Shown here piece by piece: positions 1 to 64,000 of a stretch of DNA of 64,000 nucleotides (positions are counted from its first letter, which is position 1; each line of letters begins with the position of its first letter). The notes beneath the pieces are model-generated. The model had not been told where the DNA came from, ran no database searches, and worked only from the letters and a program-made list of their open reading frames with translations. The stretch comes from Chiloscyllium plagiosum (Eukaryota). Where the stretch lies: positions 5,729,925 to 5,793,924 of the forward strand of contig NC_057746.1 of NCBI RefSeq assembly GCF_004010195.1. Reading direction: 5' to 3'. A program made the translations under genes and the position numbers.

Positions 1-98
1 TCCTATACTTAACCCTAATCCTAACTCTGAACCTCATCCTAACCCTACCCTCATCCCAACCCTAACCTTAATCATAATCCTGACCTTAAAGCCTAGCC
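1..98. repeat. Degenerate telomere-like (CCCTAA)n hexamer tract, truncated by the window edge
   Basis: aaccctaatcctaactctgaacctcatcctaaccctaccctcatcccaaccctaacc: 6-bp periodicity with several exact CCCTAA units. Confidence 0.6.
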
Positions 99-99
99 C

Positions 100-290
100 T
101 ATGTGACCTCTTTCCACCTATCGCATTTCCGACGCCCCTCCCCCAAGTCCCTCCTCCCTACCTTTTTTCTTAGCCTGCTGGACACACTTTCCTCATTCCT
201 GAAGAAGGGCTTATGCCCGAAACGTCGATTCTCCTGTTCCCTGGATGCTGCCTGACCTGCTGCGCTTTTCCAGCAACACATTTTCAGCTT
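100..290 (+). mobile_element. Penelope-derived terminal-repeat fragment (family A) with hammerhead motif
   Basis: cctgaagaagggcttatgcccgaaacgtcg...gatgctgcctgacctgctgcgcttttccagca; the same module terminates the PLE at 17330-19270 and recurs many times. Confidence 0.8.
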
Positions 291-1379
291 AAGTCCATGT
301 GATCGACTGAGAACAGCTATGTGGTTATGTTGAACAATAGTTGATAAAAATGAGCGGATGTGATCTGAAGGGGTTTCCAATGTCTTTCAGGTGAGGCACT
401 TTGTGGGAAATCGGAGTGAGGGTATGGATGACATTTGTGCTGCAGGTCGATCCGGCACTGAGTGATGAATCAGGTAATGACACAGGTCATGACTGGCCAC
501 AATTTGAACTTGTTGGATGGATATTTGTCCTACGAAACAATGATATTTAGAGCAAAAGCGGAAGACAGGCAGCTAGTGCTGTGGTTCTATCAATAGGTCA
601 GTGGTCCAAGGTATCAGGATATGCTCTGGGGAAATGGGCTGAAATCTCACCATGGCAGTTTCTAGAATAAGAATTCAATACCTATTTTTGGAATATAAAG
701 CTAGTCATAGTAATATAGCTGCCACAGATTTACCAGGTCATTGGGCTGCTCTCTCATTACAGATCGACCACTACAGGTGACCTGAGGATCACCACACCTT
801 AGGTGAAGGGAGAGGTTGAGAAGGACAGTCATTCATCGCAACCTCACCTGGTGCAGGAATTGAACTCATGCTGTTGGCACGTCTCTGCATTACAAACCTG
901 CCGTCCAGCCAAGTGAGCTTACCAACCTGCGTTTGCAGTCAGACTGGCAATGATGAAAATATATCTGGATCACTAATGCAATTCTCTCGTCACTACCTGG
1001 TCTGGCTGACAAATGATTCCAGACTCACAGAAATGTTGTTGAATTTTATGGGAGCTGAAGAGGAATAAGGATTGGCCACAAATGCTGGCCTCTCCCGTGA
1101 CACCGGCAACCCAGCAAGGGAAACATCGAACACTGAATGGACAGTAACCTTCAAAAGTTCATCTTGGCTGGAAAACACTTTGAGATCGTTATTGGTCACA
1201 AAAGATGTGATGTAATGTAAGACTGTCTTTTCACTTTCATATTCTTCTCATATCCGCCTACCTTATGACAATCCCACAGTAGATTTTATTCACAATATCT
1301 GTAAAGTTCCCTAACAGAACAGCTCAAATTGGACATCATCTAAACTACAGGACAGTTTGCAAGTAGCATAAACAGCAAG

Positions 1380-2900
1380 TTATAGAGCTAAGTGATCAGA
1401 CAACCAATGGGTCAGATCCATGCTCTGTAATCTTGCCACATCCAGTCGCAGATGGTGGTGAACAACTAAACAACTCACTGATGGAGGCTCCACAAATATC
1501 TCCATCTTCAATGATGAAATTGCCCAACACATTAGCGCAAAAGAAAGGGCTGAAGCATCCACAACAATCTTCAGCCAGAAGTTCCAAGTGGATGGTCTAC
1601 CTCGGCCCCTTTACGGTAACCAGCATCACATGCACCAGTCTTTAGCCAATTCAATTCGCTCTATGTGATATGAAGAAATCATTGGAGGTCCTGGATAGTG
1701 CAATATTTATGGGACCTTACAACCATTCTGTCAACAGAGCTAAAGACTTGTACTCCAAAACTTCCAGGACAGTTACAACATTGGCATTTACCTGACAATG
1801 TGAAAAATTGTTCAAATAAGTCGAGTACACACAAAGCTGAAAAAACCCTACCAAGCTAGTTCCCAGCACATCAGACTCCCCTTGATCATCAGTAAAGTGA
1901 TGGAAGGTGTCATCAACAATGCTATCAAGCATCCCTTTGCTCATCAATAATCTGCTTAGTGATTCCCAGGGTTCTGCCAGGGTCACTCAGCTCTGCATAT
2001 TACAGCCTTAATTCAAAGATGGGCAAAATAAATGAATTCTAGAGGGGGTGAGAATAACAGCCCTTGACATCAAGGCTGCATTTGACCAAGTGTGGCAACA
2101 GGAAGCCGTAGCAAATTTGTAATCAATAGGTATCATGGTGCAAACTCTCCGCTGGTTAGAATCATACCTGGCACATTGGAAGATGGTTGTGGTTATCGGA
2201 GGTCAGTCATCCCAACTCCAGGACACCTCTGCAGGAGTTCCTTGGTGTGGTGTCTGAGGCCCAATCATCTTCAGATGCTTCCTCAATGACCTTCCCCGCA
2301 TCACAAAGTCAAAAGTGTGGATGTTTGTTGATGATGGAACCATGTTCAGTACCATTCGCGACTCCTCAAATACTGAAGCAGTCCAAGTTCAAATGGAACA
2401 AGAGCTGTACAATATCCAATATCAGGCTGAAAACTGACAAGTAACATTCAGGCCACACAAATGCCAGACAATGACTATCTCCAACAAGAGACAATCTACC
2501 CACTCCAGCTTTGCTATTCAATGGTGTTACCATAACTGAATACCCAACTACAAATTGTTTCTGGGATTACCATTGACCAGAAACTTAATTGGGCTCACCA
2601 CATAAACATAGGAAGAGGTCAGAGGTTGAGGAATAATGCAGCAATTAACTCACCTCCTGACTACCTTTAGACAGCACTTCCAAATCCATTATCTTTTCCA
2701 TCTAGCAGGACAACGGCAGCAGATACATGGAACACCACCAACTGCAAGATCCTGACTTTAAATGTACCGCTGTTCCTTTACTGTCGCTGGGACAAAATCC
2801 CGGAATTTCTTCCTGATTGGCATTGTAAGTCAATATACAACATGTGTGGACTGCAACAGTTCAAGAAGGCAGCTTCTCACCACCTTCTTAAGGAAGGACA
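1380..2900 (+). mobile_element. Decayed CR1-clade LINE (RT region and 3' end)
   Basis: Colinear with the better preserved copy at 26800-28490 (cagcccttgacatcaaggctgcatttgac, gcaggagttcct, ccttcaatgaccttccc). Confidence 0.8.
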
Positions 2901-3544
2901 ACAAGCTATTCCCACAAGTAAGTAAATAAAGTATCTTTCAGTGCAGCATCAGGAAAGATTTACATTTCACCTCAAACATTCTCTGGCAAAGAGCACCTTT
3001 CAGACCATTTTATTGCAAATGCGGATGAATCCAAATGATAAACTGGAAACCTGATTGTGTTTCACTGACTGTCCTGCTGCTCGGATCGGAATTATCAGCT
3101 GATCCCAGGCTGTGGGGCTAATTCTGATGAGACCAGACTCCAGTATGACCATAATAATGATAGGTGTCTGATATTTCTTTGATATTCCCTTTCTCCCTCC
3201 TGAACAACAGGCATTATCGTTATCAATCTGAACTCCGTGCTGATTTCACAAATCAGTGCCCAGTATTCTCTGTAGTTAGAATGGTTACAGAAATCCTCGA
3301 AGGAGTCACAGAAGAAAATTGATTCTGGTCAGACTCTAAAAGTTTTAAAATCAGGAGCAACAATAGAAATTTCTGATCATTTGAACAGAAACCATTTCCC
3401 TGAAGGTCCGCACTGGGTCTCAGGGTGTGTTGGTTGTAACTGCTGATCCTGTGTCTGATAATGCTTACGATGTATCATTTCAAAAGATTTTCTGATTTAG
3501 CAGGCTATTTTCAAACTAGACACCAGCAAGCAGTCACTTTTACA

Positions 3545-3550
3545 TTTATT
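3545..3550 (-). terminator. Candidate polyadenylation signal of the class I gene
   Basis: AATAAA on the minus strand in non-repetitive AT-rich sequence about 2.2 kb past the stop; other candidates exist. Confidence 0.3.
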
Positions 3551-4684
3551 AAATCTTTACACACAGTTACATTTACTGAAGTGGACCACATGTCTCAGCA
3601 ATTCTCAACAAGTCTCACTCATCTCCAGTACTGCCTTACACCCTGTCCTATTCAGACAGAAGTTCTGCTCCAGCATGCAGTCTCCAGCTTACAGTTAATC
3701 AAATTATTGCTTTCTGAAAGCTGCAAATTACTGCACCTTCAAAATGTATTCAGGTTACTGCACGGTCAAACATATCAAGAAATGGATCAGTAACACAATT
3801 AATAATCAATGAATCGAAGCTATTTTTATCCAACATGTAAAAGAACACAACTCTTCTCACATTAGGGTAACGATTCTTTCACAACAAGTTCATAACAGGA
3901 TACATCTGTGACAAGCTTTGCATTTTGTGTCACAGTTTGATGATATCTGATGCACATGCTTTCACACCTTATATGAATATTTGCATACTGCAATTTAAAC
4001 TTGCAATACAAACTATTACTCAGTACTTGTTATTAAAAATCAAGAAGAAAAAAAAAACTTAAAGCATGCATATTATTGTCTCATCAACAGGCCTACTCCC
4101 TACCACAACCTCCATCAACACTAATCTCACTCATTGGTCAGTGCACAGACTCTGAACTGGAGCAGAGGAAATGAGAGGATTTAATCGAGGGTTTTCAAAC
4201 TGAAGAGGTGTCTTGATGGAGTCAATTATTTTTCCCTAATAGGAAGAGTCAGTCAAGGTAACAAATGATCATCAATAGTGACAAAGTGGGGAGAGAGATG
4301 AGGAGGAATTTTTGTCAAGTCGTTTGAACAAGGAGAAGGGAATGTAAATTAATTCCAATTTTTTTAAAGGAGAAGTGGGACCAATGTTTGACCCAGTGGC
4401 ATCCACCTGTTGGTCAGGATGCAGAGTTAGCAGGATGAGTCTGTCAGGCTACTGAATTTGGCAACAGAATAGAATTGAACAAGAGGTTCCCAGAAGATTC
4501 ATTTTTCAACATCAGTGCAAAACCAGAAATACGAAGGGACCAGACAAGTTCAGACTGAATAGTTAATATTGGGATTAGTCACTGGATAGAGTCAGTTAGA
4601 CAATGGAGAATGGGAGAAACCATACTTCCCTGAATAAACATGAGTCCGAGAGGCTGACCATATATTGAAAAGCCCAGGTAAGTC

Positions 4685-5330
4685 AAAGTTACAAATCATA
4701 CAGCACCAGATTATAGTCCAACAGGTTTATTGGGAAACACTAGCTATCGGAATGCTGCTCCTTCATCAGGTGGTTGTGGAGTATAAATCATATGATACAG
4801 AACTCATAGCAAAAGACTACAGTGTGATGCCACTGAAATGATATATTGAAAAAAATTGGATGGTTTGTTAAGTCTTTCATCTTTTCGAATGACCATGTTA
4901 GTTTTGGTTCTTTCATATGTAAATCCCAGAACTTTTTTAAAGCTATATTCTCAAGTTAGCTTTAACAATAAGTGCCATCTCAGCTTGAATACTGCATTGA
5001 AGGCATGAGGTTAAAGTCTGTTGGTGTCCCAATGTTCAGACTGATTCTATTTCTAAATTGGGATTTACAGGATCTTACATGGGGTTTGGCAGTTTTGAGC
5101 AAAATAAGATGTAATTCTGCAAGTACAAATTCATCCGACAAAATATTAGTGTGTGTGTGCAGGGCAGACAGAGTAAGTGTGAGCATGTGGATGTGTGTCT
5201 GTGGGGTGTGTGTGCGTGCATGTGTGGGGGTGTGCTTCTGTAATGGGGTATAAGTCTGACAGGGTTTGTGTGTGGGGGTGAGTGTGGGGATTATATGTGT
5301 GAGTGTATGAGAGAGGTGTGTGTGTGTTCA
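4685..5330 (-). mobile_element. Penelope-derived non-autonomous element (family B) with CA-rich tract and mutated hammerhead
   Basis: Homologous to 50070-50607 and 63443-63628; minus strand reads ccacCTGATGAaggagcagcattccGATAgctagtg at about 4738-4773. Confidence 0.65.
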
Positions 5331-5750
5331 ATATACAAGGTTCATTTGTTATTGGGAAGAGAAGCAAGGAATAGTAAGCAGCTGCAGGAGAAGGAGATGA
5401 GTCAAGGAGGGAGAAAAAAGCTTCACTCTCTACCTGACCAGACATTAGCCTTCTCAACCGTGATAAAATTAATCTGTACCTTCCAAAAAATAAATTGATA
5501 TCAATGAAAGCCATGTGTATTAAACGAAACTGAGTGATTCGAGACCAGAGTTATTCACTTCACTTCTGGCATTGATGTCTTTTCCAGACTTGGTCACAAA
5601 ATTGGGTTTTTCTGAGTGGAAAACACAAATGTCAAGTGAGAAAGCAATGATGACATACGGTCCAGTCTCTCCCCCAGTACCACAGGCCCACAGTTCATGC
5701 CGGTTTGGTGTATATTCAGCTGTAAAAATTGCAGAATGTGACTTCATATC

Positions 5751-5797
5751 TCAGGCCAAGGAGAACGAGATAGTGGGTGATTCTCCTGAATCAGTAG
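5751..5797 (-). CDS. MHC class I exon 7, Ser-rich tail STDSGESPTISFSLA*
   Basis: tttccttttacag|CT ACT GAT TCA...GCC TGA; resembles the SD..SS ends of class I tails. Confidence 0.8.
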
Positions 5798-8700
5798 CTG
5801 TAAAAGGAAACATTTCCATCACACAGACATTTTACAACGTGGGAAAGTGACAAACAGGAATTCATAGATACAGCCAAATAAACAAAGAGACAGGTACACA
5901 CACACATAAAAAATACAGGCACAGACAGTAACACAGATGCAGGACCGAAGCAGGCATGTATGCACTGTTCGAGACAGAAATGCAAACATACACTGACAGA
6001 TACAGGGAGAAAAACAGACACAAGTATTTATAATTTTCACACTTACAATTTGCCAGATTATAAATGGATTTCTTCTTTCCTCCTATAAGAGACACAGAAA
6101 AAAACAGAACTTCAATTGTCTTTTCCTTACATCAGCCCCACACAAACCTACTGTTTATGCAAGGGGACATCAGTTACACGCTGTTCCCTCATCATTACCC
6201 ACGTAAACTTACTATATGCTACATGGGAACTTTAGTTCCCAATTGCTCCCCAAACCCTCTTGGGTAATGTCCCTCAACTGTGGTGATATTTCAAGCTGCT
6301 CCTACCTGTCAGTGGCAGATCCTGTCCTGCTGTCTTCCCTCTCCTCCTCCAGACAACCATACCAACGACGATACCAATCAGAACGAGGACAGCAGCAACA
6401 ATTCCAATATTCAAATGGTCATTTGTTCCCTGTAGAGATCTTGGAGACAGTTGGAATGCCTCAACTGTGGTGGGGTGACAATTGAGGAGGAGTTCAGTGT
6501 TCAATGAATAATCACAGTCACTGCTCATTCAGAAACAGCTGTACCAAGGATGAGCCTGCATCCTACGTTACAGTCTGTGATGTGATTGGCCGTCTGACTG
6601 GAGGGTGGTACTGGTTGGAAAGATGCGCTGTGACAGGGACTACACTTTTGTAATCCACTTTAGGGAGGGAGATAATTAAATGAAGATTGTTTTCTTTTTA
6701 CAAACTTTGGAATTACTTGTCATTCCAAACTCCATTCTCGTCATCAATATGGGTGGTAAATCACCAGCCAACCTCACAATTAGTCCCCTTCCCGGTCACA
6801 CAATTGATTAATCCACTTCGTAGTCCTCACAATCAATCACTTTGTGAAAGTAATGCGGGTTCAAAGGTTTCTAGGGGAGCAAAGAGGAGATGGCGTGATT
6901 ATTCAAAGGACTTGTTAAAAGCCTGGAATGCTTGCTCTGTGGAATGAAGTGGGATAAGGGGTGCAGATTTCAGTGGGAAACCATTTAGGAAACATTGATT
7001 ACAATATCTTGAGGTTAGGAGTGGCTCTGTGAAAGGCTACAGAAAAACTAAACAGGAAAATACTCACCTAAAGAAGGTTGAAAAGGGGGCTGGCCCAGGT
7101 GCATTTCTCAACATGAAGCAATTACAGAGCAGATGAGGAGGGGTAGGGCTGGTTATAGATGAAAAGAAGGGTTACCTTATGTAGACATAGGAGACATCTG
7201 ATGTACTAAATAAGTATTTAAAATAGACCTTGACTGAAGGTGACACTATCAATGAAACAGTAAAGAAAGAGGCTGTGGGAGAATAAAATGGAATAAAAAT
7301 AGATTGAGCGAAGGAACTGGGGTAAAGAGAATGGCAAGTCAAAAAATGGCTGAGGGATACAACGTAGGTTACTGAGGAATTGAAGGGTGAAGATTGCAGA
7401 GGCTCTGATCACTATCTTCCTATCTTCCTCATCTATGAGGGAGCTGTCAAAGGGTTGGAAAATCTCTAAGATAACACTCCAGAGGAGAGAGATGAACCTG
7501 GAAACTATTGACCAATCACTGTAACACCAGCAGCTGAATATCTCAGACAATAGAATAGGAAATGACAATTCAGACCCTTTGTATCTGTTCCACCATTTGA
7601 TGAGATCCCAGGTGATCTGTATCTAAACTACTTCTTACTTAATACCTTTAACAATCCAAAACTCTATCGATATAAGATTTGAGATTAATTGAGCTCGGGT
7701 TGACTATGTCTTATAGAAGACAGCTCTGCACAGTGAAGAGAAGATTTTGAATGTCTCTCCTGGATAGGCAGACTCTGATTTGAAGGCCTTCTCCCTTTTC
7801 CTGGACTCCCTGACATGGAAAAGAAATCTGTTCCATCGACTTTATCAATAATTCCTTTAAGAATCCTAAAATACTCGATAAAATCACCATGAACTTACTC
7901 AGCCTCAGTGAAGATCAGTAAGTTTTCCTCATAATTAAACTTCTGAAATTGTGCAACATTTAGGTAAATCTGTGCTGAATTCCTTCCAACACCATTCTCG
8001 TTGTACCTTTCCAAAGGAGCAATGCCCAGAAGTGGACACAATTATACTCCAGACATGACCCTAACTATAGTTAAAACTATTAAATGAACACATGGTACCA
8101 GTCTTCCCAAAGAAAGCAGATGATTTAGTGACACTAGTTATGGAGACAAAAGTTATGGATAGAATAATGATAAATGGAAAGATGTATGAAAGACATTAGG
8201 TTTATTATTCATCTGGTCCAGATGGAATGTGTCAGAGATTATTGAAAGCTCATATACAAATGGCAGAAACATAGGTCACCATCTCTCAGTCTTCATTAGA
8301 TACAGGTGAGATAAATGGAAGGGGTCGAGTCACTCCTGTTCCAGCATCATTCATTGAGGCAAGGATAAATCCAGGAAAGTACAGGGCAAGCAGTCCAACA
8401 GCAGGGGAAATCATCATCAGGGACAAAATCAACTTTCATTTGGAAAGGCATGGATTAATCGTACAAAACCATTATGGATTTATTCAAGGGACGTTATGCC
8501 TGATTAACTTAATGTAGCAGGGAAAGTTGACCAAGTTTGTGTGCAGCACATGTTATATATGTGGACTTGTTAAAGCATTCAACAAACTCGCAGAAGGGAG
8601 GCTTGTTAAGAAGATGCAGGCAAATGGAATTAAGGGATAAGAAATTAGCTTAGTGACAATGCAAAGATGGGGGTGAATAAAGGTCTTTCTGGCTGGAAGG

Positions 8701-11700
8701 TGGGTTGTAATAGTGTTCTCAAAGTAGCCCCGAACTATGAGTCTATTCCACTTTGCAAGTCTTTTTATATGTTTGTGGCTGAGAAGCTACCTGTCCATTA
8801 GTGTGTTGAAATAGCTGCACCAAAGGGTAAAACAGTGTGTAATTGACAGCTCAGTCTCTCAACAATTGTACCAATTACACAATTTGTTTTTTATAGATAA
8901 ACAGCTGTTTCATTTTTAGTAGTTTCTGCTATGATGCTTTTGAAAGATCAGGATCCTTGTCATTTTTGTCGAGCTGCAGTGAAGGGAATTTCTTACAAAT
9001 CAGTGATTGACTGCTTTATAAAATAGATATAGATGTACAAATATAGAGATTGTAGCGAGTGAATGAGCCATTATATTGCCACAGATTCACATGATGATAT
9101 ATAAGATCAGTGCGACAGTGGTGCATAGTTTAGAATTGGCAGCATGTGTGAAACCTTTTAACCTCATATTTCAATTTCACAGTGAAACTCCAGTCCCTCA
9201 TCAGGCACTAGCCCCACAGTCTCTGACACACACCATCCCAAAGACCCTGACACAAACACATTGTCTCCCGCAGTCCCTAGCACACACACACACATTCTCC
9301 GCCACAGTGTCAGACACACACTGTCTCCTACAGTCATCCACATATACTCAATCCCCAAAAGTTGCGATTGCACTTACCCAACTGTCGGGTCTCCAACCCT
9401 TCACTGCTGTGTTCATACTGACAGGAATAGGTGGCTCTGTCCTCCAAGTTGATTACTGCCCATCTCCTGAATTGGTAAGTGCCATTGTGGTTGGGCAGAA
9501 TGCCAGTAGAGTATGTCTCCCCGATTGGTCTGTCATTTTTTAGAAGAACGACTTCAATGTCGCGAGGGTAAAATCCCGTCACGAGACAGGACAGTTGGGC
9601 TGAATCAGTTGCTGATGCGGTATCCACAGTAAGGAACATCTGAGGAGCAACTGAGAAAGTGAAAGAGATCAGCGTCGCATAAGCGAGACACAGGGATTGA
9701 TAAATATCCTTTCAAATTGGAGTTTAAACCAGATCCGAAGGAATCTTCAATACAACTTTAACCTGGGGTTAGACCCTGACGCCAAGGAATCATAAACTCC
9801 CTATAATCTGGACATTAGACCTTTCATCTAAAGATGAAATAATGAATATCATTCACTGCTCCCTAACAGGCTATCATCTCAATCTTAGCTCCCACCAAGT
9901 CCCACTTCTCAGACTCCATGACTCTCAATTGCCTGTTGTCACTCTCACTCCTGCTCACCTACCTTATTTTTAATTCACCTCTACACACTCAGTTGCCCCT
10001 CAACCTCAGTCTCCCCTCATTCACTCATCTCATACCCTCACTTTCATTCCGAAGTGGTGTTTAAGGATGTGATAGAGTGATAACGTCACTGGACGAGTGA
10101 TTCAGAACACTAGACCAATTTGAGCAATAAATATTGGCCAAGCCACCAATGTCCACATCCCATGAATGAATTTTAAAAAACTCCCTCTCTCTCAGACATT
10201 CTGACACTCAGTTCTCCACCCAGCCCTCATCCCTCACACTCTCTCTCTCAATAATCTCCCCACCCCTTCCCCCTCACTCACTCACTCACTGGGTTTTAGC
10301 TCTCTCTTTCCCTGCTTCAAGTATGTTTTCAGCCACTCAATGCAGGTTCTCTCCAGGTAAGCCTTCCTCTGTAGATTCCTGGCTTTATCCTGGTCCCACT
10401 TGTTCTTGGTGATCAATCCCCAGGATACTGGGGTAACCCACACCATGTGCTCCTTGTCAAAGCTGATGTAGTCCTGGCCATCCCAGCCTTCCTGGTGAAA
10501 TCCATTGCTTTTCCCGTCATCTTGGAGCTCACAACCGTGCATTATCTGGACCGTGTGGATCCCTGTCAATCAAGCACAGAGCCAATCAAAGATCATCGCA
10601 CAGAGAACCCACTTACCCTGACCTATCGGTTAGCAGAGAGGGAGGTTTTCACCTTTCCAGTTCCTTCTATTCTCAAACACTCCAAATATTGAAAAGAAGG
10701 AAACAGACCAATCCTGTTCCATTTGGAACAATTCTGTTTAAAGGAAGGAGAATCCACACAGCAAGAGCCTCACATCAGTCACAGGCAAAATACTGAAACA
10801 TATTATTATTAGGGACAAGGTAACAGGTTCATAATTTATTTACACAGAGTTAACATGCATTTATGACAGGGACATCATCTTTGACCAATCTACTTCAACT
10901 TCTCAAAGACATAATCAATATTGTAAATAAAAGGAGGAGCTAGTGAAGCTAGTATATAATATGGGAATTTCAAATCAGTTTTGATAAGGTGCCAGATATG
11001 ACGTTATTCTAGAAAATAGTGATTGATGGGATTCAGCTTTGATGAATGGACCAAAAGCAGACAGTCAGTTTAAACTAGTCATATTGGTATTGGTGAGCTG
11101 TAGCTAGCAAGGGCCATGAAGGTCAGTACCCGAGACAAACCTAAAGACACAGACGTTGGTTTGGGACAGAGAAAAAGTGTGTGTGAGAGGGCAAGAACAT
11201 TGCAATGTGGAGAAGCATTAAATTAGTTGAAAAACAGGAAAAGCAGAATTTGTTTGAATGGTGAGGGAGAGGGGAATGTTTGCAATCAGAGGAATCTCGA
11301 TATTCCGTATTTGTCGAATCACAGGATCATTACAGCATTGAAGGGTAACTAAGTCATGGAGGTAGAAAGCAAGGAAACAGATCATGCCAACCAAATAACT
11401 AAAATTAATCTAGTCCCTTTTGCCAGCATTAGGCCTATATTCCTCTGAACCATTCGTTTTCATATGCTTTTAAATGTTGCAATTGTGCCAGCCTCTGGCT
11501 CTGGCAGGTCATTCTATACACACACCACTGTTATGAAACTGAAGGCATGTATTGTACCTGAAAGAGAGAGAGTGAATGCTGGTCTGAACTGAGAGCTTAC
11601 AAGCAGCTGTGCATATGATGAGATGGCAGTCCCAGAGTGTGCTGGAAAATTGAAAATATGTGACATTTGGCCGTGAAAGGGATTTCTGACTTTGGTTGGT

Positions 11701-14700
11701 TAAATTCGAATTGTTATCAAAACAGCAATCACTTTAAATTATCACCCACGATACTAAAACCCAATCAATTATGATTTTCTTGTTTTGCTAACCTAGAACA
11801 TGGAACATAGAAAAGTACAGCACAGAACAGGCCCTTTAGCCCACAATGTTGTGCTGAGGATTATTCCTAATCGAAAATAAAAAAAAACCTAACTTCTGAA
11901 CCCCTCGATTCACTGCTGTCCATGTGCATGTCCAGCAGATGCTTAAATGTCTCTAATGACTCTGCTTCCACAACCAACACTGGCAATGTATTCAATGCAT
12001 TCACAACTTTCTGTGTAAAGAATCTACGTCTGATGTCTCCTCTATACTTTCCTTCTAACACCTTAAAGCTATGACCCCTCATGCCAGTGAATCCAGTCCT
12101 GGGGAAAAATCTCTGGCTAACAAATCTATCCATGCCTCTCATTACCTTGTATACCTTGTTTGGATCACCTCTTTTCCTTCTTCTTTCTAGAGAGAAAAGT
12201 CCAAGCTTAGTCAACCTCTCTTCGTAAGACAAGCCTTCCAGTCCAGGCAGTAAACCTTTGCACCCTCTCCAAAGCCTCTGTATCTTTCCTATAATAGGGC
12301 AACTAGAACTGGACACAATATTCCAAGTGTGGTCTCACCAGGGTTTTGTAGACCTCGCGGCTCTTAAACTCAATCTCCCTGTTAATGAAAACCAAAACAC
12401 CGTTTGCTTTCTTAACAACCCTATCCACTTGGATGACAACTTTGACGGATCTATGCACTTGAACACCAAGATCCCTTCCTTCCACCAAGAATCCTGTCTT
12501 TAATCCTATATTCAGCGTTCAAGTTCGACCTTCCAAAATGCATCACTTTATATTTATCCAAGTTGAACTCCATCTGCCATTTCTCAGCATAGCTCTGCAT
12601 CCTGTCTATGTCGCACTGCAGCCTGCAATAGCCCTCGATAATATCAACAGTACCTCCAACCTTTGTGTCATCGGCAAATTTACCAAGGCACCCCTCAACC
12701 TCCTCATCCAAGTCATTTATAAAAACTGCAAAGAACAGAGGCCAAAGAACAGAGCCCTGTGGGACACGACTCACCACTGACCTCCAGGCAGAATACTTTC
12801 CATCTATAAGCACTCTCTGCCTTCTGTCAGCCAGCCAATTCTGAATCCAGACAGCCAAATCTCCCTGTATCCCATACCTCCTAACTTTATGAATGAGGCT
12901 ACCGTGGGAACCTTATCAAATGCACTGCTGAAGTCCACATACACCACATTCACTGCTCGACCTTCGTCAACCTGTGTCATCAACATCAAACCATTGAGAC
13001 GATCTGATGTTGGGGGGCATTTAAAACGAGCCAAAAGAAGCCAAACCAATGTCTTGTATAGCCACAATATGCATCCTAACTCCTGTACTTAACCTTCTGA
13101 CCAGTAAAGTCAAGCGTGCCAAAAGCCTTCCTCACCATCCTGTCTACCTCTGACTCCACTTTCAAGAAACTACGAGCCTGCACTCCCTTCGTTCAGCAAT
13201 GCTCCCTAGGACCTTACTGTTACGGTGTACAAGTCCTGCCTTGATGTGCCCTATCAAAATGTAGCACCTCACATTTATCCAGATTAAACTCCATCTATCA
13301 CGCCTCAACATTTGTAACTGTGCTAGCTTGTACAACAGTGACTCAGCAGTGCTAACCTACCCACAGATTCAGAGATGAAATGGCAGGGGAATGAAACAGA
13401 AATGAGTAGGAATGGAGAGACATCAAGGGTTGGAGAGAATAGACAGACACAAGGAATGGGGGCAATAAAGCTACACAGAGGATGGAAGACTACAGAGACG
13501 TGGAGGATGGGAGTAATAAAGAGATGGGAGAATGGGTGATAACAGAAAAAACTGAGGTATCAGGTGTGGAAGTGGGTAATAGGCAGGCATATGGAGCCAG
13601 ATGGAGGGTTGGTCTCACCTCCACTCTGGTTGGTGTGGTTTAAGGCTGTCTGAATATTGGTCAGCCCGATGTGCTCAGAGCTCCTCAGGATCTGAGTCTG
13701 CTGTTCCCAATACTCAGGGCCCTGACACTCTGCCATCCATCGTTGCCGAGGGATCACTTTGCGAAGATCACTGTCGTAGTAATCAATTGGGATATCATCG
13801 ACATAACCAACAGCCAGAAACTCTGGCAAACCAGAAATTGGGGTCATTGCAGTGTAGAAATACCGGAGGGAATGAGAGCCTGAAACAGGGAGAGGAGGAG
13901 GAGGAGAGAGAGGAAGATATCAGGACATGAACCTCAAAAACATTGCAGAGCTCCTTGCAAATAAACTCTGACAGAGAATCCCCTGTACATAAATCCCAGA
14001 GCTCCCTGTAAATAAACCCCGACACATAGCCCCCATAAGTAAACCCTAAAATACAGAGCCGCCTGTAAATAAAACTAGACAGTGCACTAGTTCTCACAGT
14101 ATTTATTAAAGTATGTTTTTGTTGTCCAAAACTCTGGAGAACTGCTTTCTGTTGTGGGCACTCCATCTTCATAAGGATAGATTGGTTGAAGTGTATATCT
14201 CAAACAGACAGATACTGAGTTTTGAACAAGTTGCAAAGACCTGGCTTGTATTCCAGTGAAAACAGTTTCAACTCTACTGTTGTCAGAATAATGAATGGAC
14301 TCTCAAACCTGTAGCATTTGCCTGCACCTGTGTTTTTGTTTTTGCCACTGTTTCCCTATTATTTACTTATCTATGCTGTTTAACTATGTGATCCGCCTGT
14401 ATTGCTCGCAAGACAAAGTTTTTCACTGTGCCTCGGTGCAATTAACAATACATGCAATTCAATTCATTTCAGTTACAGCATGATCTCATTGAGATGATGA
14501 GACTATTTAAAGGATTTAATTGCAAAGAGATCTTTTTGAAGTGACAGTGTTGCAAATGCATGGCTTAATTGTCAAACTGTAGCTGAGCTCTTTCTCCAGC
14601 CTGAGACTGAATGCACTCTCTGACACCATTACTCACTGAGGTTTAATGTCCCAGTACCAAGCCTGACACTGCAAACCTGCTTGAGCCAATTACCCACTGA

Positions 14701-14980
14701 TTAAGGGTTAATGCCTCAATAGCCAGTAATATGCTCTCTGAAAGGGCAGTGCTTGTCACTGGCCACCCGGGTGTTTTCCTATCTTCCTGGTGGTGGAAAT
14801 TGAATAAAGATTGGTGCACTTTGTGTCTTTCACTGTGTCTCACACCTGCACACACACACCATGGGTGCTGGGGATAAAATAAGCACTACCGCACTTAGGG
14901 AAAAAAAAAGCTCTCTGACTCCAGTACCAACCTGCATAGACCACTCCACACAGAGAGACCAGCACTGAGAAACGGACCAT
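5751..14980 (-). CDS. MHC class I heavy chain gene (shark UAA-lineage-like), 7 coding exons, 365 aa
   Basis: Exons 14980-14932, 13879-13619, 10562-10290, 9650-9378, 6464-6306, 6082-6047, 5797-5751; all introns GT-AG and phase 1; total 1098 nt, open to TGA. Order leader, a1, a2, a3 (C1-Ig), TM, cyt, cyt. Confidence 0.95.
6047..6082 (-). CDS. MHC class I exon 6, cytoplasmic GGKKKSIYNLAN (Tyr motif)
   Basis: ctcttatag|GA GGA AAG...AAT T|gtaagt; 36 nt, phase 1-1; Tyr at the position typical of class I tails. Confidence 0.85.
6306..6464 (-). CDS. MHC class I exon 5, connecting peptide and transmembrane segment
   Basis: ccaccacag|TT GAG.. is in frame; IGIVAAVLVLIGIVVGMVVW followed by RRRGK stop-transfer; donor G|gtagga. 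Confidence 0.85.
6840..8720. mobile_element. Old CR1 LINE fragments in both orientations (class I intron 4)
   Basis: Relics of the endonuclease-RT linker and RT motifs (gaagattgcagaggctctg, aactattgaccaatcac, aagcattcaacaaact). Confidence 0.6.
9195..9350. repeat. Degenerate CA-rich minisatellite (cagtc..acacacac..tctcc)
   Basis: About 5 imperfect 25-35 bp units next to the alpha-3 donor. Confidence 0.55.
9378..9650 (-). CDS. MHC class I exon 4, alpha-3 C1-set Ig domain
   Basis: LSCLVTGFYPRDIEV..LPNHNGTYQ..YSCQYEH; tttctcag acceptor, G|gtaagt donor. Confidence 0.97.
10290..10562 (-). CDS. MHC class I exon 3, alpha-2 domain
   Basis: GIHTVQIMHGCE..GWDGQDYISFD..ITKNKWD..AYLERTCIEWLKTYL; both disulfide Cys present; ttgacag acceptor, gtgagt donor. 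Confidence 0.97.
10850..13310 (-). mobile_element. Nested CR1 LINE fragments in class I intron 2; best preserved copy 11790-12975
   Basis: ORF pieces VPQGSVLWPLFFAVFINDLD, KFADDTK, YKTLVRPHLEYCVQF, LFSLERRR; (ttctatg)-like tail near 11795. Confidence 0.9.
13619..13879 (-). CDS. MHC class I exon 2, alpha-1 domain
   Basis: ctgtttcag|GCTCTCAT...; GSHSLRYFYTAMTP..PEFLAVGYVDD..GPEYWEQQTQ..HTNQSG; donor G|gtgaga; NQS sequon at the N86-equivalent position. Confidence 0.97.
13940..14085. repeat. Degenerate minisatellite (cagagc..cctgtaaataaac)
   Basis: About 5 imperfect 20-30 bp units in class I intron 1. Confidence 0.55.
14932..14980 (-). CDS. MHC class I exon 1, signal peptide MVRFSVLVSLCGVVYA
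   Basis: gctgcaATG...TATGCAG|gttggt; hydrophobic leader ending in Ala; phase-1 G joins GCTCTCAT to give GSH. Confidence 0.88.
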
Positions 14981-15404
14981 TGCAGCTTCCTTTAACAGTT
15001 TGGAATAAATAATTTACGAGGAATCTTTTCCAAGGAACTGTGTTCCCTGTCGAGTTCAGACCGGGTGATTCCTGTGCTCTTGTCCACTTCAGATCGGGTG
15101 ATTCCTGTGCTCTGTGAGCAGTCTCCTGTCTTATGTGATAATGTAACCTGAAAGGCACACAAGTAGCTTTAAGGGCTGCTCCACAGACCTGGTCCCTGCA
15201 GATACAGGAAACCACAACACTATTAATTGCAACGTAAGTGTGCTCAGGCAAAATGTAAACAGCGTGAAGTTTGGTGGAGAGACTAATGGCTCAATAAGGT
15301 TAATTGCCTGGGAGGTGGCAGCAGCTAAGAGTATTGCTAATTATCTGAGAATTTGGACTGTGTGTCATTTTTTAAGCACAGACGGGTAGATTAGGACAGG
15401 GATC

Positions 15405-15712
15405 ATAGATCATAGAATCCCGACAGTGTGGAAACAGGCCCTTCGGCCCAGCAAGTCCACCCCAACCCATCCTCCTATTGCTGTACATTTACCTCTTACT
15501 AAACCGACACATGCTTGAACACTATGGACAATTTTATATGGCCAATTCACCCAACCTGCACATCTTTTGACTGTGGGAGGAAACCTGAACACCTGGAGGA
15601 AACCCAGATTATCACATGGAGAATGTGCAAACTCTGCACAGTCACCCAAATCTGGAATTGAACCCAAGTCCCTGGCGCTGTGAAACAACAGTGCTAACCA
15701 CTGAGCCACCAT
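15405..15712 (-). mobile_element. HE1/V-SINE, older copy
   Basis: tRNA-like head (tggtggctcagtggttagcactg..gggttcaattcc), V-domain, CR1-like tail. Confidence 0.88.
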
Positions 15713-15774
15713 ATCTCCAAAAGATCCTAGAATATTTGCAGATCCTATTTTTCACACTGAGAACATGGGACTAG

Positions 15775-15860
15775 GGTTGAAAGGAAGTGAAAGGGAGAGC
15801 GAAACTGCCATGATGGAGCCCAGATTGAAATTCCTATTCTCCACTTGATTCACTTTCAAT
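15775..15860. promoter_or_regulatory. Candidate IRF/ISRE-EICE motif cluster upstream of the class I gene
   Basis: GAAAGGAAGTGAAAG (contains GGAAGTGAAA), GCGAAACT, and TTCACTTTC (GAAAGTGAA on the minus strand) within 85 bp. Confidence 0.45.
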
Positions 15861-16614
15861 CTAAAAAAGGTGGGAATGACTATCCATTCACAAGGGACTG
15901 GCCTGAAGATAGATTATGGAGGGACTAAGTTGGGCTTTAGGATCTTCCTGCAGCTGAGTGAGTTTGAGCCTCAGCAAAGACAGCTATCTGATGAAGGGCT
16001 TGGTTCCAGAGGAGAACAGCCTGTCCACAACAGCGAGGAATCTGCCCCAGGGGAAGTGTGAAGACAGCAGGATGAACAATGAAGGGGGTGGAATGTGAAT
16101 GAGGAAATGGTGTAAAAGAGAGGCAAAGAGCAGTGAGGGAAGGAAATGGAGGAAGGAGAGGGGATGGGGCTAGACTAAGGCCAATGAGTGTGCTATTTTC
16201 TATCTTATTCCATGAATCAGTTAGGTGATGTAACTTTTTTTTATCTGTTATTTCTCCAATTTTGTATCTAAGATTGTACCATTAGGAGCCCTCCCTCCAC
16301 ATTATTACCATTACGAGCGACATTGCAAACTTTTCACTGTATTCTTGTACTTGAGAACAGGTGACAATTAACCTAATTCTAAAGTAATTGTACAGAGACT
16401 GAAGGAGGACTGATGGGGTTGTGAATGGGGAGGGAATTGGAGGGCCATTCTGAAGAAGGGTCAAGGGACCCAAAATGTTAAACTCTGCCTTCTCTCATTA
16501 TTTATAGATGATGTCAGAGATGCTACATTTTTCCAAACATTTCTGTTTTTTATTTGTTTTCCAGCATTTGCAGATTTTTTTTTATTTGGAGGGGGAGGCG
16601 AGAAGAAATCACAT

Positions 16615-16955
16615 TCCTACAGCCTTTTGCAGGGACGCACCTCCTCGTCCAGCACTGTCCATGTCACAGCCGTTCGGGCTCCCGAATGCTGAGCGCCCAC
16701 GGCCACTGCGCGGCACAGAACTACAACCCCCGGCAGGCATCGCGGACCATCTCCCCTGATTCCACACAGCCGCCACTCAATGCGCAGGTGCTGGGCCCAC
16801 GTGCGGTATGGGTAATGTAGTTCGGAGCGGAGTTGTGAGAGGTTTGGATGAATTGAGCCGAGTCTCTGTGGAGGGGGACGTTTTCTGGGCTTGGGGCTGC
16901 AGTTCAGTCATGTTTGAGGAGATGGTCGTCCTTTCCTCCATCAATCACAGGAAGG
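16615..16955 (+). promoter_or_regulatory. CpG-rich promoter module with two opposed ZNF143/Staf (SBS)-like motifs and a possible exon-1 donor
   Basis: ACTACAACCCCCGGCAGGCATCGCG (16720-16744); minus-strand ACTACATTACCCATACCGCA (about 16802-16821); locally high CpG; caggaag|gtagtt. Confidence 0.7.
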
Positions 16956-17329
16956 TAGTTCCAGAAAAAAAATCTAAATACAAAACCGAAGGTGTGGCCT
17001 GAGAAACTCAGCAGGTCTGGCAGTATTTGTTAAGGGAAAACAAAGTTAACGTTTCAGGGTTAATGGGAGTGCCTCAAAGTGAAAGGCAAAGGAAGTGTTT
17101 ATGGTGACAAGAACAGATATAGATGTGTCTTCTTTCCAGAGATGCTGCCAGACCGACTTGGGTTTCTCCAGCAATTTCTGATTTTGTTATCACAAAGTGT
17201 ACCTGTTTATGGTGGCTGTTAGTAATAGAAAATATGTTCGAAAAAACAATTTCCAATGAACAGCTGACACTGGAAATCGGGAACTAAAACAGGAATGGGA
17301 AAACTCAGCAGTTCTGGTCACATCTGTAG

Positions 17330-19270
17330 AGAGAGAGAGTCGAGAGTGTGGTGCTGGAAAAGCACAGCAGGTCAGGCAGCATCCGAAGAGCAGCAGAATC
17401 AACGTTTCGGGCAAGAACCCTTCATCAGGAATGAGGTTTGTGGGCCGAGGGGGTAGAGAGATAAATGGGAGGGAATTGGGGCTGAGAGTGCGGGGAGTGG
17501 ATAGGTGGGAAGAAAGATGGACAGGTCATGAGGGCGATGCGGGGTTGAAAGATTGGAACTGAGATAAGGTGAGGAGAGGGGAAATGAGGAAACTAGTGAA
17601 GTCCATATTGACACTGTGTGGTTGGAGGATCCCAAGGCAGAAGATGAGGCGTTCTTCCTTCTCCTGTCAGGTGGTTACGGTGTGGTGATGGAGGAGGCCC
17701 AGGACCCGCATGTCCTTGGCAGAATGGAAGGGGAAGTTGAAGAATTTGGCCATGGGACAGTGGGGTTGGTTGGTGTTGGTGTCCCAGAGATATTCTCTGA
17801 AACATTCTGCAAGTAGACGTCCTGTCTCCCCAGTGTACAGGGGACTGCCTCGGGAGCAACGGATACAGCAAATGACGTGTGGAAGTCCAGGAAAAACTCC
17901 GACGGATGTGGAAGGCTCCCTTGGGGGAGGTGTGGGTGCAGGTTTTGCAATTCCTATGGTGGCGGGGAGGTTGCTGGGAGGGGAGGGGAGGGGAGGGTGG
18001 ATTGGTGGGGGGTGTGGACCTGACAAGGGATTTGTGGAGGGAATGGTCTTTACAGAAATCAAATCGGGTTGAGGAGAGAAATCTCTGGTGGTAGGGTATG
18101 TTTGTAGATGGCAGAAATGGCGAAGGATGATGCGATGTATACAGAGGTTGGTGGGTTGAAAGGTGAAGACCCGGGGGTGAGGGTTCTGTCCTTGTTGCGT
18201 TGGGAAGGGTGGGGTTTGAGGGCGGAGGTGTGAGAAGGTGGATGAGATGTGCTGGAGGGCATCATTGACCACGTGGGAGGGAAAATTGCGATCTTTGAAG
18301 GAGGCGTTCATCTGGTGTGTTCTGTGGTGGAACTGTTCCTCCTGGGAGCAGATGCGGCGAAGGTGAAGGAATTGGGAATAAGGGATAGCATTTTTACAGG
18401 AGGCCATTGACCACGTGGGAGGGAAAATTGCGATCTTTGAAGGAGGCGTTCATCCGGTGTGTTCCGTGGTGGAACTGTTCCTCCTGGGAGCAGATGCGGC
18501 GAAGGTGAAGGAATTGGGAATAAGGGATAGCATTTTTACAGGAGGCACGGTGGGAGGAGGTGTAGTCCAGGTAGCTGTGGCAGTTGGTGAGTTTGTTGAA
18601 GATATCCGAATTGAGTCGGTCACCGTTGATGGAGATGGAGAAGTCCAGGAAGGTGAGGGAGGTGTCCAAGATGGTCCAGGTGAACTTCAGGTCAGGATGG
18701 AATGTATTGGTGAAGCTGATGAACTGTTCAACCTCCTCATGGGAGCATGAGGCAGCGCCGATACAGTCATCAATGTCGCAAAGGCAAATGTGGAGAATGG
18801 TGCCAGTGTAACTACAGAAGATGGACTGTTTCACATAACCGACAAAGAGACAGGCATAGCTGGGGCCCATGGCTACCCCTTTTGGCTGGAAGAAGTGGAA
18901 GGGTTCAAAGGAGGAGTTTTTGAAAGTGAGGACCAGTTCAGACAGACGAATGCGAGTGAAGGTGGAAGAATACTGGTGGGGATGCCAGGTGAGGAAGAAA
19001 GTTAGGGTTTGGAGGCCTTTGTCATGGCAGATGGATGTATATAGGGACTGGATGCCTTTGGTGAAGATGAGACATTGGGGGCCAGGGAAACAAAAGTCTT
19101 GGAGGAGGTGGAGGGTGTGGGTGGTGCCCCGAACACATGTGAAGAGTTCCTGGAAAAGGAGGCTAGCACAGTATCAAGGTATGTGGAGATGAGTTCGGCG
19201 GGTTGGAACAGGCTGAGACAATGGGTCGGCCGGGCCAGTCAGGTTTGAGAGTCTTCGGTCAGAGGTAGAG
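17330..19270 (-). mobile_element. Penelope-like retroelement (RT + GIY-YIG), frameshifted, with hammerhead-bearing terminal repeat
   Basis: MGPSYACLFVG..DIDDCIG (RT); CCIRCSRGSPLYTGETGR (GIY-YIG-like); hammerhead motif at about 17398-17432; internal 142-bp tandem duplication. Confidence 0.92.
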
Positions 19271-19862
19271 CTGGGCAGTGCAGAGAAAGCAGAGTTCTGA
19301 AGAAGGGTCACTGTACTCGAACAGTTAACTTTGCTTTCTACTCACAGATGCTACCAGATCTGCTCAGTTAGCCTGGAAATTGTGTCAGCGCTGCTTAGAT
19401 TAGACCCATGAAAACAGGACACTGGGCTGGAAGAGTTGTCAATATTGACCTACACGCTTGAAAGTTTTTGAACTCAGTGTTGAGAGCTGAATCTATAAAG
19501 TGCCCAATACTAGGGACTAATTGTCCAGCTTATTGTGGGTGTGACTGGAACACTATCCCGGGAAGGTGATTGTGATGGCTGAAGAGTCTGCCACCACAGT
19601 GGTCTGGTCAGGACGGCGAGCAGGAGGGTGCCATTCTCTCTGACCATACTGAACAAGTGATTAACATGTAATTGGCAGCAGTTTTGAGAAAGTGTCACTC
19701 GACTCAAAACATTAACTGCAATTTCTGTTGACAGACTGCTGAGCTTTGCCAGCAATTTGTTTTGTTTGTGATTGACAGTGAGTTTGGAGGTGGGAGAAAG
19801 TGTTTCTTGTTTCTCATCCGTTCGACAGTGGGAACAGTCTCTCCCTGTGTTCTATACAACAG

Positions 19863-20045
19863 CTGCAATAAGTGAGGTTTTATTCAGATGGGACAATGAC
19901 CAGTTTAAATCTCCGCCTGATCTGCTGCTCAAAGTCACCTCCATTTCCCCGGTCAGTTTCCCAAGTTTCAGGAAACTCATGTTGCTCCAGAAATATTTGG
20001 ATTGACTGTGAGAGACGTCAATCAGAGAGCCCACCCACTCTGCAC
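19863..20045 (+). pseudogene. Orphan copy of the ZNF-family 5' exon module
   Basis: High identity to 47295-47430 (minus) and 62611-62687 (plus); preceded by acceptor-like tatacaacag. Confidence 0.55.
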
Positions 20046-20329
20046 ATTGGCTGCTCTTTTGAGGGCTGGTTCATGTGCCATTGCCTGTCTTTTCTAATTA
20101 ACATGGTCTTTTCAGACTCAAAATCATCCTCATCCAACATGCTATTTACTCTGCTCCTTTGAATCCCTCCACTCCCCGTCGCTAATAGTTTACAGTTTCC
20201 CTTAAGAGAATTAGCAAATCTTCCCGCGACAATATTGATCTTTTTCAGTACAAGTGAAAGCCATCCTTTTTCAACAGGCCTTTTTTGCCCCAGAAGAGAT
20301 CCCAATGATCCAAGAAATGCCACCATGGC

Positions 20330-21850
20330 ATTTCACATCATCCATCTCTGACACTTTGCTTCCTTTCCTTGATCTCTCCCTCTCCATTTTAGGAAATAAA
20401 CTGTCCTTTGCCAACCACTACCTCCCATAGCTACCTTGACTACAGCCCTTCACACCCACCTTCTGTAAGAATTCCATCCCATTATCCCAGATCCTTCACC
20501 TACATCATGTATGATTGGACATATATCCTTCCAAAAACAGCTCTGCTGACATAGCTTCCTTCTTCCATAACCATGCCTTCCCACCCACTGTGTTAACAGG
20601 GCCCTCAAACATATTTCACCTGTTACCAAAGCCTCCACCCTTGCCCCTTACCATCACTCACAACAGTATGATAGGGTCCCCCTTGTTCTCAGTTTTCGTC
20701 ATCGCACAAGCCTCCGCATTCAAAGAACCATCATCTGCCATTTCAGACAAGTACAGCAGCTCACCAAGCACATCTTTCCCACATTTGCCTTGCCTGCATT
20801 TCAAAGATTCTAGATCAGTGGTGCTGGAAGAGCACAGCAATTCAGGCAGCATCCGAGGACAGGCAAAATCGACGTTTCAGACAAAAGCCCTTCATCATTA
20901 TTCCTGATGAAGGGCTTTTGCCCGAAACGTCGATTTTGCCTGTCCTCGGATGCTGCCTGAATTGCTGTGCTCTTCCAGCACCACTGATCTAGAATCTGGT
21001 TTCCAGCATCTGCAGTCATTGTTTTTACCTGCATTTCAAAGAGATGATTCCCTCCAGAACATGGACACGACCCCCCTTTCCATGTAACTGCAGGAAGTGC
21101 CACACCTGCCGCTTCACCTCCTCCCTGCTCACCATCCAAGCGCCTGAACAGTCTTTCTAGGTGAAGCAGCATTTCACCTGTACCTCCTCCAATCTGGTCT
21201 ATTGCATTCGCTGCAACCAATGCCGCCTACTCTACATTCGAGAAACCAAATGCAGACTGGGAAATTGCTTGGCGGAGCACCTTCAGTCTGTGCGCAAGCA
21301 TGACCCTGACTTTCCCATTGCCAATGATTTTCACACAGCATCCCACTCACATTCCCACTTGTCTGTCCTCGGCATGCTGCAATGCTCCAGCAAATCACAG
21401 CAAACTGGAGGACCAACATCTGAACTTCAGACAAGACACCTTACAATCTTCTGGACTTCATATTGAGTTCAACACCTTCAGATTTCTTCCCCTTACTTTA
21501 AGCTTTACTTGTTGCATTCTCTGTCATCATGTCCTCGCGCCTCTCCCCCCAACTCCAGTGGGACTCTGTGTTCTTTCCCGATTGGCAGCTGGGCATAAAT
21601 ATTCTGCCATTTTCACATTCCGATCACTTTATCTGAACGATCAACATCCTTTCTCCTCTCACACTCCAATAGCCCTCATGCTGCCACTGTAGCATAAATA
21701 CTGTCCCCTAGACACTTCGTCAGCTCTGATCAAAAATCATCCAGACTTGAAATGTTAGCTTGCCTTCTCTCCACGGATGCTGCCTGACCCATTGTGATTC
21801 CCAGCATTTTTTGTTTTCAGGATTGATTCCAGCATCTGCAGCAATTTGCT
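20330..21850 (+). mobile_element. Decayed Penelope-like element interrupted by a fold-back insertion
   Basis: FTCTSSNLVYCIRCNQCRLLYIRETKCRLG (GIY-YIG relic); terminal repeat with decayed hammerhead at about 21722-21760. Confidence 0.88.
20793..21042 (+). mobile_element. Fold-back (inverted) PLE terminal-repeat insertion with 15-bp TSD
   Basis: About 93-bp arms 20805-20897 and 20905-20997; TSD cctgcatttcaaaga at 20793-20807 and 21028-21042. Confidence 0.88.
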
Positions 21851-21855
21851 GGTTA

Positions 21856-22370
21856 CTATTTCTGAGATTCTTTATTTTCTACTCTTGTACCTAACCGCTT
21901 ATTCTGCAAAGCCTTCATCGTTTCTTTAACTATGTTATGCCTACCAATGTGTGCAACAACTTCTGGTTTCTCAATCTCCCCTTTAACAATATACTTCAAA
22001 CATTTTGAGACATTCTTAATCCTGGGATTATGAAAGCAGCATACCATCTTGGACACACGCTCCTGTAGAATTTTCTGTCTATATCCTTGACAGAAGAGTC
22101 CCTCATAACAATCATTCCTTTACATTTTGTCAAACCCTGTCTAACATAAGATTTAATCTTAGTGCCCAAGTTCTGACTGTCTCTTCTTTTTTCCTCTGAG
22201 AGTCTATCCTTTGCAACAGCATCCAAACTGAGTATCTCAGAGAAATAGCCACCGCAGACTTCTGAACCATCTTCTTACCTTTCCTGACAGTCATCCGTCG
22301 ATCTGATTGATCCTGATGTGTAACCACATCTCTAAATCTACTAGACATCTAACTCTGTGTCTCTTGTAAG
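21856..22370 (-). mobile_element. CR1 ORF1 (SGNH esterase-like) relic
   Basis: IVMRDSSVKDIDR..MVCCF..PEVVAHIGRHNI resembles the GDS and HxGxND blocks of the CR1 ORF1 esterase. Confidence 0.65.
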
Positions 22371-22504
22371 CCCTCAATAATTTTAAACCGAAAAAGCAGT
22401 TTATGATAGCACCTCATATATAAACTACCTTTCAGTATTTCGGCATTATATCATATAACACTAACCTGCACGACCTATTAGTTATTACAAAACCACTGAC
22501 CATA

Positions 22505-22940
22505 TTATTAGATTAGATTAGATTACTTAGTGTGGAACCGACCCTCGAAGAACAACCCACCCAGACCCAGTCCCCTACATTTACCCCTTCACCTAACATG
22601 TGGGCGGCACGGTGGCACAGTGGTTAGCAGTGCTGCCTCACAGCGCCAGAGACCCAGGTTCAATTCCCGCCTCAGGCGACTGACTGTGTGGAGTTTGCAC
22701 ATTCTACCTGTGTCTGCGTGGGTTTCCTCTGGGTGCTCCGGTTTCCTCCCACAGTCCAAAAATGTGCAGGTTAGATGAATTGGCCATGCTAAATTGCCCA
22801 TAATGTTAGGTGAAGGGGTAAATGTAGAGAAATGGCTCTGGGTGGGTTGCGCTTTGGCAGATTGGTGTGGACTTGTTGGGCCGAAGGGCCTGTTTCCACA
22901 CTGTATGTGATCTAATCTAACTACATGGCCAATTCACCGA
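22505..22940 (+). mobile_element. Full HE1/V-SINE (22599-22920, +) nested in an older opposite-strand SINE
   Basis: gggcggcacggtggcacagtggttagca head and ctaatctaa tail; the flanks cacctaaca and ctacatggccaattcacc rejoin as a minus-strand SINE. Confidence 0.88.
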
Positions 22941-23334
22941 ATATCTCATTCCCAAACTCAGGTTGGCATTGAACATGTTTTCACTGCCCTGTTTGGTTCA
23001 TCTTTCAGGGTCCTGATTGGTTACTCAGTCAGAATATTCAGTTTGAATTTGTTTACGCAACAGAGAAATGGAAGGTCAAAAGAAATCACTGATTTAACCA
23101 AAGTGTGTCAGTTCAGGAAATCAGCTCAGAGAAAAAACAATCGCTCTGAAGCGGAAGGGAAAATGTTAGTGAAAGAATTATGGAGAAACGAGATGTGGAA
23201 ATTTTTGGAAATTGCTTAAGTAATTTTTGGCATTTTTTAGGTTGATTTAATGGAATCAGTGGCGGGGGTGGGGGGGAGATCTACAGAAATCACTGCAGGA
23301 AACTACAGGAATTACAAGGGATGATGCTCAGAAC

Positions 23335-24980
23335 AAAGATAAAAGAAAATTGCAGCACAGGAACAGGCTCTTCAGCCCTCCAAGTCTGCACTGATCCACA
23401 TCCTCTATCTAAACCTGTTGCCTCTGTTCTAAGTTTATATATAAGGTGTATCCCTCTACCCCCTGCCCATTCAAGTATCTGTCTCGATACATCTTAAATG
23501 ACACTATCGTGCCCACCTCTACCACCTCCACTGGCAATATGTTCCAGGCACCCACCACTCTCTGCTTAAAGAACTTTCCAGGCATATCTTCCCTAAATAA
23601 TTTCCGCTGTCTCACTTTGAACTCGTGACCTCTAGTAATTGAGTCCTCCACTTTGGGAAAAAGTTTCTTGCTATACCTCTCATGATTTTGGAGACCTCAA
23701 TCAGGTCCCTCCTGAACCTTTGTCTTCCAAATGAAAATAATTCTAATCTATTCAATCTCTCTTCATAGCTAGCACCCTCCACACCAGGCAACGTCCTGGT
23801 GAACCTCCTCTGCACCCCTCCAAAGCATCCACATCCTTTTGCTAATGTGGCAACCAAAACTGCATGCAGTATTCCAAATGTGGCTGAACTAAAGTCGTAT
23901 ACAGCTGTAGCATGATCTGCCAGCTCTTTTACTCAATACCCAGTCCGATGAAGGAAAGCATGCCATATGCCTTCTTAACCACTCTATTGACCTGCTTTGC
24001 GACCTTCAGGGAACAGTGGATCTGAACACCCAGATCTCTCTGTACATTAATTTTCCCCAGGACTTTTCCATTTACTGTATAGTTTGCTCTTGTATTGGAT
24101 CTTCCAAAATGCATCACCTCACATTTGCCCAGTTTGAACTCCATCTGTAATTTCTCTGACCAACACTGGAATCTATCATTTTTCTGCTGTATTCTCTGAC
24201 AGTCCCCTTCACTATGTGCAACTACATCAATCTTAGTGTCTTCTGTGAATTTGCTAATCAGACCACCTATACCTTCCTCCAGATCATTTATGTGTATCAC
24301 AAACAACAGTGGACCCAGCATGGAACCCTGTAGAACACCACTGGTCACGGGTCCCTCACAGGTCACAGGCCACTACTACTATCTCCTGTTTATCCATTTA
24401 GCTAGTACACCCTCGACCCTATTCGATTTCACTTTTTCCATCAGCCTCCCATGGGGAACCTTATCAAACACCTTATAGAAGTCCATGGGTTTGCCATCTA
24501 CAGCCCTTTGCTCATCAATCAACTTTGCCACTTCCTCGAAGAATCCTATTAAGTTGGTAAGACACAATCTTCCCTGCACAAAACCATGTTGCCTCTCTCT
24601 GAGAGGCCCATTTTCTTCCAAATGGGAACAGATCCTATCCGCTCAGTATCTTCTCCAGAAGCTTCCCTCCCACTTACGTCAGACCCACTGGTCTATAATT
24701 TCCTGGTTTGTCCCGACCCTTCTTAATCAAGGGAACAACATTAGCAATTTTCCAGTGCTTCGGGGCCTCAACCGTGTTCAAGGATGCTGCAGATATCTGT
24801 TAAGCCCCAGCTATTTCCTCTTTTGCTTCCCTCAGCAATATGGCATAGATCCCATCTGGACCTGGGAACTTGTCCACATTAATGTCTTTTAGAATATCTA
24901 ACACTGCTTCCCTCCTTATGCTAACTTGCTGAGAGTAATCAAACATCTATCCCTAACCTCAACATCCGTCATGTCCCCAT
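23335..24980 (-). mobile_element. CR1 LINE, 5'-truncated
   Basis: QHGFVQGRLCLTNL, DFYKVFDKVPH, VTSGVLQGSMLGPLLF, FTRTLPG. Confidence 0.92.
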
Positions 24981-25878
24981 GTATTTAGGAATAAGAGTGA
25001 TCTCCACCAAGTTCTGCAATTACAACCCCATTTTTCAGATGCTAGATTAGCAACCATCACTCTGATATTAGTAAACCTTTCAGAATTTATGAACAATAAA
25101 CTCACCATTTGACAAACTCCAAATATGACAATGTTCCTAGATTCTGAAAACTGACCTATAAGCAATGGACAAATATTCTGTATTTTTAATATGGATAATA
25201 ATATGAAAAATATAGAACAATGAGCAGAAGCAGAAGTTGCTGGTAAAACTCCGCAGGTTAGGTAGCATTTGTGGAGAGCAAACAAAGTTAACATCGCAGG
25301 TCCCACGACCCTTCTGCAGAACTTAATTCTCCATGAGCCTATGTCAGAGTGTGTGTGCCCTCCATAGGTCCAGGATGTAAAATCCAGGATTGTGGTGCAC
25401 TCCTTCCGAGCATGCCCTGTACCTGGAGACCTGACCAAACCAACCAATTATTCAGCTCTGAGTCTGCGGTTCAAACCCTTCGCCTCGCTGGTGAATTTAC
25501 CAAGGAAGTCAAAAGGACACGTTGACTATAAAACTTCACCAACAGATTATTGATATTTTATGGGCCATTAACATGCAGATTTATCTGGTCGGACAACAAT
25601 AGACATCGGACACTAAAAAGCTGTGTCCACAACTTCCATATCACCGTGACCATTTAAAGCGGGGTTCACACAAAATAATCCAAAATTTCACTCCATTCAC
25701 ACAAAAGTATTCCAATAATTCGTATGAAAATATTTTTTAGACGGTAATATCCTAACGTCAACATTTATCAGATCTGTCCCAAAATCTTGTGAAAACCCAA
25801 CATCTCCAAAATTTCTCCGACATTGCAGCAAAAACTCACATTTGGTGAGAAAACGTTGGAGAGACGTTCTCAAGAAGT

Positions 25879-26240
25879 GCCTTCCTGTGTTTTATGGAGG
25901 AATGGACAGGCCATCTCCTCAAACATGACTGAATTGCAGCCCCAAGCCCAGAAAGCTCCCCCTTCATCCTGAGGTTGTTTAAAACCTCCATAGGGTCTCT
26001 GCTCAATTCATGCAAACTTTCCACAATCCCGCTTCGAACTACATTACCCATAATGCATATGGGCATCGCGCCTGCGTAGTGACGAAAGAGGCATGCAATC
26101 AGAGGAGAATCACCCGCGATGCCTAACGGGAGTTGTAGTTCTGTTCCACACATGAAAGGCTGTCGCCGACCGTTCGAAAATTCGAATCTGAGGCCGTGAC
26201 GTGAACAGTGCTGGTGTTGGAGATTTGCGCCTGTAAATGG
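25879..26240 (-). promoter_or_regulatory. Inverted paralogue of the CpG/ZNF143-motif promoter module
   Basis: ACTACATTACCCATAATGCA (26038-26057); minus-strand ACTACAACTCCCGTTAGGCATCGCG (about 26115-26139); colinear with 16615-16955. Confidence 0.7.
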
Positions 26241-26395
26241 CAACCCCTCGTGGCGGAATCCGGGATCGCAGCCTTTTCACCAGCCTAAAACAAGCCAGCT
26301 GTACTCCACTAGGAGAAAGTGGGGACCGCAGATCAGGGTCAAAAAGTGTGGTGCTGGAAAAGCACAGAAGGTTAGCTAGCATCGAGGAGCAGGAC

Positions 26396-26430
26396 AGTCG
26401 ACGTTTCGAGCATAAGCTCTTCATCAGTAA
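26396..26430 (-). ncRNA. Minimal type-I hammerhead ribozyme motif (PLE family A)
   Basis: CUGAUGA-A-gagc uuau gcuc-GAAA-C/G-UC; core and stem II intact, stem I weak. Confidence 0.65.
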
Positions 26431-26556
26431 TGTGTGTTCAGTTGCTTGGAGGGCACATCATTGTAGACAAAAAAGAATTGCAGATGCTGGATTCCGAGGT
26501 AGACAAGCAGGAGGCTGGAAGAACACAGCAAGCCAGGCAGCATCAGAAGGTGGAGA

Positions 26557-26591
26557 AGTCAACGTTTCGGGTATAACCCTTCTTCAGGACT
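26557..26591 (-). ncRNA. Intact minimal type-I hammerhead ribozyme
   Basis: aguc-CUGAAGA-A-gggu uau accc-GAAA-C/G-UU-gacu: stem I aguc/gacu, stem II gggu/accc, palindromic AACGUU in place of stem III. Confidence 0.82.
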
Positions 26592-26603
26592 GAAACGATG
26601 AAT

Positions 26604-26672
26604 ATGGGTCCCTTTTCAAAACATTATCATCTCGTCATGGGTCCCGTTTCAAAACATTATCATCTTGTCATG
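26604..26672. repeat. 33-bp tandem duplication
   Basis: atgggtccc(t/g)tttcaaaacattatcatct(c/t)gtc x2. Confidence 0.85.
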
Positions 26673-26799
26673 ATCATATTCCAGTTTATGAGACCTTGAT
26701 GTGCCATTATTCTTCATTATAACAGTGATCATATATCAACCTTATCTTTATTTGCAGTAAGTTGTGTTTTGATGCCCTGTTAAAGTTTTATGTGTATTC

Positions 26800-28490
26800 C
26801 ATCCAATTTGATTCACTGCAAGTGAAATCTAAAAAACGGCTGGAGACACTGGATACTGCAAAGGCAATGGGCCCTGATAACATTCCGGCAATAGTACTGA
26901 AGATGTGTGCTCCAGAACTTGCCACTTCCATAGCCAAGCTCTTCCAGTACAGTTACAACGCGGGTGTCTATCCGACAATGTGGAGAATTGCCCAGATATG
27001 TCCTATACCAAAAAAGCTGGACAAATCCAACCTGGCCAATTACCGCCCAATCAGTCTACTATCCATTATCAGTAAAGTGATGGAAAGGTTCATCAACAGC
27101 GCTATCAAGCATCACGTGCTCAGCAACAATCTGCTCAGTGATGCCCAGTTTAGGTTTCGCCAGGGTCACTCAGCTCCTGATCTCTTTACAGCCTTGGTTC
27201 AAAAATGGACAAAATTGCTGAATTCCAGAGGTCAGGTGAGAGTGACAGCCCTTGACATCAATACAGCATTTGATTGAGTACGGCATCAAGGATCTCTGGC
27301 AGAACGGGAATCAATGGGTATTAGAGGCAAACACTTCGCTGGTTAGAGTCATACCCGGCACAAAGGAAGATGGTTGTGGTTGTGGGGCTTCAGGACATCT
27401 CAGCTTCAGCACATCTCTGCAGGAGTCCCTCAGGGTAGTGTCCTCGGCCCAACAATCTTCAGTTGCTTCATCAATGACCTTCCCTCTGTCATAAGGTCAG
27501 AAGTGGCCATGTTCACCAATTATTGCAGTGTTCAGCAGCATTCGCCAGTCCTCAGATAGTGAAGCAGTCCATACTCAAATGCAACAAGATCTGGATAATA
27601 TCCAGGCTTGGGCTGACAAGTGGCAAGTAACATTCGTGCCACACAAATGCCAGACAATGACCATCACCAATAAGAGACACATTAACCACTGCCCCTTGAC
27701 ATTCAATGGTATTACCATCACTGAATTCCCCCACTGTCAACATCCTTAGGGTTACCATTGACCAGAAACTCAACTGGACTCCTCACATCACAGTGGCTAC
27801 AAGAGCAGGTCAGAAACTAGCGAGACCATGGTTCCTGAAGAAGGGCTTATGCCCGAAACGTCGATCCTCCTGTTCCCTGGATGCTGCCTGACCTGCTGCG
27901 CTTTTCCAGCAACACATTTCCAGCTCAGTAACTCACCTCCTGACACCCCAAAAATTTATCCACCATCTACAAGGCACAAGTTAGGAGTGTGATGGAATAC
28001 TCCCCATTGCCTGGATGGGTGCAGCTCCAATAACACTCAAGAAACTTGGCACCATCCAGGACAAACCAACCCACTTGACTGGCACCACATCTACAAACAT
28101 TCAATCCCTCCACCACCTCGGTGCTCAGTTGCAGAAGTATGTACTATCTACAAGACGCACTGCAGAAATTCACCAAAGATCCTTAGACAGCACTTTCCAA
28201 ACCCACAATCACTTCCACCTGGAAGGACAAGGGCAGCAGGTACTTGGAACACCACCACGTGCATGTTCCCCTCCAAGCCACTCACCACCCATGACTTGCA
28301 AATATACCACTGTTCGTTCACAGTTGTTGGGTCAAAATCCTGTAATCTCCTCCCTACCCGCATTGTGGGTCAACACACAAGTAGACTGCAGCAATTCAAG
28401 AAGGCAGCTCACCATCACCTTCTCAAGGGCAAATAGGGATGAGCTATCAATGCTGGCCACCTAGCGACACCCAAGTCCCATATGAGAAGA
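26800..28490 (+). mobile_element. CR1-clade LINE RT and 3' end, interrupted by a hammerhead-bearing PLE fragment (about 27830-27925)
   Basis: KAMGPDNIP..NYRPISLLSIISKVME..ALDINTAFD, GVPQGSVLGP; frameshifted. Confidence 0.92.
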
Positions 28491-28607
28491 AACATTTAAT
28501 TCTCATGGAAGGCTTCCTGTGAACTACCAATGTATTATTGGACAAAGTAGGGGGTGGTGGTGCAATAAATAGGGTCATTGCCTCTGAGTCAGCTCTTGAT
28601 GACTATA

Positions 28608-29225
28608 GTGAAGAGTGTAGTGCTGGAAAAGCACAGCAGGTCAGGCAGCGTCCAAGGACCAGGACAATCAACGTATCAGGAATGAGGTTTGTGTGTTGGG
28701 GCTGAGAGATAAATGGAAGGGGTTTGGGGTTGTGGGGGAAGGTAGCTGGGAAAGCAATAAGTGAATGAAGGTGAGGGAACAGGTGATAGGTCAGAGGGGG
28801 GAGTGATGGAAGGGTCTGGACGGTGGTGCCGAGTTGGAGGCTTCAGACTAGGATAATGTAGGGGGAGGGGAGATGAGGAAGCTGTTGAAATTCATATTTA
28901 TCCCGTGTGGTATCAGAACACTGATTGGGAGGGAAATATATCTCTGGTGGTGGGGTTTGTTTGGAGGTGGCAGAAGTGGCGGAGGATGATGTGTTGTTTG
29001 TGGAGGTTGGTGAGGTGGAAGGTGAGGGCCAGAGGAGTTCTGTCCTTGTGTTGGAATAGGTGGGGTTCAAGGATGGTGGTGCGTGAAGTGGAAGAGATGC
29101 ACTGGAGAGCATCGTCAATCATGTGGGAAGGGAAGTTGCGATCGTGAAAAAAGGAGCCCATTTGGGACTTTCTGAGGTGGAATTGGTCATCCTGGGAACA
29201 GATGCAGTGGAGGCGGAGGAATGAC
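28608..29225 (-). mobile_element. Penelope-like element, internally deleted fragment
   Basis: FFHDRNFPSHMIDDALQCISS..IILRHFCHLQTNPTTRDIF matches the ORF of 17330-19270. Confidence 0.85.
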
Positions 29226-29584
29226 TATAGATTGACTTCATAACAGGACCAAATAAATGGATTGGCATCATGTAAATCCAATGTGGTTATGTTGAGAGGC
29301 TGAGTTGATACAATAAGAAAATTTTATTTCTGTTCCGGGAGCTCTGTGAGCCTGTTTGGGTGACATTCAATACTGGGATGGAAATGTGTTGCTGGAAAAG
29401 CGCAGCAGGTCAGGCAGCATCTAGGGAACAGGAGAATCGACGTTTCGGGCATTAGCCCTTCAATACTGTATGGGGGCTATTCCATAAAGCTCCAGTAAGG
29501 TCTGCCACTACTACATTAAATTTAATGAAGTCCTTTGTGCAACAGTTCAATTCACTCTGAGCCTTTCTCAGTATTAGAAAGCTG

Positions 29585-30680
29585 GAATATGGGTTTCAGT
29601 AAAGCCTTTGATAAAGTTCCACATGGTAGGCTGCTCTGGAAGGTTAGATTGCATGGAATCCAGGTGGACCTGGCAAATTGGATACACAGTAGGCTTGATG
29701 AGAGGAAGCAGAAGCTAATAGTAAAAAATGCTTGTCAAACTGGAGGCCTGTGATGAGTGGAGTGTCTCAGGGATCGGTGCTCGGTCCATTGCTGTTTATG
29801 ATCTATATCAATGATTTAGAGGAGAATGCACAAGGTATGATTAGTAAGTTTGCAGATGACACTAAAATAGGAAGCATCGTGGACTGTTAGGAAGATTATC
29901 AGAAATTGCAGCTGGACCTTGATCAGTTGAGGAAGTGGGCTGATAAATGACAAATGGTGTTTAATATAGATAAGTGTGAGGTTTTGCATTTTGGAAAGTC
30001 AAATCAAGCCAGGAGTTTCATGTTGAATGGTAGGGCCTTAAGGAGTGTAGTGGAACAGGAGGACCTTGGAGTTCAAGTGCATGGAGTCTGAAAGTGGAGT
30101 CACAGGTAGACAGGGCAGTGAAGAAAGCTTTTGGCACACTGGCCTTCATCTGTAAGGGCATTGAGTTTAGAAGTTACTATAGGAACGAAGTTGTTAGACT
30201 GGAAAGTGTGCAGAATAAATTTATAAGGATGTTGCCAGGACTCGAGGGTCTGAGTTATAGGCAGAGGTTTGGACAAGCTAGGACTTTTTTTTTCTTTCAC
30301 GCATAGGAGACTGAGCATAGAAGTGTATAAGATCATGAGAGGGATGGATGGGGTGAATGCGCACCATCTTTTTCCCAGGGTTGGGGAATTGAGAACTAGA
30401 GGGCATCAGTTTAAGGTTGGAGGAGAAAGAATAAAAGGGAACCTGAGGGGCTACTTTTTTACACAGTGTGGTATGCATATGGAATGAGCTGCCAGCGGAA
30501 GAGGTGGGTCTATTAACAACGTTTAAAAGGCATTTGGACAAATACATGGATAGGAAAGATTCAGAAAGAAATGGGACAAGCGCAAGGAAATGGGGTGAGC
30601 ATTGATGGCTATTTTGGTCAGAATGGATCAGTTTGGGCCTAAGGCCTGATTTTGTGCTGTCAGGCTCTGATTCTACGATG
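29585..30680 (+). mobile_element. CR1 LINE 3' part
   Basis: FSKAFDKVPHGRLL, aagtttgcagatgacactaaa (KFADDTK), RMLPGLEGLSY. Confidence 0.92.
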
Positions 30681-31119
30681 AAAATAATCACAGTTTTGAA
30701 GTCAATTATAAATGTAAAAATTAGAAACTCCTGTCAATATGTTTAAGTTAATATTATAATTGTGACTGGATTAAGCTATTTTAACTGCTTCTCCTGTGTA
30801 TACGACACAACTGAAAGAAACTATTACATCTGGTTCCCCCCCACAAGATTGAGGGATAAAGGAAAATAGTTATAGAAGGTACATACTGAGCAGAGAGTGG
30901 TGGCAGCAATTTCCTCTGTTCTCCTCCACCTCCGACCTCTGCTTCCTGAGCTCTCATTCTTCATTGTTCATTGTCTTGATTTCTACCCCTTCCTCCTTGG
31001 CTCCCTCTCTGTCTCGTTCCTACTCACTATCTCTTCTCCTTCAGTGTTACAAAGATCAGAGGTATAGAGATAAAGTTTAAAATGGTGGGCAATATCATAA
31101 ATGTGGAAACTCATGTGAA

Positions 31120-32160
31120 TTTTTAAAAAAAATCATTCATGGGATATGGGCATCGATGACAAGGGCCAGCATTCACTACCCATCCCTAATTGCCCTTGAA
31201 CTGCTGCAGTCCAGATGTTGTAGGTAGACCCAAAATGCTGTTAGGCATGGAGTTTCAAAATTTTATTTCAGCAACACTAAAGGAATGGTAATATATTTCC
31301 AAATCAGAATGGTGAGTCGCTTGGGCAGAAACCTGGTGGTGGTGATATTCGCATCTATCTGCTGACCTTGTGCTTCCAGGCAGAAGTATCATGGGTTTGA
31401 AAGGTGCTGCCTCAGAATCTTTGGTGAATTTCTGCAATGTATCTTGTAGATAGTAGATACTTACTATGGAGATCACTGATGAAAGAATGTTCTTGCTAAT
31501 GTAGTGTAGGTTTCAGAGACTCAGGAAGATTTGCTGAAGGATTCCTCGGCTCTGTCCTGCTCTCATAGACACTTTCTTTATAGAGCTGATCCAGCTTAGT
31601 TCTCAGTCAATAATAATCTTCAGGATGTCGCTGATGTGGGATTCAGTTACGGCGACAGCATTGAGCTGGAGAAATGGTTAGATTCTCTTCTGCTGGAGAA
31701 TCATTGCTTGTCGCTTGTGTGGTATGAATTTTCTTGCCATTTCTCAGTCTGCCTAAATATTGTTCAGGTCTTGCTGCATATGGATACTGCCTACCTCAGT
31801 ACCTGAGTAGGAGAAAGTGAAGACTGCAGATGATGGAGATCAGAGACGAGAGTGTGGTGCTGGAAAAGCAGAGCAGTTAGGCAGCATCCGAGGAGCAGGA
31901 GAATCAATGTTTCGGGCATAAGCTGATTCCTGATGAAGGGCTTATGCCCAAATATCGATTCTCCTAATCCTCAGATGCTGCCTGACCTGCTGTGCTTTTC
32001 TAGTACTCAGTACCTGAGTAGTCATGAATACTGCTGTCCATTTGTATTCATCTCCAGATATCCCCTCTTCTATGATCAAGGAAAAGTCATTGACAAAGCA
32101 GCTGAAGATGCTTGTGCCAAGGACACTGAGGAATTCCTGCAGAAATGTCCTGGAAGGGTG
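31120..32160 (-). mobile_element. Decayed CR1-clade LINE containing a fold-back PLE insertion (31795-32021, 16-bp TSD)
   Basis: Reverse-complement similarity to 26800-28490; TSD ctcagtacctgagtag at 31795-31810 and 32006-32021. Confidence 0.8.
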
Positions 32161-32169
32161 ATGAGGTGA

Positions 32170-35100
32170 AGCGAGGAACAGGAAGAGAGTGGAGCTGAAC
32201 ACATTGCTGCAGAGATGGTGCAGGAGGAAGGGTTTTGAATTCTTAGATAATTGGAGCACTTTCTAGGGGAGGTGGGACCTCTACAAACAGGATGGTCTTC
32301 ACCTGAACCAGAGGGGTACCAATATCTTGGGGAGGAAATTTGCTAATGCTCTTTTTGGGAAGGGGTGGGGTGTTTAACTAATGCAGCAGGGGGCTGGGCA
32401 TCTGTATTGTAGTTCCAGTGTACAGGAGGTTTAGGGTAGTGAGGCCAGGGATATGTTTACAAGGTTGCGCGAGGGCATCAGAAATTAGGATGTTGGTCTG
32501 AAATGTGTGTACTCCAATGCCAGGAGCATCTGGAATAAGCTGGGTGAACTTGCAGCATGAGTTCATACCTGGGATTTTGATGTTGTGGCCATTTTAGAGA
32601 TGTGGTCAGAAGAGGGACAGGAATGGTTGTTGCAGATTCTGGGATTTAGATGTTTCAGCAAAAACAGAGATGATGGTAAAAGTTCCGGGGGGGGCATTAT
32701 TAATGAAGGGTAGTATCACAGCAGCTGAGATAACATTTGATGATCGTTCCACTGAGGTATTTTGAGCTGAGGTGAGAAACAAGAAAGGAGAGGTTACCCT
32801 GTTGGGTGTTTTCTATAGACATCTGAATTGTTCCAGGGATGTAGAGTAAAGGATAGCAAAGATGATTTTCAATAGGAGTGAGAGTAACAGGGTAGTTATG
32901 GGGGACTTTAACTTCCCCAATATTGACAGGGAATACTTTAATTCAAGTAGTTTAGATGGGTCAGTTTTTGTTCAATGTATGCAGGAGGGTTTTCTGACAC
33001 AGTATGTAGACAGACCAACAAGGGGAGATGCCATATTGGATTTGAAACTGGGGAATGAACCCAGCCAGGTGTTAGGTTTGGAGGTAGGTGAGCACTTTGG
33101 TGATAGTGACTATAATTCAGTTATGTTTACAATAGCAATGGGCAGGGATAGGTATACACCACAGGGAAAGAGGTGTAACTGGGGGAAAGGCAAATATGAT
33201 GTGATTAGGCAAGATTTAGGATGTATAGGATGGGGAAGGAAACTGCAGGGGATGGATGCACTTGAAATGTGAAGCTTAGTTAAGGAATAGCTACTGCGGG
33301 TCCTTGATAAGTATATACCTATCAGGCAGAGAGGTAGTTGTCGAGACAGGGAGCCATGGTTTATTAAAGAAGTTGAAGCTCTTGGCAAGAGGAAGAAGAA
33401 GGCTTTTGTGAGGATAAGGCGTGACGGCTCAGTTAGGAAGCTTGAGAGTTATAAGTTATCCAGAAAAGACCTTGAGAGGACTAAGAAGAGTCAGGAGGGG
33501 ACATGAGAAGTTATTGGCAGATAGGATCAAGGAAAACCCTAAGGCCTTCTATAGTATATCAGGAATACTAGAGTAAGATTAGGGCCAATCAAAGATAGTT
33601 GTGAAAATAGAACATAGAACATAGAACAATACAGCACAGAACAGGCCCTTCGGCCCACGATGTTGTGCCGAACTTCTAACCTAGATTAAGTACCCATCCA
33701 TGTACCTATCCAAATGCCGCTTAAAGGTCGCCAATGATTCCGACTCTACCACTCCCACGGGCAGCGCATTCCATGCCCCCACCACTCTCTGGGTAAAGAA
33801 CCCACCCCTGACATCTCCCCTATACCTTCCACCCTTCACCTTAAATTTATGTCCCCTTGTAACACTCTGTTGTACCCGGGGAAAAAGTTTCTGACTGTCT
33901 ACTCTATCTATTCCTCTGATCATCTTATAAACCTCTATCAAGTCACCCCTCATCCTTCACCGTTCCAACGAGAAAAGGCCGAGAACTCTCAACCTATCCT
34001 CGTACGACTCCCTCTCCATTCCAGGCAACATCCTGGTAAATCTTATTAATTCAGCAGCTCTTACTTTGAGAGCAAGCAAGTAATCATGACACCGAGTGCT
34101 CATTAACAGGCTGACATGATGCTGGAAGAATACAAAATGATGGCAGTGACATTGGAATACAAAACTGGTCCAACAACTAGCAATTTTGTGCAGGAGAGCT
34201 ACAGTGCTTCGAAGCCACCCCATGATTGAATCGCTGGAAACCTTACAGACAATGATGTCCTTCAAACTATGGTACAGTGGCTTTACTACTGAACTGAAGC
34301 TATGCACTTGAAACTTCTTGTTTGTTTATGCAAATAAAACAGTCATAAAAGCCCAAGGAGACATTGAAATAAAAGGCATTGTAATCTGATCAAGTTGTTC
34401 AAATTCCAAATAAAATTCATCCCCAGACGTTATCGCTCCAATCTCCAGTTAGTAAATGATTAAGTGCATAACTTGAAGTAACATACACAAGTCATATTCA
34501 ACAATTCCACCCAATCTCAGTTTAGATTTGAACCAGCTTACAACCGCCTCTGAGCCAAGAGACCAGGTTGAGAAGTGTGTCATACCACAACTGAACAGGT
34601 TAATTAAAAATAAATGAAAGAAGTGAGTGCAGAGAATCATAGCACCTTTGTGTTGCTGAGGTGTTTATCACCTCATTGGAAGGTTAAACAACCCTGTGCC
34701 ATATTGAAGCCAGACCCACAAAGCCTTAGCATTCATATCTGAACGCATGTGCAATAATATACAACTACTGCGATGTGCTTTCTGCTCTGACAGAGAGAGC
34801 CGACATTGGAGACTGAGCTTCCCTCCTAGGTCACAGCACTGTGAAATGTCCACACTTGCTCCACTGTTTTGGCTGGGATTGACACTTACCATCTTCTGTA
34901 AGCTATGTATTCCAGATTTATTGCAACCGCAATTGCGTCAACCACCACTTCGTCCATTTCACACTCTCCTCTTCTACAATACGGTCCCTCTCGTTCGTAA
35001 ATACTGAAGAGAAGTACTTGTTCAAGACCTCTCCTATCTCTTCCGACTCAATTTGTATGTGGAATCTGGGGACATGCGGAAGTGCTTAATGAATTTTCGT

Positions 35101-36725
35101 CAGTATTCACATTGGAAAAGGAAAATGTTAGTGAGAATACGGAGATACAGGCTACCGGATTAGATGAGATTGAGGTTGTCAAAGAGGAGGTTTTAGCAAT
35201 TTTGGAAAATCTGAAAATAGATAAGATCCATGGGCTGAATGGGATTTATCCTCTGATCCTCTGGGAAGCCTGGGAGGAGATTGCAGAGCCTTTGTCTTTG
35301 ATTTTTATGTCATCATTGTCACCATGAGTCGTGCCAGAAGACTGGAGGATGGCAAATGTTGTTCCCTTGGTTTAAGAAGGGGATTTGGGACAACCCTGGT
35401 AATTATAGACCAGTGAGCCTTACTTCGGCTGTGGGTAACGTGTTGACAAAGGTTATAGAGATAGGATTTATATTCATCTGGAAAGGAATAATTTGATTAG
35501 GGATAGTCAACACTATTTTGTGAAGGGTAGGTCATGCCTTACTAACCTTATTGAGTTCTTTGAGAAGGTCAGAGAACAGGTGGATGAAGGTAAAGCAGTT
35601 GATGTGGTGAATGTGGACTTCAGTAAGGCATTTGATAAGGTTCCACATGATAGGCTATTGCACAAAATACAGAGTTTCAGGATTGAAGGTGATTTAGCAG
35701 TTTGGATCAGAAATTGGCTAGTTGAAAGAAGACAGCAGGTGGTGGTTGATGGGAAATGTTCATCTTGAAACTCAGCTACCAGTGGTGTGCTGCAAGGATC
35801 TGTTTTGGGGCCATTACTGCTTGTCATTTTCATAAATGATCTGGATGTGGGCGTAGTAAATTTGCAGATGACACTAAGTTAGGCAGAGTTGTGGACTGTG
35901 CCGAAGAATGTGGGTTACAGAGGGACATCGATAAGATGCAGAGCTAGGCTGAGAAGTGGCAAATGGAGTTTAATGCGGAAAAGTGTGAGGTAGCTCACTT
36001 CGGAAGAAGTAACAGGAATGCAGAGTACTGGGCTAATGGTAAAATTCTTGGCAGTGTAGATGAACAGAGAGATCTCGGTGTCCAGGTGCATATATGCCTG
36101 AAAGTTGCCACCCAACTTGATCGGGTTATTAAGAAGGCATAAGGTGTGTTGGCGCTTATTGGTAGTGGGATTGAGTTTTGGAGCTACAAGTCATGCTTCA
36201 GCTGTACAGGTCACTGGTAAGGCCGTACCTGGAGTATTGCGTGCAGTTCTGGTCACCGCATTATCAGAAGAATGTGGAAGCTTTGGAAAGGGCTCAAAGG
36301 AGATTTACTAGGACATTGCCTGGTATGGAAGAAAGGCCTTACAACAAAAGGCTGAGGGAACTGACGCTGTTTTGTTGGAGAGAAGAAGATTGAGAGGTGA
36401 CTTAATTGAGATGTATAATATAATCAGAGGGTTAGATAGGATGGACAACGAGAGCCTTTTTCCTCGGATGGTGAAGTCTAACGCAAGGGGACATAGCTTT
36501 AAATTGAGGGCTGATAGATTTAGGACAGATATTAGGGGTAGTTTCTTCACTCAAAGAGGAGTAGAAATGTGGAACGGCCTGTCTGTAACAGTAGTAGACT
36601 CACTGACATTAAAGACATTTAAATGGGCATTGATATACACATGGATAATAATGGAATGGTGTGGGTTAAATGGACATCAGATTATGTTCACAGGCTGGTG
36701 CAACATTGAGGGTTCTATGTTCTAT
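32170..36725 (+). mobile_element. Long CR1 LINE (ORF1 esterase end, APE endonuclease, RT, 3' tail) split by an insertion at 33606-35050
   Basis: DGLHLNQRGTNILG, VVMGDFNFPNID..EHFGDSDYN, DFSKAFDKVPH, LEYCVQFWSP; multiple stops and frameshifts. Confidence 0.92.
33606..34042 (-). mobile_element. Well preserved CR1 LINE 3' end with (TTCTATG)n tail
   Basis: FTRMLPGME..LFSLER..RGDLIEVYKMIRG; tail reads agaacatagaacatagaac on the plus strand. Confidence 0.92.
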
Positions 36726-36769
36726 GACCGACTTTCAACAACCACAAGTATCTCCTTTTGTGTCAGATA

Positions 36770-37060
36770 TAAGTCCAAGCAACAGTGAGTTTCCCCCTGA
36801 TTCCACTGACTCAAGTTCTGCAAGAGCTGTTGGTGCCACGTCTGGTCAAATCTGGCTTTGATGTTAAGGACAGTCACTGTTGCCTCACTTCTGGAATTCA
36901 GCTTATTTGTCCATGTTTGAACCAAGGCATTAATGAAGTCAGGATCTAAGTGGTCTGGCGGAACACAAACTGAGTATTGCTGAGCAGGTGCTGACTGAAG
37001 GCACTGTTGCTGACACCTTCCATTGCTTTACTGATGATCAAGACTAGACTGATCTGGTAG
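36770..37060 (-). mobile_element. CR1-clade LINE fragment
   Basis: VQTWTNKLNSRSEATVTVLNIKARFDQTWH matches about 27190-27290. Confidence 0.75.
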
Positions 37061-39249
37061 TCATATAATTATGACTATATCAGACAATTTTCACTCTTTC
37101 TTGTGTTTGTGATACAACTGCAATAAACCATCATCTTTAGGCCTGCGGTTTTCCTGCAGTAAATGTTGGCCACTGGATGTACACTAGAGTCATGAATATG
37201 ACTAACTGTTGGTGACTGAACACCTGAAAGCTCTGCGGTAATTTGAACATGCACTGATATCAGAAACTTACCACTCTCAGTTTTCCCCATCTGGGAGTGT
37301 GGTCATTTGTGATTCCTGCCGGATTTCTGGTTGATATTTCATAAACCAGTGACAAAAATCACAGACGACTAATTGTCATAATTCACTCGGCACTGATCCT
37401 TGAGTCTCAATACCCCCAGGATCATCACAAAAGTTCAAGATATAATCCTGTTACTGAAAGGCCTAATTTTCCAATTTAATGATTTCAGGTTAACAGACAA
37501 CATTGACAAGGTTCTGTATTTAAGAAGAAACTATTACTCAATACAAATTATTCAGTTCTAACCTCAGATAAACAAAGTACAAATTATCAACTGATAATTT
37601 TCTCTGTTAACTACCAATATTAATCCCACACAAACGTAAACTGACATAGTCAAACAAAAGAACATTGAGCATATGGAGTAATAAAAAATTAAGGGAACAC
37701 ATTTCAACTAATTACCTATCTAGTAGATTTAATTAAGTGTCCTGTCTTTTCCCAAATCCTTATGATTACCAGTCCTCTTCTTTCCAAGACATTTGCTGCA
37801 CATATGGTAGTTAGCACACTTCGTACTTGGTTATAGGAAGCAGTTTACAGGCAAATGATTTATTAGAGTGGTTAGCTATTTTCCATTTTTTTTCCGGGAA
37901 CGACAAGCGAGAGAGAGAGAGAAAAAACAGAGGGCTGCTTTAGAGTCTTTCAGCTCCTGGTTTGTTCACACAAAGACTGTTCACCCACCCAGGTGCTAAC
38001 CAGACAGTTGTTATCATGCTGAGTATTCCTGACCCGTACAACTGGGTCCGAAATTTTTTTTCAATCAAAAGGCTGGGCAGAACTGGCTTGAACGTAAATC
38101 CAGCAGCTTCCCCCATCGCTTGAAGATGCAGTGTAAATACATTGAGTTCTACGAATTTGTCTTAGAACTGCATCATCTCCTTCAAAAGTTTCTAGTTTAA
38201 AGTAGTATTCGTTTCCCATTTTGATGAACTAGAGATAAATAGAATGGAGGAGCTGATACTTAAATAGGAGGGTGTGGGTGGGGGTGGAGATGGGAGGAAG
38301 GTTACTGGGAAGGCAAGAGGTAGATGCAAGAGGAGAGGAGGGTGGTGTGGCTATGTGCTGATCATGTGGACAAAGGCAACAGAAACACTTAAAAAAAAAC
38401 TTTCAGTTATGCCAAAACCGGTGATTGGATTTTGTGACTTGTTTGTAGAGAAATTTCACTAAAATAAACATTACTAAACATCACTTTAAGTACTTTTATT
38501 TAATTTGGCGCATTGTGATCTGATTGATTTCAATGTGTAAATATTACTGGATAATGTCTTCACTCATTTTACAATGTTTATGTTTCAATAATTGGGGATG
38601 GGGTGCTTGTCCAGGGACACAGAATCTGAGGAATTACTTATTTCTCTCTGGCAGCAACTGTAATCCATCTAGAGTTGGACTTATACCGACAACCTTGTTC
38701 TCGGATTCAGGGCATTGTTAGTTTAAGTCCCACTCCAGAACTTGAGCACAAAATTGATGGCTGAAACTACAGAGTAGTACTGAGGGATGAAAGAGAGTAC
38801 AAAGATAGGAAGGGGCAAAGCCATGGAGTAATTTGAAAATAACCACAAAACTCATGAAAACCAACACTGAGCTCCCAGTGGGAAGAGTGGGTTATTCCTT
38901 AAATTTTTATTCCTGATACATTTTTGGAACTATATCTAAGCAATAGAATTTTCCTGAGTGACTGAATGAAAGCGCAACAGTCCATCAGCAGTAATAATTG
39001 AAAATGATCTCTTAAAATGTCCATTCTAGCTGACCACGGGGACGTTACTCCCTTTCACAGCTTCAGGAACCCAGATACAAAGACAACACTGACACCTACA
39101 GCTCCAACTAGCTACCACTTTAAATCGAATCAAATTTTCAGGCTGCCATGGGCTTGGAGCTAACATTATTAGAAATTTAATCTAATAGAACAGAAATATT
39201 AGAAGTTATTTTCAGCCATACCCTCTCAACTAAGTCAGAAGATTGCAAT

Positions 39250-39530
39250 TTCACCCAGAGTCTGAGTACTGTTGCTTGATGTTCCAATGTAGTACTGAGG
39301 CAGTGCTGCACTGTTAAAGAAACAGTTAATGTTAATCCAAAATACTGTCTGCCCTCTCAGGTGAATCTAGAACATCTCTTGAGACTAGATGAACAAGGTA
39401 TATATCCCTGGTATCCTGGCCAGTGTAGATCCCACAGTCACAAAAACAGATGGTCTGGTCAGTATTACATTAGTGTTTGTGGGATTTTGCCATGAGAAAA
39501 CAAGGCTGCCATTATTCTGAAGTAGCAAAC
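39250..39530 (+). mobile_element. Ancient DeuSINE-like (SacSINE1/AmnSINE1-type) relic
   Basis: gtactgaggcagtgctgcactgt..ctgtctgccctctcaggtg..cctggtatcctggcca resembles the Deu domain as I recall it; similar relics near 38720 and 55600-55920. Confidence 0.6.
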
Positions 39531-39877
39531 AGTGGCTAAATTTTACAAAACACATGATTGTCTAGATGATGCTTTTGGACAGCTTGAGTTTGTGAAACAT
39601 TTGTACAGGACATACATGGGTAATTCTCAGGTAGATGCCAGTGTTGTCACTTGGTTAGAAGTATGGCTAGTTCTGGAGTTTGACTTCAATTCTACAGCCA
39701 AGATACAACTTTTGCTGTGGTCTGTGACATTTATTGATATTATTAGGAAAGAACTGAATTAAGTGAAAACTGAAATTAAAGCAAACTATAATATATGAAA
39801 GAGAGTACTTGGTTTTTAACAGCGTTGTTCAGAACTTAGTCAAAGCAACAAAAAAACTGCCTCTATTGTCACGTTTG

Positions 39878-40187
39878 ATTAGATTAGATTAGATTACTTA
39901 CAGTGTGGAAACAGGCCCTTCAGCCCAACAAGTCCACACTGCCCCGCCGAAGCGCAACCCACCCATACCCCTACATTTACCCCTTACCTAACACTACGGG
40001 CAATTTAGCATGGCCAATTCACCTGACCTGCACATCTTTGGACTGTGGGAGGAAACCGGAGCACCCGGAGGAAACCCATGCAGACACGGGGAGAACGTGC
40101 AAACTCCACACAGTCAGTCACCTGAGGCGGGAATTGAACCCAGATCTCTGGCGCTGTGAGGCAGCAGTGCCAACCACCGTGCCACCG
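39878..40187 (-). mobile_element. HE1/V-SINE, young copy
   Basis: Near-identical to 49538-49826 and 54363-54711; (TAATC)n tail. Confidence 0.93.
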
Positions 40188-41904
40188 TTTGCTTCAGGTT
40201 TAAATTTTTTTATGGGCTTGAGCTTGACAACTAGTCTTCACAACCACCTGAATTTGTTAAGAATGAAATGACGTTGAACTTTCTTTTAAAGGCATTCCTT
40301 ATCAGTCTTATGTCTTATGATAACTACTTGTTTCCTGGTGCCTTCCTGGCTCTACAGCTTTCAGGCTACAGTTTTTGGAATAGCTGGTGACAAGTTTGCT
40401 GTCGGGAAGGGGCTCATTGCTCAGATCTCTCGTTTCTAGACAAAAAGATTTGTCATTAATTCTGACTGTCCTCCTGAAAAGCAACTGGAAGATTTCTTAA
40501 TACTATGTTTCCACAGCATGTTGCATCTGCCAAGATCCCAGGGATAACTGCCTATATTTTGTGACACCTATACATACATCAGATTATTAGTCATTTGAAC
40601 ATCGCTAATCTTATATTTGCCCAAAAATGTTTATTTTCACATCGTGAATCATGGTAGAGAAAAATTTGCTTTTTCCACTTACGTAGTGTTTGTGCATGTA
40701 TTTGTTTTGGGTTATCTTGAGAGGTAAGTTTTTTTTGTTTCATGTTACAAACTGTGTGTGTGTGTTAATTAGTTTTGCATCATCAATGAATAAGTTCTAT
40801 TTCATAATAAATCAATAATTTTGTCCTCATTACTGAAACCTGGTCAACAGTTTTTTTTATTGTAAGTCTAATATACAGAATAGATACAACTAAACATATC
40901 AGGTAGCGGGAAAGGCAATTACATTGATGTTGTGGCTGTGCAGCAACGGGACTAGAGAGTGAAAGTGCACTCTTCCCATCTTGGACAGAATAGTAACATC
41001 CTGGACAAGTATTTTGGAGAACATAGTAGTTTGAGAAATGTGAGCATTTCAACCAGTAACTGTTTGATAGAGATAAAGCAATGATGCAGTCTAACCACCA
41101 TGCTCTCTCAAACAGTTAATGCTTGAAATACTCACCATCAAAGATAATATCCAAGCTCCACTTCTAAAACTATGTATAAAGTTGTCCAGCTTATGTTAAC
41201 ACTTTGGATTTGTTTTCACGACATAGGGAGTTACTCTAATTCCTGTTTCATTTACGTTTCATCATTGTAAAAACCAAAATTTTAATAACAAAAAAGATTG
41301 CTGACATAATCATTTAAATGGAATAACAAATCATCTGCTGAAAACTTCTCCAGAGTCAACATCAGCCAGATAATTAACGCCCAGACAACTCCTGATGGGT
41401 CTGGAAGATTAACCGTTGTGTTTTAATCTGCTACAGGAACAACTGTCTCAAAGAAAATCCCTCACACAATACAATGCAAGTCACATCCATACCATAAAAT
41501 TTATTAATAACCTTGCAATAATTTTTGCAAAGGCCCATAAACAGTCAGCCTTTGTCTCAATGATAATTGCTTCTCTTTCACCACATAGTTTCCATAGTTC
41601 TGAACACTTTTTAACTGTGTAATTCTGAAATAACAGACAGATCAGGGGTCAGTGCTGCTCCATTGCACATCTACTGATAAAATCTACACTTTTAACTCCA
41701 CGTGACAATGGAGAAACCTTTGGCTTGTAAAATGCACCACTAACCTCTACTTGTGCACTCTTTAAGTAAACCTGCTTTCATCAAGTCAGTGAAACACAAA
41801 TCACATTTCAGCAAAGGTTCCCCAAAAGCCTTTCAAAGGGCCTTTTAAAAATAAACTGTTGACAACTCTTCAACCAATCAACCCACCATGATAAAAATTG
41901 TAAA

Positions 41905-42410
41905 TAGAGTCAAAGAGATATACAGCACAGAAACAGACCCTTCAATCGAACTTGTCCATGCTGACCAGATATCCCAACCCAATTTAGACCCACCTGCCAG
42001 CACCTGGCCCATATCCCTCCAAACCCTTCATATTCATATACCCATCCAGTTGTCTTTTAAATGTTGCAGTTGTACCAGCCTCCACCATTTCCTCTGGCAG
42101 TGAAAAGGTTGCCCGTTAGGTCTCTTTTAAATCTTTCCCCTCTCACCCTAAACCTATGCCCTCTAGTTTTGGACTCCCCCTGTCCAGGGAAAAGACTTTG
42201 TCAATTTATTCTATCCAGACCCTTCATGATTTTATAAACCTCGATAAGGTCACCCTTCAGCCTCCAACGCTCCAGGGAAAACAGCCACAGACTATTCAAC
42301 CTTTCCCTATAGCTCAAATCCTCCAATCCTGGCAACATCCTTGTAAATCTTTTCTGAACCCTTTCAAGTTTCACAGCATCCTTCCAATAGGAAGGAGACC
42401 AGAATTGCAC
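41905..42410 (-). mobile_element. CR1 LINE 3' end
   Basis: QFWSPSYWKDAVKLERVQKRFTRMLPG. Confidence 0.9.
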
Positions 42411-43974
42411 TTCTTAGTTTTATTTTGTATTTAAATGGATACTTTTTCACTGTTTATTAAGGATGACATACACTTTACTTGGAAATTGAAATTTAAAAAT
42501 GAACGTTTAGATTTTTAGTTCTTTCTCAACTAAAAAGAAAAGTGGAACTGTGTAGTCACTTGTGATTACACAAGAGTAGATACATTTCCTGGAAGCTGAT
42601 TCTAATTCTTTTTGTGAGATACATCAACACCAGATGTCCTTCCATTAAAAAGTAAATTACCCAGCAACACGTTTTGAATGGTTGATGAGGGGCAGTTTGT
42701 TACTGAACTGGGAGGAGAAAAGTCAGTTGGGACTCAGACCTTCAAGCCTGTGAGCAAGTGAAGTAACATTCAAAGAACTTGCAAAAAAATTCTAACTGAA
42801 GCCAAGATCAAGAAATAACTGAGCGGCTACTGAATTGAGGGACTTTTGCAGTCAGAATACCAACAAACTGTGACAAAGTCATCTCATTTCACCTTTAGGA
42901 GGGTAGATAAAGTTTGCATATTAGTTATTAACAATCTGTTTTTGCTACATGTTAGTACATAAGGTTGTTATAGGGAATACATTTTTTCCTTCAGAATGTG
43001 GCCACATTCAGGCAAGAACCATCCCAGAGATTCAATTGGTCGTTTCTGACACATGAGAACTCATGGGATGGTTGTTTTCCGTGCACTATTCTCACCAGGG
43101 TCATTTCTACATTTCCATGTATTTTTGTGGTGTGAAGAATTCCTGAATGTAAAAAAAAGTGCGTGAAATAAACCGTACTTCAGATTTAACTTTACCAATG
43201 TTGCTGTATTCCTTACAAAGTCAGAGTGCACAAAACGAGGAACTGGAGGAAATGGGCTCCCACAATTAACAAAATGGGATGAGTAAAACCACATTCAATT
43301 TCAGACAAGTGAGCAGTATAAGTAAAATTATTTGTTTTAAAACTCACAAAATATAACAATTGATTTCATAACCCTTCAGCATTGGTATTGTCATTCACAC
43401 GTTGTTTTTATGGGAGTGTACGCTGCTTTTTGTTCTGTATACCAATCCCACTGAACATTCTTCACATTGAACTTATTTCAAATTTTACACTTGAAGTAAT
43501 CCTCTGCAGGGGCCTTCTTTGGTGATCAGGTCAAAGGTTAAATTGAACTTCTTGAATGGACAGATGATGGAGAGGTTTGAGACAGACAGTGCTTTGGAAC
43601 AACAGCTCTCCTGTGTGAGGACTGGAGAGTAAACCACACAGTCAACTTTCAGTGCAACTCAAGCAGCTGACTCCGCTCCAAGTCTGTGTGGAGACATAAA
43701 TGTCTGGTGAGAGAGGAGAAAGTGGTGATACAATCCTGACACATGACGCACTGGGAGGTATACCATGTTGCTTCACTGATGTCCCAGGAAATCCAAAGAT
43801 CCAGGAGATCTGACAATTGTGTGGAGACTTTATTACAGAACATACTTTGACCAGGTTACCTCCCTATGAGTGTGTTGATGGACCAGGAGATACACAGACT
43901 ATACAAAGACAGTCACAAACATTGGACTCAATAATTTCTCCGAAGTTTGAATCCTGTGGACTCCCAGATATTTG

Positions 43975-44294
43975 AAGACATCACGAAAGGTTCATCACAA
44001 ATACATTACTCCCCTGTGTGGACCCTCTGATAAAGCAAGAAGCTCCAATAATTTGAGAATTTAACCTCCGTGTGAATGCTTTGATGGCTGTGAAGAGTTG
44101 ATAAATTCAAAAATGATTTGATACACATATCATACATGAATGATCTTCCCTATGTGAATAAATTGATGTCTGTATAGACTCAATGACTTCAAGAATGAGT
44201 TGTGACACAACTAATAAATGAATAGTTTCTCTTAAGTATGAATTCTCTGATGGAGCAACAGTCTCCAAGAGTTAGGGAATGATTTGTCATGCAA
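43975..44294 (-). pseudogene. Decayed C2H2 fingers downstream of the stop codon of ZNF gene A
   Basis: 84-bp periodicity continues (catgacaaatcattccct..catcagagaattcatact; catcaagcattcacacggag; cagagggtccacacagggga) with stops. Confidence 0.75.
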
Positions 44295-45749
44295 CTAACA
44301 CTTCAACAAGTTCTCTCCTGTGTGTACTCGTTGGTGTGTGCGAAGGTTCCCTGACTGTGTGAACGATTTGTCACACACCTCACACCTGAATGGTTTTTCT
44401 CCTGTGTGAACCCTCTGATGGATCAGGAGTCTTTGTGAAGTGGGGAATGATTTGTCACACACCTCACACTTAAACAACTTCTCTCCTGTGTGAATACGTT
44501 GGTGTGTACGGAGGTATCCTGCCTGTGTGAATGATTTGTCACACACCTCACACTGGAAAGGTTTCTCTCCTGTGTGGACGCGTTCATGAATGCGGAGGTT
44601 TGATGATGATGAGAATGATTTGTCACACACTTCACATCGGAACGGTTTTTCTCCAGTATGAATCCTCTGATGGAACAGGAGTCCTGATGACGTGGGGAAT
44701 GATTTGTCACACACCTCACACTTAAACAATTTCTCTCCTGTGTGAATACGTTGGTGTATGTGCAGGTATCCTGCCTGTGTGAATGATTTGTCACACACCT
44801 CACAATGGAAGGGTTTCTCTCCTGTGTGCACACGTTGGTGTGTACGGAGGAATACTGCTCGCGCAAATGATTTGTCACACACTTCACACTTAAAGGGTTT
44901 CTCTCCTGTGTGCATACGTCGGTGTATGCGGAGGGATCCTGACCAGGAGAAAGATTTGTCACACAGTTCACAGCTGAATGGTTTCTCCCCTGTGTGTACA
45001 CGCTGGTGTAGGGTCAGGGATCCTGAATGTGAGAAAGACTTGTCACATACTTCACAGTTGAATGGTTTCTCCCCTGTGTGAACACGTCGATGTAATTGGA
45101 GATTTCCTGACTGTGAGAATGACTTGTCACATAGGTCACATTTGAATGGTTTCTCCCCAGTGTGAATCCTCTGATGGAATAGGAGTCTTAATGAAGTGGG
45201 GAATGACTTGTCACAAACGTCACATTTAAACAATTTATCTCCTGCATGAATACGTCTGTGTATGCGGAGGTATCCTGCCTGTGAGAAGGATTTGTCACAC
45301 ACTTCACAATAGAAAGGTTTCTCTCCTGTATGGACACGTTGGTGTGTATGCAGGTATCCTGACTGCGAGAATGATTTGTCACACACCATGCATCGAAATG
45401 GTTTCTCTCCTGTGTGGATGCGTTGATGTACTCGTAGGTATCCTGACTGTGAGAAGGATTTGTCGCACACTTCACAATGAAAGGGTTTCACTCCCGTGTG
45501 GACACATTGGTGTATGCGAAGGTATCGTAACTGTGAGAATGATTTGTCACACACTTTACACTGGAATGGTTTCTCCCCCGTGTGGACACGTTGGTGGTCA
45601 AGGAGTTTTGATGACTGGGAGAATGATTTACCACACTGACTGCATACGAATGGCTTCTCCCCTGTATGAATGTGTTGGTGCATGAGGAGGGTTGATGACG
45701 ATGAGAATGATTTGTCACACACATCGCATGTGAATGCTCTTTTTCCCAT
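44295..45749 (-). CDS. C2H2 zinc-finger protein A, 17 tandem fingers, no effector domain seen
   Basis: 484-aa ORF of CxxCxKxF..L..HxxxH repeats with TGEKPF-type linkers; likely terminal-exon acceptor (ttttgcag) at 46323. Confidence 0.93.
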   Translation of the reverse strand: MGKRAFTCDVCDKSFSSSSTLLMHQHIHTGEKPFVCSQCGKSFSQSSKLLDHQRVHTGEKPFQCKVCDKSFSQLRYLRIHQCVHTGVKPFHCEVCDKSFSQSGYLRVHQRIHTGEKPFRCMVCDKSFSQSGYLHTHQRVHTGEKPFYCEVCDKSFSQAGYLRIHRRIHAGDKLFKCDVCDKSFPTSLRLLFHQRIHTGEKPFKCDLCDKSFSQSGNLQLHRRVHTGEKPFNCEVCDKSFSHSGSLTLHQRVHTGEKPFSCELCDKSFSWSGSLRIHRRMHTGEKPFKCEVCDKSFARAVFLRTHQRVHTGEKPFHCEVCDKSFTQAGYLHIHQRIHTGEKLFKCEVCDKSFPTSSGLLFHQRIHTGEKPFRCEVCDKSFSSSSNLRIHERVHTGEKPFQCEVCDKSFTQAGYLRTHQRIHTGEKLFKCEVCDKSFPTSQRLLIHQRVHTGEKPFRCEVCDKSFTQSGNLRTHQRVHTGENLLKC

Positions 45750-46456
45750 GAGAATGTGTTGGTTATTTATCAGATATGATGACCTTCAGAAATCAAGTTT
45801 ATACACTACAAATTTGAACCATTTCTCCCAAGAATGAATGTATCAATGATTCATGAACGTAGGTGACTTTACAAAAACTCACGCACTGTTGAACGGTTTC
45901 TCTATCATCTAACTCATTTTGTTTTAACAGATTTTCAACAGGTGCACCTTGTTGACAGCTTACTTGCTTACACACATGAACTGCCTCTCACCTGTAGGAA
46001 AGAATCAGTGATTCATGAAGCTCAATGAATGATTGAAGTGTGAAGTCTTCCCACACTTGGAGTCACTCATACTTCTTCCCAGCTCAATCTGACTGATCAC
46101 TCATTGGCAAACTTTGGTTTTGATGGAAGGCTCAGTACTGATCACTTTCAGATCTGTTGCTATGTCAACTCTCCTGAGCAAGAACAATTCACTGAGCAAG
46201 CGTCCGTGTTCAGCAGTGCTGTGAAGGGACGAGATGTCTTCCCACAGTTGTGCAGTTCTTCTTTGGGTGATGGCCAGGGTCTATCCTCTTTGTATTCTCT
46301 GCTGTCATACAGTGAAATCCTTCTGCAAAACAGGAAATGGAAACATGATTTCCTCGAATTCCCCCTCCTCAATAAACTGGTTGAATTCTTTGTCATTTCA
46401 TCTTCGCATTTTCAAATTAGGGCTGTCGCTGACTCAATAGCATTTGTTGTCATTCC

Positions 46457-46752
46457 GTGGGCAGCACAGTGGCCCAGTGGTTAGTACTGTTGCCTCAATT
46501 CCCGCCTCAGGCGACTCTCTGTGTGGAGTTTGCACATTCTGCGTGGGTTTCCTCCGGGTGCTCCGGTTTCCTCCCACAATCCAAAACTATGCAGGTTAGG
46601 TGAATTAGCCATGCTAAATTGCCCGTAGTGTAGGGTGAAGGGGTAAATGTAGGGGAATGGGTCTGGGTGGGTTAAGCTTCGGCGGGTCTGTGTGTGGACT
46701 TATTGGGCCGAAGAGCCTGTTTCCACACTGTAAGTAATCTAATCTAATCTAA
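46457..46752 (+). mobile_element. HE1/V-SINE
   Basis: Partly deleted head, V-domain, gtaagtaatctaatctaatctaa tail. Confidence 0.9.
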
Positions 46753-47226
46753 TGTCCCTTCAGAATGTGATGCTGACCCATTTGAACTATGAAAGTCCCC
46801 GAGGTGGGGCAGAAGAATTACACCCAGAATGCAGCTAGGAATGAAATTCCAGGGGCTTTCCCCAGAGACAATGAACAGTGGAAAGGTTAATAACCAGCTT
46901 CCAAATTACACAAAAACCAACAATATGAAATCAGGAAGAATGCTCAAACACTTTGCAACTCCCAGATAGTTACACCTCACCCTCTCATATTCAGAAATGA
47001 GCCATCAACAAAACTCAGCCTGGAAATCAGAGAGAAATGCTTCCAATAAACACACTCAATATCCAACACACAGCTCCAGTCACACAGTTCAGCACAAAGC
47101 ACCGAGTAAACAGCTCTCTCAGCTGGATCTTCTCACACAGCATAAGGGACAGGATAGTCAGACTGCCTGAAGATTGGTGTGGATATTATGGGATACAATT
47201 TGTATAAAAGCTGCTCCTTCACTCAC

Positions 47227-47443
47227 CATCTCCTCACTTGGTTTTCAGTCCCTATAGGAAGTGAACCAGCTCTGGAAGAGGAAAAGGAGACAATGTTTCT
47301 GGAGCAACATGAGTTTCCAGAAACTTGGGAAACTGACCGGGGAAGTGGAGGTGACTTTGAGCAGCAGATCAGGTGGGGATTTAAACTTGTCACTGTCCCA
47401 TCTGAATAAAACCTCACTTATTGCAGCTGCTGTCTCAGTTCTC
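47227..47443 (-). other. Probable upstream non-coding exon of ZNF gene A
   Basis: tttaccag acceptor and GAGATG|gtgagt donor; paralogues at 19863 and 62617. Confidence 0.5.
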
Positions 47444-47449
47444 CTGGTA

Positions 47450-47700
47450 AATGTTTGACAGAGATTTCTAGTGTGGGAATAGCATTCTTCATCAACGCAT
47501 TCACACAAGGGGAGAAACCTGTTGCATCAGAGAATTCACACGGAGAAACCATTCAGATGTGAGGTGAGTGGTACTCTCATCGATACTCAGGAATTACCAA
47601 ATCACTCACAATGTTTAGCAACCATTCAGGTGTGAGGCACAGAGCAAAGCTTTCACACGGTCACTGGATCTCCTAACATCCCCACACATGGGAAGGAAGA
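47450..47700 (+). pseudogene. Decayed C2H2 finger relic in opposite orientation
   Basis: catcaacgcattcacacaaggggagaaacc, catcagagaattcacacggagaaaccattcagatgtgaggtg (HQRIHT.EKPFRCEV). Confidence 0.75.
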
Positions 47701-48119
47701 ATACTTTGTGAGGGAGAGGGTATGTGTATAGCAGCTAGAGGTTAAGTGGATGTTATTAATCAATTGTTCTTGGAATTGAGAGAGGACATTCGAGGAGAAT
47801 TTAAGGAATAATCCTTTGAACGCGCTACATCATTCAATTTAATCATAGCTGGTCTGTGTTTTAAATCTAACTTTGTGTCTTGACTCCATAACACTTCATC
47901 CCCTTGTCTAATAATGAACAAATCAATCTCAGTTTTAATATTTTCAATTGGCGTCCTGCTTCATGATTTTAATGGGGAGAGAGTTCCAGGTTTCCAGTCC
48001 CCTTTTAGTGAAGATGTGTTTGCAGACATCACCCTTAAACCTCCTCATTATTATCTCACTATCCAAGGTTCCAGACACACCTCCCAGGTGAAACAATGGT
48101 TTTCCTGCACTTCATTCAA

Positions 48120-51050
48120 TTTAAGAAAAAGAAGGAATCATATGTCAGTTGTAGACAGCAGAGTTCAAGTAACTCCTGAGAAGAGTATAAAGGCAGTAGG
48201 AGGATACTTAGAGGGAAATTAGGAGAGTGAAATGGGGACATGAGATAGCTTTGGCAAATGGATAAATATACTCAGGACAAAAGGGTAAGTAGGGAGAGTA
48301 TAGGGCCCCTTAAAGATCAGCAAGGCCGCCTATGCGTGGAACTGCAGGAGATGAGGGAAGTACAAAATGAGTACTATGCATCAGTGTTTACTGTGGAGAA
48401 GGATTTGGAAGATATAGAACGTGGGAAAATAAATAGCGACACATTGAAATATACCATATTGCAGAGAAGGTGCTGGATGGCTTAAAATGCATAAAGTTGG
48501 ACAAATCCCTCGCACCTGAGGGGGTGTACCCTAAAATGTCATGGGAAGCCAGGGATGTGATTGTTGGGCCTCTTGCTGAGATATTTGTGTCATCAAAAGC
48601 CAAAGCTGAGGTGCCAGAAGACTGGAGGTTGGTTAATGTGATGCCACTATTTAAGAAAGATGGTAAGGAAAAGCCCGGAAACTATAGACCGGTGAGCCTG
48701 ACAACGTTGTTGGGCAAGTTGTTGGAGGGAATCCTGAGAGACAGGGTTTACAGTATTTGGAAAGGCAAGAACTCATTATGGATAGTCAACATGGCTTCGT
48801 GCGTGGGAAATCGTGTACAAAGAGGATTGGCGAGGGCAGAGCGGGGGTGTAATCTATATATTCAGTAACGCATTCAATAAGGATGCTCATCTAGATTGTT
48901 TAGAAAGGTTAGATGACATGGAATACAGGGAGAACTCACCATTTATATAGAACGTAGAACATTACAGCGCAGTACAGGCCCTTCGGCCCTCAATGTTGCG
49001 CAGACCTGTCAAAATAATCTGATGCCCATCTAACCTACACAGTTCCATTTTTATCCATATGTATGTTAAGTGCCCATTTAAATGCCCTTAACATCGGCGC
49101 GTCTACTATTGTTGCAGGCTGTTACGCGCCCCTGCTACTCTCTGAGTGAAGAAACTACTCCTAATATCTGTCCTAAATGTATTACCCCTCAATTTAAAGC
49201 TATGTCCTCCCATGTTAGCCTTCTCCATCCAAAGAAAAAGGCTCTCACTGCCTACTTATCGAACCCTCTGATTATCTTATATGTCTCAACTAAGTCACCT
49301 CTCGACCTTCTTCTCTCCAACAAAAACAGCCTCAGTTCCCTCAGCCTTTGCTCATAAGACTTCCCTTCCATACCAGGCAACATCGTAGTAAATCTCCTCT
49401 GAACTCTTTCCAAAGCTTCCACATCCTTCCAATAATGTAGTGACCAGAATTGCACAGTACTCCAGGTACGACCTTATCAGTGTCTTGTACAGCTGAAGCA
49501 TGACCTTATGGCACCAAAACTCAATTCCTCTACCAAGTGGGCGGCACGGTGGCAGCGCCGGAGACCCGGGTTCAATTCCCGCCTCAGGCGACTGACTGTG
49601 TGGAGTTTGCACATTCTCCCCGTGTCTGCGTGGGTTTCCTCCGGGTGCTCCGGTTTCCTCCCACAGTCCAAAGATGTGCAGGTCAGGTGAATTGGCCATG
49701 CTAAATTGCCCGTAGTGTTAGGTAAGGGGTAAATGTAGGGGTATGGGTGGCTTGCGCTTCGGCGGGTCGGTGTGGACTTGTTGGGCCGAAGGGCCTGTTT
49801 CCACACTGTATTCTAATCTAATCTAATCAATGTCAACACACCATATGTCTTCTTAATAACCCAATAAACCTGGCTGGCAACTTGCAGAGATTTATGCACC
49901 TGGACATCGAGATCTCTCTGTTCATCTACATTGCCAAGAATTTTACCATTAGTCCAGTACTCTGTTCTTGTTATTTCTTCCGAAGTGAACAACCTCACAT
50001 TATTCTGCATTAAACTCCATTTGCCACTTCTCAACCCCGCTCTGCATCTTATCAATGTCCTTCTGATGGATAAAGAAGTGGCTCGAAGGTGGACACGCAA
50101 ACGGCTGCTGCAACAGTAGTAGACTCACCAACATTAAGGGGGATGAATTTACGTTGCAGATTTGTATTTGCAGATAAATTGTATTTTGTTCAAAAAGCAC
50201 ACAATCTGTCAGTAGTCCATCCATGTGATATTTTATAAGTTCCGATAGAACCAGTCTGACTCAAGATCGGGATAAAGACAGACTCTGACCAGACTCACAC
50301 CTTTAATGCCTTGTCGGAGCTGAGATGTCACCATTTTTATTCTGATAAAACATTAAGTTATCTCAGGACTGTGACTTGTAAGAAGTTAGGGATTTATACG
50401 TTAGTGAATTGAAACCTCCACCCGCATTCTATGTGATAAAAGACTTAACAATAATCTAGGTTTGTTCAATACACCGCATCAGTTGTATGACACTTTGATC
50501 TTTTCCTGTAAATTCTGTGTCCTATTATCCTGCCCCACTAGCAACCTGACAGAGCAGCACTCTGAAAGCTTGGACTATAGCCTGGTGTTGTGTGATTTTT
50601 AACTTTGGAGATAGAAGACAGAGTGTGATGGTAGAGGATTACTTTTCAGACTGCAGGCCAGTGACCAGTGGTGTGCCACACAGATTGGTGCTGGGTTGAC
50701 TCCTTTCTGTCATTTTTTTAGTTGTTGTGGATATGAACAGAGGAGGTATAGTTAGTAAGTTTGCAAATTACACCAAAATTGGAGGTGTACTGGACAGCAA
50801 AGGGGTACAGTTAGGGTAAGTAGTCAAGATCTTTTCCCCAGAGTGGGCGAGTGTTGCCTTGATGAAATGAGCTGCCAGAGGAAGTGGTAGAGGCTGGTAC
50901 AATTACAACATTTAAAACGCATCTGGATGGGTATTTGAATAGGAAGGGATTAGAAGAATGTAGGCCAAATGCTGACACATGGGACTAGATTTATCTAGCA
51001 TATCTGGCCTGCATGATGAGTTGAACCGAAGGGTCTGTACATCTCCATGA
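48120..51050. mobile_element. Nested stack: CR1(+) interrupted by CR1(-, 48946-50065) carrying an HE1 SINE (49538-49826), and by PLE family B (50070-50607)
   Basis: PEDWRLVNVMPLFKK..NYRPVSLT (+); QFWSLHYWKDVEALERVQRRF (-); host RT resumes near 50610. Confidence 0.85.
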
Positions 51051-52655
51051 CTACTCTACTTGCTCCTCATAATGTGGTTACCTCCACTTTGAGACGATGG
51101 AATTCAGGCTGGACAACCACTTTGCAGAACACTGATGTTCTGTCAGTACATATGATCCCAAATTTTCAATTGCCTGCCACTTCAACACACCATCGTATTT
51201 CCATGCTGATCTCTCTGTCTTGAGCAGCAGTGCTCCAATGAAACTCAGCATGAACTGGAAGAACAGCAGCTCATTTTCTATTTGGAAACACCGCAGCCTT
51301 CAGGACTCAATATTGAGTTCACTAGTTGTAGGGCCTGACCACCTTATTCCATGTTCTTCCCCAATACACACACATCAGGCCTTGTCATCACTCGGGCTGG
51401 TTTCACCACAGCCAACCTATTTTCACCCCCTAATGGACCCCATTAGAGGCTTTTTTTTTAACTTGCCAGATTGACCTTTATGTTTCTTTGTCTGTCCAAC
51501 TGCTGTTCTCTCTTTTTGGGTTCCATCTCTCCCTCTTATTTACTTCTTCCCCTCTTCCCCCCAAGGAGAAAGTGAGGATTGCAGATGCTGGAGATCAGAG
51601 TAGAAGAGTGTGATGCTGGAAAAACACAGCCAGTCAGGCAGCATCCAAGGAGTAGGAGAGTCGACGTTTTGAACATAAGCCCTTCATCATGAATAAGGGG
51701 GTGGCCCAACAGGGCTGAGAGTTAAATGGGAGGGGGTTGGGGCTAAGGTAGCTGGGAGTGCAATACGTAGGTGAAGGTGAGGGTGAAGGCGATAGGTCGT
51801 AGAGAAGGGTGGAGCGGATAGGTGGGAAGTAGGATGGATAGGTAGGACAGTACCAAATTGGAAGTTGGATTTCTTACCTGCACTTCCACATGTCATCTAC
51901 TGTGTCCATTGCTCTCAATGTGGTCTCCTGTACATTGGGCACTCAGGATGCCAACTTGCAGAGCATTTCAGAGAACATCTCTGGACACCTATACTAGACA
52001 ACCCCATCACCCTATGGCCAAACACTTCAACTCTCCCTCCCACTCTGCCAAGGACATGCAAGTCTTGAGTCTCCTCCAGTGCCAAACACTAACCACCCAA
52101 CGCCTGGAGGAAGAGTGCCTCATCTTCTACCTTGAGACCCTCCAACCGCACAGGGTCAATGTAGATTTCACCAGTTTCCTGATTTCCCCTCCCCCCACTT
52201 TATCCCAGATCCAATCTTCTAACCCAGCCCCACTGTATTGAACTGTCCTATGTATCCACCTTCCTTCCTAGCTATCTGCTCCACCCTGCTTTCTGATCTA
52301 TCACCTTCACTCTGACCTTCAACTATCACACTCCCACCTACCTTCGCCCAGCCCACCTATCTCCCATTTATCTCTCAGCCCTCTTGGGCCTCCCCCCTCA
52401 TTCCTGATGAAGAAGTTATGCTCGAAACATCGAATCTCCTGCTTCTTGGATGCTGCCTGACTGGCTATGCTTTTCCAGCACCATGCTCTTTGAATGCCCC
52501 CCCCTCCCCCCAACCAATCCTTATTTTCAGCATGTATACCAACCTTTTCCTATCAGTCCTGATGAAGAGATTACTGGAGCCAAAACATTGACACTGCTTT
52601 CTCTCCACAGATGCTGCCTCACCTGCTGAATTTCTCCAGCTATTTCTGCTTTTGT
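51050..52655. mobile_element. Nested, partly inverted Penelope-like fragments with hammerhead relics
   Basis: VIYCVHCSQCGLLYIG (GIY-YIG); terminal repeats at 51565-51870 (-) and up to 52490 (+); hammerhead relics near 51660, 52403 and 52555. Confidence 0.85.
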
Positions 52656-53604
52656 TTGCCCTAATCTTAATGCCGTGGCCCTTGTTCTACACTATCACCA
52701 GAGGAATTTCTTTCTAGTTACTTGTTCAACTCATTGATTTTTAATACCTCAATTGGATCTTAATTTTAAACATTCAACAGAATGAAACCTCAGGTCTCTG
52801 CAACTTGTGCTCTCATTTAATCCTTTTAGCCTCAGGAACATTGTGCTAAATCTACATTGCACTCCGTTCAAAACCAGCATATCCTTCCCGAGGTGCAGTG
52901 CCCAGAACTGAACACAGTTCTCTATGTAGGATATAAACAGCTCTGGAAAGTTGGTACATAGCTTCCATGTGGACACAATTAGTTTTGGGGAGGAGAAGTT
53001 GTGGATTATGTTTTCTGTTCAGCATGGTCCTGCAGTAACCTACAGTTTTTTGACAGAGGAAAGCAGGACTGCTAATGCTTGATGTGGTCCAGTCAGATGC
53101 TTAAATGAGTTGTGTACCAGATACACCCAAAGCCTGACATTTCAGACTCCAGAAGCATAGCGATCAACCAGGAAGAAAATAAAATTAAACAAAAAACCAT
53201 GGTCACTGAACTCAAAATCTTAACTCTGTTATCTCTCCACAGATGCAACTCGACGTGAGTTTATCCAGCAATTTCCGTTTTTGTTTGTTTCAGGAAAAAA
53301 ATTAAGGTAATTTCGAGAGCAACCAGATTTTAGGGTGTATATAAGGGAAATGGTTAAACCAGATTGACAACTGCAGAAGCATTGTGGGGAATGGATTGCT
53401 AAAGGGCAGAGATCCTCGGAATTAGAAAGTACTGTCCAAATCATCCAGGGGAAGAGGGTCTTCCAGAAATGGGAACTGATTGATCCATTACACATGTGAC
53501 CTCTATAACCATTGTTTGGATTGTATGATGGGAACGAGCTCCAGCCAGTGTCACTAATGTTTAGTGTCATTTCTAACCATTGAAATTGGGAGCCAGAGTA
53601 AATC

Positions 53605-56600
53605 AGAGAATCAGAGAGTCCTACAGTATGAAGACGGATCCTTTGGCTCAAACTGGTCCATGCTGATCAAAATGTCCATTCACGCTCACCCTATTTCCCT
53701 GCACTTGGCCCATATCCTTCTAAACCTTTCCTTTCCATGTATATGTCGAAATGCTTTTTTAAATGTTGATAATGTGTCTACCTCAGACCACTTATGCTGG
53801 CAGCTCATTCAAGAGGTGTAACACCCTCTGTATAAAAAAGTTCCCTTTCATTCTTTCCCCTCCAACCTTACACTGATGCCCTCTAGTCCCCAATTCTCAA
53901 CCCTAAGAAAAAAAGACTGCGCACATACACCCTATCAATGCCTCTCATGATCTTATACACTTCTATAAGATGCCCACCTCAGTCTCCTACACTCTAAAGA
54001 ATCCCAGCTTGTCCAACCTCTCCCTATAACTCCGTCCCTTGAGTCCTGGCAACATCCTTGTAAATTTCTTCTGCACTCTTTCTCGTTTAATAACATCCTT
54101 CCTATAGCACTATGATCTTGAAAAAACTTCTATCTGTGCTATTCTGAGACTTTCTCAAGATGTGATTGTGTGTGTTAGTAAAATGCACCAGCTTTCAGGT
54201 GTGGGTATGGGGTAGAATCAGATCCTGCTTTAGTTGGGGATGTGAATGATAGACAGATCCTCTTCAGGGCCAATGGGCTGAGGAGTGGCAGATGGAGTTT
54301 AGTTTCGATAAATGTAAGGTGCTGCATTTTCAGAAAGCAAATCTTAGCAGAACTTATACACCGTGGGCGGCACGGTGGCTGTGGGCGGCACGGTGGCACA
54401 GTGGTTAGCACTGCTGCCTCACAGCGCCAGAGACCCGGGTTCAATTCCTGCCTCAGGTGACTGACTGTGTGGAGTTTGCACATTCCCCCCGTGTCTGCGT
54501 GGGTTTCCTCCGGGTGCTCCGGTTTCCTCCCACAGTCCAAAGATGTGCAGGTCAGGTGAATTGGCCATGCTAAATTGCCCGTAGTGTTAGGTAAGGGGTA
54601 AATGTAGGGGTATGGGTGGCTTGTGCTTCGGCGGGTCGGTGTGGACTTGTTGGGCCGAAGGGCCTGTTTCCACACTGTAAGTAATCTAATCTAATCTAAT
54701 CTAATCTAATCTTAATGGTAAGGTCCGAGGGAGTGTTCCTGAACAAAGATACCTTGTAGTGCAGGCTCATAGCCTGGGTTGGAGGAGTCCAGAACTAGAG
54801 GGAATAGGTTTAGGATGAGAGGGGAACGATAGAGGGGAAAGAGACCTAAGGGGCAACTTTTTTCTGCAGAGGGTGGTACGTGTATGGAATGAGCTGCCAG
54901 AGGAAGTGGTGGAGGCTGGTACAATTGCAACATTTAAAAGAATAGAAAGGGTTTAGAGGGATATGGGCTGGGTGCTGGCAGTTGGGACTAGATTGGGTTG
55001 GGATATCTGGTCGGCATGGACGAGTTGGACCGAAGGGTCTGCTTCCATGCTGTATATCTCTATGACTCTCTAAGTGAGGGTGTTTGACTTACCAAGGGGA
55101 AAGTCTGCACTCTCCTGTCTGGGAGGACAACTACCTTGAGTATGGGGAGGGAGGGGGAGGAGACAGGGAAGTGAATTTTGACAGACCTTATTTCTCTTAG
55201 GCAATCGTATCTTGATATAATACAAAATGATTTGTTCACCTTACACTCTTCCAAGATTCATTTCAAGTTCTGGGAAAGATCTTGAATTATTTTCAAATGT
55301 TTTGTTATTTTCATTAATTTCAACTTTGCTTCACGTTGAATATTGATTTGTTGTTTTCCTGTTATTTTATGAATCCTCTGTGTCCATTTGTAATTCTCAG
55401 TAAATTAAATTTTGAATTCATCTAATCTACCTGACCTGTCAGCCTGGTGTCTTCCTCTTCACTGAAACACTCCGGATCCTACAGTTAGAATGTTGTACAC
55501 GACATATTGGTCGATGTCACTGTGGTCTGGGATATTTCTCCATCAATGTGTTTATAATTGCCATTCAAAGGAAGCAGAACCTTTCCTGAAGTCAGAAGAA
55601 AAGACTTACATTTATAAATCATCATCAACCACAAATTAAGCTGTTGGAAAGCAGCATCTCCTCTAGTTCAGTGCTTTGAGAATGAAGCGACTCTTGTAAT
55701 GTCACAAACATTTTGTTAAGAGCAAGTTCCCACCATTCCCAAATTGCTGAAGACCAGACATTTTTTTTGTGATGTTGCTTAGAGTTCATATTGTACTGGA
55801 AACCAAGTCAAGTCCCAAGGCTATGTCCAAAACACTTTGTCCCCTGTAAACTGACAGCCTGAAAGTCTGATTCAATATAAAGTGGTACCTAGTTTGAGTT
55901 GCATGTGTCAGTGCTGTCTTTGTGTCTGGGTTCCTAAGCAGTGAATGATGGTAAAGTCCCTGGTGTCAGAAGAAGTGAAACTGATGTAGAGAAGTCAGTA
56001 GACTCCAGGATCGAGGGGTGGCAAATTGAGTTTAATTTTTTAAAACATGTGAGGTGTTGTATCTTGATAAGGCAAACCAGGGCAGGAATTATACTGTTAA
56101 CTGTAAGGCCTGGGGTGTGTTGCCAATTGAAGAAAGCTAGGGGTGCAGGTGCATAGTTCTTTGGAAGTGGAGTCATAGATAGACAGGGTTGTGAAGAAGA
56201 TGTTTAGAATGCATGCCTTCTTTTGTCAGAACATTGATTATGGGATGTCATGTTGCGGCTGTACAAGACATTGGTTAGGCCACTTTTGGAATACAGCATA
56301 CAATTCTAGTCACCCTTCTATAGGGAGGATGTTGTTAAACTTGAGAAGATGCAGAAAAGAGTTACAAGGATGTGGCTAGGACTGGAGTGTTTTGAGTTAT
56401 AGGGAGGAGCTGAATCAGCTGGGGTTTTTTTCTCTGGAGCGTTGGAGGCCGAAGGGTGACCTTATGATGGTTTATAAAATTACAATGGGCATAGATAGGG
56501 TGAATACCCAAGGAGTTTTTTTCCTGAGGTGGAGGAGTCCAAAACTAGAGGGCATAGATTACAGGTGAAAGGGAAAAGATTTAAAAGATCTGAGGTATCA

Positions 56601-56825
56601 CTTTTTAACACACAGGGTGGTACATGTATAGAACATGCTGACAGATGAGGTAGTGGAGGCAGGTACAATTACAATATTCAAAAGGTATCTGGACTGGTAT
56701 ATGAAGAGGAAGGGTTTAGAGGAATAGAGTCCAAATGCTGGCAATGGGACTAGGTTACGTTGGGTTGTCTGATTGGCGCATATGAGTTGGACAGAAATGT
56801 CTCCTTCTGTGCTGTATGATTCTAA
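53605..56825. mobile_element. Cluster of CR1 3' fragments (53605-54110 -, 54260-55070 +, 56005-56825 +)
   Basis: Typical RT C-terminal and 3'UTR sequence (tggaatgagctgccagaggaagtggtggaggctggtacaatt). Confidence 0.82.
54363..54711 (+). mobile_element. HE1/V-SINE, full-length young copy with duplicated 5' end
   Basis: gtgggcggcacggtggc occurs twice; A/B-box head; (TAATC)6 tail; inserted in a CR1. Confidence 0.95.
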
Positions 56826-58719
56826 GCTACCGACTAGGCATCGATAGAGAATCCTCACATCGAGCAAAATCCCAAATATCCTCAATCCCACTGGCTCAAG
56901 TTCAGCCACACTCCAGAATAACTGACTGCTGACTGTAAGTCCATGGTGTTCCTCAATGACACTGGTCAGCAGCCTGTCCTCCTGCTGTGACTGTAGAATT
57001 GTCCCAATTATAAATCCGTTGGGACCATGGTACACTTTCCCAGAACTAGAGGACAACAACCCTCCTCCTCAAAACCCCCAGCATACTTATTGACCCAGCC
57101 CTACTCCTAAACTCAGTTTCCATTGATATTCAGGTCAGTAATACAGGTGCTTGAGAGATGGGGGCAGGATGAGTCTTGATCTTGATCTGGGTGTCTGTGG
57201 CCCGGATTAATCCGACACTTATTTTGATGGTGTTTTACTCTGTAACCCGTGTTCTACCTTCTCCATGATGTTTGATGGCACAGTATCAATGTGGAGCAGT
57301 TATTCCATCCTTAGATGAACCTACACCTCCCTCTTATACTCTGAAATCTATAGTTCAGCCTGAAAGTGCAGAAAATTAACACTGTTCACAACTTCACTCT
57401 CCAACAGTTTATTGTATGATTCATAAACACACAAACATCAGTTCCCTGCTCCTTTTTTGAGTTAATTCAATATCAAACTCATACTCTATTCCTAGAAAGT
57501 CTGAGCTGTAGTCTCACTGTTCATCCTTGAACTGCTGTTTCTGAAAATTTGCTGCTTTAATTCTTGCTGTTCCTTTAGCTTTGTTGTTCTGTTTGAATTC
57601 ATCCAATCTCCTTCTTAAACTGATTTTCAATGAAGCTCTACACTGTGTAGTGCTGCAACTGCTGCTTTTACTGTTGTCTGTTTCTGGGGTCGTTGGTCTC
57701 TTGCTACTGCCACGACCACACTTCCTGCTAAACACACATTTTGTGAAACCGACAAAAGAGCACAAACACATCCCCAAATCTGTGTCATCTGACATATTGT
57801 AACAGTCTCAAATCCTGATTCATGACCAGTCCATTAACATATGAAACTTGTTTTGATTTAGAAGACCCTGGTTATCAGATTAGGTTAATTTCACTTGAAA
57901 CAGCAAGTTTTCTGTGATGAATGTTTCCAAGGAATATGGAGCACATTCAGATGTGGTGGCTCCATGCAGCTCATTGACTTGTTGTTATTTACAGTTCTGC
58001 AGGGTAGTCAGAGGAGTTCAGTGGTTGGGTCAATCATTGAACTGGATAGGTGCACATTCATTGTGTAGTCTGAGGCTTCATTCACTATCTCGTGACTGGT
58101 CAATTGAAAACATCAGTCATTGTGTTTGCCAGGTTCGCAAGGTACCACAGAATGCTGGCAGGATGATTTGGCCAATTTATGAAAATTATTCATTCCAAAA
58201 TTGCCTTTTTACTCCCAGTGTGTATTTTTTGGCTTTTAAATGTTGACTTATTTTAAGATGAATTTTTTTGCTGAACGCTCAATTGCAATCTTCATTTTAA
58301 ATGTAGAGAAGTGATTCCTTCAGGTTTGTATCCAAGTGTTTCAAAATGTTTCTGACTCTATCATCTTTTCAGACAGTCAACTCCAGAGCGTCAGCACCCT
58401 TTGGTGAAAAACACTTATCCTCAAATCTCCTCTAATCCTGACTTGAATCTATTAACTTTAAATCTCTGCACTCTGGATACTGACTTCTTTGCTCAGAGAA
58501 GTAAGCTTGAAACAATCCCACGAGCTGCCTATGCCACTTCCTTCCCTTCCACTTGTCTCCTTAGACAAACTTGCATTAATGCTCCCTCCTGTCCTAGCTC
58601 TGAATTCACACTGTTCTCTAGTTTCTCTTCCTTCTTCCCTTCAAGAGATCCATCTCCGAGTGGATTCACTGATGTTCCAGCATTAAAATAAGACTCGCAT
58701 CAGAAGAGTTTCTCAGTGT

Positions 58720-59570
58720 CTGTGTACAGGGGGACCAGAAGATTGTGTGAAAGCCTCAACACACATCTCCCATCCGAATTGTTTCTTTCCAGCATGGATC
58801 CACTGATGCTTTTGAAGACTGGGGACGTTGGTGGAAGTTTTTTCACAAATCATATTTGAAAGTTTACTCCCCTCCATAAGTCCTCTGGTATTCCAGAAGA
58901 GCTGAAGACATGACAAAATCTTAACCATAAACCTCACAGTTAAATTGTTACTCAGTGTGTGAATTATCTAATGGAGCAGGAGGTTCAATGGCTGTGAGCA
59001 TAATTTATCACCCACCTTACACTTGAATGTATCTTGCCTCTGTGGATGCTTAGATGTGTGTGGAGGTGCAATTACAAAAAGAATAATTTGACACACACTA
59101 CCAGTGAATGGTTCGTCCCTGTCGAGAAAGTGTTGATATCTGTGAAGAGTTAATGAATTTGACAACAATTTGTTACATCTGACACGCTTAAACAGCTTTT
59201 CCCCAGTGTGACTGCGCTGGTATTTGCACAACTCTAACGTAAGGAAAAAGTTTTCCGATTCATCTCACAAATGAAGGGATTGTGCTCCATATGAATGTAT
59301 TAGTATGCACAGATGGTCAATGATGCCGAAGAACTGAAATAATCTCTCCTGTATTCACTGAGTTGGTCTGAGTGGACATTTGATAGTCTCGAGATGGATT
59401 TCTCACACCCCTCATGCCTGAAGAGTTGCTCCTGTGTGAATCTTCTGATGGAACAGGAGGGTCAAAGGCCTCGAGAAGGGTTTGTTGCATACATCACATG
59501 TGTGAGTGCATCTGTGTTTGTGGAAAGCCAATAAATTACAGAATATTTGTCATGTACAGTGCCTGTTGAT
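58720..59570 (-). pseudogene. Decayed C2H2 fingers downstream of ZNF gene B
   Basis: YQRSHTGEKLFKRVRCNK, QKHQWIHAGKKQFGWEMC, catcagaagattcacacaggag; frameshifted. Confidence 0.75.
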
Positions 59571-59572
59571 GG

Positions 59573-60172
59573 TTACTCGCCTTTGTGAATACATCGGTGT
59601 CTGCGGAGGTGTGATAACTGTGAGAAAGATTTGTCGCATACCTTGCACGTGAATGGTTTCTCCCCTGTGTGAATGCGTTGGTGTGCATGGAGGGTTGATG
59701 AATTGGTAAATGACTTGTCACATATGTCACATGTGAATGGTTTTTCCCGAGTGTGAATGCGTTGATGTCCGTGGAGTGTGGATGAGTGTGAGAATGATTT
59801 GTCACACACCTTGCAGGTGAATGGTTTCTGTCCTGTGTGAATGCGCTGGTGAACACGAAGGGCTGAAGAAGTAGAGAATGATTTGATGCACACCTTGCAC
59901 GTGAATGGTTTCTCTCCTGTGTGAATGCGCTGGTGTTCAAGGAGACCCCACGACTGTAAGAATGATTTGTCACACACATCACATTTAAAGGGTTTCTCCC
60001 CTGTGTGAAGCTGTTGGTGTCTGCGGAGGGTTGATGAGTACAAGAATGTTTTGTCACACACCTCACACTTGAATGGCTTCTCACCAGTGTGAATATATTG
60101 ATGATTCACAAGTGTCATTGGCATTGTGAAGGCTGGATCACAAACCTCACACTTCAGTGACTTCTCTTCCAT
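59573..60172 (-). CDS. C2H2 zinc-finger protein B, 7 tandem fingers
   Basis: MEEKSLKCEVC... seven CxxC/HxxxH repeats with TGEKPF-type linkers; paralogous terminal-exon acceptor (ttttacag) at 60795; true start uncertain. Confidence 0.85.
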   Translation of the reverse strand: MEEKSLKCEVCDPAFTMPMTLVNHQYIHTGEKPFKCEVCDKTFLYSSTLRRHQQLHTGEKPFKCDVCDKSFLQSWGLLEHQRIHTGEKPFTCKVCIKSFSTSSALRVHQRIHTGQKPFTCKVCDKSFSHSSTLHGHQRIHTREKPFTCDICDKSFTNSSTLHAHQRIHTGEKPFTCKVCDKSFSQLSHLRRHRCIHKGE

Positions 60173-61284
60173 GAAGCTGTTGCTGTACAACAAATGCACC
60201 TTATGTGATAAGAGACTTTATGAAACCCAGGGGCCCTCTTCATACACTTGAACTGTCTCTCATCTGGAGGAATGAGTCAGTGGCTCACAAGGCTCGATGA
60301 ATGATTAAAGCTCTCACTACACTTGGAGTCACTCACACTTCTTCCCAGCCTCACCGTAACCGATCATTCACGGGGCAGCTTCTCCTGTTTGACAGGCTGA
60401 GTAGTAACAAGATTCTGCTACTGTGAGCTGCACCAGGAGAGTCGGAAGCTGCTCGCTTTTGGATTTTCTGGACTTGCACTGGTATCCTTTTTGAAGTATG
60501 GAGATTTGATTATTTTTCATTTCATTTCATCAAGATTTCCTATATTTGTTGAACCTGGTTCTAATGGAAGGCTCCTCACGGCTGACAAGTTTCAGATCTG
60601 ATATGTCAAAGCTCCCCTGACCCAACCTATTTCCAGATGATGGTTTAAATGCCCAACTTTCTCTGTATTGACCAATGTTCTGAAAGGATTGGATGTCTTC
60701 CCACAGTTGTACAATTGTTCCATGTGTGAGAATCAAGATCCATCTGCCATGTCTATCCTCTCTGTATTTTCCAGTATAGCATGGTGCATTCCATCTGTAA
60801 AACAGGGAAAGGAAACATGATTTCTTCTAACTCTATCTTACCCTTAATGAAAGAGCCAAAATTTCATACTATTTTTAAAAAATTCATATTTTCCCCAGAA
60901 ATGGGTGTAGCTGACTGGCCTGACTAATATTTGTTGCCCATCTACGTTTCCCCTTCAGCAGGTGGTGCTGAACCACCTACTTGAATCATGACAACCTATT
61001 GTATTGGAAGTTGAAGGGACACTGAGTGCTGTTATCAAAGTAGATCCAGGATTTTGTTGGGCAACTTTAAGGAGAACTTATAGCAGGTGAGTTTCCTCTG
61101 CATCTGCTGCCCTTGTCCTTGTAGCTGCTGGAATTCACAGGTTTGGAAGAAACTTTGGAAGGAGCATTGTGCGAGTTACTGCAATGCTTGGTATGAATGG
61201 TTTACACTGATATCTCTGTGCATTGGTTGTGAAGGGAGTGAATTTGGAAGTGTTCGACAGGCTACCAATCAAACAGGCAGTTTA

Positions 61285-62050
61285 CTTCTGAGTGAAAGTG
61301 ATGACTGCAGATGCTGGAGAGTCAAAGTCAAAAATGTGTGGCGCTGAAAAAGCACAGCAGGTCAGGCAGAATCTAAGGAGCAGGAGTGTTGACATTTTGG
61401 GCAAAACCCTTTCATACTGATGGTTTGGTGATGGGAGGTGAGGCTGTGGTCGAGGGGGCGGTAGGATGAGGTGTTTGTCAATTGGCACCTAGCTTCAGCA
61501 ACGTAGAGTTTGATGCGCCAAACTACCACTGAATCCCCTTTGACTGCTGGTTTAATGGTTGGGTTGGAGGTTGGAGCGGAGGTAGTGGATGGCTGTGCTT
61601 TGCGAGTTTGGAGTGGGTAAGTGAGGTGGACAGGTTGAGACAGTTAATGTCACAGCAGCAGTTGGAGATGAAGTGATCTAGGGCAGGTAAGAGACCAGGA
61701 CCGGGTGTCCAAGAGGATGGACTATGTTTGAGGTGGAAGAAGGGGTCCTCGGACGGTGGGTGGGAGTCACAAACGAAAACGTAAGCATGGAGGTGGAGGA
61801 AGAAAAGTTCGATGTCGCAATGCAAATGGAATTCGTTGACCTGGGAGCATTTTGGGATGAAGGTGAGAGCTTTATTGAGGACTGATCATTCATCCTCAGT
61901 GAGGGGGAGGTCTGAAGGGGATGGTAAAAACTCGGCAGGGCTGGGGGCTGGTGCCTGGCGTACAGCTGGAGTTGGTTTGGCGGGTGCAGAGATTGTCTCT
62001 GTACTTCTGACTGAAGTTGTGTTATTGCAGCTCCACTCATCAGGCAAATG
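61285..62050 (-). mobile_element. Penelope-like element 5' ORF fragment joined to a terminal repeat
   Basis: SDLPLTEDE.SV..KALTFIP..VNEFHLHCDIELFF; terminal repeat at 61285-61420. Confidence 0.75.
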
Positions 62051-62839
62051 AATAGAAACCATCAGATAGTCAGTTTTTAAGAGACTTGAGGAACCAGGTA
62101 ATGAAAACATTAAACATCAAAAAGGCTCATGGAATATCTCAAGGAAGAGAATACAAGGTGTTGGAAGTCATGTTTAAGTGATACAAAGCTCTGGTTTGAC
62201 CAGACTTGGAATATTGGGAGTAGTTCTGGGCCTAGATTAGAGTGGTGCTGGAAAAGCACAGCAGTTCAAGCAGCATCCGAGAAGCAGTAAAATCGACATT
62301 TCGGGCAAAAGCCCTTCATCAGGATACGGATGAGTTGGACCGAAGGGTCTGATTGAGTTATATGACTCTGTCCTGCTAATGGACTGTGGAGAGAGGCTGT
62401 ATCAAGAAGGTTAGTTGCACTCCAACTCCCCGCAAAATAAACTCCCAGATTTGCTTGACAAATTCAGCAGGTCTGGCAGCAACTGTGGGAAATAGCAGAG
62501 TTAACATTTTCAGTTCAGTGACTCTTCATCAGAACAGAAACGTTAACTCTGTTTTGTTCCCCACAGATACTGCCAAATCTGCTGAGTTTTGCCAGGAATT
62601 TCTGGTTTTGTTTCAGGAAATTCATGTTGCTCCAGAAATATTTGGACTGGCTGTGAGAGTGGTTCATCAGAGAGTCCAACCACTCTGTCCTTTCTTTCCT
62701 CTTCGGCTTCACCAATTTCGTTATCCACTTTGGGAGCAAAAGCAGGAAGGCAGACTATTAGCTCAGTGGCTACAAACTGAGAGCGGGGAATGTGCAACAA
62801 TACATGGGTGGCTTCCTACACCAGTCGCTGAAGGTAAGC

Positions 62840-63660
62840 ATGTACATGTAGCAGGTGTTGACCTTCAAGATGAGGGGATACAGGAGCAAGAATATTTGTT
62901 GCAATTACACATGGCCTTTGTCAAACTACACCTGGAATATCATGTGCAATTTTGATCTCCTTATCTGAGAAAGCATGTTCTTACTATAGAGGGAGTGCAG
63001 CAAAGGTTTACCAAATTGATCCCTGGGTTGGCTGGACTGATATGAGTAGAGATTGAATTAGTTAGGATTATATTGACTGGAGTTCATAAGAATGAGTGAG
63101 AATCTCAAAAGAAACCTACAAATATCTATCAGGACTAGATGCAAATACAGGAAGAATGCTGCCGATTGCAGATGTGTCTAGAAAGTCCCAAGCTATGGAA
63201 CCAACCTGTTAGGATCGAGATGAGAACTTTTTTTGTTTTATCCAGAGAGTGGCAAGAATGTGGGATTTGCTACCTCAGAAAACAGTCACAGACAGAACAT
63301 TCAAAACATCCTTTCAAGAAGGATCTGGACCAGAGCACTTGGAGCGAAAGGAATCAAAGGATATGGTGGGAAACATGGGACAGGCAATTGAGTTTAATGA
63401 TTAGTCATGATTACAATGAATGGTGGTGCAAACTTTAAGGATCAAAGTTAAAAATCACACAACACCAGGTTATAGTCCAACAGGTTTAATTGGAAGCACA
63501 CTAGCTTTCGGATTATCACCTGATGAAGGAGCGACGCTCCGAAAGCTAGTGTGCTTCCAGTTAAACCTATTGGACTATAACCTGGTGTTGTGTGATTTTT
63601 AACTTTGTACCGGCATCTCCGAATCTTGAAGGATCAAATATGCTAATCCTGTTTCTATTT
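62840..63660 (+). mobile_element. Decayed CR1 3' part with a fold-back PLE family B insertion at 63437-63638
   Basis: LQLHMAFVKLHLEYHVQF; about 70-bp arms 63443-63512 and 63538-63607; TSD aaggatcaaa. Confidence 0.82.
63517..63551 (+). ncRNA. Intact minimal type-I hammerhead ribozyme (family B)
   Basis: cac-CUGAUGA-A-ggagc gac gcucc-GAAA-G/C-UA-gug: stem I cac/gug, 5-bp stem II, palindromic AGCU in place of stem III. Confidence 0.82.
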
Positions 63661-63769
63661 TCTATGTTAGTCTATAAGATAATACCCAGCTTCCAACAAA
63701 CACAGTACTTAAAACAGTAAGTTAGAATTCTAACACAGTCTACACCTTCCAGATACTTAAACCTCGCCC

Positions 63770-64000
63770 TACCATATTCAGGAATGTGGCATCAACAATC
63801 CTCAGCCTGGAAATCAGAGGGAAATGTTTCCAATAAACACACTCAATATCCAACACACAGCTCCAGTCACACAGTTCAGCACAAAGCACCGAGTAAACAG
63901 CTCTCTCAGCTGGATCTTCTCACACAGCATAAGGGACATTTCCACCCCTGACTGCCCACAGGATAGTCAGACTGCCTGAAGATTGGTGTGGATATTATGG
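63770..64000. repeat. Near-identical paralogue of intronic block 46985-47190 (ZNF gene duplication unit)
   Basis: More than 100 bp identical (ccaataaacacactc...cataagggaca), then a 22-bp indel, then identity to the window end. Confidence 0.92.

Follow-up and report, generated by a model that had tools for sequence, protein, structure and literature searches.

Minimal hammerhead motifs in a Chiloscyllium plagiosum locus are the end module of Penelope-like elements, and their short copies may record a capped mRNA start

The DNA analysed is a window of 64,000 nucleotides from the genome of Chiloscyllium plagiosum (contig NC_057746.1, positions 5,729,925 to 5,793,924). It contains an Ig C1-set exon, a C2H2 array, a long decayed Penelope-like element (PLE) and many copies of a short module in which a hammerhead motif is followed by a tail (Table 1). 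A preliminary description had listed about 20 hammerhead motifs scattered through an immune/ZNF locus, and all 20 listed coordinates fall on copies of the module, with offsets of at most about 35 nt. The Ig exon and the C2H2 array bear out the genomic context, which is incidental. Tail HMMs recover 31 modules in the window, 11 of them beyond the earlier list, and gave no matches in a reversed-sequence control.

Table 1. Features of the window (positions within the window; a dot marks features on both strands).
Feature	Coordinates	Strand	Details
Family A1 copy	105..289	+	94 nt UTR, then hammerhead matching descriptor (C3 199; cleavage predicted after 226) and tail
Family C 3' end	4677..5161	-	~470 nt UTR; hammerhead near 4763, A14 mutated (GAUA for GAAA)
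Ig C1-set exon	9334-9711		
Family B short copy, decayed	16447..16536	+	
Family B modules, decayed	16992..17335	.	16992-17056 -, 17127-17189 +, 17274-17335 -; beyond first list
5'-truncated, decayed PLE, probable Neptune type	17342..19266	-	RT, CxxxxCxxC linker, GIY-YIG, 3' UTR, hammerhead (descriptor-intact, C3 17428), tail
Family B short copy, decayed	19294..19385	+	inverted neighbour at 5' end of long element (17342..19266)
Family A2 head-to-head fold-back insertion	20793..21042	.	15-bp TSD; C3 20904 on + (hammerhead intact); arm 20805-20897 inverted
Family B-like 3' end	21075..21832	+	remnant endonuclease, followed by decayed hammerhead near 21725 and tail
Family B short copy, decayed	25221..25325	-	
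Same-strand pair	26336..26591	-	C3 26587: intact hammerhead, family D-like, AGUC/GACU; C3 26427: family A copy
Family A1 short copy	27832..27925	+	starts 3 nt ahead of core; descriptor-intact, C3 27835
Family A3 copy, hammerhead deleted	28608..29222	-	ORF remains nearby; beyond first list
Family A1 short copy	29376..29466	-	truncated within core; 10-bp TSD
Family A fold-back insertion	31795..32021	.	16-bp TSD; + arm begins G-ATTC at 31925 (C3 31930, G12 lost)
C2H2 array	44295-45785		
Family C copy, hammerhead deleted	50425..50609	+	beyond first list
Family A3 copy with UTR	51564..51740	-	core decayed
Family A3 3' end carrying remnant GIY-YIG	51874..52491	+	decayed hammerhead, C3 52404
Family B copy, decayed	52522..52658	+	
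Family A module, core truncated	61292..61975	-	fused directly to internal piece of PLE ORF
Family A2 short copy	62234..62326	-	descriptor-intact, C3 62322
Family B fold-back, decayed	62449..62616	.	C3 62532 on -
Family C fold-back insertion	63437..63638	.	10-bp TSD; C3 63520 on + (hammerhead intact, with CAC/GUG as stem I and AGCU as stem III)

A strict descriptor (stem I of at least 2 bp, CUGANGA, stem II of at least 4 bp, GAAA-NN-UH) matches the window seven times (199, 20904, 27835 and 63520 on the forward strand; 17428, 26587 and 62322 on the reverse), whereas 100 dinucleotide shuffles of the window averaged 0.01 matches and never exceeded 1. The remaining 13 of the 20 listed motifs fail it, being decayed, truncated or cut within the core. 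The earlier assignment to PLE-type minimal hammerheads of several families is thereby upheld. Judged from their sequence the motifs are genuine hammerhead ribozymes of the minimal form, with a conserved CUGANGA...GAAA...UH core, a helix II and a helix I that is open. Stem III is a palindrome, ACGU or AGCU, as had been described, with x3=2 in 7 of 7 window matches and 42 of 42 matches in genome samples; all seven window matches have one unpaired nucleotide ahead of helix II, and G10.1-C11.1 and the palindromic 15.2-16.2 are present. An Rfam scan of the window at E<=5 returned 11 matches, none to a hammerhead family and all under gathering scores; these were of miRNA type, on fold-backs, or other weak matches. 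MFE folding of eight single modules gave z-scores of -1.2 to +0.8, none significant, so folding energy is no evidence.

The stems were also said to covary. This holds between families, where cells changed on both sides number 82 against 32.4 in shuffles (0/500; 96 distinct rows), in an alignment that was fitted to the structure and contains few independent events; pair-type measures are not above shuffles (139/500 and 387/500). Stem I pairs as CAC/GUG and AGUC/GACU in two intact copies (C3 63520 and 26587); in the dominant family A it is only 2 bp long and is followed by a U-U mismatch in 69/93 copies. A compensatory GC/AU swap occurs in 12/93 copies of family A, whose core is intact in 63/93. 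The core has mutated at 33/930 and the tail at 85/2325, and G12 is mutated in 12/93 copies, like other CpG sites; the catalytic bases decay at the neutral rate.

We sampled the genome background as 100 evenly placed 10-kb pieces. Per 64 kb these contain 20.0 modules, compared to 31 in the window (bootstrap P(>=31)=0.03, for a window chosen for its motifs); descriptor matches number 7 in the window and 3.6 per 64 kb of genome background. With so mild an excess we rejected locus-specific enrichment as an explanation. Extrapolation gives about 1.1 million modules genome-wide, about one per 3 kb, and about 200,000 descriptor-intact motifs (from 33 in 580 kb). Such motifs are thus a genome-wide background in C. 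plagiosum, and 'ribozyme arrays' seen in a single window are not locus-specific. Neither do the copies form an array in the sense first claimed: same-strand neighbours within 500 nt accompany 50 of the 301 genome-sample copies, about what density predicts (~15%), those in the window are members of different families, and no tandem repeats of the module were found in the window or the samples.

In each of families A, B and C the longer copies run on into what is left of a Penelope-like GIY-YIG ORF, with RT also found upstream for A and C; for B, GIY-YIG only was seen. The order of motifs, RT then GIY-YIG endonuclease in a single ORF, is that of an EN+ PLE. The family C ORF matches RVT_1 with E=3.5e-5, weaker than the curated cut-off, and the decayed PLE frames of the window itself gave no Pfam match. 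A longer protein search recovered seven relatives, six with RVT_1 on record, the best at 88% identity from Chiloscyllium punctatum. We dropped a reading of family C as ORF-less and non-autonomous, RT and GIY-YIG remains having been found upstream. All three families have a CX2-5CxxC linker between RT and endonuclease, which defines the Neptune clade and is shared with Nematis (PMC8557442; here and below, from the accessible portions of the papers cited), and by this motif the elements are likely Neptune-clade PLEs.

In family A the module occurs both behind the 3' UTR and directly ahead of the ORF start (L043, L067, L400 and L401). Sequence beyond the tail was almost absent among 237 copies at first and was later found via L067 and L043, the latter an internally deleted unit of ~490 nt with a partial second tail; the first ATG of the ORF lies ~135 nt past the cut site. 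The insertions have the architecture of EN+ PLEs (pLTR or partial tandem, inverted 5' copy, optional tail, TSD), as seen in L400 and L401, in the TSDs, in two 3'-end peaks and in 58 head-to-head pairs, against 7 tail-to-tail, in the genome samples. On this sequence evidence the motifs are the end module of ordinary PLEs and not a separate ribozyme family.

Ends were mapped for 224 copies of at least 80% identity out of 301 matches, those at an edge, with N, lacking a tail alignment or below 80% identity being dropped. The 5'-end hazard is 0.057 per nt at -37..-28 (67 of 131 at risk) and 0.006 per nt at the cut site, -3..+3 (8/197, the background rate), and on this count we rejected 5' ends at the cleavage site. 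The pile-up is broad, from -46 to -22, and not at one base; 40 of the 224 copies reach beyond -150. Alignments may end falsely at the hammerhead edge where a subfamily UTR lacks a reference; copies of at least 90% identity (28/58 upstream of the core, 4/94 at the cut site) have the same shape, and copies read by eye agree. The 3' ends cluster at about +60-65 and +90-100 relative to the predicted cut site. Flanks of the short copies are unrelated, and several copies have their own TSDs.

Many stubs start four bases ahead of the core with an extra G in front. Genome-wide, for subfamily A1 only, G precedes ATTC in 531 of 867 copies ending at the initiator-like A, compared to a background of 26%; one base to one side it occurs in 22 of 100 listed copies (32% expected) and one base to the other in 32 of 100 (30% expected), both counted by eye. 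Counts for families B and C are small, and family C has no clean initiator match. The G is found equally in fold-back and non-fold-back junctions (10/15 each) and is therefore independent of target DNA; mostly it is present also in the target or the inverted arm, as microhomology, and it is clearly non-templated in 1-2 of 20 G junctions. We rejected descent from a source subfamily that carried G there, since 30 loci have no common upstream sequence save inverted arms and one duplicated pair. Among ORF-start copies (31 of 39 inspected), 10 have the core, of which 6 reach further into the UTR and 2 begin G-ATTC (L375, L391). For L1, an additional G is accepted as the mark left by the cap (PMC11702581, PMC9578705), and the G before ATTC likely records the mRNA cap, in which case the copied RNA was capped and uncleaved. 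In 2% of a single-cell polyA run module-containing RNA is present on both strands about equally, with no pile-up of starts or ends, and so it is DNA fossils alone that point to the start site. The openly accessible literature searched contains no report of a cap-G or run-off origin of PLE stubs.

The favoured explanation, and probably the correct one, is that the stubs of 95-135 nt are run-off cDNAs of the PLE's own mRNA, copied from a 5' end that was capped and uncleaved, the motifs being the hammerhead-plus-tail module of the element. Pol II would start at the initiator-like TCA(+1)TTC, so that the mRNA would open with the 5' strand of helix I as its initial 4 nt. The RT-endonuclease would nick target DNA and prime internally at one of the two tail sites; in vitro work on the anole element has demonstrated internal RT starts, with hammerhead cleavage dispensable (PMC11167929). 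RT would run off at the cap to leave a stub, and the cap, copied as C, would become G in the copy. Two run-off cDNAs joined head to head would yield a fold-back, and longer copies would arise when RT starts in the downstream module or jumps. The dispersed copies, as single and mostly decaying ribozymes, would be dead on arrival, and any cleavage role would fall to the source transcript, acting as a dimer or aided by protein.

We consider it unlikely, albeit worth weighing, that the stubs are plain 5'-truncated 3' ends, with RT starting in the downstream module and stopping past the hammerhead at RNA structure, protein or ATT microhomology, and with no transcript start. Such truncation is standard PLE behaviour (PMC4209133, PMC8557442) and agrees with the copies that reach beyond -150; ATT is preferred by the anole endonuclease (PMC11167929), and several junctions have AT or GAT microhomology with the target. 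However, structure would be expected to halt RT before or within the hairpin and not after it, and the excess of G is at one position only and recurs in fold-back junctions, which have no target DNA. The preliminary description favoured a non-autonomous retrozyme- or SINE-like family mobilised in trans. On such a reading short units would themselves be transcribed, would self-cleave or circularise, and would be re-inserted. Copy number is huge and mostly without an ORF, rotifer pLTRs can act in trans (PMC3846280), pLTR-derived tandem retrozymes have been reported, one chondrichthyan included (bioRxiv 10.64898/2026.07.22.740005), and one internally deleted unit, L043, exists. Against this, same-strand neighbours are near chance, ends avoid the cut site, and the stubs are colinear with autonomous elements, lack a 5' head of their own and in longer copies run into the GIY-YIG ORF. 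With no tandem arrays, no shared flanks and neutral decay, this reading is unsupported; for these copies it is largely refuted and we regard it as very improbable. Co-option of copies as functional ribozymes regulating transcripts of the immune/ZNF locus is hardly credible, given near-background density, neutral decay of catalytic bases, the 13 motifs that fail the descriptor and fold-backs that bury the motif in long hairpins, despite module-containing RNA in one run and a natural same-strand pair (26587/26427) with a predicted dimer site.

In that pair the family A copy has a broken stem I of its own, and one complete strand-swapped dimer site is predicted to be possible (constrained fold -38.2 vs MFE -40.5 kcal/mol). 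Self-cleavage as a dimer or with protein is putative; dimer cleavage is reportedly the subject of a paper by Lunse, Weinberg and Breaker. A splice acceptor at helix I, for which there is the D. virilis case, was set aside: CAG stands ahead of helix I in families B and D and is absent in A and C, and the stubs have no upstream exon in common.

Returning to the run-off origin of the stubs, we think it reasonably likely that the minimal hammerhead is the first ~32 nt of a capped mRNA with the initiator over helix I, that the roughly one million stubs are strong-stop-like cDNAs, and that the ribozyme serves tandem transcripts as a switch for decapping or for sensing dimers, or is part of a promoter or protein-binding leader, and is not a template processor. 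The role of PLE hammerheads has been called unclear (PMC8557442). These insertions serve as an in vivo read-out, in which template ends avoid the cut site and a likely cap signature sits at helix I; the pattern argues against cleavage or circularisation as the main template route in these families. A capped start at helix I would account for the shortness of that helix, and the DNA fossils would name the exact start site.

Hammerhead-bearing PLEs of this kind were already described in 2014, so the motifs as first reported are ordinary; the 5'-end pile-up and the G signature extend that description. The minimal hammerheads of metazoan PLE pLTRs (Cervera & De la Pena 2014, PMC4209133) share the CUGANGA core, the bulged nucleotide, G10.1-C11.1 and the palindromic 15.2-16.2, and likewise comprise several consensus families, mostly as single motifs from truncated PLEs, with opposite-strand pairs 100-700 bp apart. 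They differ in scale, with 4,000-9,000 motifs in coelacanth and Xenopus (under different descriptors) against the ~200,000 intact motifs and ~1.1 million modules here, and in helix I, just 2 bp in our main family; the accessible text of that paper has no mapping of element 5' ends to the ribozyme. In PAc, a Poseidon element of the anole (Frangieh et al. 2024, PMC11167929), RT likewise starts internally at two sites past the hammerhead, giving the tail; uncleaved RNA is the main substrate, and both DNA strands are cut and extended. PAc belongs to another clade, by the linker found here, its first ATG is in stem II and not ~135 nt past the cut site, and its in vivo 5' end is not mapped in the text available, whereas for the present elements a capped start at helix I is indicated by DNA fossils.

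Non-LTR retrozymes (PMC7229834; Li et al. 2026, bioRxiv 10.64898/2026.07.22.740005) are likewise small, PLE-related and equipped with type I hammerheads, but their units, 150-450 bp long, are repeated in tandem head to tail, and Cervera & de la Pena 2020 (PMC7229834) describe hammerheads of the canonical form and circular RNAs; the present copies are minimal motifs that stand alone or head to head and are colinear with autonomous elements. PLE insertions described previously (PMC8557442, PMC3846280) share the head-to-head inverted copy, the optional 30-40-nt tail and TSDs of 10-16 bp, and an Inr-like sequence was noted in a rotifer pLTR, as an initiator-like one is here; in contrast, our commonest product is the module alone, and inversion points lie in or at the hammerhead. 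We note as a lead a DPE-like match over GAAACGU (cf. PMC2377424), with one mismatch and two bases off.

All 20 of the coordinates listed in the preliminary description sit on copies of a module in which a minimal hammerhead ribozyme is followed by a conserved tail, and the motifs reported there are real. A strict descriptor finds seven intact motifs in the window (mean of 0.01 over 100 shuffles), and profiles built on the tail detect 31 modules here but not one in the reversed sequence. The families, for which we coined the letters A–D, are told apart by their stems. Covariation of these stems had been proposed and is borne out in part: among 96 distinct model-aligned copies, two-sided changes occupy 82 cells compared with 32.4 in shuffles, while two pair-type measures do not rise above shuffles, in an alignment fitted to the structure and with few events behind the counts. 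An Rfam search of the window returned no hammerhead family. The motifs were correctly recognised and are of a known kind: a 2014 paper (PMC4209133) already described single minimal hammerheads from truncated Penelope-like elements (PLEs), and opposite-strand pairs as well.

Hammerhead families and other features of the window and of loci (L-numbers) fetched from the same assembly
Feature	Position	Description
Family A		helix I of 2 bp only, then U-U; helix II GGGC/GCCC or GAGC/GCUC; palindrome ACGU
Family B		helix I AGUU/AACU; helix II GGGUC/GACCC; palindrome ACGU
Family C		helix I CAC/GUG; helix II GGAGC/GCUCC; palindrome AGCU
D-like copy	26587	helix I AGUC/GACU; helix II GGGU/ACCC
Same-strand pairs	26427/26587, 52404/52559, 62322/62532	different families, 155–210 nt apart, common ACGU palindrome
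Fused module	61292-61975 (-)	joined directly to an internal N-terminal PLE ORF piece; 3' UTR absent
Tandem duplication	18263-18546	near-perfect, 142 bp, within decayed PLE ORF
Low-complexity stretch	L067:3900-4500, L401:100-460	Thr/Ala/Pro-rich, N-terminal part of PLE ORF
ORF start-3' UTR joints	L043:1050-1620, L039 (minus strand)	two A2 (family A) insertions
Ig C1-set exon	9334-9711 (-)	Pfam PF07654, E=2e-11; MHC-like by eye
C2H2 zinc-finger array	44295-45785	Pfam-confirmed
C2H2 zinc-finger array	59573-60217 (-)	
~315-nt repeat	22609-22926, 39874-40188, 46495-46753, 49553-49831, 54390-54704	abundant; 90–98% identity

The modules do not constitute the window-wide array that had been envisaged, being found throughout the 3.56 Gb genome. 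One 30-nt pattern from family A has 49,325 exact occurrences, a family C pattern 14,834 and a family B pattern 338; the reversed controls have none. Across one hundred evenly placed 10-kb samples (961,537 bases), 301 modules were counted. This density of 20.0 per 64 kb (20.6 in the 40 samples kept out of training) extrapolates to ∼1.1 million modules genome-wide; descriptor-intact motifs number 33 in 579,914 sampled bases. The window is mildly dense at 31 modules (bootstrap P=0.03), its own copies having belonged to the profile training set. Same-strand neighbours within 500 nt account for 50 of the 301 sampled copies, close to the expectation from density, and there are 58 head-to-head pairs versus seven tail-to-tail.

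The motif at 17428(-) terminates a decayed element in which the DD motif of a reverse transcriptase (RT) and a cysteine linker can still be read, as can a GIY-YIG domain; GIY-YIG remains also lie upstream in long family B copies, and RT plus GIY-YIG remains in long family C copies. The best longer protein relative, named from bamboo shark, matches 38% of the query at 88% identity, and six of seven such relatives carry RVT_1. A CX2-5CxxC linker marks Neptune and Nematis (PMC8557442), and the elements likely belong to the Neptune clade. Loci L400 and L401 both run from the 3' UTR through hammerhead and tail to the ORF start, as in a canonical pseudo-LTR, and L400 additionally shows the endonuclease end; the family A module is therefore both leader and end of the element. 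In two A2 insertions the ∼170 nt that follow the tail are fused to the 3' UTR, with a breakpoint that is nearly the same in the ORF and differs in the UTR; they possibly reflect a favoured zone for template jumps, or else units of ∼490 nt with an internal deletion.

Copy ends were mapped for 224 copies using an anchor on the tail only, with positions counted from the predicted cut site. The 3' ends peak at +60–69 and +90–99 (74 copies each), which matches the tail and the pair of internal RT start sites demonstrated for an anole element (PMC11167929). Few 5' ends fall on the cut site (8 of 197 at risk, 0.006 per nt) and many lie at -37 to -28 (67 of 131 at risk, 0.057 per nt), that is at C3, the core C of CUGANGA, and just upstream, and 40 of the 224 copies reach past -150. 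This 5' pattern agrees with first-pass mapping and with the raw copies read. At three loci (L141, L144 and L224) family A modules are all inserted at the same T-rich spot ending family C tails, which suggests that existing tails are preferred insertion targets.

The 5' pile-up coincides with TCATTC in family A and TCAGTY in B and D, both of which match the initiator consensus. Genome-wide, G precedes the initiator A in 531 of 867 copies of subfamily A1, against 26% from local trinucleotide frequencies, this large test being limited to A1 copies in which homology stops at the A and the preceding bases are not UTR. Controls counted by eye show no such excess in copies one base shorter (22 of the first 100 listed, versus 32%) or one base longer (32 of the first 100 listed, versus 30%). 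Among 30 fetched loci, G is present at 10 of 15 fold-back (head-to-head inverted) junctions and at 10 of 15 others. The target itself reads GAT in four clear-target insertions with target site duplications (L331/L332, a near-duplicate pair counted once, L334, L335 and L348), and the G is non-templated in L344. In L1 insertions an extra G is accepted as a mark left by the mRNA cap, even when it falls within a microhomology (PMC11702581, PMC9578705). The same start, G and then the initiator A, is seen in two ORF-start copies (L375, L391) and in the window at copy 31925, and one contig joint goes back to the initiator A with a G in between. Counting against a capped start, the 5' ends are scattered over ∼20 nt, and six of ten printed core-bearing ORF-start copies reach further upstream; one run of RNA reads revealed no start site. 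A capped start is the likely reading, and this evidence is what merits follow-up; we found no report of it for PLE stubs (short copies of the module alone) in the literature searched, supplements and subscription journals lying outside the search.

Taking the architecture, end distributions, G excess and neutral decay as the observed basis, we infer the remaining steps of a mechanism. Transcription would start at helix I, the element protein would prime at a nick and begin internally in the tail, and a stub would result when copying runs off at the cap. Head-to-head pairs would arise where two cDNAs, from both of the cut strands, join, although such junctions have also been attributed to self-priming on an antisense template (PMC3846280). 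A capped start with run-off would imply that the template is capped and uncleaved, in agreement with in vitro work in which cleavage proved dispensable; any cleavage would strip the capped first ∼32 nt off dimer-forming transcripts. In fold-back copies the motif is predicted to be buried in hairpins of -77 to -181 kcal/mol.

The suggestion of a retrozyme/SINE-like family mobilised in trans finds no support. Retrozymes are by definition tandem units (PMC7229834; bioRxiv 10.64898/2026.07.22.740005), and no tandem modules were seen in the window or genome samples; the stubs are colinear with autonomous elements, their flanks are unrelated to each other, and duplications of 10–16 bp bound four window insertions. 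Nor do the copies carry any sign in their sequences of selection as ribozymes. Mutation is alike at catalytic positions (33 of 930) and in the tail (85 of 2325), in a set that admitted only copies with 27 or more matches out of 36, a filter that lowers all core-region rates, and G12, mutated in 12 of 93 copies, decays like other CpG sites.

The minus-strand pair 26587 and 26427 is predicted to be capable of forming one complete strand-swapped site at ≤2.3 kcal/mol from the MFE, and this natural pair is a ready test construct; judged by their palindromes, heterodimers from the three same-strand pairs are formally possible. The window is also rich in CR1-like LINE fragments, and its ∼315-nt repeat is presumably a shark tRNA-derived SINE.
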